A stretch of DNA of 63,686 nucleotides, counting the filler, from Octopus bimaculoides (taxonomy: Eukaryota), in NCBI RefSeq assembly GCF_001194135.2. It is 7 parts of 6 records of this genome, joined end to end, with 100 filler letters (N's around TTAATTAATTAA, not from the genome) between each part and the next. Parts side by side here need not be neighbours in the genome. Positions count along the whole stretch, not along the records: positions 16,963 to 47,155 come from NC_069008.1; 6 more parts are not named here. One strand, given 5' to 3'. Shown here one piece after another: positions 1-63,686 of the stretch (positions within the stretch are counted from its first letter, which is position 1; each line of letters begins with the position of its first letter). A model generated the notes under the pieces. It worked only from the letters and a program-made list of their open reading frames with translations. It was not told where the DNA came from and made no database searches. The position numbers and the translations under genes are program-made.

Positions 1-71
<71 letters not shown>

Positions 72-80
72 TTATTATAT
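1..80. repeat. (TTA)n microsatellite
   Basis: Tandem TTA repeats at the window start. Confidence 0.97.
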
Positions 81-429
81 TTATCTTATGATATTTACTT
101 TACTTTATATTATACTCATTTATTGTGCTTTTAATTATTAATTTTTCTATATGTGATAGTGGATTTTCATCGATGAGTTCTTGAAAATTGGTTATTTTCC
201 CTAAAACTATATATTTTATATATACTTTATCTATAAGGCTCAATTTAATTTTAATTTTTTATAAATTGATTTTAATTGAGTTTTTTACCTGTAATTTTGG
301 ATTTTGTCCCTAATATTATTATATATATATATAAGCAAATGAACAATAACAGACGATGGATAAAGGTCAGTTCATTGCAGCTGTTTTTTTACGGGTTTTT
401 AATAGAAGAATAAAGACATTATCTCATTG

Positions 430-2060
430 CAAAACCGTAATAATCGGTCAACTCTTCGGCTGGCTTCAGGAATTTGGTCTAATTCTCTTATTTCATTTGC
501 TTTATCTAGTGTGATGTTGCTACTCTTAACTAGTTTTCCTCATTTCAGTGTTGCCTTAGCACATTTATCTAAACCAAATTTCATATTTATTTATTTGCTA
601 AATCTATGTACTGTGTGTAGTATTGTTTCCAGCTGTTTATCATTTGTAGCGTAGTTTTAGGTCATCCATATACAAGAGATCGCTGATTGTTTGGCCGTAA
701 CAGTTGTATCCACATCCAATTGTGTCAGATAAAGGTGTCAGTGCCAAGCAGAAATGGAGTGGAGAGAGCGTTTCTTACTAGAATATTCCTCTTCTAATGG
801 GGATGGTTTTTATGAGTCCTTCTTGCCTGGAGCTGTAGCACTGTCTGCCATTTATTGATGGAATGTTTTATACATTTTATTATTATTGGTGCCACCTTGT
901 GCATAGCCAGTGTTTCTAGGATCCATGAGTGGGGAATACTATCAAAAGCCTTTAGGTAATCGATCCAGGTCATACTTAGACCCTTCTTCTTTCTGCGGCT
1001 GTCTTCAGTTATGGCTTTATTGATCAGTAGCTGATCTTTACAACCATTGCCTCAGGAGCAGGTGGTCCTTCGTAGATATTTTGGAACAGCTGCTGATGAT
1101 GTGGATGATATTTTCCACACTGGTGTACCAGAACCGACATTTTCTATCACAAGGTGGATGTTTGGTGATATGTTTGTCCTATTTGTTTATCAGGTATATA
1201 GTAGTTATTTCTTGTTCCTAGATAGCGAAGGCATATTCTTCTTGGTGAGATGTAAGATACAATGTATCTACTATAAGCTCAGGAGCGGCTACTCCTCCTG
1301 TCAATGCTTTTGTTACTGTCTAGCATATGGGATATGTACTCATGCATTGCATCCCTTCGGCTCTTCAGGTTGTTGTTGTTTTTTTGTTTTTTTCAGATGT
1401 TTACCAATTCTCTGCGATGTTTTTTGCTGTAAAGGCTTTGTAAATTGTAAGTTATCAGTTTGTAATTTTGTGGGTTTGCCATTTTAGTGGATTTGGGAAT
1501 TAGGATAGTTTTCCCTTCAGAGAGCCATTCAGGCATTGTCTCCGGCTCTCTTAGTGTTTCATTAAATTTCTCAGACAACTTTTTATGTGTTCCTCTTAGG
1601 TACTTTTACCAGAAGTTGGGGATTTTGTCGTGCTCGTGTACCTTCCAGTTGTTTAGTTGTCGCAGTGCCTGGGTGACCTCTTCAGTTGTTATAGGTGTCC
1701 AGATTGGTTCAGGTGCTTTGTTCGTTGTATTGATAAATCTTTTCTGAGGCTGTTCCTTCTTTCCAAAGTTCTTCCACTTCTTTTACTGTTGGTGCTGCAT
1801 TGTTCTCTATTTTATTTTTGCCAAGTTCTAGGTAAAATCTTTTGGAGTGGGAGTTGAACGGTTTGTTTTGTTCAAAGAAGCGTTGGCGTTTCTCATACCG
1901 GCGGATTCTTTGTGCTTTAGCTGTTCTTTTAATTCAGGTATACATTGTGCTGTAATTTTTGTATTTATGTAGTATTTTTCTTCTTTTTTTGTTGCTTAGT
2001 ATGTTGATTGACTACTAGTTTCATTAAGGATTGACAGATCCTTTCTCTTATTTTCTATTT
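430..2060 (-). mobile_element. Decayed R4/Dong-clade non-LTR retrotransposon, reverse transcriptase region (copy A)
   Basis: Minus-strand translation across stops and frameshifts gives ordered RT motifs: NWKVHEHDKIPNFW*KYL (~1660-1600), EWLSEGKTILIPK..PQNY, GCKDQLLINKAITED..LSMTWIDYLKAFDSIPHSWILETL (~1050-910), RRGIF**ETLSPL (~795-760), LLYMDDLKL (~680-655), MKFGLDKCAK. Confidence 0.88.
1045..1260 (-). mobile_element. R4-clade C-terminal zinc-knuckle fragment embedded inside the RT of copy A
   Basis: Translation EEYAFAI*EQEITTIYLINK*..CDRKCRFWYTSVENIIHIISSCSKIS matches the CCHC region (C-x2-C-x8-H-x4-C, second Cys now Trp) that normally follows the RT. Confidence 0.7.
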
Positions 2061-2094
2061 TTTCTGGATACTATTTATCCACAGGGTTTATCAT

Positions 2095-2096
2095 CA

Positions 2097-2169
<73 letters not shown>

Positions 2170-2170
2170 C
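2095..2170. repeat. (TTA)n microsatellite
   Basis: Tandem TTA tract between the two R4-like fragments. Confidence 0.97.
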
Positions 2171-2289
2171 TTGCCCAAACTTCATTTCTATGACTCTGGA
2201 GAATGTTGTGATTAGTTCTGATTGTCTATTGATGCTGACCATGTCACAAGAATATAATTTTAGATCATCAGTAAAAAAAAGGGGGGGGT

Positions 2290-3090
2290 GATATTAATTT
2301 TGTTCATTTATGCATCTCCCAGCATGTAGTCTTGGTATTTTGTTAACAGGGCTGAGAGGGGGTTCACTGCCAGTACAAACATCACCACAGATAAACTGGA
2401 ATATGCCTTTTGATAATTTAATTCTGTTTGTAACAATAGGTGTTTTCTTTAGTACATAGTTGTCAGTGATAACTGCATGGATCAAATTGTTGTGGTCAGT
2501 CCTTCGATGATATTCACTATAGCAGCTGGTACTGTGACAAGATGTAGTGATTCTATTACTCATGAGGTGGGCACAGAGTAGAACGCTTCTTGTAGTCTAG
2601 ACATATTGTTATTAAGGTGATGTTGCTTGGGTTCCTTCAGGACAGCTTTGTTGAAGAGATGTTCAGCACCGCCCTAGACACCTTACCTTCTTCCTACCTG
2701 TTCATTAGTTATCTCACCATTTATTTGGCAATTGTCTTGGAGAAATATATTGACAACCTGCGTGCTATTTGTGCATCGCATTCGTTCGTCTTGATCATGT
2801 TTCGTGTCTTTCTCTGTCTATTCGCGAAAAAATAGTTTACTGTGTTGTTAATACGAGTTTTACCATTTACGCTTTTTGGCTGAGTGATTTTGTTTTTAGG
2901 ATGGCATATTTCTTTTCAACAAATATAGCTTAGTGGCTAATTGTTTTTCTGAAAAATTTGAAACCGTTGGATGTTTCTTATCCCAATATTCTGTAAGTCT
3001 CTTCATGTAGCCTATCGCGGTATCTTCTCTAGTCTTTCTGTAAAACTGGTACGGATTTTGGTTCAGACCACTGGAATTTGATAGTAAATG
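2290..3090 (-). mobile_element. Second, internally deleted R4/Dong-like remnant (copy B)
   Basis: GYMKRLTEYWDKKHP (N-terminal part), EQVGRR*GV*GGAEHLFNKAVLKE, ICLDYKK, and IKLSKGIFQ followed after a frameshift by LSVVMFVLAVNPLS. Confidence 0.7.
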
Positions 3091-4666
3091 TCTAAGTGAC
3101 AATATAAAAAGCCTAGATCTTCCAACAAAAGACTGATTAATACTTTAGAGACACAATCTATAAGAGGAACATAATAATACGCAAGACCTTCTTGAAGATA
3201 ATATCTAACAATTACTGTTGTTGTTATGGAAATTCAAGTGATTGACGTTTTGTTTGTGCTAGAAATTTTCCCTTTCTAAGAAAACACTATTAAATAAATA
3301 AATAGATAAATGCATTCATACATACATTTTCCAATATACACAATGTGTATATATGTCAAATACAGATGTATACGAATTAATTAGGAATTCTTTACGTAGT
3401 CGATTAATCAGCTAGGGATAGTAGCCAAATTTCCTACAACACATACACTACCGTTTTGAAAAAGACGATATTTAAAATTTCATTGACCAATGTAATATTA
3501 GATACACAATGCCTGTTTAAACAGACACAATACTATTTTTAAAAGCCTATCTTAATCATAGATTTGCTCAATTAGGTATCAGTTGAGTTAGAAGGGCAAC
3601 CACAAATGCACCAACAACAAACAATTCCATACTTACATTTAGAAAGTGCAGGAATGCAACCATACTTTGTGATGTAGTCAACATAAAACTCATGCATTCC
3701 AGTACATACTCCTGTCTCTAAAATACTCCATCCATTTGTACAGAAGCAGGTGGTATGAATTATGACATAATTTCTCACGATTGTAATATTTTTCTTTCTT
3801 TCCTTTCGCCTTTAACGCCAACTTAACAATGAAATTATTATTAATAAGGTCCTCTAGGACAGTAGCGATTCTTTATATTATGACAGAAACATCTACACAG
3901 TATGCAAGAGTTAAAACAACGCAGAGTTTAATAGCAATTTCGAGAGAATAACTTCCCAATTAACCTTACCTTGACTTCCAGTACTTGCGATGCGAAGCAT
4001 GCGTACGGATTTCTTTTTTGTCCAAGTATAACCCCTTTCTACCCTCATCTAAATATAGTCCGTCATGGTCTGCGTGTGTCTAGCAGAGAGTTTCAATGCT
4101 TTAATTACTAATTTCACTTTATCAAAATATTTGGCATAGTGTAAAATAATCATGACGCGATTATATTATAGAAAGCAATTTCTTCGCTAATGTTCGTTTT
4201 TGATTTTTGATTTTTGTGTTTTTTTTTATTTGGCGTTTTAATTTAATATATTTCATGTTTAGTACATATATGTATAGCATGGTGTACTTGATACTGGAAA
4301 TGACATAGTCTCAAATTAGCCAGAACTGACTTAGGAAGATATTAATTTTGTTTGCGTCGTGTATTATATTATGTTAGATATATTGTTATGCATGCATGGT
4401 GGTGATATGTCTTTATACTAACCTTCCACGGATTGTTTGCAATGTTATGTCGATCTTCTTCTTAAGATTATTATAAATATTTTTTTGTTCTTTTACATGT
4501 TTCACTCATTGAACTGAGGCCCTGCTGGGGCATGTCACTGATGCGTTTGCTGAAGCCCAGTACTTTTTAACGTCTCTTTTTGCCGAATTGCTAACTTGCA
4601 AACACGTAAACAAACTAAACATTGGTTATAAATCACCGGTGTGAAACAAATACAAACATGCTGGGG

Positions 4667-4769
<103 letters not shown>

Positions 4770-6382
4770 TACTCCTCAGTTTCTTTTTCCATGTCGAAAT
4801 ATTGGTATACTGCCTGGTAAACATACTACCTCCTCGATTGTTTGTTAATATACCAAAACTGACCGCCGGAAATAATACGGCAAATAGTCTCGTTTTGCTA
4901 ATCACATAGTCTGCACTTCATGTTAGTATCTTATTTCACTATTGTATTTCCGATCACGCGCAGCTAGACACAAAGTTCTGTTTCTAACTTTTTCTATCTA
5001 TCAACGTAACTGACTTCTCTCTGTCCCGTCTTCCGGGATATTGACCGTGGAGTAGTTTTATCACCATTTACTTCAGTGTGTTTTGGAAATAGAGTTTGGC
5101 TTCATGTCAAATGTCTGTGGGCTAGGTGGATAGGAACTGGAAGTAAATTACATGTAGGGTGATTACCCCTATTGGGAAATAAGGTTAATCACCCTACTCG
5201 TAATGTTGGGGGAGGTATGAATACATACACGGCTTTATTGATATACTAGCGCCTGACCATTGTGCTTGTACCAGACCACATCTAGATCTAACTAGACTGA
5301 AACGGTTTCCCATTCGTTTCTTGTGAAACAGGCTGATTCAACTGATTATAAAATTCTTATATTGTCAACACCCAACCTGCGGAATAAGTTTGGAGTTGCC
5401 GTGATTAATGATTGACTGGCAGTTTACTGTGACAATCAAATGTACACAGATGATTCTTGGACGTTGAGTGAGAGTTGTTCTCTTTTGGTTGACATGTTTT
5501 TCTACAGTCCATTCCTTTGATTATGCTACAGTCTTGTAATGCCGTGAGACGTTCACAAGCCTCTACGACATGTTCAATGCGGCAACTGGAACTTCACTCT
5601 GCATTTTATAGATGATTAATAGTAGGCATGACCGACGATGTTATCTATGCTAGATGGCTTGAGCGTAGATAAAGCTCAGCTGCTTTTCCAGAGAACTTCC
5701 AGGTCGGGACTTGAAGAGAGGTATATATATATGTTCCAGATAAAATCTACCGGCGTGATAATGCCGTCAACCGGGCCAGTATGAAATACGCGGCGGATAA
5801 AAAGTCTTTCACGTGATCTTTATGGTGCCAGAAGTTTGATGAATTTTAAAGCTCAGTTGAACGGCTATTATTACGATTATGTTGCCTTTGTTTGTCAGCA
5901 GATTCTAAATGAATGTAGGCCACGACTTTTCTTTGACCAGGCACTGTTAGAGAGAAACCCAACGCGAGCGGAAGTGTTATCATTTGGGCTTGTCAGAAAG
6001 ATATGCAGAACCATAAAATCATTTTGCACGAACTTGTTCAGTATCCGAGCATTACTATCTTAAAGAGTTTTTTCCAAACAATTGCTGTCATATGTACCCA
6101 ACTATCAGCCGAGTCACTCATGAATATCTATGCACCGCCATCCTCCAACCGAGAAGGTTAGTTAGTACATTTCTGCTTAATGACTATCATGTAAGCTCTC
6201 ACATGTTGGACATAGCAGGAAGGATTGACAATTGTCCGTTTCCCACATACTTTTCCATGCATCCTTTTTATAGGAAGGTAAATTTATACAAAGAGGTAAA
6301 TTTACTGAAAAGGTATGTGAGAATTACGAGCATGGCTCATGCCTTTAGGTTCGATAAAATAAGGTAACTGTTAGATACTGAT

Positions 6383-6769
6383 GTGGAGGCGCAATGGCCC
6401 AGTGGTTAGGGCAGCGGACTCGCGGTCATAGGATCGCGGTTTCGATTCCCAGACCGGGCGTTGTGAGTGTTTATTGAGCGAAAACACATAAAGCTCCACG
6501 AGGATCCGGCAGGGGATGGTGGTGAACCTTGCTGCACTCTTCTACCACAACTTTCTCTCACTCTTACTTCCTGTTTCTGTTGTATCTGTAATTCAAAGGG
6601 TCAGCCTTGTCACACTCTGTGTCATGCTGAATATCCCCGAGAACTATTTTAAGGGTACACGTGTCTGTGGAGTGCTAAGCCACTTGCACGCTAATTTCAC
6701 GAGCAGGCTGTTCCGTTGATCGGATCAACTGGAGCCCTCGTCGTCGTAACCGACGAAGTGCCAACAACA
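6383..6769 (+). mobile_element. Full-length tRNA-derived SINE (family A) with 10-bp TSD
   Basis: A box TGGCCCAGTGG, B-box-like GGTTTCGATTCCC, (CAA)n tail; TSD AGATACTGAT at 6373-6382 and 6770-6779; body recurs inverted at 25394-25578 and ~40240-40400. Confidence 0.92.
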
Positions 6770-6879
6770 AGATACTGATAATGATGCCGTCGACTTACTT
6801 CCTCTCCACAAAAGTGTTGGGTTTTTTTTAAAGAAAATCAGTGACAGAATCGTTACCACGCCGCACAAAATGCTTATCG

Positions 6880-7025
6880 TAATTTCATCCGGCTTTACGT
6901 TCCGACCACAAATTCGAAGTCGATAAAATAAATACCTCTTTACCACAGGGATCGATGTTATTAACCAAATCCCCCCCATAAATTGCAGGTGTTGTGGCCA
7001 TAGTAGAAAGAAATATTATTATTAT
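6880..7025 (+). mobile_element. Degenerate SINE, family B, type-1 tail
   Basis: TTACGTTCC..CAAATTC, GTCGATAAAATAA and tail GTAGAAAGAAATATT(ATT)n resemble the copy at 16012-16227. Confidence 0.55.
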
Positions 7026-7124
7026 TGTTATTATTATTTATTTTTTTCCCTTTTGAATCCTCTCCTTCAAAACCTCATGCTTCGAAATCGACGGGAGTGA
7101 CCATCATTATTATTATCGCTATCA

Positions 7125-7211
7125 ATGTCCGCGTTGTCATCATCATTATCATCATCATCACCATTATCATCATCATCATCATCATCATCATCACCATCAT
7201 CATCATTATTT

Positions 7212-7260
<49 letters not shown>

Positions 7261-7298
7261 AAACAGCAGCAGCAGCAGCAGCAGCAGCGGTAGTAGTA

Positions 7299-7332
<34 letters not shown>

Positions 7333-7350
7333 CAGCAGCAGCAGTAGTAT
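7125..7350. repeat. Compound trinucleotide microsatellite (ATC)n-(GTA)n-(GCA)n
   Basis: Seen directly. Similar compound tracts at ~10140-10300, ~10560-10715, ~54685-54780 and ~57865-58029. Confidence 0.95.
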
Positions 7351-7625
7351 TTTATGATTTCCCCTTTCGTTTTATTGCATTATTTTGACTTTTGTTTGAC
7401 GTTTTTTTTTCCTCCTGTTAGAACATTCGATAAGCAACTGGCATTAAATCATGTAAAGAAATCCTTCATTGGTAAAACCATTAACATGAACTGTCTACGC
7501 CGTATTACTGACTGCTAAAAACTTTGGTAAGAGCTATCTATCTATATCTATAGTCAGCCATTCTGTTTTCTCTGACCAATATACTCTGGACAAAGCTATA
7601 ACAATATCTATCGACATCGGGAATG

Positions 7626-7687
<62 letters not shown>

Positions 7688-8492
7688 TGCATGTATACAT
7701 ACAAATATATACATATATGAAAACTGCATTAAATAAAGCAGTATACATGAACACAAAAATACCATACCAACATCTCGTTGAATGAAAGTACGACTTTGCA
7801 ATACCATCCATTTTAAGTTATATATGCAAACACTTTCGAAACAGAAGAAATAAGTTGATATAAATCCTACTAAAATACATAAATAAAAACATAACTAAAT
7901 AAATAATCGGGGAGAAAATGGTCCATTTTGTATGCTTTTTTTTTTACATGGATTTATGTTAGTTTTTCTCTAGTCTTATTGTTGTTATTTTGTTGTTGTT
8001 ACTTTTTTGATTTTACTTGGTTACTTTGTTTTCAAACATAAATCTGTCCTCAACTGAAACAGGGTAGAAAAACTAAATTAGATAATATAGCAAACAGGAA
8101 CCTTCTATCAAAATAATGTTCATACATTTCATTTCCTTTTTCCATTTTGTGCCATTTTCTCTCTTTATATATTTATTTTTATTTCTTTGTCGTTTACTCT
8201 TTGGGTGTAGGATTATATATATATGTATATATATATATATATATATNNNNNNNNNNNNNNNNNNNNNNNNNNNNNNNNNNNNNNNNNNNNNNNNNNNNNN
8301 NNNNNNNNNNNNNNNNNNNNNNNNNNNNNNNNNNNNNNNNNATATATACATTATATATATATATATATATATATATACATAAACATATATATGTGTGTGT
8401 GCATGTATATGTATATATATACACGCATGTATATATATACATATATGTATATTTACATATATATGTATATATATATATGTACACCCCTCACA

Positions 8493-8533
<41 letters not shown>

Positions 8534-9058
8534 GTAGAATAATAAAGAGAAAGTTCTTGTTACAGAATTATATAATACATATACATATATATATACATAC
8601 ATATATGTGTGTGTATATGTATATATACATGTATGTACACACACACACATACTTGCTTGACATTATTGCAGTAAAGTACCTATACACATAATGCATTATC
8701 TTTGTCTCATTTTTTTTTCTACGCCCTTTATCGTTTTCTTTATATATCCCCTCCTTCTTGTTGCGATTGTTCTCGTTCCCTTATCTCTTTTTCGTTCCCC
8801 GGTTTTGGTAGCAATCCGCAAAAGATGTAGCAAATCAAAACTTAGGCTATTTCCATTTAAAATGTAAAGACGCTATTTTCATTTGGTTTCAAAATGGCCG
8901 AAGAAAAACGAGTGTATGCATATCCAATTTCTCTTCTAACAAGACTATCGTTGAATCTGAAGGAATAGGTAAAGAATTCATCTTGTTGTGAAATTAACGC
9001 CATCATTGTTGAACCTATGTTCAGAACATACACACACATATACATATACATATACATA

Positions 9059-9105
<47 letters not shown>

Positions 9106-9733
9106 NNNNNNNNNNNNNNNNNNNNNNNNNNNNNNNNNNNNNNNNNNNNNNNNNNNNNNNNNNNNNNNNNNNNNNNNNNNNNNNNNNNNNNNNNNNNNNN
9201 NNNNNNNNNNNNNNNNNNNNNNNNNNNNNNNNNNNNNNNNNNNNNNNNNNNNNNNNNNNNNNNNNNNNNNNNNNNNNNNNNNNNNNNNNNNNNNNNNNNN
9301 NNNNNNNNNNNNNNNNNNNNNNNNNNNNNNNNNNNNNNNNNNNNNNNNNNNNNNNNNNNNNNNNNNNNNNNNNNNNNNNNNNNNNNNNNNNNNNNNNNNN
9401 NNNNNNNNNNNNNNNNNNNNNNNNNNNNNNNNNNNNNNNNNNNNNNNNNNNNNNNNNNNNNNNNNNNNNNNNNNNNNNNNNNNNNNNNNNNNNNNNNNNN
9501 NNNNNNNNNNNNNNNNNNNNNNNNNNNNNNNNNNNNNNNNNNNNNNNNNNNNNNNNNNNNNNNNNNNNNNNNNNNNNNNNNNNNNNNNNNNNNNNNNNNN
9601 NNNNNNNNNNNNNNNNNNNNNNNNNNNNNNNNNNNNNNNNNNNNNNNNNNNNNNNNNNNNNNNNNNNNNNNNNNNNNNNNNNNNNNNNNNNNNNNNNNNN
9701 NNNNNNNNNNNNNNNNNNNNNNNNNNNATATAT

Positions 9734-9771
<38 letters not shown>

Positions 9772-10184
9772 TAGTCTGAGGATGGATGAATGAATGTGTG
9801 GCCTTATTATTGAAACTCTACTGATATGAGCAATCCCTTTCGCAGAATAGAAAAGAAAAGAAGAAATTAGAAATGGAGAAAAGAAATATAGAAAAATATG
9901 CGAGCAAACTACTAGAACAAGAAATAATGAAATAAGAAAAACCCGAATGTCTACCCATGGGCTGTTTTAAAGCCGTCACTCACTATTCCACTTTCGTTCG
10001 GTAAATGCTAAATGCAATCTATATCGTTACAAGTTTTTCCCGCACTGAAATATCTAATCCAGTTATACATCATGAGTTATGTTTCGACGCCAATTCTTTT
10101 TGCCTTCAGTCTCGGTCTAAAGCGATGGTGGACGCGTCGTTGGTGGTGGTGGTTGTGGAAAGCGGTAGTGGTTTTGGTGGTGGG

Positions 10185-10249
<65 letters not shown>

Positions 10250-10618
10250 CATTATTATTATTATTGTTTGTAGTAGTTGTTGTAGCGGTAGTGGCTGTTG
10301 AATATGTTCACATGGAGTGTTGTTGATAATGATGGCTGATAATGGTTATTATTATTTTGCTTTATTCCTTTGTTTTGTGTAATGTTGGTGTTGTTTTTTC
10401 ACGGTAATTCCTGTTGCTCTCCGTTATGGTTTTGGTAATAATGTTCTTAGTATTGCTGCTGTTGTTTTTGTTGTTGTTGTTTCTTTTGTGCATGATGGGG
10501 ATGGTGATGGTGGTGGTGGTTGTGAAACAGTGGTAGAGAGCTTTATGATCATAGTATTAGTGGAGTAATAATGATACGGCTTGTAATGGTAGAGGGTGGT
10601 GTCTTGTGTGAGGATGAC

Positions 10619-10652
<34 letters not shown>

Positions 10653-10715
10653 TTGGTGATGGCGTTGACTATGACGATGATGGAGATTATAAAGATGATG
10701 ACAATGATGATGACG

Positions 10716-10815
10716 NNNNNNNNNNNNNNNNNNNNNNNNNNNNNNNNNNNNNNNNNNNNTTAATTAATTAANNNNNNNNNNNNNNNNNNNNNNNNNNNNN
10801 NNNNNNNNNNNNNNN
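10716..10815. other. Artificial 100-bp scaffold spacer N44-TTAATTAATTAA-N44 (also 16863-16962, 47156-47255, 48411-48510, 57421-57520, 59418-59517)
   Basis: Identical 44+12+44 layout six times; the 12-mer has stop codons in all frames. Confidence 0.97.
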
Positions 10816-10862
<47 letters not shown>

Positions 10863-12670
10863 CATATACATACATATACATATATATATGTGTGTATACA
10901 CACACTCACACATACATATATGTTATGTTTCTGTATGTATATTTATATATACACCCACACGTATGCATATATGTATAGTTTCCCCTAGATATTTGTTACA
11001 ACCACATAACTGGATTGTTTTTCCACATAAATCGAATATCGATTACGTAGGAAACAACAATACCTTAGAGATATATTGATATGATATGTGAAATGAAATT
11101 GTGTATGGCTATTATTATTTTCAGGAACATGAAATTGTGTACAGACTCTTAAAAAGTAACAGACGAGCTAACGGACATAAAAACCATGTTTTGATCACTT
11201 TTGCTGTCATTTTGTAGAATCCCTGAAGTATAAAAGTTATAGTCCAGTAAAAAATGATTGGATGTTAGTAATGGACATTAGATGTGGGCGTCATAGTGGA
11301 GGCGCATTCTTTATTGTGTTTTCATTTAATAGTGCTGCGGATTCAGTTATTCACATTCCTAGAAATCTCCCTCAAAGCACGTGCCAATGCGGATGATTCT
11401 ATACATTCCTTCGTTGAACTAACTCCAAGTAGGAGCCGACCCTTCATAATTTCTCAATGTTTGTATTAAAAAGAAACAGCGAATATCACAATGTTTCTCT
11501 TGTTTAAGTCTACACCAAGATTACTCGGTATTTGATGGCAGAACAGTTAAAAAGAAACATCAATGCCAAAATCATGTTAAGCATTTATCTTTGCCTTAAG
11601 CACAGTCGTGACAGCCATTCAAACATGCATAAACAATAAACATTTGTAATGAAAATGCTACAATGACAGGTAATATTACTAAGGTTAATAATAACAAGAG
11701 TTGACGTCCTTGTCCAAAATATTGATATCTGACAGCGTCACGACAACCGGATATCTAGACGAAAGAATTCGTTCTATGGACCGAGTCAAGATTTCACTTT
11801 TATTCTATGAGATGAGTAGCAAAATTAACACCAAAATGACAAGGTGCTTAAAATTCAATCATAAACAGAAGTACTATATTGTGTCACAGACTATTTCTTG
11901 CAGTATTCAGCCATCTCCTCAGTACCTCAGCGGTAAAGCTTGGTCCAAAAAATTAGACACATCTTGAAGTATCAGAGTTCAAACCAAATGAACACCGGGT
12001 AATGCGTATAACTTGACGCATTAAATATTTATCTTGCTAAACGTTTATCAGGTTTGATTGTTTATGAACGGTCAACTTTTCTTTGTGTAAGAAAGCTAAG
12101 CTTAAATCTAAGGATGTAAAACAGGATTACAACTGAGGGAATGAATTCCATAAGAAGTGAAATTCTCTTTTCAGAGTTGTCGAAGCACAATCGAATTATT
12201 GATAAAAAAGCTTTAGTGAGGTGCATAAATTGATAATTGATTTATTTCTATGTCCCTCGTCAATTATTATTTATGAAGACAATCAATTCCATTATATAAC
12301 AATAAATCTATTTTATCATACCCTGAAGAAACATAAAATTATCATCCGAATTTGAAATGAGAAATCTGGAAATAACTTCTGTAGGGTAGAAAGCTACGTG
12401 TTGTGTTTTTCTTTCATATTTTACAATAAAAGAACTCCCCTGTTCACTCACGCAACACAAACCAATGCTCACAATGTTACATACTCATAATCGCACATAT
12501 GCACATAACGACATGCATGCGTACATACACACAAACACACACGNNNNNNNNNNATATATGTGTGTGTGTGTAGAGAGAGAGAGAGAAAGAGAGACATATA
12601 TATGTATATATACATACGATCAAACATACAGACAGTCACACTCACATACATTTATAATAATACACATATG

Positions 12671-12705
<35 letters not shown>

Positions 12706-12816
12706 CAGATAAATCAATAGATATATATATATAGATAGATAGTGAGACATAGAAAGATAGACACACAGACAGACAGAGATAGAAAGATAGATACACAGAC
12801 AGACACAGATAGATAA

Positions 12817-14775
12817 CTTTCTTTACTGGCTACACGGGGCTGAAAACAGAGGGGAGAAATACAAATGTAGAGCTTTTCGAAAATGAAAACGAAAATGGGA
12901 AAAAGTGAGAAAAAGACAGTAAAATTCCGACCAAAAGGGATCAGGGGAAAAAAAGGCGATCAAAAGGGATCGTATATCACAGAAGAATTTTTAAAATGGT
13001 TGGACACCGCACGAGTGCGTACAGAATGGTTTCGTCGCTCTGGCCGCATCTCGGGCAAGTCGGTCCGGTGTGTCTCGAACCGTGCTTGTACAGCTTATCC
13101 CGAACAAGTAATACTTCTCGATAGCACTGCAGGCCAGGGATTTTTGTTGATTGTCCATAGGTCCCGGCCCGAAAGTTGTCCTGAACAGGCGGTCAGGTGT
13201 TCCTCATCGACACCCAGATTCTGCCCGAGAACATCGTCGCACATCCCCTCTACTAATTTTCTATAGAACGCTTTTGTTGTAATAAAGTCGCACAAGTTTG
13301 GACCCGGACGGCAGAGTTGCTTGAGAGCAACTCGACACTCGCGATGCCATTCACCTAGCCTAGGTCTCTGTTTGATCCACCAGTGCAGTTCGGACAAGGA
13401 GACGAGCTGCAGGAAAGCGAGCCGCACAAACGGTGACTACACCTATTCACCGTCGCCCATGAAGCGCTGGAGATGTCGCAGTCTCAGCGCATGTCTGCGC
13501 ATCATCAACCACGGTATGCCTAGCCCTCCATTTAGCGGGTGTTGAGAGCAAATGGATCGCCTAACCATCGGTATGCTTCCCTTTCACAAGAAGCGGAAGG
13601 GTATGCGTTCTACTTTGGTGATAGTAGGGTTGGGACAAGGCACGACGATCAGACGGTACTCGATGACGGATGCGATGTACGCATTCGCCACCTCTGCCCG
13701 ACCTTTTAGAGATAGTTTCCTCTCGACCCATTGCTGGGTGAGAGTGGCCACTCTAGTCGTTATTTCTCCCCAGTTCTTCTCCATTTGGAGGTCCGGACGA
13801 ATCAGATACCGAGCAATTTAACCGCTCCGTCGGTTCTGTGTCCCACGATGGAGACGCTGTTGGACGGTATGGGCTTGCTTCTCCAGGTGCCGAGCCGCAA
13901 GCCCACTGACTTTTCCCGATTAATTTTTGCTCCCATTATCCATTATCACTTCGTATTCTTTTAGTGTCTTGCCAACCAGGTCGACATGCTTGATGGTGAC
14001 GTCGTCCGCGTATGTAGACACGCCCCTCCCGCATCCCACCTCTTTGGGATGCTCCTCAGTATCGCCGGCTTCAGTAGTAGTGGCTCAAGAGACAATACAT
14101 ACAGAAGCGACGAGAGAGGGCATCCTTGACGAACCAAACGCTTGATGTTAAATGATCTGCATAGATGACCATTTACGCGAACTACAAAGCCGATGCTTCT
14201 GTATAAGGCAGCGATCCGACTGCGGAGGATGGAACCGAAACCAGCCGCTTTAAGGACAGCCTCTAAGTAGTGATGATCTACCCTATCGAAAGCTTTTGAT
14301 TGATCCAAATTGATCAGCGCCCCACCCGTGCCAGCATCCATAACTACCTTGTCGACTAGTTTCTCGATGACAAGCGCCAACCTCTCAGCTAACACCTTGG
14401 CCAAAATTTTCAAATCTGCTTTGAGCAGAGTGATGAGCCTGAAGTTATCTATGACGTTGCTCTTGTTTGGATCTTTCTTTATCAGTGCCACCGCTTCTCG
14501 GTTTACGAAGACGGGGATACTCCGGTTTTGCAGCCAGTTGCAGTAGACAGCTGCCAAGATTACTCCAAACAAGTCTGGCATATGACAATAAGGTTCGTAA
14601 GGCAGACCATCCAAGCCTGGTGACTTGTCTCTCGCGCAGCCTGCTATCGCATCCCGTAAGTCCGCGGCTGTGATTGGTCTTTCACAACACTCCGCCTCTC
14701 TTGCTAAGAGCCGTGGCAGGCCATGCAGGTAGGCACTAAAGTCCACTCTGCGTTGTAACCCACCAAATCTTAAGA
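12817..14775 (-). mobile_element. 5'-truncated, internally deleted Tx1/L1-clade LINE (RT, zinc knuckle, 3' UTR)
   Basis: ORF 13961-14830: KSPGLDGLPYE, NFRLITLLKADLKILAKVLA, INLDQSKAFDRVDH, VRQGCPLSSLLYVL; after a frameshift YADDVT, KINREKS, KLSLKGRAEVAN; CPRCGQSDETILYALVRCP near 13060-13000; pyrimidine-rich 3' UTR ending next to a (TATC/TGTC)n tract. Confidence 0.93.
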
Positions 14776-14819
14776 AACTTCTAACCAAAACAAGATTTGC
14801 ATCAGAGAAAGAGATGATG

Positions 14820-15135
14820 CAAGTTAGCAAATGTGGAGACCCCGATGTGGGACATGTGATTTAATAGAAGAGGGACCAGCCAAAAGATTCAAGAATGGAA
14901 AAGTATTAAAGGTGAATTCAAATACGAACTGCAAAAGCAGAAACCTGATATATTGTATCACATGCCCACGATGCAACAAACACTTAGATGCATAACATGT
15001 AGCGATCATTTGGACACCTGTGCACAAGGAAAATTTGCAATTTCTCCTCTTCAAAAAATAAACGAAGAGAACGACCTTCTCCGTAAGGCAAAAGAAGAAG
15101 AATTCATATTTCTGTGTCCGAAACTAAACAGGAAA
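14820..15135 (+). mobile_element. Penelope-like element, GIY-YIG endonuclease fragment
   Basis: KCGDP/RCGTCDLIEEG linker, then FKNGK..NTNCKSRNLIYCITCPRCNKH; after a deletion DHLDTCAQGKFAISPLQKI..RKAKEEEFIFLCPKLN. Confidence 0.82.
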
Positions 15136-15571
15136 TGGTCAACAACAATTTTACTGAAAACAACTTCCACTATATATAATAACACGTGCTTGAAAACGTT
15201 AAGAACTGAAAGCGCTTGCACATCAATAAAAGCAAAGCCTACACACATTTTGTGAAATCTCTTCCAAAAGGTTAGTGTCTTTTGACTTTCTATAAAGATT
15301 CTTTACTCAATCTTAACTTTCTCAGAAAAAAAATCTTCTCTCCAAATATTATAANNNNNNNNNNNNNNNNNNNNNNNNNNNNNNNNNNNNNNNNNNNNNN
15401 NNNNNNNNNNNNNNNNNNNNNNNNNNNNNNNNNNNNNNNNNNNNNNNNNNNNNNNNNNNNNNNNNNNNNNNNNNNNNNNNNNNNNNNNNNNNNNNNNNNN
15501 NNNNNNNNNNNNNNNNNNNNNNNNNNNNNNNNNNNNNNNNNNNNNNNNNNNNNNNNNNNNNATATATATAC

Positions 15572-15619
<48 letters not shown>

Positions 15620-15641
15620 CCTTGTCCCATTCTGTATTATT

Positions 15642-15690
<49 letters not shown>

Positions 15691-16011
15691 TTCGTTTTGG
15701 GATTTTGAACTTGAAATGTAGTTTACACCATGAGATGCATAGAAGGTGCATGTAAAGACATGAACATGACACACATATGAGAGACATATGAACATCTGAG
15801 ACAATATGACGACACAAAAACAGTCTTCTATAATGTACCAACATGCCAAAGACCCCCATGTAAGCAAGTTGCGTCATCCTGACATCCGCATCTAACCAAG
15901 CACCCAAAAGACCGAACACTCAGACAAATACGGGAGTACGTCCTTATGAATAAATCTTCCCCAATACTAAATAGGAAATATACATAGTAGATATCATATT
16001 TCTGAAGTAGT

Positions 16012-16227
16012 AAGGCGGCGAGCTGGCAGAAACGTTAGCATGCCAGCCCAAGTACTTATCGGTATTTCGTCCACCGCTACGTTCTGAGTTCAAATTCCGC
16101 CGAGGTTGACTTTGTATTTCATCCTTTCGGGATCGATAAATTAAGTACAATTTACATACTTGGGTCGATCTTATCGACAAGACCCCCTTCCCGCAAATTT
16201 CGGGCCTTGTGCCTAGAGTAGAAAAGA
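16012..16227 (+). mobile_element. tRNA-derived SINE, family B (type-1 tail), with 16-bp TSD
   Basis: AAGGCGGCGAGCTGGCAGAA head, GTTCTGAGTTCAAATTCC B box; TSD ATATTTCTGAAGTAGT at 15996-16011 and 16228-16243. Confidence 0.92.
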
Positions 16228-16778
16228 ATATTTCTGAAGTAGTTGAGTATTAGTGAAATTACATTTTATCATCACTATGGAATAGATTTGTCTATAAATG
16301 TGATGATAACGTTTGTAATGACACTTTTGCCAATCGCAATATTACTTGTAACTATATTTTCTAAATGTGATTTTAGCAGTGATGTAAGCAGAAGAATTGG
16401 TACATTTTATGATAATCAAGATGCTATCTTGTATGTTGAAATATTGAAAACTTAAATCCTAACATCAAAGAATACAGTAACTGATGCAGCTGCTGTTTCA
16501 TTACTGATCGCTGTTATCGATAGTTCGATGATGAGTTTTAGGTTGTTTTTCTTTAACTAAGCACCTATTCGTTTTTAAATGTCGCTAACACTCACAGGCC
16601 GAATAGTATTTACCTTCGGTGGAGTTTATTGATTTTTGATTTAGTGTATAAATAACATTGAAATGTAATTCTAGAAACATTATTTCTGAAACAGTGAGAT
16701 ATGTAATAAAGAGAACAGTATCAGCGCTAAAGAGGCAATGTGAACAACTACACAAGTATTTATAACAACAACAACTGC

Positions 16779-16832
<54 letters not shown>

Positions 16833-17066
16833 CATAATTATTATTATTATTATTATTATTATNNNNNNNNNNNNNNNNNNNNNNNNNNNNNNNNNNNNNN
16901 NNNNNNTTAATTAATTAANNNNNNNNNNNNNNNNNNNNNNNNNNNNNNNNNNNNNNNNNNNNTAAGCATCATGAGTCTGGTTACCGTCAGGAGTCAATGA
17001 GTTTCTGTTTAGAATAAAGGTTAAGCCATGATTTGGGAGTTGTAATGAATTTTGACAATGATATAA

Positions 17067-18518
17067 TCACACTTTCACATGAATAGATGCATGTCTAGTT
17101 AAGTTACTTTTGTATGAGAATGATTTACCACAGACATCACAGTGGTAGGGTGTTTCTCCTGTGTGTATAAATTTGTGTGTAGTTAAGCCACTACTTCGCA
17201 AAAATGATTTACCACAGATATCACAGTGATATGGTCTCTCACCTGTATGAATGCGTTTGTGATTCGTTAAGGCACTGTCTTGAAAGAATGATTTGCCGCA
17301 GGTATCACAGTGGAATGTTCTCTCTCCTGTATGATTACGTTTGTGATTAGTTAAGGCACTGTTTTGAGAGAATGATTTACCACATGTACCACAATGATAT
17401 GGTCTCTCTCCTGTGTGAATAGGTCTATGTCTTCTTAAGTGAGTATTTTCAGTGAATGCTTTGCCACAGATATCACAGTGATATGGTCTCTCTCCTGTGT
17501 GAATACGTATGTGATTAGCTAAGGCACTGTTTTGATAGAATGATTTACCACATGTAACACAGTGAAATGGCTTCTCTCCTGTATGAATACGTGTGTGTTT
17601 AGATAATTCACTGTTTTGAGCAAATGATTTACCACAGATAACACAATGGTATGCCCTCTCTCCTGTGTGAATACGTATGTGATTACCTAAGGCAGTGCTT
17701 TGATAGAATGATTTACCACAGGTATCACAGCGAAATGGCTTTTCACCTGTATGAATACGTTTGTGCTTAGATAAGTCACTGTTTTGAGAGAATGATTTAC
17801 CACAGATATCACAGTGATATGGTTTCTCTCCAGTATGAATACGTTTGTGATTAGTTAAGGCTTTGGTTTGAGAGAATGATTTACCACAGGTGTCACAGTG
17901 AAATGGCTTCTCTCCAGTATGAATACGTTTGTGAATAGTTAAGGTGTTGTTTTGAGAGAATGATTTACCACAGGTGTCACAGTGAAATGGCTTCTCTCCA
18001 GTATGAATACGTTTGTGTCGGCTTAAGTGGGTATTCTGAATGAATGCCTTGCTGCAGATATCACAGTAGTATGGTCTCTCTCCTGTATGAATACGCTTAT
18101 GATTAGTTAAGGCATACTTTTGAGAAAATGATTTACCACAGGTATCACAGTGAAATGGCTTCTCTCCAGTATGAATACGTTTGTGAATAGTTAAGGCATT
18201 GTTTTCAGAGAATGATTTACCACAGATCTCACAGTGATATGGTCTCTCTCCTGTATGAATACGTATGTGTTTATCTAAGGTACTGTTTAGAGAGAATGAT
18301 TTACCACAGGTAACACAGTGATATCGCCTCTCTTCAGTGTGAGTTCGTCTGTGGTTAATTAAGGCACCGTTTTGAGAGAAGGATTTACCACAGGTATCAC
18401 AGTGGAATGGCTTCTCACCTGTATGAACACGAATGTGATTAATTAACTTACTATTTGTTGAGAATGGTTTACCGCAGATTTCACAACTATGTTGTGATTT
18501 TCCCAATTCTTTTGACAT
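17067..18518 (-). CDS. C2H2 zinc-finger protein ZF1, 17 tandem fingers, 483 aa
   Basis: Intact ORF from ATG (MSKELGK) at 18518; CxxC-12-HxxxH fingers with TGEKP/TGERP linkers; the frame is closed upstream by TAA; splice acceptor TTTATTATTTCAG with AG at 18939-18940. Confidence 0.93.
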
Positions 18519-19973
18519 TTCTCTAAGGGATACAAACAGACCCAACCATTGAAGTTTCTCACAGTATTAACATTTTTCCCTTATCCTTCTTCTCTCACCA
18601 AAGCATATAATTTCCTTCTTCTCATTCTTGTATTAATTTATTTCTTAGAAATATTTCAACTGCTATCAACTGTGAATTTATTGTTACCTAAAATTCTGCA
18701 AACTCTTTTCCAAATATATAATTAGAATGCAAAAGCAGCAGATAATGAGATGCAGAAATGGTGCTATGAATCTTCACTCAGAGCAAATAGTTCACAGTAA
18801 TTCCAGTCTAGATTTATAGCAGTTGGGTTATTATATTTGTTCTCTAAAACATTTTCTTTTAATCTTTAGAACATTGGTAAATATTCCAGATGTATCCAAT
18901 GTTAAAAAAGTTGTTTTGTGCCAATGTCATCCATTAATCTGAAATAATAAAGAAACAGTATTAGATATAGAGGAGAGATTAAAATGGTAATGTTACAATA
19001 TTTCTATATTGATTAACAAATGACATCATATAACATTTGGGGGTGTATTCCAAAACATGAATACTTGTCAGAGTGAGAAATAAACGAGGTATGTGGTTAT
19101 AGCAAATGCTAGACAAAGCAGCCAAATCTCCATTTCATCACGCACTTTTACGTCTGAAATTAAACTACTTTTATTTTTTACCGAAAAGGTTTCTCCTGTT
19201 GTTTTTAAATGCGTAGTGCCCACAAAATGGGCCGAAATTGGTCCGGAGAGAACACTAGGGGGTTAGGAGAGTGTGTAAAAGACAAAAAATATTTCTTCAA
19301 ACACATTTTTCTTTTAAATACGATCACTTCCAATAATACAGAAAACAAAAACTCTCAAAACTCCCCGCCAAAACGGAGAAATTCCGTCGTATGTTGGCCA
19401 CACATCGCTGATGGCTTCCATATTTTTCTAACGTTTTTTTCACAATCTGTTGGAGTAGAATCTCTCCCCGATTTATCTACGCACCATACAGTTAAATTGA
19501 AGAATACTCACATGAGCCGACCGAGCAATGAGGACTTATGGAAGAGACAAGAACGACGATAAAACGTGGTTACTGTAAAACGTGTGAAAACAGCGAGCAT
19601 TCGTCAAGGCAGTTGGTTCGAAAACAGCCATTTCACTTCGTTCAATATCATCCTTCTATCATATTGTTGGGCCCACGATTTGTCTCTCAAAGACATTTCT
19701 CATAAGGTCCACTGCATCAAGAATACTTGTGCAATTTCAACGGTGAATTGATTTTACGGACGTAAAATAGGAACTTCGGTCAAACTTAGGAACATCAACA
19801 TGGCTCACTGTAGCGGACCCACGAAGGGTAAAACTGAAAACCTGGACACCTTCAGAGACGGGATGGGCGGAATAGAAGACTCAATCCACGGTATAAGTAT
19901 TCCCGGATTTCTGAAAGCCAGATAAGAGATCCGGCACGAACGATCAATCGATGGATAGGTGTGTATATCTTAC

Positions 19974-20125
19974 CTGTAATGCTATACAAATCAATATTTA
20001 GTGGGAAAATATATTCAATCAAACCAAATCTCCGTGGAAACATACAGAAACACGTTATTGTTTATTCTCCCGAGTCAAGCAGATTCTAGCGGAAACGGAA
20101 GTAGGGTGTGTCATGTGACAAAAGT
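19974..20125 (-). promoter_or_regulatory. Putative promoter and non-coding exon 1 for ZF1 (P1)
   Basis: Donor CAG|GTAAG (GT at 19972-19973); tandem ETS-like CGGAAACGGAAGT 20090-20102; E-box palindrome GTCATGTGAC 20110-20119; module conserved in four copies. Confidence 0.65.
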
Positions 20126-20979
20126 NNNNNNNNNNNNNNNNNNNNNNNNNNNNNNNNNNNNNNNNNNNNNNNNNNNNNNNNNNNNNNNNNNNNNNNNNNN
20201 NNNNNNNNNNNNNNNNNNNNNNNNNNNNNNNNNNNNNNNNNNNNNNNNNNNNNNNNNNNNNNNNNNNNNNNNNNNNNNNNNNNNNNNNNNNNNNNNNNNN
20301 NNNNNNNNNNNNNNNNNNNNNNNNNNNNNNNNNNNNNNNNNNNNNNNNNNNNNNNNNNNNNNNNNNNNNNNNNNNNNNNNNNNNNNNNNNNNNNNNNNNN
20401 NNNNNNNNNNNNNNNNNNNNNNNNNNNNNNNNNNNNNNNNNNNNNNNNNNNNNNNNNNNNNNNNNNNNNNNNNNNNNNNNNNNNNNNNNNNNNNNNNNNN
20501 NNNNNNNNNNNNNNNNNNNNNNNNNNNNNNNNNNNNNNNNNNNNNNNNNNNNNNNNNNNNNNNNNNNNNNNNNNNNNNNNNNNNNNNNNNNNNNNNNNNN
20601 NNNNNNNNNNNNNNNNNNNNNNNNNNNNNNNNNNNNNNNNNNNNNNNNNNNNNNNNNNNNNNNNNNNNNNNNNNNNNNNNNNNNNNNNNNNNNNNNNNNN
20701 NNNNNNNNNNNNNNNNNNNNNNNNNNNNNNNNNNNNNNNNNNNNNNNNNNNNNNNNNNNNNNNNNNNNNNNNNNNNNNNNNNNNNNNNNNNNNNNNNNNN
20801 NNNNNNNNNNNNNNNNNNNNNNNNNNNNNNNNNNNNNNNNNNNNNNNNNNNNNNNNNNNNNNNNNNNNNNNNNNNNNNNNNNNNNNNNNNNNNNNNNNNN
20901 NNNNNNNTATATACACACACATATATATATGCATACATATATATACACACACATATATATATACATGCACATATATATA

Positions 20980-21145
20980 GGCGAAGGAGGGAGCTGTGTG
21001 GTAAGTAGCTTGCTTATGAACCACATGGTTTCGGGTTCAGTCCCACTTCGTGGCACCTTGGGCAAGTGACTTCTAATATAGCGTCGGGTCGACCAAAGCC
21101 TTGTGAGTGGATTTGGTAGATGGAAACTGAAAGAAGCCCGTCGTG

Positions 21146-21178
<33 letters not shown>

Positions 21179-21411
21179 GTGTGTGTATATGTTTGTGTTT
21201 GTACACCCTAACATCGCTTGACAACCGATGCTGGTGTGTTTACATCCCCGTAACTTAGCGGTTCGGCAATGAGCCCGATAGAATAAGTACTAGGCTTACA
21301 AAGAATAAGTCCCGGGGTNNNNNNNNNNCCCGATAGAATAAGTACTAGGCTTACAAAGAATAAGTCCCGGGGTCGATTTGCTCGACTAAAGGCGGTGCTC
21401 CAGCATGGCCA
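20980..21411 (+). mobile_element. tRNA-derived SINE, family C (CORE-like CCTTGGGCAAGT segment, internal TA/TG tract)
   Basis: GCTGTGTGGTAAG..GGGTTCAGTCCC head; homologous copies at 25042 and 31063. A 45-bp segment is duplicated across the 10-N gap (assembly overlap). Confidence 0.88.
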
Positions 21412-21555
21412 CGTATGTATGTATATGTGTGTCTGTATACAGGGAGAATTCACAAAGAAAAAAACAACAACACACGAAGACAGGTGGTGTAGAAAACAAA
21501 CAGATGTGTTAGTATAACGCATATATATAGTACATATATGTATATACATACATAC

Positions 21556-21589
<34 letters not shown>

Positions 21590-23184
21590 TAATCATCGTA
21601 ATTTAATGGATGTAATGCAAGCTGTCATGGGTCGGACGATTTCAGAAGGAATTGCAAGCCGGAAGGCTGTACCAGACAGGAGAGGCTTCTACAAAGATTC
21701 CGCCATCCAAGTTCAGTCACAAGGTTTTTTCTCCAAAGTGCCATGCAGTTGGAATGAAGGTGAAACGAAACGTCTTAAAAAACATAATCTCGAGATTAAT
21801 GTCCTGAGAGGAAGATTTTATTAAAAACATCGCAGTGCAAAGTTATCTCCCCTGCATAGATAAAGTCTTGGATAGGATTTCCATGAAACAGTGGTCTCCA
21901 ACCACGGACGGCGTCATGGAGGGTGATGTTTCTGCGGACCGATCGTGGCACATATGCGTGATTTCTGTGAACTTCAATAAAGAGACCAATAATAAAAAGT
22001 GCAATTTATTCAAGGGAAGGCAAAGTGTATACTCTTTTCACTCTCATGTACTGAAAATTCGACAAAAATTACTTATAAATAAATATATACATTAAATGTA
22101 ATATGAACTTTATAGTTATGGCAGACAAAGGTAGACGTAATATACACACTTATTATGTAAAATAAATATTCATTATAAAATAAACTTAAATACAATAAAT
22201 AATATTGTGTAAATGAATATTGAATAAACACATCGTTTTAAATTCAAGTCCAATATGCAATTTAATTATTATATAATTCTAAACAAGTCCATTATTTCTT
22301 TGTGGCCAGATCCATGGACCAGTACCGGTGGTTAGGGACCTCTGATATAAAATACAAATTTGGTAGTTGCTCTTATATGCTATTACATCGTCTAAGACAG
22401 TTTTATGTATCGTTGCATAAGATACATATTTTGAGAAGCAATCTTCACATAGTAGTTGTATCCAGTGTGGATACAGATAGAATCCAATATCCCTGTCTGT
22501 TGCAAGAGGCTAAACAATTCAGATTTAGAAGAAAATCAGGATCTACTGAAGTCTTTGGATTATGATTCCCAGCCATCTTCTACACCCAAATTTCTCTAGT
22601 CTCAACAAATATGGTACAGGTGTCATTGCAAAGCTTATTACATTGACTGATGACATTTGCAGTACAGTTCATGGCATCTGCATTATTCTCACCATCCAAG
22701 TCTCTTATTACTGTGCAGCACGACAGGTTTATGGCAAAATTTGACTTGAACAATGAGAATATCTCCTTGGTAAAGCTCTTAGTGCGATTTCTTTTCACGA
22801 AACACTCCACAGATTCGAGAAATGATTCATCAACAACCTTAAGCTTCTACTTTTTCCTTCTGACATCATATATCCAGGATTACATCAGCAAGTACAGGCT
22901 TCAATTTTCAGGAGTAGAAGGTTTAAAGTGAATAGAATTCAGCTGTTGTTACTAGCACATGAAGTGACCATATATATGCATCAAACAAAAGAAATATTGA
23001 GGAACAAGTAAAATTCAATATTGTCTTTCATTCTTTTACATATTTCAGTCCTTTCACTGAGACCCTGCTGGAGCATTGCTTTAAAGGGTTTTAGTCAAAG
23101 AAATCAACCACAGGATATTCTTTGTAAGCCAAGTACTTACTTTATCAGTCACTTTTACCAAAACGCTAAGTTATGAAGCAACAA

Positions 23185-23796
23185 TCAGACTTTCATATGG
23201 ATAGATGCATGTGTAGTTAAGTTACTTCTCCAAGAGAACGACTTGCCACAGACATCACAGTGATGTGGTTTTTCTCCTGTATGTAGCAATTTGTGTTGAG
23301 TTAAGGCACTATTTTGAGAAAATGAGGAACCACAGATATCACAATCATATGGTTTCTCCCCTGTATGAATACGTTTATGTTGAGTTAAGGTACTGTTCTG
23401 AGAGAAGGATTTACCACAGATATCACAGTGATATGGTTTCTCCCCTGTATGAATACGTTTGTGTTTAGTTAAGTTACTGTTCTGAGAGAAGGATTTACCA
23501 CAGATATCACAGTTATATGGTCTCTCTCCTGTATGAATACTTTTATGTTTAGTTAAGTGATTGGTTTGAGAGAATGATTTACCACAGGTATCACAGTGGA
23601 ATGGCTTCTGACCTGTATGAACACGAATGTGTTTATTCAAGTTACCACTTATAGAGAATGATTTACCACAGGTATCACAGTGAAATGGTCTTTCTCCTGT
23701 ATGAATACGTATGTGTGTAGTTAATTCACTGTCTTGAGAGAATGATTTACCACAGATTTCACAGCAATGATGTGATTTTCCTAAATCTTTTGACAT
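23185..23796 (-). CDS. C2H2 zinc-finger protein ZF2, 7 fingers, 203 aa
   Basis: Intact ORF MSKDLGK...HASIHMKV*; acceptor AG at 24224-24225. Confidence 0.92.
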   Translation of the reverse strand: MSKDLGKSHHCCEICGKSFSQDSELTTHIRIHTGERPFHCDTCGKSFSISGNLNKHIRVHTGQKPFHCDTCGKSFSQTNHLTKHKSIHTGERPYNCDICGKSFSQNSNLTKHKRIHTGEKPYHCDICGKSFSQNSTLTQHKRIHTGEKPYDCDICGSSFSQNSALTQHKLLHTGEKPHHCDVCGKSFSWRSNLTTHASIHMKV

Positions 23797-25041
23797 TTCT
23801 CTGAGGGATACAAACAGACCCAACCATTGAAGTTTCTCACAGTATTAAATTTTCCCCTTATCTTTTGTCTCACAGCACAGCATGTAATTTCCTTTCTCTT
23901 CTTATTCTTATAATTTATTTCTTAGAAATATTTCAACTGCTATCAACTGTGATTTTATTGATATCTAAAACTCTGCAAACTCCTTTGCAAATATATTCAA
24001 GTTTAATTAGAATGCAATAACACCAGATAATGAGATGCAGAAATGGTGCTATGAATCTTCGCTCAGAGCAAATATTTCACAGTAATTCCAGTCTAGATTT
24101 ATAGCAGTTGGGTTATTATATCTGTTCTCTAAAACATTTTGCATTAGTTTTTAAGAAACTGATAAATATTCCAGATGTTTCCAATGTTAAAAAAGTCGTT
24201 TTATGCCAATGTCATCCGTGAATCTAAAATAATAAAGAAACAGTATTAGATATAGAGGAGAGATTAAAATATAAATGTTACAACATTTCTTTATTGATTA
24301 ACAAAAGACATCAAATAACATTGGGTGAAATCTAAAAATTTGTAAACTACAACTACACCTTCACATTGTGTATATAAAGATATATGTATATCATCATTTC
24401 TTCAGTCTGCGCAGAAATATCTAAAATCTGCCTTGTTTATAATTATACCATATATCCCATGATTGGTATGGTTCAGAGCGGATAAAAATCATAAAGTTTG
24501 GAAAACAATAGTTTTAAATGCAGAAATAAATTTATGCTATTAATGGTGGTGGTGGTGGTGGTATTCCAAAATAGCGACACTTGCCAGAGTGAGAAAGAAA
24601 CAAGGAACATGGTTTGTGGTTATGGGATATGCTAGACAAAGCAGCCAAATCTCCATTTAATCACACACCTTTACGTCTGAAAATACTTTTTTTATTCTTT
24701 TTTACCGAAAGAGTTTCTCCTATGATTTTTAATTGCAAAATGCCCAGAAAAGGCACCGAAATTGGTTAGGAAAGGGGAAAACTGGTGGAATAGGACTCTG
24801 TGTAAGAAACAAAAAACAAATAAATAAATAACTTCTTCAAAAAAATTCTCTTTTAAATGAAGCGATCATTTCCAAGAATANNNNNNNNNNNNNNNNNNNN
24901 NNNNNNNNNNNNNNNNNNNNNNNNNNNNNNNNNNNNNNNNNNNNNNNNNNNNNNNNNNNNNNNNNNNGGGCTTTTATTTTTCGAAATACGTAGAAAAAAA
25001 AGATTCTGGAAAAAAATTGGTTGGCAAAATTTCAATTTTTC

Positions 25042-25393
25042 GTAGCTGTGAGGTAAGTAGCTTGCTTACCAACCACATGTCCATGGGTTCAGTTCCACTG
25101 CGTGACACCTTGAGCAAGTGTCTTTTACTATAGCCTTGTGCTGACCAAAGCCGTGTGTGTGGATTTGGTAGGTGGAAACTGAAAGAAGCCCGTCGGTATA
25201 TGTATATATATATAGAGAGAGAGAGACCGATATATATATATATGTATGTGTGTGTGTGTGTGTGTGTGTGTTTGTTTATGTCTGTGTCCCCCCATCATCG
25301 CCTCACAACCGATGCTGGTGTCTTTATGTCTGCGTCACTTAGCGGTTCGGCAAGAGAGACCGATAGAGTAAGTACTAGGTTACAAAGAATAAG
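25042..25393 (+). mobile_element. SINE family C, 3'-truncated
   Basis: Aligns with 20980-21411 up to GAATAAG. Confidence 0.85.
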
Positions 25394-25578
25394 CCTGCTC
25401 GTGAAATCAACGTGCAAGTGGCTGAGCACTCCGCAGACACGTGTACCCTTAACGTAGTTCTCGGGGGATATTCAGCGTGACAAGGCTGACCCTTTGAATT
25501 ACAGGCACAACAGAAACAGGAAGTAAGAGTGAGAGAAAGTTGTGGTGGAAGAGAGCAGCAGGGTTCGCCACCATCCCC
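25394..25578 (-). mobile_element. SINE family A body fragment
   Basis: Reverse complement of about 6510-6712. Confidence 0.88.
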
Positions 25579-26405
25579 NNNNNNNNNNNNNNNNNNNNNN
25601 NNNNNNNNNNNNNNNNNNNNNNNNNNNNNNNNNNNNNNNNNNNNNNNNNNNNNNNNNNNNNNNNNNNNNNNNNNNNNNNNNNNNNNNNNNNNNNNNNNNN
25701 NNNNNNNNNNNNNNNNNNNNNNNNNNNNNNNNNNNNNNNNNNNNNNNNNNNNNNNNNNNNNNNNNNNNNNNNNNNNNNNNNNNNNNNNNNNNNNNNNNNN
25801 NNNNNNNNNNNNNNNNNNNNNNNNNNNNNNNNNNNNNNNNNNNNNNNNNNNNNNNNNNNNNNNNNNNNNNNNNNNNNNNNNNNNNNNNNNNNNNNNNNNN
25901 NNNNNNNNNNNNNNNNNNNNNNNNNNNNNNNNNNNNNNNNNNNNNNNNNNNNNNNNNNNNNNNNNNNNNNNNNNNNNNNNNNNNNNNNNNNNNNNNNNNN
26001 NNNNNNNNNNNNNNNNNNNNNNNNNNNNNNNNNNNNNNNNNNNNNNNNNNNNNNNNNNNNNNNNNNNNNNNNNNNNNNGTATTTCGCAGAAAATGCGATT
26101 GTTTGGGGGTGAAACTTAGTCTACTTAGGAACATTCTGCTCAACATGGCTCACTGTAGCGTAGTGTTGTGTGCTCTGGAGTAAAGCAATCTGAATTAGAT
26201 ATGACCAGAGAAGATAAAGAGATGGGGGTGACAGCACGGAAGGCCACAGTCCCCCGGGACCCACGAAGGGTAAAGCTGAAAGTAGCCAAAGAATCGACAG
26301 GCAGACAGACAGATACTTCACTAGCAGTGAGCACTTTCACTTCTGACAGCTAATAGCATGACAGTGCCCGTACGATCAATCGATGGATAGGTGTGTATAT
26401 CTTAC

Positions 26406-26700
26406 CTGTAATGCTATACAAATCGATATTTAGCGTGAAAACATTTCCTCACACGAAATCTCCGTGAAGACATACAAAAACACGTAACGGCAGCTTCTAG
26501 AGGAAACGGAAGTAGGGTGTGTCATGTGACAAAAGTAAATCCACCGCTCTCTAGTTAATGAAACCAAAAGTGTTAATATTTTGATACGAATCACCATGGT
26601 TACTGTGGTTAACATCTGGCTCTGATAAACGAATCTTCATTATTGTCTCCATCGGCCGTGGTGGTGATCTTCTAAAAGATATGTTTTATACTTCATTCTG
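26406..26700 (-). promoter_or_regulatory. Putative promoter and non-coding exon 1 for ZF2 (P2), with conserved upstream block
   Basis: CAG|GTAAG donor (GT at 26404-26405), GGAAACGGAAGT, GTCATGTGAC at 26521-26530. Confidence 0.65.
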
Positions 26701-26712
26701 AATAACATTGCT

Positions 26713-26805
26713 TAAGGCGGCGATCTGGCAGAATCGGTAGCGCGCTGGACGGAATGCTTCGCGGTATTCCGCCCGTCTCTACGTTCTGAGTTCAAATTCC
26801 ACCGA
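26713..26805 (+). mobile_element. SINE family B head, co-duplicated upstream of the promoter module
   Basis: AAGGCGGCGATCTGGCAGAATCG..GTTCTGAGTTCAAATTCC; same relative position at ~33443 and ~43255. Confidence 0.8.
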
Positions 26806-28757
26806 TGAAATAAATATCACTGAAATATCTCGAATACGCGTATCATCATCATCATCATCATTTAATAACGGTAATCCATGCTGTTATGGGTCGGACGGTA
26901 CAGGAACTAAATACCAGCCGTGAGGCTGCACCAGACACCAAAGACTTCTACAAAGATTCCGTTATCTAAATCCAGTCACAGGGTTTCAGACGGCCCAGAT
27001 CTACAGTTGAAGACACATTTCCAAAGTGCAACGCAAATGAACTGAAACCCAAACGTCTTAAACACACAGACTCGAGTTTAATGTCCCGAAAGGAAGATTT
27101 TCAAAATATTGCAGTGTTAAGTTATCTCCCTTACCGGTTTCACTCTGTGATAATCATATTTTCTTTCTTTTTATTTGTCTTGCTCGCTTTACGGTCTGGC
27201 GTTTGCCGAATTTTCTTGAGAACAATTTTTCTTAGTGGTCAGACCATATGGGGTCTACATTTAGCATATTAGGAGTCCCCCTAGTGGTCATTCCTTTTCA
27301 TATGTATGCAATATGAATCTTCAAAATTCTAGGCAACTTACCCTTATTTAAATTTATATATATGTATAAATATATATATACACACACACACACACATATA
27401 TATATATTATATATATATAATTAAATATACGAATACAATTGACAGTCCAATAATTTATTTATAACATAATATACTATGAATATAACAAACAATTATTAAA
27501 AAACGAAAAGAGCCCACAATTTTTTCGACTTATATAGACTTTTTGATAAATAAACAATTCAATTCCCATATCTAAGTCTCAATTGTATCTCTCTCTTTAA
27601 TTTTATCTTTCTAATTTGCATCAAACCCATATTTATGTGGTTTTCAACTGACGTTGCAGTAAGCTGGATGTTTTACACCCATTTGAAGGAATTCTTTTCT
27701 CTAGTTTCTACAAAGATTCTGTTATCCAAGTCCAATCCCGAGGCTTTAGATGTCCCAGGTCTACAGTTGAAGACACTTCTCCAAAGTGCCATCCAGTTAG
27801 ACTGAAGCTGAAAGGAAATGTTTTGAACACACAAACTCGAGATTAATGTCCTGAAAGGAAGATTTAATTCTTACAAATCTGAAAATTAATTGAACATTAT
27901 TACAAATAAATAAATAAATATATACATTTACTGTAAAATGTACTCACAGTTATGGCAAATAGTATAGGTAGACATCAACGATACACTAATTATAAAAAGA
28001 TACATTAATTATGAGAAAATGTATTCATTATAAAATGAACTTACAGTTACAATAGATAGTAGAGTAGATGAATATCGAATATTTAAACAAATCTTTTTAA
28101 ATTCAAGAAAGAAAGCGATGATACAGTTGGTAGGGGGAGACTAGAAGAGAGAGAGAGAGATGACAAAGTGGTGGAGGGAAAGGGATTGTAGTGTGTGATG
28201 AGGAGTAGTNNNNNNNNNNNNNNNNNNNNNNNNNNNNNNNNNNNNNNNNNNNNNNNNNNNNNNNNNNNNNNNNNNNNNNNNNNNNNNNNNNNNNNNNNNN
28301 NNNNNNNNNNNNNNNNNNNNNNNNNNNNNNNNNNNNNNNNNNNNNNNNNNNNNNNNNNNNNNAATTAATACACACACTAATGAGTGACAGTCCAGGTGAA
28401 ATGAGGGGATTCCACTGCGATGAATGTCTGTCTTGGAATTGGTTTCATGTATTTTGAACACCATCACCATCACAGAATTTCTAAGGTCTTCCAAACAATA
28501 TCAGTGGTATAGATATCCACCAGAGAAAAATCTCTGTGAATATTTAAAGAGCAACAGTATTGAATCACCAATTTAGATTTAGAAGAAGATCAGGATGATC
28601 TACTGAAGTCTTTGGATTATGATTCCCAGCCATCTTCTCCTCCAAAATTTCTCCAGTCTCCATAAATTTGGTAAAGATGTCATTGCAGAAATTATTACAC
28701 AAAGGTTACGCCATGATTTAGCAGGGGAAACGGTTTTAAATTTTAACAATGATACAA

Positions 28758-29957
28758 TCACACTTTTACATGGATAGATGCATGTCTAGTTAACTGACTT
28801 CTCTGTGAGAATGATTTACCACAGAAATCACAGTGATATGGTCTCTCTCCTGTATGAATACGTTTGTGTGTGGTAAAGCACGCGTTGTCAGTGAAAGATT
28901 TATCACAGACATCACAGTGATATGGTTTCTCTCCTGTGTGAATACGTTTGTGTGTAGTTAAGGCATTGTTGTGAGAAAAAGATTTACCACAGGTATCACA
29001 GTGAAAAGGCTTCTCACCTGTATGAATACGTTTGTGTCTTCTTAACCGAGAATTTTCAGCGAATGCCTTTCCACAGATATCACAGTGGTATGGTCTCTCT
29101 CCTGTATGTATAAATTTGTGTGTAGCTAAGCCACTACTTTGCAAAAATGATTTACCACAGAAATCGCAGTGATATGGTCTCTCTCCTGTATGAATGCGTT
29201 TGTGATTAGTTAAGTGAGTGTTTTGAGAGAATGATTTACCACAGATATCACAATGATGTGGTCTCTCTCCTGTGTGAATACGTCTGTGTCTTCTGAACTG
29301 AGAATTTTCAGCGAATGCCTTACCACAGATATCACAGTGGTATGGTCTCTCTCCTGTATGTGTAAATTTGTGTGTAGTTAAGGCACTACTTTGCAAAAAT
29401 GATTTACCACAGATATCACAGTGGTATGCTCCCTCTCCTGTATGAATGCGTTTGTGATTAGTTAGGGTACTGTTTTTAGAGAATGATTTACCACAGATCT
29501 CACAGTGGTATGGTCTCTTTCCTGTGTGAATATGTATGTGATTAGTTAAGGAAACCGCTTGAGAGAATGATTTACCACAGGTAACACAGTGAAATGGTTT
29601 TTCTCCTGTATGAATACGTATGTGTTTAGTTAAGTTACTGTTTTGAAAGAATGATTTACCACAGATATCACAGTGATGTGGTCTCACTTCAGTGTGAATA
29701 CGTTTATGTTTAGTTAAGTTAGTTTTTGCAGAGAATGATTTACCACAGGTAACACAGTGAAATGGTTTCTCTCCTGTGTGAGTTCGTCTGTGGTTAATTA
29801 ACGCACCTTTTTGAGAGAATGATTTACCACAGGTGTCACAGTGAAAGGGCTTCTCACCTGTATGAACATGAATGTGATTAACTAACTTACTATTTGTTGA
29901 GAATGATTTACCACAGATTTCACAACAATGTTGTGATTTTCCCAATTCTTTTGACAT
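28758..29957 (-). CDS. C2H2 zinc-finger protein ZF3, 14 fingers, 399 aa
   Basis: Intact ORF MSKELGK...HASIHVKV*; acceptor AG at 30384-30385. Confidence 0.93.
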   Translation of the reverse strand: MSKELGKSQHCCEICGKSFSTNSKLVNHIHVHTGEKPFHCDTCGKSFSQKGALINHRRTHTGEKPFHCVTCGKSFSAKTNLTKHKRIHTEVRPHHCDICGKSFFQNSNLTKHIRIHTGEKPFHCVTCGKSFSQAVSLTNHIHIHTGKRPYHCEICGKSFSKNSTLTNHKRIHTGEGAYHCDICGKSFLQSSALTTHKFTHTGERPYHCDICGKAFAENSQFRRHRRIHTGERPHHCDICGKSFSQNTHLTNHKRIHTGERPYHCDFCGKSFLQSSGLATHKFIHTGERPYHCDICGKAFAENSRLRRHKRIHTGEKPFHCDTCGKSFSHNNALTTHKRIHTGEKPYHCDVCDKSFTDNACFTTHKRIHTGERPYHCDFCGKSFSQRSQLTRHASIHVKV

Positions 29958-30554
29958 TTCTCTGAGGGATACAAACAGACCCAACCATTGAAGTTTCTCA
30001 CAGTATTAAATTTTTCCCTTATATTTCTTCTCTCACCAAAGCATGCAATTTCCTTTCTCTTCTTCTTGTTATAATTTATTCCCCAGAAATATTTCAACTG
30101 CTATCAACTGTGATTTTATTGATATCTAAAATTCTGCAAACTTCTTTGCAATTATATTCAAGTTTAATTAGAATGCAAAAACACCAGATAATGAGATGCA
30201 GAAATGGTGCTATGAATCTTCGTTCAGAGCAAATATTTCACAGTAATTCCAGTCTAGATTTATAGCAGTTAGGTTATTATATTTGTTCTCTAAAACATTT
30301 TCTTTTAGTCTTTAGAACATGGTAAATATTCCAAATGTCTCCAATGTTAAAAAAGTTATTTTGTGCCAAAGTCATCCATTAATCTGAAATAATAAAGAAA
30401 CAGTATTAGACATAGAGGAGAGATCAAAATGGAAATGTTGCAACATTTCTATATTGATTAACAAATGACATCATATAACTTTGGGTGAAACCTAAAAATT
30501 TGTAAACTACAACTACACCTTCACATTGTGTAACATTAAATACATATATATTAT

Positions 30555-31050
30555 GTGTGAGTATCATGTAAAAAAACACCATCTGAGTGTTGGGCCTCAT
30601 GGGGGCAACATGGCCAGTGTATGTGTCACATAACTGGCACCTGTGCAAATGGGCCATCTGTGAATCGCCTGGCCTCAAGGAGGCAATGTGTCCGATACCA
30701 TTGCCGTGTGGGTGGCACATAAAAAGTACCTTTGGAGTGCTGGGCCTCACATAAGCTGGCGCTTAAGAGGCACCTTTGGAGTATTGGTCCACACGGAAGG
30801 AATGACATATGACAAAGATCTTTAGCAATATGATGTGCTTGAGAAGAAGATCCATGAAGCCAAGTGAAATCAAAGTCATGGCAGATATCGGTTTCACTCA
30901 ACTGGTACCCATAAACAAGCATTAAGAAGGGCATCCAGCTGCAGAAACCATGCCAAATCTGACTGGAGTCTGGTGCAGCCCCCTCATCTTACCAGCCTTG
31001 GTCAAACCATCCGCCCATGGACAACAGACATCAAATGACGATGATAATGA
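30555..31050 (+). mobile_element. RTE-type LINE 3' end (non-coding tail)
   Basis: AAGAAGGGCATCCAGCTG motif and (GAT)n tail; homologous to the tail attached to the RTE C-terminus at 39477-40135. Confidence 0.7.
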
Positions 31051-31062
31051 TATATTTATATA

Positions 31063-31404
31063 CAGGAGTGGCTGTGTTGTAAGTAGCTTGCTTAGCAACC
31101 ACATGGTTCCGGGTTCAGTCCCATCGCATGGCACCTTGGGCAAGTGTCTTCTACTATAGCCTCAGGCCGACCAAGAGCTTTTGAGTGGATTTGGTAGATG
31201 GAAACTGAAAGAAGCCCGTCGTATATATGTATATGTGTGTCAACCAATGCTGGTGTGTTTACGTCCCCGTAACTTAGCGGTTCGGCCTAAGAGACTGACA
31301 GAATAAGTACTAGGCTTACAAGGAATAAGTCCTGGAGGCGATTTGTTCGACTAAAGGCAGTGCTCCAGCATGGCCGCAATCAAATGACTGAAACAAGTAA
31401 AGGA
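31063..31404 (+). mobile_element. SINE family C, near full length
   Basis: CAGGAGTGGCTGTG head through CAGCATGGCCGCAATCAAATGACTGAAAC. A further partial copy lies at ~31590-31815. Confidence 0.88.
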
Positions 31405-31885
31405 ATATATATACATGTTGAAGTTCAGAATAGCTGACAACAAAATACTTCTTTCATAAAAAATAATGCCACTGCTATTTACCACTGGATCAGTAAAGAC
31501 TGAGCACATTTATGATGAAAGACACCCCATCCATGACCATCCTGTCTTCCTTTCTGACATTATGTATCCGGGATTACAACACAAGTATCTTCTATTACAG
31601 CCTCAGGCCAACAAAAGTCTTCTGAATGGATGGAAACTGAAAGAAGCCTGTTGTATATATATATTTATGTGTGTGTGTGTATTTGTCCCCTCACCATCGC
31701 TTGACAACATCTGCTAGCGCGTTTCTGTCTCCATAACTTAGCGGTTCAGCAATAGAATAAGTACTAGGCTTACAAAGAATAAGTCCTGGGGGTCAATGCT
31801 CCAACATGGCTGCAGTGATTTTGCAGGGAAAATGGCTTTTGAGTGGGGGAGAGAGGTAGATTAATACACAAACTGATAAGTGACA

Positions 31886-32381
31886 ATACAGTTCTATATT
31901 TAAGAGATGGTGAATTATGTACATTATTTATATTATGTACATTTGACAGATATTTGTCTTCATCTTGTTTGTTTTTAACACAATGTTTCGGCTGATGTAC
32001 CCTCTTGGGGAAATTTCAAACCTGGGTTTCTCATTTCTAAGGTATCCTCGGAATCCTGGGGTTAGTAGCCCACGCTCTTAACCACTAAGCCATATGCCTG
32101 AGTGCAATTATGGAGTGAATTTTTAGGGCTTATGAATCTAATATTTTTCTATCCTTCATTAATACTGGTTCTCATATGCTATTCATATGGGAACTGGTAT
32201 TAATGACACATGAATAATAATAATAATAATAACAATAATATCAAAAATACCTTAGGAATGAGAACCTAGGTTCGAAACTTCCCCAAGACACCTGATGAAG
32301 GCAGGAGGGTATATCAGCCGAAACGTTGTGTTAACAACAAACAAGATGAGGACAAATATCCGTCAAACGTAAATAATGTAG
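31886..32381. mobile_element. Head-to-head inverted composite element (tRNA-like head plus hammerhead module) with 9-bp TSD
   Basis: ~31920-32048 is the reverse complement of ~32248-32380; TSD TAAGTGACA at 31877-31885 and 32382-32390; empty paralogous site at 28363-28460. Confidence 0.85.
32287..32332 (+). ncRNA. Minimal type I hammerhead ribozyme motif (Penelope/retrozyme-like)
   Basis: Stem I GACAC/GTGTT; core CTGATGA; one extra A; stem II GGCAG/CAGCC with one mismatch; GAAA; palindromic stem III ACGT; predicted cleavage triplet GUU. Confidence 0.65.
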
Positions 32382-33113
32382 TAAGTGACAGTCCAGGGGG
32401 AAAAGAGGGGATTCCATTGAGATGAATGTCTGTCTTGGAATTGGTTTCATGTATTTTGAACAACACAAGAGACTTTGAAGTACAGGTGCTACTCATTTTT
32501 CCCAGTTGAGTGAACTGGAGCAATGTGAAGTTAGGGTTAGGGAATTCCGTCCCTAACCGTAACCCAACACCCTAGTGAAGATCGTGTGGGTGTTAATCTG
32601 AGAAATTTACCGAAATTTCTCCGTTTTGACAGGGATTTTTCATATCCATTTTTTTTACGTTGCCCTTCGAAATGATCTGAAGTATCTTTTTAACAAAATA
32701 ATTTTTCGAAACATTAATACAATCTAAACTTTGAATTGATTTTACGGACATAAAATAGGAAATTATCCCGTGTTGTCTTTAGAGTATGTCATTAGATCTG
32801 TTCTTTGGTGAAACTTAGTCTACTTAGGAACATTCTGCTCAACATGGCTCACTGAAGCGTAGTGTTGTGTGCTCTGGAGTAAAGCAATCTGAATTAGATA
32901 TGACCAGAGAAGATAAAGAGAGCGGGAGGCGGCACAGAAGGCCACAGTCCCCCGGGACCCACAAAGTGTAAAGCTGAAAACCTGATCATCTTCAGGGACA
33001 GGAAGGGCGGAGCCGAATACTCAATACACGGTATAAGTATTCCCGGATTTCTGGAAGCCAGATAAGAGATCCGGCACGTACGATCAATGGATGGATAGGT
33101 GTGTATATCTTAC

Positions 33114-33430
33114 CTGTTATGCTACACAAATCGATATTTAGTGGGAAAATATATTCAATCACACCAAATCTCCGTGGAAACATACAGAAACACGTTATTG
33201 TTTATTCTCCCGAGTCAAGCAGATTCTAGCGGAAACGGAAGTAGGGTGTGTCATGTGACAAAAGTAAACTCACCGCTCTCTAGTAAGTAAAACCAAAAGT
33301 GTTAATATTATGATGCAAATCACCATGGTTACTGTGGTTAACATCTGGCTCTGATAAACGAATCTTCGTTATTGTCTCCATCGGCCGTGGTGGTGATCTT
33401 CTAAAAGATATATTTGATATTTCATTCTGA
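33114..33430 (-). promoter_or_regulatory. Putative promoter and non-coding exon 1 for ZF3 (P3)
   Basis: CAG|GTAAG donor (GT at 33112-33113), CGGAAACGGAAGT, GTCATGTGAC 33250-33259, octamer ATGCAAAT 33313-33320. Confidence 0.65.
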
Positions 33431-33442
33431 ATAACATTGCTT

Positions 33443-33615
33443 AAAACGGCGATCTGGCAGAATCGGTAGCGCACTGGACGGAATGTTTAGTGGTATTTCT
33501 CCCATCGTTATGTTCTGAGTTCAAATTCCGCCGTAGTCCAGTTATCCTTTCGGAGTCGATAAAATAAGTACAACTGAAACACTGGGGTCGGTGTAATCGA
33601 TTCATCACCTCCGTC
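33443..33615 (+). mobile_element. SINE family B, degenerate
   Basis: GGCGATCTGGCAGAATC..GTTCTGAGTTCAAATTCCGCC..CACTGGGGTCG. Confidence 0.8.
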
Positions 33616-34858
33616 GAAACCGCTGCCTTTATGATTGACGTTGCTAACTTTATATTCATTGCCACCAGTCTCTTAAATTCTCACCGAGATATATTTAAAA
33701 CACACAAGCTCTCACTCCTTTCAGACATCGAAGTCAATGGGAAATTGATCTCCCGTGTGAAATGCGTGTTCTGGCAAGACTTAGTGAATGTTGGTGGGAA
33801 TAATTCAATGTAGAAATATGAGAATAGAGACGTTGAAAAGGGGCCACTTGTCCACTTTATACGAATCAAATAAAATCTGCCGTATTGCAGGTGTAAAAAT
33901 TTTGGATCTGTGACAGACCGGACAAGACCGTAACTGAATATATTCGTAATCTCCGACATCTAACGCATAAGAAATTGAAGGAACTTTTTCGAAAAAAAAA
34001 ATGCTCTGCATTAGCCCCCAACTTTGCATAAATCAAATCTGCCGAATGGAAGAGGTTTTTCATTGGTTTAAATGATGTTGGGTACTTTTCACTTATGTTA
34101 TGCAAACGAGGGGAAATTATCCTAATTAATTATGGGATCAGTAATTTTAATAAATAGACATACGATAAAAATCCTTCTATCGATATTACATAATGGTAGG
34201 GGATATTTGGCTGCTATTTTAGCAGATTCAATGACCATGTCGAGACCTCCCTGTTGATTCAGTGTTCGTAATTCGTCGAATTATCTCCCTTCGCATGATT
34301 GTTGCCTACCCATCTACAAAATTCTTCACTTTCAACTACTAGAATGTTCTGGGAAACTCCCTTACAAAAGTAGCTCTCAAACCTACAGGTTTTCTCTTAG
34401 TCTTTCTTCACTTAGAGCCATTCACGTCTCTGCTGTGTCGTATCCTTTTCTTCTCTCATTATTACATTTCTGCTTTTCCTGCAAAGACTACCTGATTCTG
34501 CTAATTTGATAAGCATTTTACCTGACATGTTAACAATTCTGCCAGCTTACCACATTATTTACCAACGACATTGAATATAACAACAGTATCTTTCCTATAT
34601 CCTGCAAGTATGTTATATGGAATAGATATGTTATCTTTTGACTTATAAAAAGTGGCTGAAGTAGTTGACATAAGGAAGGACATCTGGCTGTAAAGAAATA
34701 TCTCAAAAAGGGTAACCATGAGGAGTATGGTTACTGTCAGGGGGTCAAAGATTACTGTTAAGGGCACAAAGGTTACACCATGATTTAGCAGGGGAAAAGG
34801 TCTTAAAATATTGGTTGTTGCTGGGTGTTCTAATGAATTTTGATAATTGTGCAATCTA

Positions 34859-36027
<1,169 letters not shown>

Positions 36028-36300
36028 TTCTCTGAGGGATAATAGGTTTATTATATCTGTTCTCTAAAACATTTTCCTTTAGTCTCTAAACCAGGATGAA
36101 TGTTCCAATGTTAAAAAAGTTGTTTTGTGCCAATGTCATCCATTAATCTGAAATAATAAAGAAACAGAATTAGATATAGAGGAGAGATTAAAATGGAAAT
36201 GTTACAATATTTCTTTATTGATTAACAAAAGACATCAAATAACATTGGGCGAAATCTAAAAATCTGTAAACTACAACTTCATTTTTTGCAACATTACATA

Positions 36301-36332
<32 letters not shown>

Positions 36333-36339
36333 TAGACAA

Positions 36340-36800
36340 AATGAGATAACAAAGCAAAGTCTGTGAGGAGTTTACAGTACATTTATGAGGAAAAAGATAT
36401 AGATGTAGCCTTACAGCTGTTTCTGGGATATTATGGATATCCCTTCATCAGAGATGACGAAAGATGGTTAAATAGAAGTAAATATTTGAGTTCGAAATAA
36501 GGAATTATTTTGGAAAAGGAGGAGATAGGGAATATAGAGGGAAGTAAAATATATATGGATATTGTAATTGCAGTTCCATTATGCAAGGAAAGTGGGGTAT
36601 AGAAATGGTAAAAATGTCTCCTATACATGGTAGTTCATGTTTAGCTATTTGAAAGTATGGAGCCATGGATTCTGTGTTGTTCATTCAAAAGGGTCTTGTG
36701 GTGTGAATGAAAACTTGAGAGTGTATTGGTATTTATTTGTGGATAGATGGTGGGGAAGGGTGTGTCTGAGTCGAATGAGGAGGAAGGTCAAAATGAAAAC
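36340..36800 (-). mobile_element. Probable Penelope-like 3' fragment (degenerate ORF end plus hammerhead-bearing UTR)
   Basis: Weak similarity of HTLPHHLSTN..KFSFTPQDPF to PLE endonuclease C-termini, followed by a hammerhead motif. Confidence 0.5.
36407..36456 (-). ncRNA. Type I hammerhead ribozyme motif
   Basis: Minus strand CATCT-CTGATGA-A-GGGATAT-CCATA-ATATCCC-A-GAAA-CAGCTG-TA-AGGCT: perfect 7-bp stem II, palindromic stem III ACAGCTGT, GUA triplet; stem I only 3 bp. Confidence 0.62.
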
Positions 36801-36906
36801 AGGGAGAGAAAATGGGAGGAAGAAAGAGTGACAGACATGCTCACAATTCTGCCAGCTTGCTACCTTATTTAGCAAAGACATTAAATATAACAACAATATA
36901 TTCGCT

Positions 36907-37149
36907 GCCAGTGCCCCTGGACTGGCTTGTGCGGGTGGCACATAAAAGACACCATTTCGAGCGTGGCCGTTTTCGTGCGGGTGACACGTAAAAGCACCCA
37001 CTACACTCTCTGAGTGGTTGGCGTTAGGAAGGGCATCCAGCTGTAGAAACTCTGCCAAATCAGACTGGAGCCTGGTGTTGCCATCCGGTTTCACCAGTCC
37101 TCAGTCAAATCGTCCAACCCATGCTAGCATGGAAAGCGGACGTTAAACG
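36907..37149 (+). mobile_element. RTE-type 3' tail element
   Basis: GGCGTTAGGAAGGGCATCCAGCTGTAGAAAC..GGAAAGCGGACGTTAAACG; it interrupts sequence homologous to 34535-34620. Confidence 0.8.
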
Positions 37150-37520
37150 TTGAAGTATGTTATATGCAGTATATCCAGGAGCATGTTTATACTTCAAACA
37201 TCACAATATGTTATCTTGCCAATGCAGGTTATAACNNNNNNNNNNNNNNNNNNNNNNNNNNNNNNNNNNNNNNNNNNNNNNNNNNNNNNNNNNNNNNNNN
37301 NNNNNNNNNNNNNNNNNNNNNNNNNNNNNNNNNNNNNNNNNNNNNNNNNNNNNNNNNNNNNNNNNNNNNNNNNNNNNNNNNNNNNNNNNNNNNNNNNNNN
37401 NNNNNNNNNNNNNNNNNGGGGTCAATGATTTTGTTAAGGGCACAAAGGTTAAGCCGTGATTTGACAGGAGAAACGGATTTGAAATATTGAGTGTTCTAAT
37501 GAATTTTAACAATGATAGAA

Positions 37521-38889
37521 TCATATTTTCCCATGGGTTGCTGCATGTATAGTCAAGTTCTTTCTCCGAAAAAATGATTTACCGCAGATATCGCAGTGAA
37601 ATTGTCTCTCACCTGTATGAGTACGTTTGTGACTAGTTAATACCTTCCTCTGTGAGAATGATTTCCCACAGATATCACAGTGATATGCTTTTTCCTCCAG
37701 TATGTATACAATTGTGTTTAGTTAAGGCACTATTTTGTGCAAATGATTTACCACAGGTAACACAGTGATATGGCTTCTCTCCTGTATGAATACGTATGTG
37801 TCTAGTTAAGGTTCTACTTTCAGAGAACAATTTACCACAGATATCACAGTGATATGGCCTCTCTCCAGTGTGAATACGTCTATGTCCTCTTAGGACACTC
37901 CTGTCAGAGAATGCTTTGCCACAGATATCACAGGTATATGGCTTCTCTCCTGTATGAATACGTTTGTGTGTAGTTAAGGTACTGTTTGCAGAGAATAATT
38001 TCCCACAGATATCACAGTGATATGGTTTTTCTCCTGTATGTATAAATTTGTGTTTAGTTAAGGCACTATTTTGAGCAAATGAGAAACCACAGATATCACA
38101 ATTATATGGCTTCTCCCCTGTATGAATACGTTTGTGTTGAGTTAAGGTTCTCTTTTGAGAGAATGATTTACCACAGGTATCACAGTGAAATGGCTTCTCA
38201 CCTGTGTGAACACGAATGTGTTTAATCAAGTTATCACTACTAGAGAATGATTTACCGCAGGTATCACAGCGATGTGGTTTCTCTCCTGTATGAATACGTC
38301 TGTGTCCTCTTAAGACAATATTGTGTGAGAATGCTTTGCCACAAATTTCACAGCTATATGGCTTCTCTCCTGTATGAATACGTTTGTGACTGCTTAACTG
38401 ACTATTCTTAGAGAATGCCTTACCACAAATACCACACTGATATGTTTTCTCTCCTGTATGGATAAGTTTGTGACTGCTTAACTGACAATTTTGAGAGTAT
38501 GCTTTGCCACAGATATCACAGTGATATGGTCTCTCTCCTGTGTGAATACGCCTATGTCCTCTTAACACACTACTGTCAGAGAATGATTTACCACAGATAT
38601 CACAGTGGTGTGGTCTCTCTCCAGTGTGAATACGTCTGTGAACTCTTAAGACACTACTGTCAGAGAATGCTTTGCCGCAGATATCACAGTTATATGGCTT
38701 CTCTCCTGTATGAATACGTTTGTGTGTCGTTAAGGTAACTTTTTGAGAGAATGACTTATCACAGGTAACACAGTGAAATGGCTTCTCACCTGTATGAACA
38801 CGTATGTGACTAATCAAGTTACTGCTTGTTGAGAATGATTTACCACAGATTTCACAACTATGTCGTGATTTTCCCAATTCTTTTGACAT
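37521..38889 (-). CDS. C2H2 zinc-finger protein ZF5, 14 fingers in frame plus 2 behind a +1 frameshift
   Basis: ORF to 37675 has 14 fingers; ACTGGAGGAAAAAGCATATCAC carries one extra base near 37695; the shifted frame continues [53 protein letters not shown]. Acceptor AG at 39306-39307. Confidence 0.85.
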
Positions 38890-39476
38890 TTCTCTGAGGG
38901 ATACAAATAGACCCAACCATTGAAGTTTCTCACAGTATTAAATTTTTCCCTTATCCTTCTTCTCTCACTACAGTATATAATTTTCTTATTCTTTTTCTTG
39001 TTGTAATTTATTCCTTGGAAATAATTCAACTGCGATTTCATCAGTATCTAAAATTCTACAAAACTCCGTTGCAAATATATTCAAGCTTAATTAGAATGCA
39101 AAAGCCCCAGGTAATGAGATGGAGAAATGGTGCTATGAATCTTCGCTCAGAGCAAATATTTCATGGTAATTCAACCTTAGATTAATAGCCATTGGCTTAT
39201 TATATCTGTTCTCTTAAACGTTTTCCTTTAGTCTTTAAGACATGATAAATATTCCAGATGTTTCCAATGTACAAAAGTCGTTTTATGCCAATGTCACTCA
39301 TTAATCTGAAATAATAAAGAAACAGTATTAGATATAGAGGAGAGATTAAAATGGAAATGTTACAACATTTCTTTATTGATTAACAAATGACATCATATAA
39401 CTTTGGGTGAAATCTAAAAATTTGTAAACTACAACTACACCTTCACAGTGTGTAACATTACATATATATATATATA

Positions 39477-40135
39477 TCATCATTGTTTAACATCCACTTT
39501 CCATGGTGGACTGAGGACTGGCAAGCCAGGAGGCTGCACCAGACTCAAATCTGATCTGACATTGTATCTACAGCAGGATGCCCTTCCTAACTCCAACCTC
39601 TCTGAGAGTGCAGTGGGGGTGGGGGCCTTTTATGTACCGCCGGCATGGGTGGCAGTTAGGCACAGGATCCAGTCGGGTTGGGTGTCGAGGGACTGGCATC
39701 GACCACGCTAGGATGTTCCACTGGCACAGGGAGCCAGTCAGGTGGCACACTTGAATGGTGCTTATTACAAGCCACTAGCATGGGTGCCAGCCAGGCGGCA
39801 TTGGCCAAAAAAACAATTTCCAGTTTGATTTTGATTGACTCAACAGGTTTTATGTGCAGTGTATCACCTGATGCTTGAAGGGTACTTTTAAACGGGGTCG
39901 TTATGTGACACTGGTATAGGCTACGGTTGTGATCTTAATCACAGCATATCTCCAAAGGCCGCAGTCTCTTGTCATTGCCTCTGTGAGGCCCAGCATTCAA
40001 AGGTCGTGCTTGACCACCTCATCCCATGTCTTCCTGGGTCTCCCTCTTCAGCAGGTTCCTTCCACTGTTAGGGTGCGACACTTCTTCACACAGCTCTCCT
40101 CATCCATATGCAGCACATGACCATACCAGCTAAGT
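39477..40135 (-). mobile_element. RTE-clade LINE 3' fragment (ORF C-terminus and 3' UTR)
   Basis: LSWYGHVLHMDEESCVKKCRTLTVEGTC*RGRPRKTWDEVVKHDL, followed by the GAAGGGCATCC tail and (ATG)n. Confidence 0.88.
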
Positions 40136-40239
40136 ACCATTCCTATCCCCAACCTTGTCCAGCTTTTCACAGAAAGGATTTTGATTTTAATTTCACAAAC
40201 CCCTGATGTGAAGGCACATGGCTCCATGGTTAGAGCAGA

Positions 40240-40499
40240 ACAACCTGCTTGTGAAATTAACACATGCAAGTGGTTGAGTACTCCACGGACACGTGTACCC
40301 TTAACATAAATCTCTGGAGGATTCAGCATGATACGGAACACGACAAGGCTGGCCCCTTTGAAATACAGGTGCTACTCACTTTTGCCAGTTGAATGAACTG
40401 GAGCAATGTAAAATAAAGGATGCAGTATGCCACTGGGAATTGAACTTGAGGCTTCACGATCGTGACCCACATGCCCTAACCACTAAGCCACATGCCTTC
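40240..40499 (-). mobile_element. tRNA-derived SINE related to family A
   Basis: Minus-strand head GAAGGCATGTGGCTTAGTGGTTAGGG; body AAGGGTACACGTGTC..AATTTCACAAGCAGG shared with 6383-6769. Confidence 0.8.
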
Positions 40500-42938
40500 C
40501 GTAAATGCATTAAAAATACCACAGCATAATCTGATCCCAATTTCACAAAATTATCAACGTTCTCTTTGAGCATTTAAAAGAGATATTTCCGTGGGGCAAA
40601 ATGATTGAAACAAGAGAAAGTAAATTTGTAACATATACAAATTAATATCTATCCTTAGACATGAGAAATGCAACAAAAATTTTAAATAATTGGAAGAGAA
40701 TTACGGCAAAATGGCACAGGGTATAAAATTAACAAAACTGAACAAAATGAGAAGGCTCAACATGAAATATATTTGAGACATCAGTGAAAGGTGACCTATA
40801 AAAGTTGGAATTTTCTTCGTTTTGACGAGGATTTTTCAACATTTTTTTTCACGTTGCCCTTGGAAATTATCTGGAGCAGTGATTTTCAAACTGTGGTCCG
40901 CAAGGACAAGACAGGGGGTCCGTGAACAGCAAATACTTTTTATGGGCAATTTGATTTTATATATGTTTTTTAATCGAAATCTTTTAATTGACAATAAACC
41001 TATTTGTTAAATAAACAAATGTAAAAATATATGCTATTTTAAGCAAATATTTATGTATAAATTTCCTAAGGTAAAGCCTGAAATATAAAGGGGAGCAACT
41101 TTTTAACCCCAAATGTTTTTTTTTTTAAACTTTTCCTGGACCGATTTTGTGGGCACGATAAACTTAAAAACTACAGAACCCTTTTTGTGAAGAAGAAGAA
41201 AAAAGGGAAGTATTTTCAGTCGAAAAGGTGTAATTTAAGGGAGATTTTGCTGTTGTTTCTAGCATATGGTATGACTGGCAAGGTTTACGGATNNNNNNNN
41301 NNNNNNNNNNNNNNNNNNNNNNNNNNNNNNNNNNNNNNNNNNNNNNNNNNNNNNNNNNNNNNNNNNNNNNNNNNNNNNNNNNNNNNNNNNNNNNNNNNNN
41401 NNNNNNNNNNNNNNNNNNNNNNNNNNNNNNNNNNNNNNNNNNNNNNNNNNNNNNNNNNNNNNNNNNNNNNNNNNNNNNNNNNNNNNNNNNNNNNNNNNNN
41501 NNNNNNNNNNNNNNNNNNNNNNNNNNNNNNNNNNNNNNNNNNNNNNNNNNNNNAAAAAAAAAAAGGGAATATTTTCAAATGAAAAGCTGCGATTTAAGGG
41601 AGACTTGGCTATTATTTCTAGCATATCCCATGACGGGTAAGGTTTAGGGGTTGATAAAAATCATAAATTCTAACAAAAAGTTTTTAATAGCATACAAGAG
41701 TTTATGGTATTAATAGGGGGGGAGGTGTATTAAAAAATATCAATACTTGTCAGATTAAAAAATAAACGACGAAGGTGGTCATAGGATATGCTAGACACCA
41801 CAGTCAAATCTCCATTTAATCACACACCGTTACGTCTGAAAAGATTTGCTTTTCCCTTTAACGAAAACGGTTTCTTCTATGGTTTGTAAGTCCGTAGTGC
41901 CCACAAAATGGACCGAAATTGGTTCGGAGAGGGGAAGACGGGGGGAATAGGAATGTGTGTAAAAAACATTTCTTCAAAAACACTTTTCTTTTAAGTGATG
42001 CAATCATTTCCAAGGGTATAGAGATAAAAAAATCTGAGAAATAGCCGCTGACGATTTCCATATTTCGGTACTATTCAAGAAGAGTGCGCGCACTTGTGCT
42101 AGCTAGTCGTAACTAGTCGATCCTACATCGACTCTCAGAATAACGGTCAGGTACAAAGACTAAAAACCTATTTTTTTTTATCTTCTGGGACCACTCTTCT
42201 TGAATCGTACCCCATATTTCTACGGTTTGTTCACAATCTGCTGGAGTAGAAACCCTCTCCGGGATTTATTTACGCAGGAAGCACCTAAGAGGAGGAATCC
42301 TCACATGTGCTTACCATGCAACGTGGACTTACAAATAAATGAGACATGAACGACGGTAAAACAGGTGGTTACTCTAATACGTGCAATAACAAAGCGAGCA
42401 TTCGTCAAGGAAATTGGTTCGAAAACAGCCATCTCACTTTGTTCAATATCATCCTTCTATCATATTGCTGGGCCGACGACTTCTCTCTCAAAGACATTTC
42501 TCATAAGGTTCACTGCAACAAGAATACTTATGGAATTCATTGATGCAATTTAAACTGTGAATTGATTTTACGGATTGTAAAATAGGAAATTATCCCATGT
42601 TGTCCTGTGTGTGTCATTCCATCTGTCCTTTGGTGAAACTTAGTCTACTTAGGAACATTCTGCTCAACATGGCTCACTGTAGCGTAGTGTTGTGTGCTCT
42701 GGAGTAAAGCAATCTGAATTAGATATGACCAGAGAAGCGAAAGAGATGGGGGTGACAGCACGGAAGGCCACAGTCCCCCGGGACCCACAAAGTGTAAAGC
42801 TGAAAACCTGGACATCTTCAGAGAAAGGAAGGGGTAACAGAATACTCAATACACAGTATAAGTATTCCCGGATTTCTGGAAGCCAGATAAGAGATCCGGC
42901 ACGTGCGATCAATCGATGGATAGGTGTGTATATCTTAC

Positions 42939-43225
42939 CTGTTATGCTATACAAATCAATATTTAGTGGGGAAAACATACAAAAACACGTTATTCTTCTC
43001 GCGAGCCAAGCAGGTTGCAAAGCAAACGGAAGTACTGTGTCATGTGACAAAAGTAAACCTACCGCTCTCTATTAAATGAAACCAAGAATGTTATCATAAA
43101 GGGGAATTAATAATTAATAATATTTTGATGCAAATCACCATGGTTACTGTGGTTAACATCTGGCTCTGATAAACGACTCTTCATTATTGTCACCATCGGC
43201 CGTGGTGGTGATCTTCTAAAAGAAA
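42939..43225 (-). promoter_or_regulatory. Putative promoter and non-coding exon 1 upstream of ZF5 (P5)
   Basis: CAG|GTAAG donor (GT at 42937-42938), CGGAAGT, GTCATGTGAC 43039-43048, ATGCAAAT 43128-43135. Confidence 0.65.
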
Positions 43226-43644
43226 TATGGCGATCTAAGCTCGCCGACATTGCTTCAGGCGGCAGAATCGTTAGCGCGCTGGACGAAATACTTAGCGGTA
43301 TTTTGCCCATCTCTACGTTCGGAGTTCAAATTCTGGCGTCATTTTAGGGGTCGATGAAATAGCTTCAAAGGCATGGGTTGGACAGTTTGAGAAGGAATTG
43401 AACGTTGGAAGGCTGCAGCAGGCAGTACAGACGTTTAACAAAGATTTTGTCATCCGAGTCTAGTCACGAAGTTTTATACGACCCAAGGCTACAATTCAAT
43501 ACGCTTTTCGAAAGTGTTATGCAGCTGAAACGAAATGTCAGAAACTCGAGATTAATGTCCTGAGAGGAAGATTTTATTAAAAACATCGTAGTACTAAGTT
43601 ATCTCCCTTACATAGATACAGTCGTGGATAGGATTTCTATGAAA

Positions 43645-43710
43645 CAGCGGTCCCCAGCCTTTTTTATACCACGGACCGGCTTCATGCCGGACAATCTTTC
43701 CGCCGACCAA
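43645..43710 (+). mobile_element. hAT/Charlie-like terminal fragment
   Basis: CAGCGGTCCCCAGCCTTTTTTATACCACGGACCGG resembles hAT-Charlie termini. A paralogous trace lies at ~21888 and a similar end at ~40876. Confidence 0.45.
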
Positions 43711-45623
43711 TAGTGGCACATATGTGTAATTTCTATGCATTTCGTTAATAATACCAATAACAATTGCAATTTGTTAAAGGGAAAAACAATTGTGCAATCT
43801 TTTCACTGTCATGTACTGAAATTCTATGATAGACAGTTAAGGTAGACGTAAAATATACACTTGTTATAAAATGAATTCAGTTATAACGGATAGTACTGCG
43901 TAGATGAATACTGAATATTTAAACATATCTTTTTAAATTTAACTATTATATTATTTGAAAGAATTATTTCTTTGTGGCCCGATAGCAATTGATCCATGGA
44001 TGAGTACTAGCCCACAGATGGGTGGCTAGCGTCCTCTGATATCAAATACGAAGTTGGTAGTTGCTCTTATATACTTTTACATCAACTGTCTTGTGTACAT
44101 TTATGGTTCTATAAGACATTTTTACTTATGGTTACATAAGATACATGTTTTTTGAAGCAATTTTCAGTGTAGTTGTATCCAGTTTAGAACAGAAGTGGAT
44201 ACAGACAGAATCCCATATCCCTGTCTGTTGCAAGAGGCTACTAAACTGGCTACAAAAAGACAAACATGTAAAACAAAAAAAGCATAGATTCAGTTAAATT
44301 TTATTTGTTCAACAATATTTCTTTTTCTTTGATCTATATATGGTCACTTCACCTGCTAGTAACAACAGCTAAATTCTATGCAATTTAAACCTTCTAGTCC
44401 TGAAAATTGAAGAATATTTGTTGATGTAATCCAGGATAAAGAATGTGAGAAGGTAAAACAGGATAGTCATGGATGAGATACAACTGCCTCTGCAGAAGAA
44501 GTCTGAGAAGTAATATGCAAGAGAAAGACAAAGACTGTTCCACGGAGAGAGAGGGGGGTTTGTGAGTGTAAAAGGAGAGGGGGAGGAAAAGGAAGGGGGA
44601 TGCAGTGAGTAGTGAACCTGTGTCTATTGAGGAGCAGAAAGAAAGCAATGATACAATGGGGAACTACTTTTAAGAACACCATCACAGAATTTACAAGGTC
44701 TTCTAAACCGAGTCGACACAAAGTGGTCGTCTGTGGACCGATGCCAATCTGCAAGCCACCAGCTGCTAGTACCTGACGAGTTTCCAGAAAAGAAAGAAAC
44801 GCCATAGAATGCTTATGTAATATTGTATTATTTGTTTACAAAATAAGTATAAGATGAAAAAAGTTGTCAACTTTTATTATATTCAATGTATATATTGTTT
44901 CTGGTATAAATTAATATTACTAATATTACCGGTCCCTGGCATACTGGAAAAATACAACTGCAGAAGTATTTTTCTAAACAATATCGGTGGTATAGATATC
45001 CACCAGAGAAAAATCTCTGTAAATATTTAAAGAGCAACAGTTTTGAATCACCAATTTAGATTTAGAAGAAGATCAGGATGATCTACTGAAGTCTTTGGAT
45101 TTCGATTTCCAGTCAACTTGTGCTCTGAAATTTCTCCACAAATTTGGTATAGATTTCATTATAGAGCTAATTACATTGACCGAGGGCATTTGTAGTACAG
45201 TTCATGGCATCTGCATTCTTCTAAATCCATCCAGGTTTCTTATTACTGTTCAGTACGACATGTTTATAACAAAATTTGATATATACAGAGAGAATAGCCA
45301 CTTTCTCCTCATTTGTAAGACTCCTAGGTCGATTTATTTTTTCACAAAAACATTTCACAGATTCCAGCAATGGTTCATCCACAAACTTATGCTTCATTTT
45401 GTGAGTGTAAGAAACGATATTTCCCTTTCTTTTTTCCTTCTTGGTTCCAAAACACAATCTTCAAAGGAATGTCTCAAAAGGGTAACCATGACGAATATGA
45501 TTACTGTCAGGGGATGGGTGATGACTTTCAAGGGCACAAAGGGGAAGCCATGATTTAGCAGGCGATAAGTTTTAAAATATATATTGTTGATGGGTGTTCT
45601 AATGAACTTTAACAATGACACAA

Positions 45624-46403
45624 TCACACTTTCACATGGATAGACACATGTCTAATTAAGGTTCTTCTTTGAAAGAATAATTAACCACAGGAATCACAGT
45701 GATATGGTTTCTCTCCTGTATGAGTACGTTTGTGACTAGTTACTCCCTTCTTCTGAGAAAATGATTTCCCACAGATATCACAGTGATGTGGTTTTTCTCC
45801 TGTATGTATAAATTTGTGTTTAGTTAAGGCACTATTTTGAGCAAATGAGAAACCACAGATATCACAATTATATGGCTTCTCCCCTGTATGAATACGTTTG
45901 TGTTGAGTTAAGTTTCTATTTTGAGAGAATGATTTACCACAGGTATCACAGTGAAATGGCTTCTCACCTGTATGAACACGAATGTGTTTAATCATGTTAC
46001 TGCATATAGAGAATGATTTACCACAGATATTACAGTGATGTGGTCTCTCTCCTGTGTGAATACGCCTATGTACGCTTAAGACACTACTGTCAGAGAATGA
46101 TTTACCACAGATATCACAGTGATGTGGTCTCTCTCCTGTGTGAATATGCCTGTGTACACTTAACACACTCCTGTCAGAGAATGCTTTGCCACAGATATCA
46201 CAGCAAAATGGCTTCTCTCCTGTATGAATACGTTTGTGTGTAGTTAAGGTACTGTTTTGAGAGAATGACTTACCACAGGTAACACAGTGGAATGGCTTCT
46301 CACCTGTATGAACACGAATGTGATTAATCAGTTTACTGCTTGTAGAGAATGATTTACCACAGATTTCACAACTATGTTGTGATTTTCCCAATTCTTTTGC
46401 CAT
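45624..46403 (-). CDS. C2H2 zinc-finger protein ZF6, 8 intact fingers plus a ninth broken by a premature TAA
   Basis: TAA at 45681-45683 replaces the conserved Lys of CG-K; the frame continues LFFQRRTLIRHVSIHVKV* to the paralogous stop. Acceptor AG at 46687-46688. Confidence 0.87.
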
Positions 46404-46868
46404 TTCTCTGAGGGATACAAACAGACCCAACCATTGAAGTTTCTCACAGTATTAAATTTTCCCCTTATCTTTTGTCTCACAGCACAGCATGTAATTTCCT
46501 TTCTCTTCTTATTCTTNNNNNNNNNNNNNNNNNNNNNNNNNNNNNNNNNNNNNNNNNNNNNNNNTTCACAGTAATTCCAGTCTAGATTTATAGCAGTTGG
46601 GTTATTATATTCTTTAAAACCCTTCACCTTAGTCCAGATGTGTCCAATATTTAAAAAGTTATTTTGTGCCAATGTCATCCATTAATCTGAAATGATAAAG
46701 AAACAGTATTAGATATAGAGGAAAGATCAAAATGGAAACGTTCTAACATTTCTATATTAATTAACAAATGACATCATTTAACATTGGGTGAAATCTAAAA
46801 ATTTGTAAACTACAACTACACCCTCACATTGTGTAACATTACATGCATATATATATGTGTGTGTGTGT

Positions 46869-47090
46869 GTCATCATCATCATTGTTGTTTAACGTCCGCT
46901 TTCCTTGATGGCATGGGTTGGACTGTTTAACTGAGGACTGGCAAGCCAGGAGGCTGTACGGGACTCCAATCTGATCTGGTAAGGCTTCTATAGCATGATG
47001 CCCTTCCTAACACCAACCACTCCATGAGAGTAGTGGGGGTTAAAGCATAACACATGGATGAATCACTGAAGGGTACTTTTAAATGGGCCA
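46869..47090 (-). mobile_element. RTE-type 3' tail, shared position with the ZF5 unit
   Basis: CTGAGGACTGGCAAGCCAGGAGGCTG..GATGCCCTTCCTAAC matches 39500-39600. Confidence 0.8.
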
Positions 47091-47113
47091 GTTATACATA
47101 ATATATAAATGTA

Positions 47114-47155
<42 letters not shown>

Positions 47156-48335
47156 NNNNNNNNNNNNNNNNNNNNNNNNNNNNNNNNNNNNNNNNNNNNT
47201 TAATTAATTAANNNNNNNNNNNNNNNNNNNNNNNNNNNNNNNNNNNNNNNNNNNNGGAAAAGAAGTACGTGCGAGCTTGGTGATTCCAAGAACGAAAAGA
47301 AATAGCAGCCAGACACACGTGACCAAGGCTGTGTGAAGAGAAAGAGTAGCAGAGGGAAAAGGAGGGGAGGAAGTAGAATAAAAGGGAGCAACGAGAGGTA
47401 GAGAGAGAGAGATATATAGAAGTAGTAACGGTGAGAGGCGGAGGACGAGTAACAAGAGATAGAGAGATAGTAGTGACAAGTAGAGGCGAAGAACAGTAGA
47501 GGGAAGAATGAGAGGGGGAGATAGAAATAGAGAGAGTCGCGTTAGAAAAGTAGTTAAAACTTACTGTATAAAGGTAACGCGTGCGTTCTGTCGTGGTACA
47601 AACAATATATGAGTATATGCATATATATGTACATGTATGTATATATATGTATATATATATGTACATATACATACATAACTGGGTACATGACGTGGCAAAA
47701 GAACAAGGACAAAATGGTATATATACAAACATACACACACATATATATCTATACATATACACACACACATACATGCACACACATATGTATGTATGTATGT
47801 ATGTATGTATGTGTGTGTGTGTGTGTGTGTGCGTGTGTGTGTGTGTGCGTGCGTGCGTGCGTGTGTGTATTACTCGTCAATATTTCCAAGTGCAATAATC
47901 GGTGCGAAACCGACGGTAACATTCTGATCAGTTATATGCCATAACAAACAATATATTACTCGACGATATCAAAATAAGTGTATGTTTGCGTGTGCATCTG
48001 TTATTGTATATCCGTCCTCATGTATATATGTATATTTACTTGCATCTATAATATACACGTATTTCTAACATCGTGTTTCTGAGAAAATGAATTTAAAAAA
48101 ATCCGATAGAGATGATCAAATTTACCGTTCTAGCTGACATTTCCTCTAACATCAAATATAACAGCGTCATAAGACTTGGATCGAAGTAAAAGTGAGAATT
48201 ATGTTTTATTATAGTGGGCATTCTATTGTTTATGTGTTCGTGTACTATGTAAATAGGTTATCTTTCAAAAATATATTTGACACTAAAATATTGAAATACA
48301 TATATATTTGAATACTTATATATATACATAAATTC

Positions 48336-48392
<57 letters not shown>

Positions 48393-49983
48393 CATAAATT
48401 CATATATATANNNNNNNNNNNNNNNNNNNNNNNNNNNNNNNNNNNNNNNNNNNNTTAATTAATTAANNNNNNNNNNNNNNNNNNNNNNNNNNNNNNNNNN
48501 NNNNNNNNNNATATATATATATATAGGGTGGGGCGTGTGATTGTATATGTGTGTCTGTGTAAATATATTCCTTAGCATGGACGTGGATATATTATTAACG
48601 CTGGTGAATTTCAGAAGTCATAAATAACGATCGTCATTTGTCAAATGCATTAAACCTTGCAATAGAAATATTGCAGATGCTACTTTAGTACCACAAATAA
48701 AATTTGCTGCGAATCCATTCTAGTGAAATATCAAAGTTTAACAATTTTATCGCTTTCGAATATCTGGTTATGGATGAAAAGATAACTGGAAGATATGTAA
48801 ATAATGCTATCGCTAGCGATGCATTTCGGCTTTCTAGAATATTTTGCTTATGTAATATTACATTGAATGTATGTCAGCGTGCAATTCATATCCTCGAAAC
48901 TTCGCATGAAATTTGTGTTATAAATTTAATAATATGGGAATGGTATGCTTATGATTGTAACAAAAGTAAGATACGCGGCCAAAATTCCTCTGTCAGAAAT
49001 CTGCCATGAATATGTGTTCCTCTCTGTGTTGTTACGCATACATGACTTAAGAACATCTCGGCCTCATGACCTGAAATCTAAACACTTCTTTTCAACCCTC
49101 GTGAGAGACGCACGATTTATTCAATGTGTTTTTTTGCTTCGATTACTAACTGCACATTTTAATGAAGTACATCTACCAACATTATGTTGGACTTCAGATC
49201 CGCCAGAATCATTTGTTGGACTTACCACCATTAATTTTCTTTGTACTTTGTTCTGTAAATTCGATCTATTAATACATAACTATATACACAATTATAGTTA
49301 AATACTCATCTGAAAATATTCAGTCTTTGCTTTTTTTGGTTTGTTTCTGTCTACATGTGTGTGTGTGTGCATGGGCGTGTGTATGTGTGTGTGCGTATGG
49401 GTCTTTGAATGTGATGGTAAGGCATGACCGTTGTCTATTGACTGTAACAATGAACTATAAAAGATAAAATATACTTTAGAAAACGAGTGATTTAATTACT
49501 GATCAGTATTCATTCACAAGGAAGACGGCAACCTAAATCTCAATACAATCCATTAACTCAACCTCTGTACCACGAAGCAATTATCAGTATTTCCAGTATT
49601 TGCTCTTTCTTTAATATTTTTCCTACCAAAACAAATGTCATTAACAAACAAATACTGAACGTGCTATTTAAAAGAAAGTGAATGATGTTTAATTATCAAA
49701 GCGGGACTCGTCATTACAATAGCTGAATGTTGTGCACCGGAAATCATAGAGACACATAAACACATAAAGGTAAGATATTTCTCGTCCGTTGACATACGAG
49801 TGCTTTTATTCCTACAGCGTGCTCTTGTTATCAACGTTCTCGCAAGACACATTCAGTGTCTTCAAGAACACTTATCTTTCAGCACAACAAATGTCATACA
49901 CACATATGTATGTACGCATGTAAATGAGCGTGTGTGTGAGAGAGAGAGTGACTATAATAATATACATATTCACACATGTATAT

Positions 49984-50028
<45 letters not shown>

Positions 50029-53000
50029 NNNNNNNNNNNNNNNNNNNNNNNNNNNNNNNNNNNNNNNNNNNNNNNNNNNNNNNNNNNNNNNNNNNNNNNN
50101 NNNNNNNNNNNNNNNNNNNNNNNNNNNNNNNNNNNNNNNNNNNNNNNNNNNNNNNNNNNNNNNNNNNNNNNNNNNNNNNNNNNNNNNNNNNNNNNNNNNN
50201 NNNATATATATATATATATATATATCAGAGGCATCAATATATACGTATATATATATATATATATATGTTTGTCTGCATAATTAATGATGAATTATGTATG
50301 TATACATGTATATCTACATTCTCCCACACACATGCGCGCACACGCATATTTCCTTGATTAATTTTAAAGAATCTCTTGTCTTACTGATAGAAGTCGTTCT
50401 CCCGGAGAAGAATTACATTAAGCTACTCGACAAAGTGTACTAAAACATATATTACGTATTGTATAGAATACTCTTACAAAAGATGTACACAAACATCATT
50501 CGGACGATAAATCTAGTAAATTTTAGCAATGTTAAGTCAGAAATATGATCGATGTGATTTTAATAGTACGTTTAGCTGAATAATATTTTATCATTTATTA
50601 TGACACATCCATAAATATATAAACACAAGTACACCCAGAAACACAGACACTAACTGGAATACACAAGACAAATATACGTACACATATACATATATAAACA
50701 TATGTGTGTATTTGCGTGTGTGTATGTGTATGTGTGTGTGTATATGCGTGTGTATGTATGTGTATGCATATTTTCTGATAATCTTTACATCATTATCGAA
50801 TTTGTTTCATATCAGTGGGGTGTATAATACATCGTTATTAGGATTAATATGTCCGATTCAATTTCTTGCATCAATGCAAATTTGTTAATACCAATATGAA
50901 CTTAGTAAATGGAATATATCATAACTCATTCAGAGATTATGAGACCAGAAACTGTTTAAGCACTTTTTTTTCTTATTGAAGCAACTTGTTACATTTCATC
51001 TTTCTCTCGAGCTTTTAAATAAGGTATACTTTCTGGGAACTTAGAGGTAAGTATCTCGACGTCCATTTTTAAAAATCAATTTTCAGTACATCCGCGTTTT
51101 CCTGGAAAGCACCGTTAGTTTGTCACTTTTGACAGTTGGATGAATATAGGTGCGCGAATAAAAATGTCATCTGCCTTGATATTTGGCACTTTTAAAAACG
51201 AAATCTGTCTTCATTTTTATGTCCGTTATTTACCCCATATTTCGCCAGGCAATCCCTGCTGCACATGGCTCTATGAGGATTGTGTGAAATGTTACTCCCA
51301 CCAGCTGGTTGAGAAAATACATGAGACGCTAGGTGCCTTCATCATGATACCTTACGTTACCAGACACAAAATGAGTTACTTACACCGTTTTGTGATGATT
51401 CGTGATGCTTTTTTTTCTTTCTGTCAAACTCGCTTAGCTTGGAGTTAGGTGTATAGTGAGGATGAAATAATAAGCATTAGCAACTGCCAGTTGACTTACC
51501 TTGAGTTTGTAATGTTTATCACCATCTGCTGGTATCCAAATCATATTTTATTTAATACTTTCTGATGGGTAGAAGAAAAAGGCACACAATCAGAACACCC
51601 CTTAGAAATTTGCAGAGAATTAAAAAAAGATAAAGTAATTCCGTTCGGCCGAGCACTTGATATAATATGGCTCAGTCATTCGCACGAACAACTAATCTGG
51701 TGCTGCTCAGAATAACATGGAACCAATATCGGAAAGGAAATGTTTGATGGGTGTTCTCAGAAGAACTGTTATGTGTAAAGAAGTTACCGAATTTTTGTAG
51801 TATCCAAATTTTTCTAAGGCCAGCCAAAACAAAATTTATTTTCTAGGCTGTATGTATGTGTGTATATATGTATGTATATATGTATCTATGTATCTATGTA
51901 TGCATATATGTATGTGTGTGATGTTATGTATGCATGCATGCATGTATGAAAGTGTGTATGTATGTATATACGTATGTATGTATGTATGTATGTATGTTTG
52001 GCGAAATATGAAACGAAAATACATGCTGAAGGGCGTAACAAAAAATAAATTGCTAGAGCACATATCGAGATACAATGTCATAAATACAACCTGCAAAATG
52101 GCGTAGCATTAAGAGCAAAGACTGATATGAATTTGACGTATTATCGAGGAAACACACAACTAGAGGGAAAGGGAGAGAAATGTCTTGTTAAAACACCTAC
52201 ATATGACCTATTATAATATCTTGCTCAGTAGCGCGAGTAAGTCAACAAAATTTTGAGATTTAGTGTGTACATATATACGTGAAGAAAGATAAAATGTCAG
52301 GTATATGAAGCGATTATTACAATGTAAAGTGAGATGGCACAAAGTAAGCCATACTACACGTCTCGTTTACTATACTAATAAAGAGCGCCAGTAGATGAAA
52401 TATATAAATTTCAAGTTCAAACGTATACCGAGTTCGCTTTAGGGAAATAATGCCTAATGGCATTAATACATGGAGCTCTTAAAATAATGATTAAAACAGC
52501 CGAACTAGGTGCGAATTTCCCCTGAAATGAAATTGCTTGGGAAACAGACCCTTATCTAGTAAGAATATTAAGACGATATAAATATGAAAAGCTACACGAT
52601 GTTTCCCACATTTCTTGTCATAGTAGTACGCCTTGTAATTATATGTCAAAAGAGAAACAACGCTTTCTTATGAGAAATGTCACCTAGTTTAAATATAGTT
52701 TATCGGATTTTATGTAGATTCCGGTGTTCTGAGAATATTTCTTTGAGAATTGGAGACGATCTTCGTCCCAAATTCAAATTCAAATCAAATATTTATATAT
52801 ATTTATGAATTGAAAATTAATTTTACTTCGTATTTATTAGCTAAATTTATTGGGGATATCAAGAAATTAATATGTGTCACTCGATTTCGTTGGGACTTAC
52901 ACGGAAGGTACTTCCATATGTGTTAAAGTGTGTTGTATGTAGGGTTTATAAATTTCATGATGCAAATCCGGTCCTATTAAATGAAACCAATTTTCCGCCT

Positions 53001-54176
53001 TGTGTCCATATATTCTATAAATATTCTCTGAAATTCTGATTAGTTAACTTCATTTATACAATGATAAGGATAGATTTCACATTGTCGTCGTTTCTATGGG
53101 TTTTCACAGAATATTTTAAATTTTTAGCGTCATATAATCTCCGCTTAATTAATTCAAATATAACGAACCCATTTTTTTTCATAAATAATTACATCCCTAA
53201 TGGACTTTTAATGATACAAGTTTTACTTAGGATCATTATTAAATCTCTCTTCTTACAATCTGTTTGTATATCTGTCTGTCTGTCTTTCTTTCTCTCTTCT
53301 TCTCCCTCACTTTCCGTTCCCTCTCACTCTCGCTCTCTATCTGTTTTTAGAGTTATATATCAGTATCCAATTTTCATGTTTTCATATATACCTAAGCAGT
53401 TTTTTGAAATAAAAATTTAATTTAAATTCAAATCTTAATTGATCTAATAATGCATAACAAGGCTTCCTAGGATGGGAACAATTTCCAAGATTCTATAACT
53501 TTAAGCCATAGCTGTTATCTTTTAAAATCCTTCTTTTGATACTGTTCCAGTTTACATTTAGTTTATTTAATTATATATTTTTTTTTAGAATCCCACTTTC
53601 CTTCAATTCATGACGACACAGAGATTACTGATATTGAATTTATATAACACTAGTCACTCATATGTACACATTAAATGCCCTGGCCTGAAAAAGTTACTGG
53701 TACACATATATACATACATAAGTAGAGTATTGACACCTGCATCACCTTGTTACTTATTTACATTGTGTTCACCTAAGAGTTGAACGAACTATATCGAACT
53801 GGTAAGGGGCCTCAATTTCAGTTCCATATTTATCCTATTTGGCTCAGTATGATCTGCTAATGAAGGAAAATTGATCAATCCATGACTATTTGAGTTATTT
53901 TTGGAATTTTAAATCAGTCCACTTTCCCGCTTTCAATCTGTCTGGTCTGTATACAGTGACCATTTGCTGTGGTTAGAGTAGCTGACGTCTATTTTATATA
54001 TATNNNNNNNNNNNNNNNNNNNNNNNNNNNNNNNNNNNNNNNNNNNNNNNNNNNNNNNNNNNNNNNNNNNNNNNNNNNNNNNNNNNNNNNNNNNNNNNNN
54101 NNNNNNNNNNNNNNNNNNNNNNNNNNNNNNNNNNNNNNNNNNNNNNNNNNNNNNNNNNNNNNNNNNNNNNNNNNNN

Positions 54177-54209
<33 letters not shown>

Positions 54210-54692
54210 TGTATATAGGCTTATGTGTGTGTGCGTGTGTACATACAAATGCATCCACATGCTCATACATAATTGTAAGCATACATTATACGTTTATCAC
54301 TCTGAGAGGCCCTGTATGTCCAGACATATTTACAGAACAATATATGAGAGGCGTTTTATCATTGTTGTGTCATAGAACTTGCAAAACGAAGAAACACACA
54401 CTTTAAAACGTGCCATATCACTAAATCAGGATACTACTTCGTTTCATATCTATAGAATTACCTGGACATTTGCATTTTCTCGTTGAAAATTTATTCTTAA
54501 ATCAATATTTCATGTCATAAATGACCTTTGAAATGTGTTTACTTACATGTTTCTCGTAACATTTAACAAATTTTCGTCTACGGCTGTGACAGTTCTGTTG
54601 ATAGATATTCGAGCATTTAATTACATATAATAGGCTTCCACACACAAATGCAACGAAGGAAACACATATAACGATTTTTCAAATGGACTATA

Positions 54693-54754
<62 letters not shown>

Positions 54755-54999
54755 CATCACCACCACTTCTATTACAACTATTCCTTATTACTCTACTTCA
54801 TCCCCTCAAGAACAACATGTTGGAAGTTCATGTTGGTGTTATGCGTAGGGTGTCATATAATTGTTTTTGTACATAGTATTGTTCTAGAGAATGTTGAAGA
54901 AAACATAAAGAAAACATAAAGTTATGAGATTACATAGACATATATTTTATGTAGTATATGCACAGTTCCCATTAGCACTATTATTATTATTATTATTAA

Positions 55000-55060
<61 letters not shown>

Positions 55061-55070
55061 GTTATTATTA

Positions 55071-55628
55071 TCGAGTGAGAGAGCAGTGCATGCCATCAAA
55101 GTGACCCTGGGTGTAAAATATACGAAGCGTATGATACCCGTCATGACTACCTGTCTGATGAGGGTACACTAGGCACATGCATCACAACCATATGTGCGCG
55201 ACATGGTGATTTCAAATCAAGATAAACAGCGCGTGAGCTCGCAGGTGGGGCCCAGTTAGAATTTTCTTCAAGTCGAGTAGCGCATCGCGCCAAACAGGTC
55301 CTTGAATAAGGTTTGTTTAAGGATGTTGAGCAAAACACCTATATTTCTAAAGGTGAATTATTCAAACCCCAAAGAATTCCTCTCAACACATGGTTATGGT
55401 GATCCCCCAATACTTCCGCTCATGAACAGAGATTCACATATCGCCACCTACCAAGAGACGTGCTCAACTGATTAAGGTCAAACAACTGACAAGCAAATCT
55501 GTGGTATTAAGCAGAATATTTGCTGTAGCCCATCTTTTATATCAAGACAAAACAATGTACATGATAACACTTCCAATCAATTAAGATCAGAAGCCTTGAG
55601 AGCCATTGCCTGGTACTACATCCGGGCA
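55071..55628. repeat. Complex ~560-bp probable interspersed repeat between two (TTA)n arrays
   Basis: Sharp boundaries with (TTA)n at 54979-55070 and 55629-55960; higher GC than its flanks; single copy in the window; no recognisable ORF. Confidence 0.5.
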
Positions 55629-55631
55629 TAA

Positions 55632-55700
<69 letters not shown>

Positions 55701-55711
55701 CATCATTATTA

Positions 55712-55764
<53 letters not shown>

Positions 55765-55794
55765 ATTATTATTATTATTATTATCATCATCATT

Positions 55795-55859
<65 letters not shown>

Positions 55860-55869
55860 CATCATCATT

Positions 55870-55934
<65 letters not shown>

Positions 55935-57388
55935 CATCATCATCATCATCATCATTAGTATTATCGTTACCGTCATTATTAGCTCTGATAAGATTGTCAT
56001 TGTAATCGTTACTTGTGATATTATTAATATATTGTCTTAAATGGTGATTTGTCTTTGCAAATAAGACGAACGAAGGAAATGGATTTGCATGTTGGCATAA
56101 TTGTCTAGACTGCTATAGTATAAATTTGAATATATTTAGCAGTATATAATAAATGATTATTAGAAACTAACAAATTCTAGTCTCAGGACACGCCTAAACC
56201 ATTCATTTTCTGACAAAGATTTCGATCATCCTGTTGGTGTGACGAACATAAATGCGATAATCTTATATATTGTTTCTAAATTTAGATATCCGATATCATA
56301 CAAGATTTGTGCTGAATCTAATTGACGTATACATTATAAATTCATTTAAGTATATATTTGCTTATATGTATCTATACGTGCTTGTTTTTTGCGAGTGTAA
56401 GCGAGTTGTAATTTATGCCCTTGAAACATGTAGGTGTATAAAATAAATAATTTCACCAAATTTTACTTCATTTCCATATCCTGTTTAACAACTTCACCAC
56501 AGTGTTACACTTAAAAATACATTAACACCAATTATATAACGACCGATTATATAAGGACGTTCGCCTTTCAGATGTGAAGTCCTTATTGGCCTAATGCTTA
56601 TGCAAATAGGTGCATAGAAAATTATTTGGGTGCAACGCTTTCAAAGATAACACATTTGCAATACATTATCGCCCCGCCCCTTAAAATGTTAGATACTATC
56701 TTTAATATTTCAGGTTTATGATTGAATATAAACTCATGTTACTGATCAAAGAATTCTGAAGCTTGGAAATAGTGCATAACGATATTACACTTCACTCCTA
56801 TATTATTTATGCACACCCAGTTATTAATGTTTGAAGTTCGTTATCAGCTCGCAAACAAACAGGTAGTCAGCCATTTCTTCTCTTTATTGCATTATATGCA
56901 AAGACACTCAGATGAAAATGAAAGTTATTGAGAATTAAAATATAACCACAAACATATCTCTTTTGCTGACTTTTAAATGCAAGAATGTCTAGTTTAGCAA
57001 GAGCCACACGTTTATTGATATATCGAGCACATATCGAAAATACTAAACCATAATATAAAACAGACACATACAGAGAGTAACATGGTTCTAAAGCATTTCT
57101 AGACTCTCCTAAAAACGTCACCACCCCATTAACCCCGATTGACGTAAATATCGCTACAGCAGCCAAATAATCAATGAATATAACATAATGGCCATTAGAG
57201 CCGTTATAAGATGTGTGAAGTTTATCGCCATGTCATGAATGTTATCACTGCAATATCTCATTACTATTTTCACATGAGAGCAGAACATGAATAGAAAAAC
57301 AATATAAGCATATATGAGTGTCAGTGTGTATGAGTGAGTGTGTGTATGAGTGAGTGTGTGTAAGAGAGGGTTACTACAAACACAATTG

Positions 57389-57420
<32 letters not shown>

Positions 57421-57520
57421 NNNNNNNNNNNNNNNNNNNNNNNNNNNNNNNNNNNNNNNNNNNNTTAATTAATTAANNNNNNNNNNNNNNNNNNNNNNNN
57501 NNNNNNNNNNNNNNNNNNNN

Positions 57521-57562
<42 letters not shown>

Positions 57563-57895
57563 ATGTGAAAGACATCGGTGCATGTGTATATGTGTGTGAA
57601 TGATCTTCACAAGAGTGATGTATGCGTTCATGTGCACATTTCTGAGCATGCCCTGTGAATCATTGCAAGAATGTGCAAGCAACGTGTTAAACAATGTTAT
57701 GATAGTGTTGGCAAGAGAACAAAGAAAGAAGAAACCCAACCCACAAAAAAAAATGAAGTAGAAAAAATATTAAAGCAAAAATACAATAATATTAAAAAGG
57801 ATGATGATAATAACTAGGATGATGATGATAGCTGTAATAATAGTACAACTAGTATTCGAAGCATCATTATCATCATCATCATCATCATCACCATT

Positions 57896-57926
<31 letters not shown>

Positions 57927-57956
57927 GCGGCAGCAGCGGCAGCAGCAGCAGCAGCG

Positions 57957-58003
<47 letters not shown>

Positions 58004-58938
58004 TGTAGTAGTAGTAGTAGTAGTAGTAGNNNNNNNNNNNNNNNNNNNNNNNNNNNNNNNNNNNNNNNNNNNNNNNNNNNNNNNNNNNNNNNNNNNNNNN
58101 NNNNNNNNNNNNNNNNNNNNNNNNNNNNNNNNNNNNNNNNNNNNNNNNNNNNNNNNNNNNNNNNNNNNNNNNNNNNNNNNNNNNNNNNNNNNNNNNNNNN
58201 NNNNNNNNNNNNNNNNNNNNNNNNNNNNNNNNNNNNNNNNNNNNNNNNNNNNNNNNNNNNNNNNNNNNNNNNNNNNNNNNNNNNNNNNNNNNNNNNNNNN
58301 NNNNNNNNNNNNNNNNNNNNNNNNNNNNNNNNNNNNNNNNNNNNNNNNNNNNNNNNNNNNNNNNNNNNNNNNNNNNNNNNNNNNNNNNNNNNNNNNNNNN
58401 NNNNNNNNNNNNNNNNNNNNNNNNNNNNNNNNNNNNNNNNNNNNNNNNNNNNNNNNNNNNNNNNNNNNNNNNNNNNNNNNNNNNNNNNNNNNNNNNNNNN
58501 NNNNNNNNNNNNNNNNNNNNNNNNNNNNNNNNNNNNNNNNNNNNNNNNNNNNNNNNNNNNNNNNNNNNNNNNNNNNNNNNNNNNNNNNNNNNNNNNNNNN
58601 NNNNNNNNNNNNNNNNNNNNNNNNNNNNNNNNNNNNNNNNNNNNNNNNNNNNNNNNNNNNNNNNNNNNNNNNNNNNNNNNNNNNNNNNNNNNNNNNNNNN
58701 NNNNNNNNNNNNNNNNNNNNNNNNNNNNNNNNNNNNNNNNNNNNNNNNNNNNNNNNNNNNNNNNNNNNNNNNNNNNNNNNNNNNNNNNNNNNNNNNNNNN
58801 NNNNNNNNNNNNNNNNNNNNNNNNNNNNNNNNNNNNNNNNNNNNNNNNNNNNNNNNNNNNNNNNNNNNNNNNNNNNNNNNNNNNNNNNNNNNNNNNAGTA
58901 GTAATAATGATGATGATAATAATGATAATAATAATAAA

Positions 58939-58993
<55 letters not shown>

Positions 58994-59880
58994 GGAAGGG
59001 AATATCCTAAGGGGCGGAGACAACAGAGAAAAATATTAAAATAAAGCATAATAAACATCGGGAAAAAAGGAAAACAAAATATTTAGAACGATGTTGATGT
59101 CGATGAGATGAAAAGAATAAATATGTGCCACAAGATGAAAAACAAGGAGAAAGAACAAGAAAATAAGAATAAAAATCAGAAAAAAAAAGTCAAGCAAAAA
59201 ATCTCCAGAAATATGGAAACAAAATGATGTAGAAAACTATTGAAAGTGCATTTGTGTGTACGTGTGACTGTGCGTGAGTGTGTGTGGCAGGGAGGGGTGC
59301 ATGTTCATATGGGTGTGTGCGCGTATATACATATGCGTGTGTGTGTGTGCGTGCGTGTTGGCGCGTATAAATATATACATATATATATGCGTACACACAC
59401 ACATATTTATACATACANNNNNNNNNNNNNNNNNNNNNNNNNNNNNNNNNNNNNNNNNNNNTTAATTAATTAANNNNNNNNNNNNNNNNNNNNNNNNNNN
59501 NNNNNNNNNNNNNNNNNATATATATATATATATATATATATATATACGCGTGTGTGTGTGTGTGTGTGTAAGCATACATGACATGCATATATATTCGTAC
59601 CTTGACAGGTGGAACTTTGCTTTAAGTTTATCGATCTACCGCCACTAAAATTCTCAGTTTAACTTTCTACTGATTCATACTCTTCTTATTCCTTTCTTAA
59701 ATCGATATTCAATTTGTCTTTATATAATTTATGAGGTTTCAACTGTCCTCAGACCTATACTCTTTATATCGATCACCTGACTTATAAATCTATTTGAATC
59801 CCTCATGGGATCCGTATTATTGATTTCAGTAAACATAGTAAATACTCGACAGCAACGCCAAACACACACACGTAGATACA

Positions 59881-59919
<39 letters not shown>

Positions 59920-60449
59920 CCAGAAAACACACTCACATACACACGCATACGCACACGTATACACTCAAACATACGCACGCAACCGCGTACACTCGAACGC
60001 ACGCTCTCACACACACACACAGTTAACCTTCTACATTAACGAAGAAATATAAACATTTATTGATGTGTGGATACAAATATAAATATGTGCATATGTAAAC
60101 ATATAAACCTTCATGTAGAGCATGCGCGTGCACTCTCCAATGAGAGAACAGCGAAGCAGTCGCTCGAAGTAGCAGTCAAAGTCCCTCAAATGATATCTTA
60201 ACTTTTTATATAAGAGCATCTTCCACGATGTCGCGCAAGTTTGCCTCCATATAAAAAACGATACGATGGTCACGGTTGGATAGGATTTTATCACATAAGC
60301 ATAGGTATCTGTATACTTATATATATATATCCCTATATTATTTCCCCGCTCCTTCTCTCTCTCTTTTTCTCTCCCTCTTTTTGTCTCTCCCTCTCTCTCT
60401 CTCTCTAGGTATATACATATATATATGTATACACACACAAACACACACA

Positions 60450-60519
<70 letters not shown>

Positions 60520-60574
60520 TACAGTATATAGATATATATATATATATACACACACACACATACATTCATACATA

Positions 60575-61463
60575 TGGGTTGCGGTGAATAATCTGCCGTC
60601 TAAATTACGCAAAAATGAAAATAACACTAACGTCTCATTTTAACTGATATATTTACCAAAATTACATAAAAATACCTGCAAGTAACGAAAAGTAAATTGA
60701 TTGAATAAAATTGCCATTGGCTTCAACCACAACCACCAGACGACTTCGGAATCTCCTGCAAGCTCTTCTAAACGGTCTACTTGTTTAAGATGGTGAATGC
60801 TGCCATAATCTTTGTCTTCAGTTCATCTGTGGTTTTACAAGGAGTTTTGCTGGTCACTCGCTCAACTGCACCCCACATATAATAATCAAGGGGATTGCAG
60901 TCCGAGGAGTTAGGTGGCCAGATGTTAGGGGTGATGTGGTCCCACAAATTGTCTGACAGCCATGACTGGGTTCTCATGCTTATGTGGCATGGTGCAAAGT
61001 TCTGTTTCTAGACACAGGGTCTTCCAGCATCTACCCTCTTGACCCATGGCAGCACTACCTCCTCCAGCCTCATGATGTAGGCCTTCGTGTTGAGTCTGAG
61101 GCCGTGTGGGAAGATAAATGGAGGCCTAATGTCACCATCAGTAGTGATCACTCCAAACACTATGTTGTTGACTGGATGTTTGAATTCTATCACTGTCGGT
61201 ACATGCCTTCAGAATGCACTCTCCTCGGATTGACACCTAAACACTCTGAAATGTTCGTATTTGAGCTTACGGTGCGAATGCCAAGTAGTACAGCATGTCG
61301 TTTCCAAATTTCTGGCAGGGTGGATTGCGTCATCGTGCCATTTTCCTCTCAGACGGTGCCTAACTGATCCTACCATACTGCGTAGTCAACAAAATTAAAA
61401 ACAAACATGTGCATGCGCGAAATTAAAAATATAGAATGGCGAAAATTTACCCATCGCAACTTG
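60575..61463 (-). mobile_element. Internally deleted Tc1/mariner transposon, DD37D (maT) family
   Basis: N-terminus MTQSTLPEIWKRHAVLLGIR joined to VPTVIEFKHPVNNIVFGVITTDG..*KQNFAPCH..WPPNSSDCNPLDYYMWG; 37 residues between the second catalytic position (now N) and the third D; degenerate TIRs flanked by TA. Confidence 0.87.
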
Positions 61464-61608
61464 TATATATACATATATGATACTCTCAGTTTCAATCTGT
61501 CAATCTCCATCTTTCTATGTTTTTCTATCATTTAATATATGTATACGTATATGTGTTTGCATATACCTTTGCAATCACATTCAGAAGTTTCAGCTTATCT
61601 TAAGTTGT

Positions 61609-61650
<42 letters not shown>

Positions 61651-62481
61651 GGTATCCGAATGTAGTATTCCCCATGGAAACATATCAACATAGTATTGGC
61701 GAAACAGTGAATAGAAAACCATTAATCCCTCAGATTCTGGTTCCATATACGCACATAATGACGTTGTCCTGATCTGATGGCACTTTAGGTTACTCGCCCA
61801 AATCAATGACCATCCACCACCAACAAATACCACCACCTTCACAAGCCAAAACGTCTAGCTGCAATACTATGTCGGAGCTAGGAACAAGGTATCAGCAGCA
61901 CCGTCTCAGATGCAAGAAGTATTATTACTTCGTGTGCTTCACTTGACCCTTGTAGTGTGTCAGCAGCTGCAGAGAGCTGAGATATTTCCTGATCAGAAAG
62001 AGGTCGAAAGCTGTATCAAAATAAAGACATTCTTAATCTTGTCATCAATAAATCTATCAAGTATTTACCTTTATCAGTTTGGTAGTTTGGACAGGTATGT
62101 CTCAGATTAATATTCTAACCTGATCGTTTTTCTATATTAGGCTTGATATATGTTTATATTACTTCTTAATTCTTAGATCGAAATGCCGGCATATTGCTCA
62201 GACGACATATCTGCTAGATAGACTGTATTCTGAATTATAAGGGCTACTGTGCTCAGTTGCCTTATGATTTGATTATTGTTATCTCTTGCTACGTTATTTA
62301 GCTTGTATCGATAAATTGTTTTTGTAGATTAGCACCTGAAATTAGGACAGCCATTTTCGTCTTTTAGACCAAATTACAATACTTAAAATTGTCTTAGGTG
62401 GACTCAAACCTATTGGATAGATCTATAGACATGAACTTAAATACGACGTAGACCAATGTAAACGCAATATTATGCGTATGT

Positions 62482-63025
62482 CAAGGCGGCGAGCTGGCAA
62501 AAACGCTAGCACGCCGTCTGGTATTTCGTCTGCCGTTACGTTCTGAGTTCAAATTCCGATGAGGTCGACTTTGCCTTTCATCCTTTCGGCGTCGATCAAT
62601 TAAGTACCAGTTACTCACTGGGGTCGATCTAATCGACTTAATTCCTTTGTCTGTCCTTATTTGTCCCCTCTATGTTTAGCCCCTTGCAGGCAATAAAGAA
62701 ATAAGAAACGTTAGCACGCCGGACGAAATGTTCAGCGCTATTTTGTCTGTTTTTACGTTCTAATTTCAAATTCCACCGCGGTCGACGTTGCTCTTTTTCA
62801 TCCTTTCGGGGTCGATAAATTAAGTACCAGTTGCATACTGGGGTCGATGTAATCAACTGGCCCACTCCTCCAAAATTTCGGGCCTTGTACCTAGAGTAGA
62901 AAAGAATATTATGCGTATGTTAAGGCGGCGAGCTGGCAGAACTGTTAGCACGCCGGACGAAATGCTTAGCGGTAGTTTGTCTATTTTTACGTTCTTAGTT
63001 TAAATTCCGCCGAGGTCGATTGCTC
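62482..63025 (+). mobile_element. Three tandem/nested family B SINE units
   Basis: Unit 1 has a type-2 tail ending AAAGAAATAA (~62704); unit 2 has a type-1 tail; both sit inside TSD AATATTATGCGTATGT (62466-62481, 62905-62920); a third head starts at 62922. Confidence 0.88.
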
Positions 63026-63059
63026 TCAAAAAAAAAAAAACAAAAAAAAAGACGGAAAA

Positions 63060-63476
63060 CTAATCCAGAATCATTGTCCGGTATCTGATCGATCCCAGTG
63101 GTAGTCATGGAATGTGAAGTTGGCTGTAGAAAATTTAGTAACAGTAAGAAATAGTTTATCCATATTTAATACAAGCCAAACTTAACAAATTCACCATTCA
63201 AAATAGTTACAGCCTAAATAGAAATAATTGAGAAAGACTTGAAAGTTAACGTAAGATTATAATCATATAAGGTAAAGTAAATATAACAAATAATCTAGAA
63301 TCCTTGTCCGATACCGGATCGATCCCAAAACCTAACCACTTCGTACCAGTCACGAAGCCAAACATCCTTGAAAGTTTCATCCGAATCCATCCAGCGGTTC
63401 TTGAGATATCATGTCCACGGACAAACAAACAAACACGACTGAAAGCAATACCTCCGCCCTAGCGAAGGCGGAGGTA
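63060..63476 (+). mobile_element. Helentron-associated (HINE/DINE-like) non-autonomous element
   Basis: Internal direct repeat AATC(C/T)AGAATC.TTGTCCG..GATCGATCCC, a (CAAA)n tract, and a terminal hairpin TACCTCCGCC-8nt-GGCGGAGGTA at 63449-63476. Confidence 0.5.
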
Positions 63477-63489
63477 ATAATAATTATAA

Positions 63490-63640
63490 ATTGGACACAA
63501 GGCCTGTAGTTTTGAAAAGATATGTCTAATCGATACAATCGATCTTAGCACTTGGGTGGTACTTAGTTTCATTGATCCTCAAACGATGAAAAGTAAAGTC
63601 GGTCTCGACAAGGACTTGAAATCAGAAGGTAAGGAGTTGC
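63490..63640 (-). mobile_element. Degenerate family B SINE
   Basis: Reverse complement of the GGCCTTGTG tail and the AAGTACC / CTTTTCATC body. Confidence 0.6.
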
Positions 63641-63686
63641 TAGAGTTGTTCCAGTTTGTTTTGCTAATACCATTTTTATTGATACA

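Follow-up and report, generated by a model that had tools for sequence, protein, structure and literature searches.

Six zinc-finger cassettes in Octopus bimaculoides stand in a row with only four candidate promoter/exon-1 modules to serve them, which raises the question of whether the row is one alternative-last-exon system fed by shared promoters, as an earlier sequence-only reading proposed, or a series of separate genes. The cassettes lie in a 30-kb segment of the window (the whole stretch of 63,686 nt, along which all positions are counted), and this segment is an exact match to the chromosome record CM046628.1 (GCA_001194135.2; record position = window position + 16,623,410). It contains six paralogous poly-C2H2 zinc-finger ORFs (ZF1-ZF6), all on the minus strand, with homology that is unit-wide, a unit spacing of 2.9-7.5 kb and 80-97% mutual likeness of the units. 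The reading we favour, at a probability of roughly 0.62, is that complete zinc-finger genes, recent duplicates belonging to the lineage-specific C2H2 expansion of O. bimaculoides, stand here head to tail and would act as separate transcription units, ZF4 being a 5'-truncated member.

The coding sequences are as follows.

17067..18518, minus strand: ZF1 coding sequence, 483 aa, 17 canonical C2H2 fingers, ATG at 18518
23185..23796, minus strand: ZF2 coding sequence, 203 aa, 7 fingers; a single-exon CDS in the deposited record
28758..29957, minus strand: ZF3 coding sequence, 399 aa, 14 fingers; a single-exon CDS in the deposited record
34859..36027, minus strand: ZF4 coding sequence, containing a 10-N gap (35324-35333)
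37675..38889, minus strand: ZF5 coding sequence, 404 aa, 14 fingers
45681..46403, minus strand: ZF6 coding sequence, 240 aa, 8 fingers

Each product has a 10-residue head ahead of finger 1, followed by 7-17 fingers of canonical C-x2-C-x12-H-x3-H form with TGEKP-type linkers and a constant 28-residue spacing. Across 67 canonical fingers the Cys, His and linker residues are invariant and variability is confined to the helix contact positions, while pN/pS over the first 50 codons is 0.11-0.70. Two of the genes are altered at their 3' ends: a 1-nt frameshift near 37690-37700 removes two further fingers from ZF5, which would otherwise end at 37521, and the last finger of ZF6 is interrupted by an in-frame stop, without which it would end at 45624. 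Only zf-C2H2 and zf-H2C2_2 type families match in Pfam, with no KRAB, SCAN, BTB or other non-zinc-finger or effector domain in the products, and no coding exon is common among the units. In a protein database search with ZF3, vertebrate KRAB zinc-finger proteins dominate among the matches listed (at most 57% identity, in the finger region only) and no cephalopod protein appears among the 120 listed; a search with the family-specific 49-aa N-terminus gave no candidates. Exact cluster look-ups placed 0 of five ZF products in the collection, and by exact-product look-up ZF2 and ZF3 match the genome record only, with ZF1, ZF5 and ZF6 not on record.

Upstream of the coding sequences lie six near-identical acceptor-like sites, CTAATACTGTTTCTTTATTATTTCAG/ATTAATGGATGAC with 0-3 mismatches, at the six positions given by the sequence-only reading.

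18519..18940, minus strand: ZF1 leader (420 nt) and candidate acceptor AG at 18939-40; a second acceptor-like AG at 18523-24
24224..24225, minus strand: ZF2 candidate acceptor AG
30384..30385, minus strand: ZF3 candidate acceptor AG
36028..36149, minus strand: ZF4 leader (just 120 nt) and intact candidate acceptor AG at 36148-49
39306..39307, minus strand: ZF5 candidate acceptor AG
46687..46688, minus strand: ZF6 candidate acceptor AG, with 467 nt of ZF6 intron within the segment

Further upstream, four conserved, CpG-rich modules of ~690 nt (n=4) each carry the donor ACAG/GTAAGATATACACACC (CAG/GTAAGA; 11.1 bits), identical in all of them, and from these sequence signals each module probably comprises a promoter and exon 1.

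19815..20125, minus strand: P1 candidate promoter/exon-1 module, last exon base 19974; cut by a 782-N gap
26092..26804, minus strand: P2 candidate module, last exon base 26406; a SINE-like element at its upstream edge
32745..33534, minus strand: P3 candidate module, last exon base 33114
42572..43339, minus strand: P5 candidate module, last exon base 42939

The four modules are 84-97% identical, and the CpG observed/expected ratio reaches 1.0-1.5 solely around them, against a segment median of 0.45. A profile of the ~690-nt module searched over the whole segment (nhmmer --max) matched these four copies and no fifth, in agreement with the earlier placing of the donors at these four sites alone and of nothing module-like between the ZF4 acceptor and ZF5. 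The likeness of acceptors, donors and modules among the units stems from duplication of one unit and is not independent recurrence. The contrast of six cassettes with four modules thus holds as a count but overstates the shortfall: ZF6, said to lack a module, is cut by the segment edge, only 467 nt upstream of its acceptor being present compared with introns of 1.0-3.6 kb elsewhere (ZF6 and the ZF4 stub excluded). ZF6 is therefore not among the assessable units, and four of the five that are assessable appear to be complete two-exon genes. ZF4 alone among the five has no recognisable promoter/exon-1 module.

In the favoured reading a normal unit would start with a CpG-rich, TATA-less promoter module containing an ETS-like ACTTCCG core, pass through a short non-coding exon 1 ending in CAG/GTAAGA and a repeat-loaded 1.0-3.6-kb intron, and finish in a single exon holding a ~420-nt leader and the entire coding sequence. 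The predicted product is the 10-residue head followed by 7-17 C2H2 fingers, with the effector domain absent, and diversity would stem from duplication of whole genes, from 84-nt finger repeats being gained or lost, and from gene conversion. For ZF4, we infer a rearrangement that broke at a (TA)n(TG)n microsatellite in the intron, which would have cost the gene its promoter, its exon 1 and the greater part of intron 1 and left the acceptor ~1.37 kb downstream of the ZF5 stop codon. The features that bear on this are the following.

36150..36335, minus strand: ZF4 intron stub, matching the other introns at 84-95% identity, with the (TA)n(TG)n microsatellite at its end
36336..36833, minus strand: spacer of ~500 nt, unique within the segment, with no module homology and low CpG
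36834..37520, minus strand: ZF5 3' flank, collinear with the ZF4 3' flank and containing a 182-N gap (37236-37417)
39509..39617, minus strand: SINE-like arm within the intron of unit 5, in inverted orientation to 36997-37148

The coding sequence of ZF4 is not decayed. The 10-N gap within it is flanked by an artefactual duplicate of 211 nt (35113-35323 = 35334-35544), and once this overlap, which inflates the protein by ~2.5 fingers, is collapsed, ZF4 encodes an intact 315-aa product that has 11 fingers and ends, as is normal, in HASLHMKV*. Its acceptor is likewise intact (1 mismatch in 39 nt), and upstream of it 150 nt of homologous intron are kept, the homology stopping at the microsatellite. 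The leader has lost ~298 nt relative to the paralogues. Precise intron loss does not account for this deletion: its boundaries are not GT..AG, and the leader retains the CCCTCAG motif. Nor is ZF4 a processed (retro)pseudogene: it keeps the acceptor and the 150 nt of homologous intron, and its 3' flank is common to the paralogues. Beyond the stub, the spacer shows no homology above shuffled controls to other inter-unit DNA. The missing module cannot hide in the adjacent 182-N gap, since the blocks on either side of it are collinear with the ZF4 3' flank, so that only ~70 nt are implied to be missing, and no fifth module was found; both the earlier placing of this gap within the ZF5 3' flank and the statement that ZF4 has no module of its own are upheld. 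Without one, any expression of ZF4 would depend either on transcripts reading through from the ZF5 unit or on a new start site. The proposal that ZF4 is either dead or fed from P5 was a fair pair of options, of which the first is not favoured by the coding sequence.

The foremost alternative, though an unlikely one, is that ZF4 is a working promoterless cassette, P5 transcripts skipping the ZF5 acceptor and poly(A) site to join 42939>36147. The ORF and acceptor of ZF4 are intact whereas ZF5 and ZF6 each bear a 3' defect, a non-coding exon 1 imposes no frame constraint, and the ZF4 acceptor is near, ~1.37 kb past the ZF5 stop and ~590 nt beyond the first AATAAA (36737, in the spacer). The geometry also fits the rule described for read-through splicing, by which one gene's second-to-last exon joins the second exon of the next on the same strand within less than 30 kb (PMC4450057). 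That the ZF5 promoter also serves ZF4 is possible, and would be an event of this known type. As in cis-SAGe/conjoined genes, ZF5 and ZF4 share a strand and are ~1.37 kb apart, well within 30 kb; they differ in that the 3' gene, ZF4, has lost its first exon, which would leave the fusion as its sole path to expression. Less likely still is the more specific version in which ZF4 is live as an alternative terminal exon of the ZF5 unit with inverted SINE-like arms helping to loop out the ZF5 exon. A SINE-like insertion of ~250 nt (about 36903-37152) in the ZF5 3' flank and the arm in the unit-5 intron bracket that exon, with a duplex energy of -178 kcal/mol compared with -68 +/- 5.6 for shuffles; however, in a genome rich in repeats such inverted pairs are common. 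Several further points weigh against a working cassette: the nearest identical acceptor, that of ZF5, would normally be favoured, most transcripts would be terminated by cleavage downstream of ZF5, the deposited record has no annotation for ZF4, and the intact ORF of ZF4 may simply reflect a recent deletion.

As doubtful as the loop-out version is the possibility that the real ZF4 unit is normal and carries a module, short reads having collapsed or mis-joined the ZF4-ZF5 interval. The array is repeated and was assembled, with gaps, from short reads; the 30-kb segment has 11 N gaps, and one scaffold join lies in this interval. The two 10-N gaps each mark a contig overlap left unmerged (211 identical nt around 35324-35333 and 45 identical nt around 21319-21328), and the larger N gaps fall in introns or intergenic DNA. 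Three gaps, at 37236-37417, 41293-41553 and 46517-46564, come on top of those listed beforehand. The 80-97% likeness of the units and a breakpoint at a microsatellite would favour such an error, and ~60 nt that are 100% identical between ZF2 and ZF6, adjoining a gap, hint at cross-talk. Against this, the passage from stub to microsatellite to unique DNA to zinc-finger 3' flank lies entirely within one gap-free contig (35334-37235), and collinearity across the 182-N gap leaves just the ~70 nt unaccounted for.

Less probable again is an arrangement in which the modules are not exons at all, the genes being single-exon with a start in the leader near the ATG and the donor and acceptor motifs mere passengers of duplication. 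Module conservation can be explained by recent duplication alone, and module homology extends ~370 nt beyond the donor with similar identity. Sites that resemble a donor and score 9 bits or more are so frequent (27 in the segment on the same strand, ~1 per kb) that the donor motif by itself proves little. The most conserved non-coding block (96-98%) lies directly 5' of the ATG, and in it a second acceptor-like site, TCTGTTTGTATCCCTCAG/AGAAATG, falls 4 nt ahead of every ATG; together with several upstream ATGs within the ~420-nt leader, this means that the actual exon structure may differ from that drawn here. The upstream site is the presumed acceptor, and the earlier description of one terminal exon behind a conserved acceptor stands for the acceptor and is uncertain for the exon. 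The deposited annotation gives ZF2 and ZF3 as single-exon CDS, but such a listing covers coding extents only and is silent on untranslated exons. What argues for the two-exon model is that the CpG-rich islands map to the modules rather than to the leaders, that a local conservation peak (97% versus 75-90% nearby) sits on the polypyrimidine/branch region of the upstream acceptor, and that the donor is invariant in 4/4 modules despite indels 20-60 nt upstream. For an intron internal to the leader, the only donors are GTGAGA sites, which are weak (4.6-7.3 bits) and poorly conserved.

Finally, an array-wide system in which any exon-1 donor chooses among several downstream cassettes, much as in Drosophila lola or mod(mdg4), is very improbable: identical donors, near-identical acceptors and a non-coding exon 1 make cross-unit joins chemically possible, but a CpG-rich module and strong donor of its own accompanies each of four cassettes out of the five assessable, the apparent lack of a module at ZF6 is an edge effect, there is neither a common coding exon nor any N-terminal domain such as BTB, joining across units is nowhere shown by the DNA, and the comparable diversity of cephalopod protocadherins is made by full gene duplication, not splicing (PMC9068888; PMC12513265).

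The favoured reading of separate, duplicated genes places the locus among known systems. Large tandem C2H2 arrays are known from coleoid genomes (PMC9068888; PMC12513265), and the present units share with them many-finger C2H2 products, TGEKP-type linkers, same-strand tandem paralogues and repeat-rich DNA. The locus is a small stretch of this expansion, in the very species, with nothing essential that is different, and as it stands it adds little, tandem C2H2 arrays being a published hallmark of octopus genomes and truncated duplicates expected in them. In the literature searched on the coleoid expansion we found no description of the unit-level anatomy or of a promoterless copy such as ZF4. 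Vertebrate KRAB clusters resemble the octopus array as tandem, rapidly evolving poly-zinc-finger genes with all fingers in a large 3' exon, in which slippage of repeats alters the number of fingers and most variability falls on DNA-contact residues; the octopus genes differ in having no KRAB or SCAN domain and a 5' exon that is predicted to be non-coding.

In Drosophila, lola and mod(mdg4) combine common 5' exons and a BTB domain with many alternative zinc-finger 3' exons. Their likeness to the octopus locus lies in a row of zinc-finger-encoding terminal exons on one strand. The octopus array, in contrast, lacks both a BTB domain and a coding 5' exon common to the units, the exon-1 reading frame is not preserved from module to module, its cassettes are whole genes with their own ATG, and promoterless cassettes are limited to ZF4, four of the five assessable ones having a module. 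Some practical value lies in the unit-level anatomy (CpG-rich module, putative non-coding exon 1, leader exon and effector-less finger array), in the recognition of both 10-N gaps as unmerged overlaps, and in the ZF5-ZF4 pair, where the junction 42939>36147 offers a precise case in which to ask whether read-through splicing can rescue promoterless zinc-finger copies. Were it to rescue ZF4, this would be a route by which tandem gene families evolve into alternative-terminal-exon genes; were ZF4 a terminal exon of the ZF5 unit, the pair would represent, in a cephalopod, an early stage toward a lola-like gene in which a single promoter serves several DNA-binding arrays.

Among the remaining elements of the segment, Rfam searches (E <= 0.1) gave sub-threshold microRNA-model matches on TA/CA microsatellites and one weak scaRNA match, which we treat as noise. 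ARAGORN detects no tRNA-like gene; the element upstream of the modules may be tRNA-derived, judging only from a box-B-like motif. The fragment between ZF4 and ZF5 that had been called Penelope-like does not bear the name out: its 137-aa ORF (36681-37094) matches no Pfam family and the other frames are unrecognisable by eye, and the element belongs to a short interspersed repeat of which the segment has four copies.

The best-supported reading of the zinc-finger array, with a probability of about 0.6, is that it arose by tandem duplication of a complete two-exon gene, every copy having a CpG-rich promoter to itself. The six C2H2 paralogs (ZF1-ZF6) lie in the NC_069008.1 piece (window 16963-47155, G+C ~38%), which is identical to chromosome record CM046628.1 (GCA_001194135.2; record position = window + 16,623,410, with which a second locus agrees). 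Window 18758-39957 is the exact reverse complement of a 21.2-kb locus in that record.

Coding sequences of the six genes (window coordinates)
17067-18518, minus strand: ZF1, 483 aa, 17 fingers, no defect
23185-23796, minus strand: ZF2, 203 aa, 7 fingers, no defect
28758-29957, minus strand: ZF3, 399 aa, 14 fingers, no defect
34859-36027, minus strand: ZF4, 315 aa after collapse of an assembly duplicate, 11 fingers, no defect
37675-38889, minus strand: ZF5, 404 aa, 14 fingers, 1-nt frameshift removes two further fingers
45681-46403, minus strand: ZF6, 240 aa, 8 fingers, in-frame stop inside the last finger

The proteins begin with MSKELGKS (MSKDLGKS in ZF2, MAKELGKS in ZF6) and finger 1 starts at residue 10 in all six. 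In a set of 67 fingers the zinc ligands and the H-T-G-E-K/R-P linker show little or no variation, most of the entropy sitting at the DNA-contacting helix positions, and pN/pS is 0.11-0.70 for the first 50 codons; the six proteins look like functional, diversifying DNA-binding arrays. Pfam recovers zinc-finger families only, with no KRAB, SCAN, BTB or other effector domain in the six proteins. The ZF5 frameshift falls at window 37690-37700 (the last two fingers being lost) and the ZF6 stop at 45681-45683, in the context CG*LFFQ.

The acceptor 39-mer CTAATACTGTTTCTTTATTATTTCAG|ATTAATGGATGAC is present in six copies with 0-3 mismatches (zero expected by chance) and the donor ACAG|GTAAGATATACACACC in four (last exon base 19974, 26406, 33114 and 42939), all exactly where the sequence-only reading had placed them. 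The donors sit within a conserved module of ~690 nt (P1, P2, P3 and P5, the promoter/exon-1 modules of ZF1, ZF2, ZF3 and ZF5), implying putative introns of ~1.0, 2.2, 2.7 and 3.6 kb. The ETS-like core of the module, TCACATGACACACCCTACTTCCGTTTCC, is identical in P1-P3. CpG observed/expected is 1.0-1.5 at the modules against a median of 0.45; these are the sole CpG-rich stretches in the piece, with none upstream of ZF4 or ZF6 within it. A CpG-rich SINE-like element with a box-B-like motif, GAGTTCAAATTCC, antisense to the gene, marks the upstream edge of the module (window 26783-26804, 33512-33533 and 43317-43338, plus strand, in complete modules). Since it is found at modules only it belongs to the duplicated unit, and it may contribute to their CpG-rich signal; ARAGORN finds no tRNA in these edge elements. 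A profile search with all heuristic filters off returned no fifth module, nothing besides the four copies scoring better than E = 0.37.

Six cassettes had been set against four modules. The module count stands, but the deficit was over-counted: the ZF6 acceptor lies only 467 nt from the piece edge, far below any of the four introns, so that its missing module is an edge effect and not assessable, and 4/5 assessable units are complete. The lack of a module at ZF4, by contrast, was read correctly. Upstream of its acceptor a 150-nt intron stub, 84-95% identical to other units, runs to a (TA)n(TG)n microsatellite (36300-36335) where intron homology ends, followed by a ~500-nt spacer (36336-36833) unique within the piece and by blocks of 69 nt (36834-36902) and 22 nt (37153-37175) that are collinear with their matches in the 3' flank of ZF4 itself and have a SINE-like insertion of ~250 nt between them. 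Farther from ZF4 come a 182-N gap and then the first 105 nt of the ZF5 3' flank. Collinearity predicts ~70 nt within this gap, leaving no space for a 690-nt module, and the stub-microsatellite-spacer-3' flank junction lies within one gap-free contig (35334-37235). The region's 'Penelope-like' label found no backing, as no Pfam family matches its 137-aa ORF (36681-37094). On the duplication reading ZF4 is a 5'-truncated copy, the simplest cause being a deletion with one end at the microsatellite of the intron; TA/CA microsatellites of a similar kind also lie upstream of P1 and P2.

No decay is seen in the ZF4 ORF or acceptor. Its leader, the stretch between acceptor and ATG, carries a 298-nt deletion with microhomology-type ends; intron loss was rejected, the boundaries not being GT..AG, and a retrocopy origin was rejected because intron sequence is kept. 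The promoterless ZF4 is fully intact, whereas ZF5 and ZF6 each have a 3' coding defect. Three near-identical consecutive fingers (window 34928-35306; 84-nt repeats, 91% matches) indicate a very recent internal finger amplification.

Splicing of P5 exon 1 to ZF4 is physically plausible, if unlikely. ZF4 has kept its acceptor intact, exon 1 is non-coding, and the first AATAAA lies 784 nt past the ZF5 stop, only ~590 nt ahead of the ZF4 acceptor. In addition, inverted SINE-like arms (39509-39617 and 36997-37148) flank the ZF5 exon with a predicted RNA duplex of -178 kcal/mol (-68 +/- 5.6 for shuffles), and their pairing could loop out that exon in a read-through transcript. Such a join, if made, would belong to a known phenomenon, the read-through cis-splicing of adjacent genes on one strand, which preferentially links a second-to-last exon to a second exon (PMC4450057). 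Further copies of the arm repeat lie at 30919-31068 and 46887-47037.

Assembly collapse, set against the gap-free ZF4 junction, is rather improbable. The piece holds 11 N runs, three of them (37236-37417, 41293-41553 and 46517-46564) beyond those listed before. The two 10-N gaps each mark a contig overlap left unmerged: 211 nt on either side of 35324-35333 are 100% identical (duplicate spanning 35113-35544), and at 21319-21328 45 nt are duplicated at 100% identity (window 21274-21373). Only the gap at 35324-35333 hits coding sequence, the others being intronic or between units, with 46517-46564 breaking the ZF6 leader. Collapsing the duplicate yields one continuous ZF4 frame with the family C-terminus HASLHMKV*; in the deposited assembly the overlap adds ~2.5 artificial fingers and shifts the frame.

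The units resemble one another because a single unit was duplicated, and recurrence of motifs is therefore not independent evidence. That the modules are not exons is distinctly unlikely: module homology does extend ~370 nt past the donor at similar identity, and 27 donor-like sites of >= 9 bits occur on the gene strand, many of them codons of the HTGEK linker, but the polypyrimidine/branch tract of the acceptor is a local conservation peak (97% vs 75-90% nearby) and the donor is unchanged despite indels 20-60 nt upstream, two observations that favour genuine splice signals. Among non-coding blocks, conservation is highest in the 75 nt directly 5' of the ATG, which are 96-98% identical among copies and so exceed the rest of the leader (75-90%) and the coding-sequence start (~88-92%).

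Conserved pre-ATG block (window coordinates)
18519-18593, minus strand: block of ZF1
23797-23871, minus strand: block of ZF2
29958-30032, minus strand: block of ZF3
38890-38964, minus strand: block of ZF5
46404-46478, minus strand: block of ZF6

ZF4 retains the last 13 nt alone. Inside the block lies a second acceptor-like site, TCTGTTTGTATCCCTCAG|AGAAATG (CCCTCAG|AGAAATG). The ~420-nt leader contains several upstream ATGs, and as no well-conserved internal donor was found in it, the second site may serve exon 1 as an alternative acceptor. Within putative exon 1 (window 19975-20040 and equivalents, minus strand) a short frame starts at an ATG, reaches the donor and would terminate 2 codons past the upstream acceptor, for an upstream ORF of ~24 codons. 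P1, P3 and P5 retain this frame, although P5 has a 30-nt deletion; in P2 a 2-nt deletion breaks it.

The proposed shared-promoter, alternative-last-exon system thus keeps partial support for ZF4 only and is very improbable array-wide, with 4/5 assessable units complete. Defining features of lola/mod(mdg4)-type loci are absent, the cassettes having their own promoters, sharing no coding exon and lacking a BTB domain, and the lack of a KRAB domain sets the locus apart from KRAB-ZFP clusters. It is part of the tandem C2H2 expansions already described in coleoids (PMC9068888, PMC12513265). Cephalopod protocadherin diversity likewise arose by full gene duplication, not alternative splicing (2022 genome paper, PMC9068888), in agreement with the array here.

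The tandem duplicates would have evolved by unequal exchange of 84-nt finger repeats and, given mosaic identities and a ~60-nt ZF2/ZF6 stretch, by gene conversion too. In that stretch, beside the 48-N gap, ~60 nt of the ZF6 leader are 100% identical to ZF2 (46430-46516 vs 23823-23909) while adjoining segments are 84-90% identical, which suggests either a gene-conversion tract or cross-talk in assembly or gap closing.

The deposited annotation gives ZF2 and ZF3 a single coding exon each and does not include ZF4 or ZF5. A 1035-aa gene model from the ATG of ZF1 (15279-20612 of L002, a CM046628.1 locus reaching beyond the piece; window 18518 down to 13185 and beyond) overruns the ZF1 stop codon and crosses a ~1.9 kb N gap that starts exactly at the left edge of the piece. 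Downstream of ZF1 and outside the piece, an opposite-strand 148-aa ORF (L002 19141-19587) with the motif HPAYSPNISPPDH resembles, by eye, the C-terminal part of a mariner/Tc1-type transposase.
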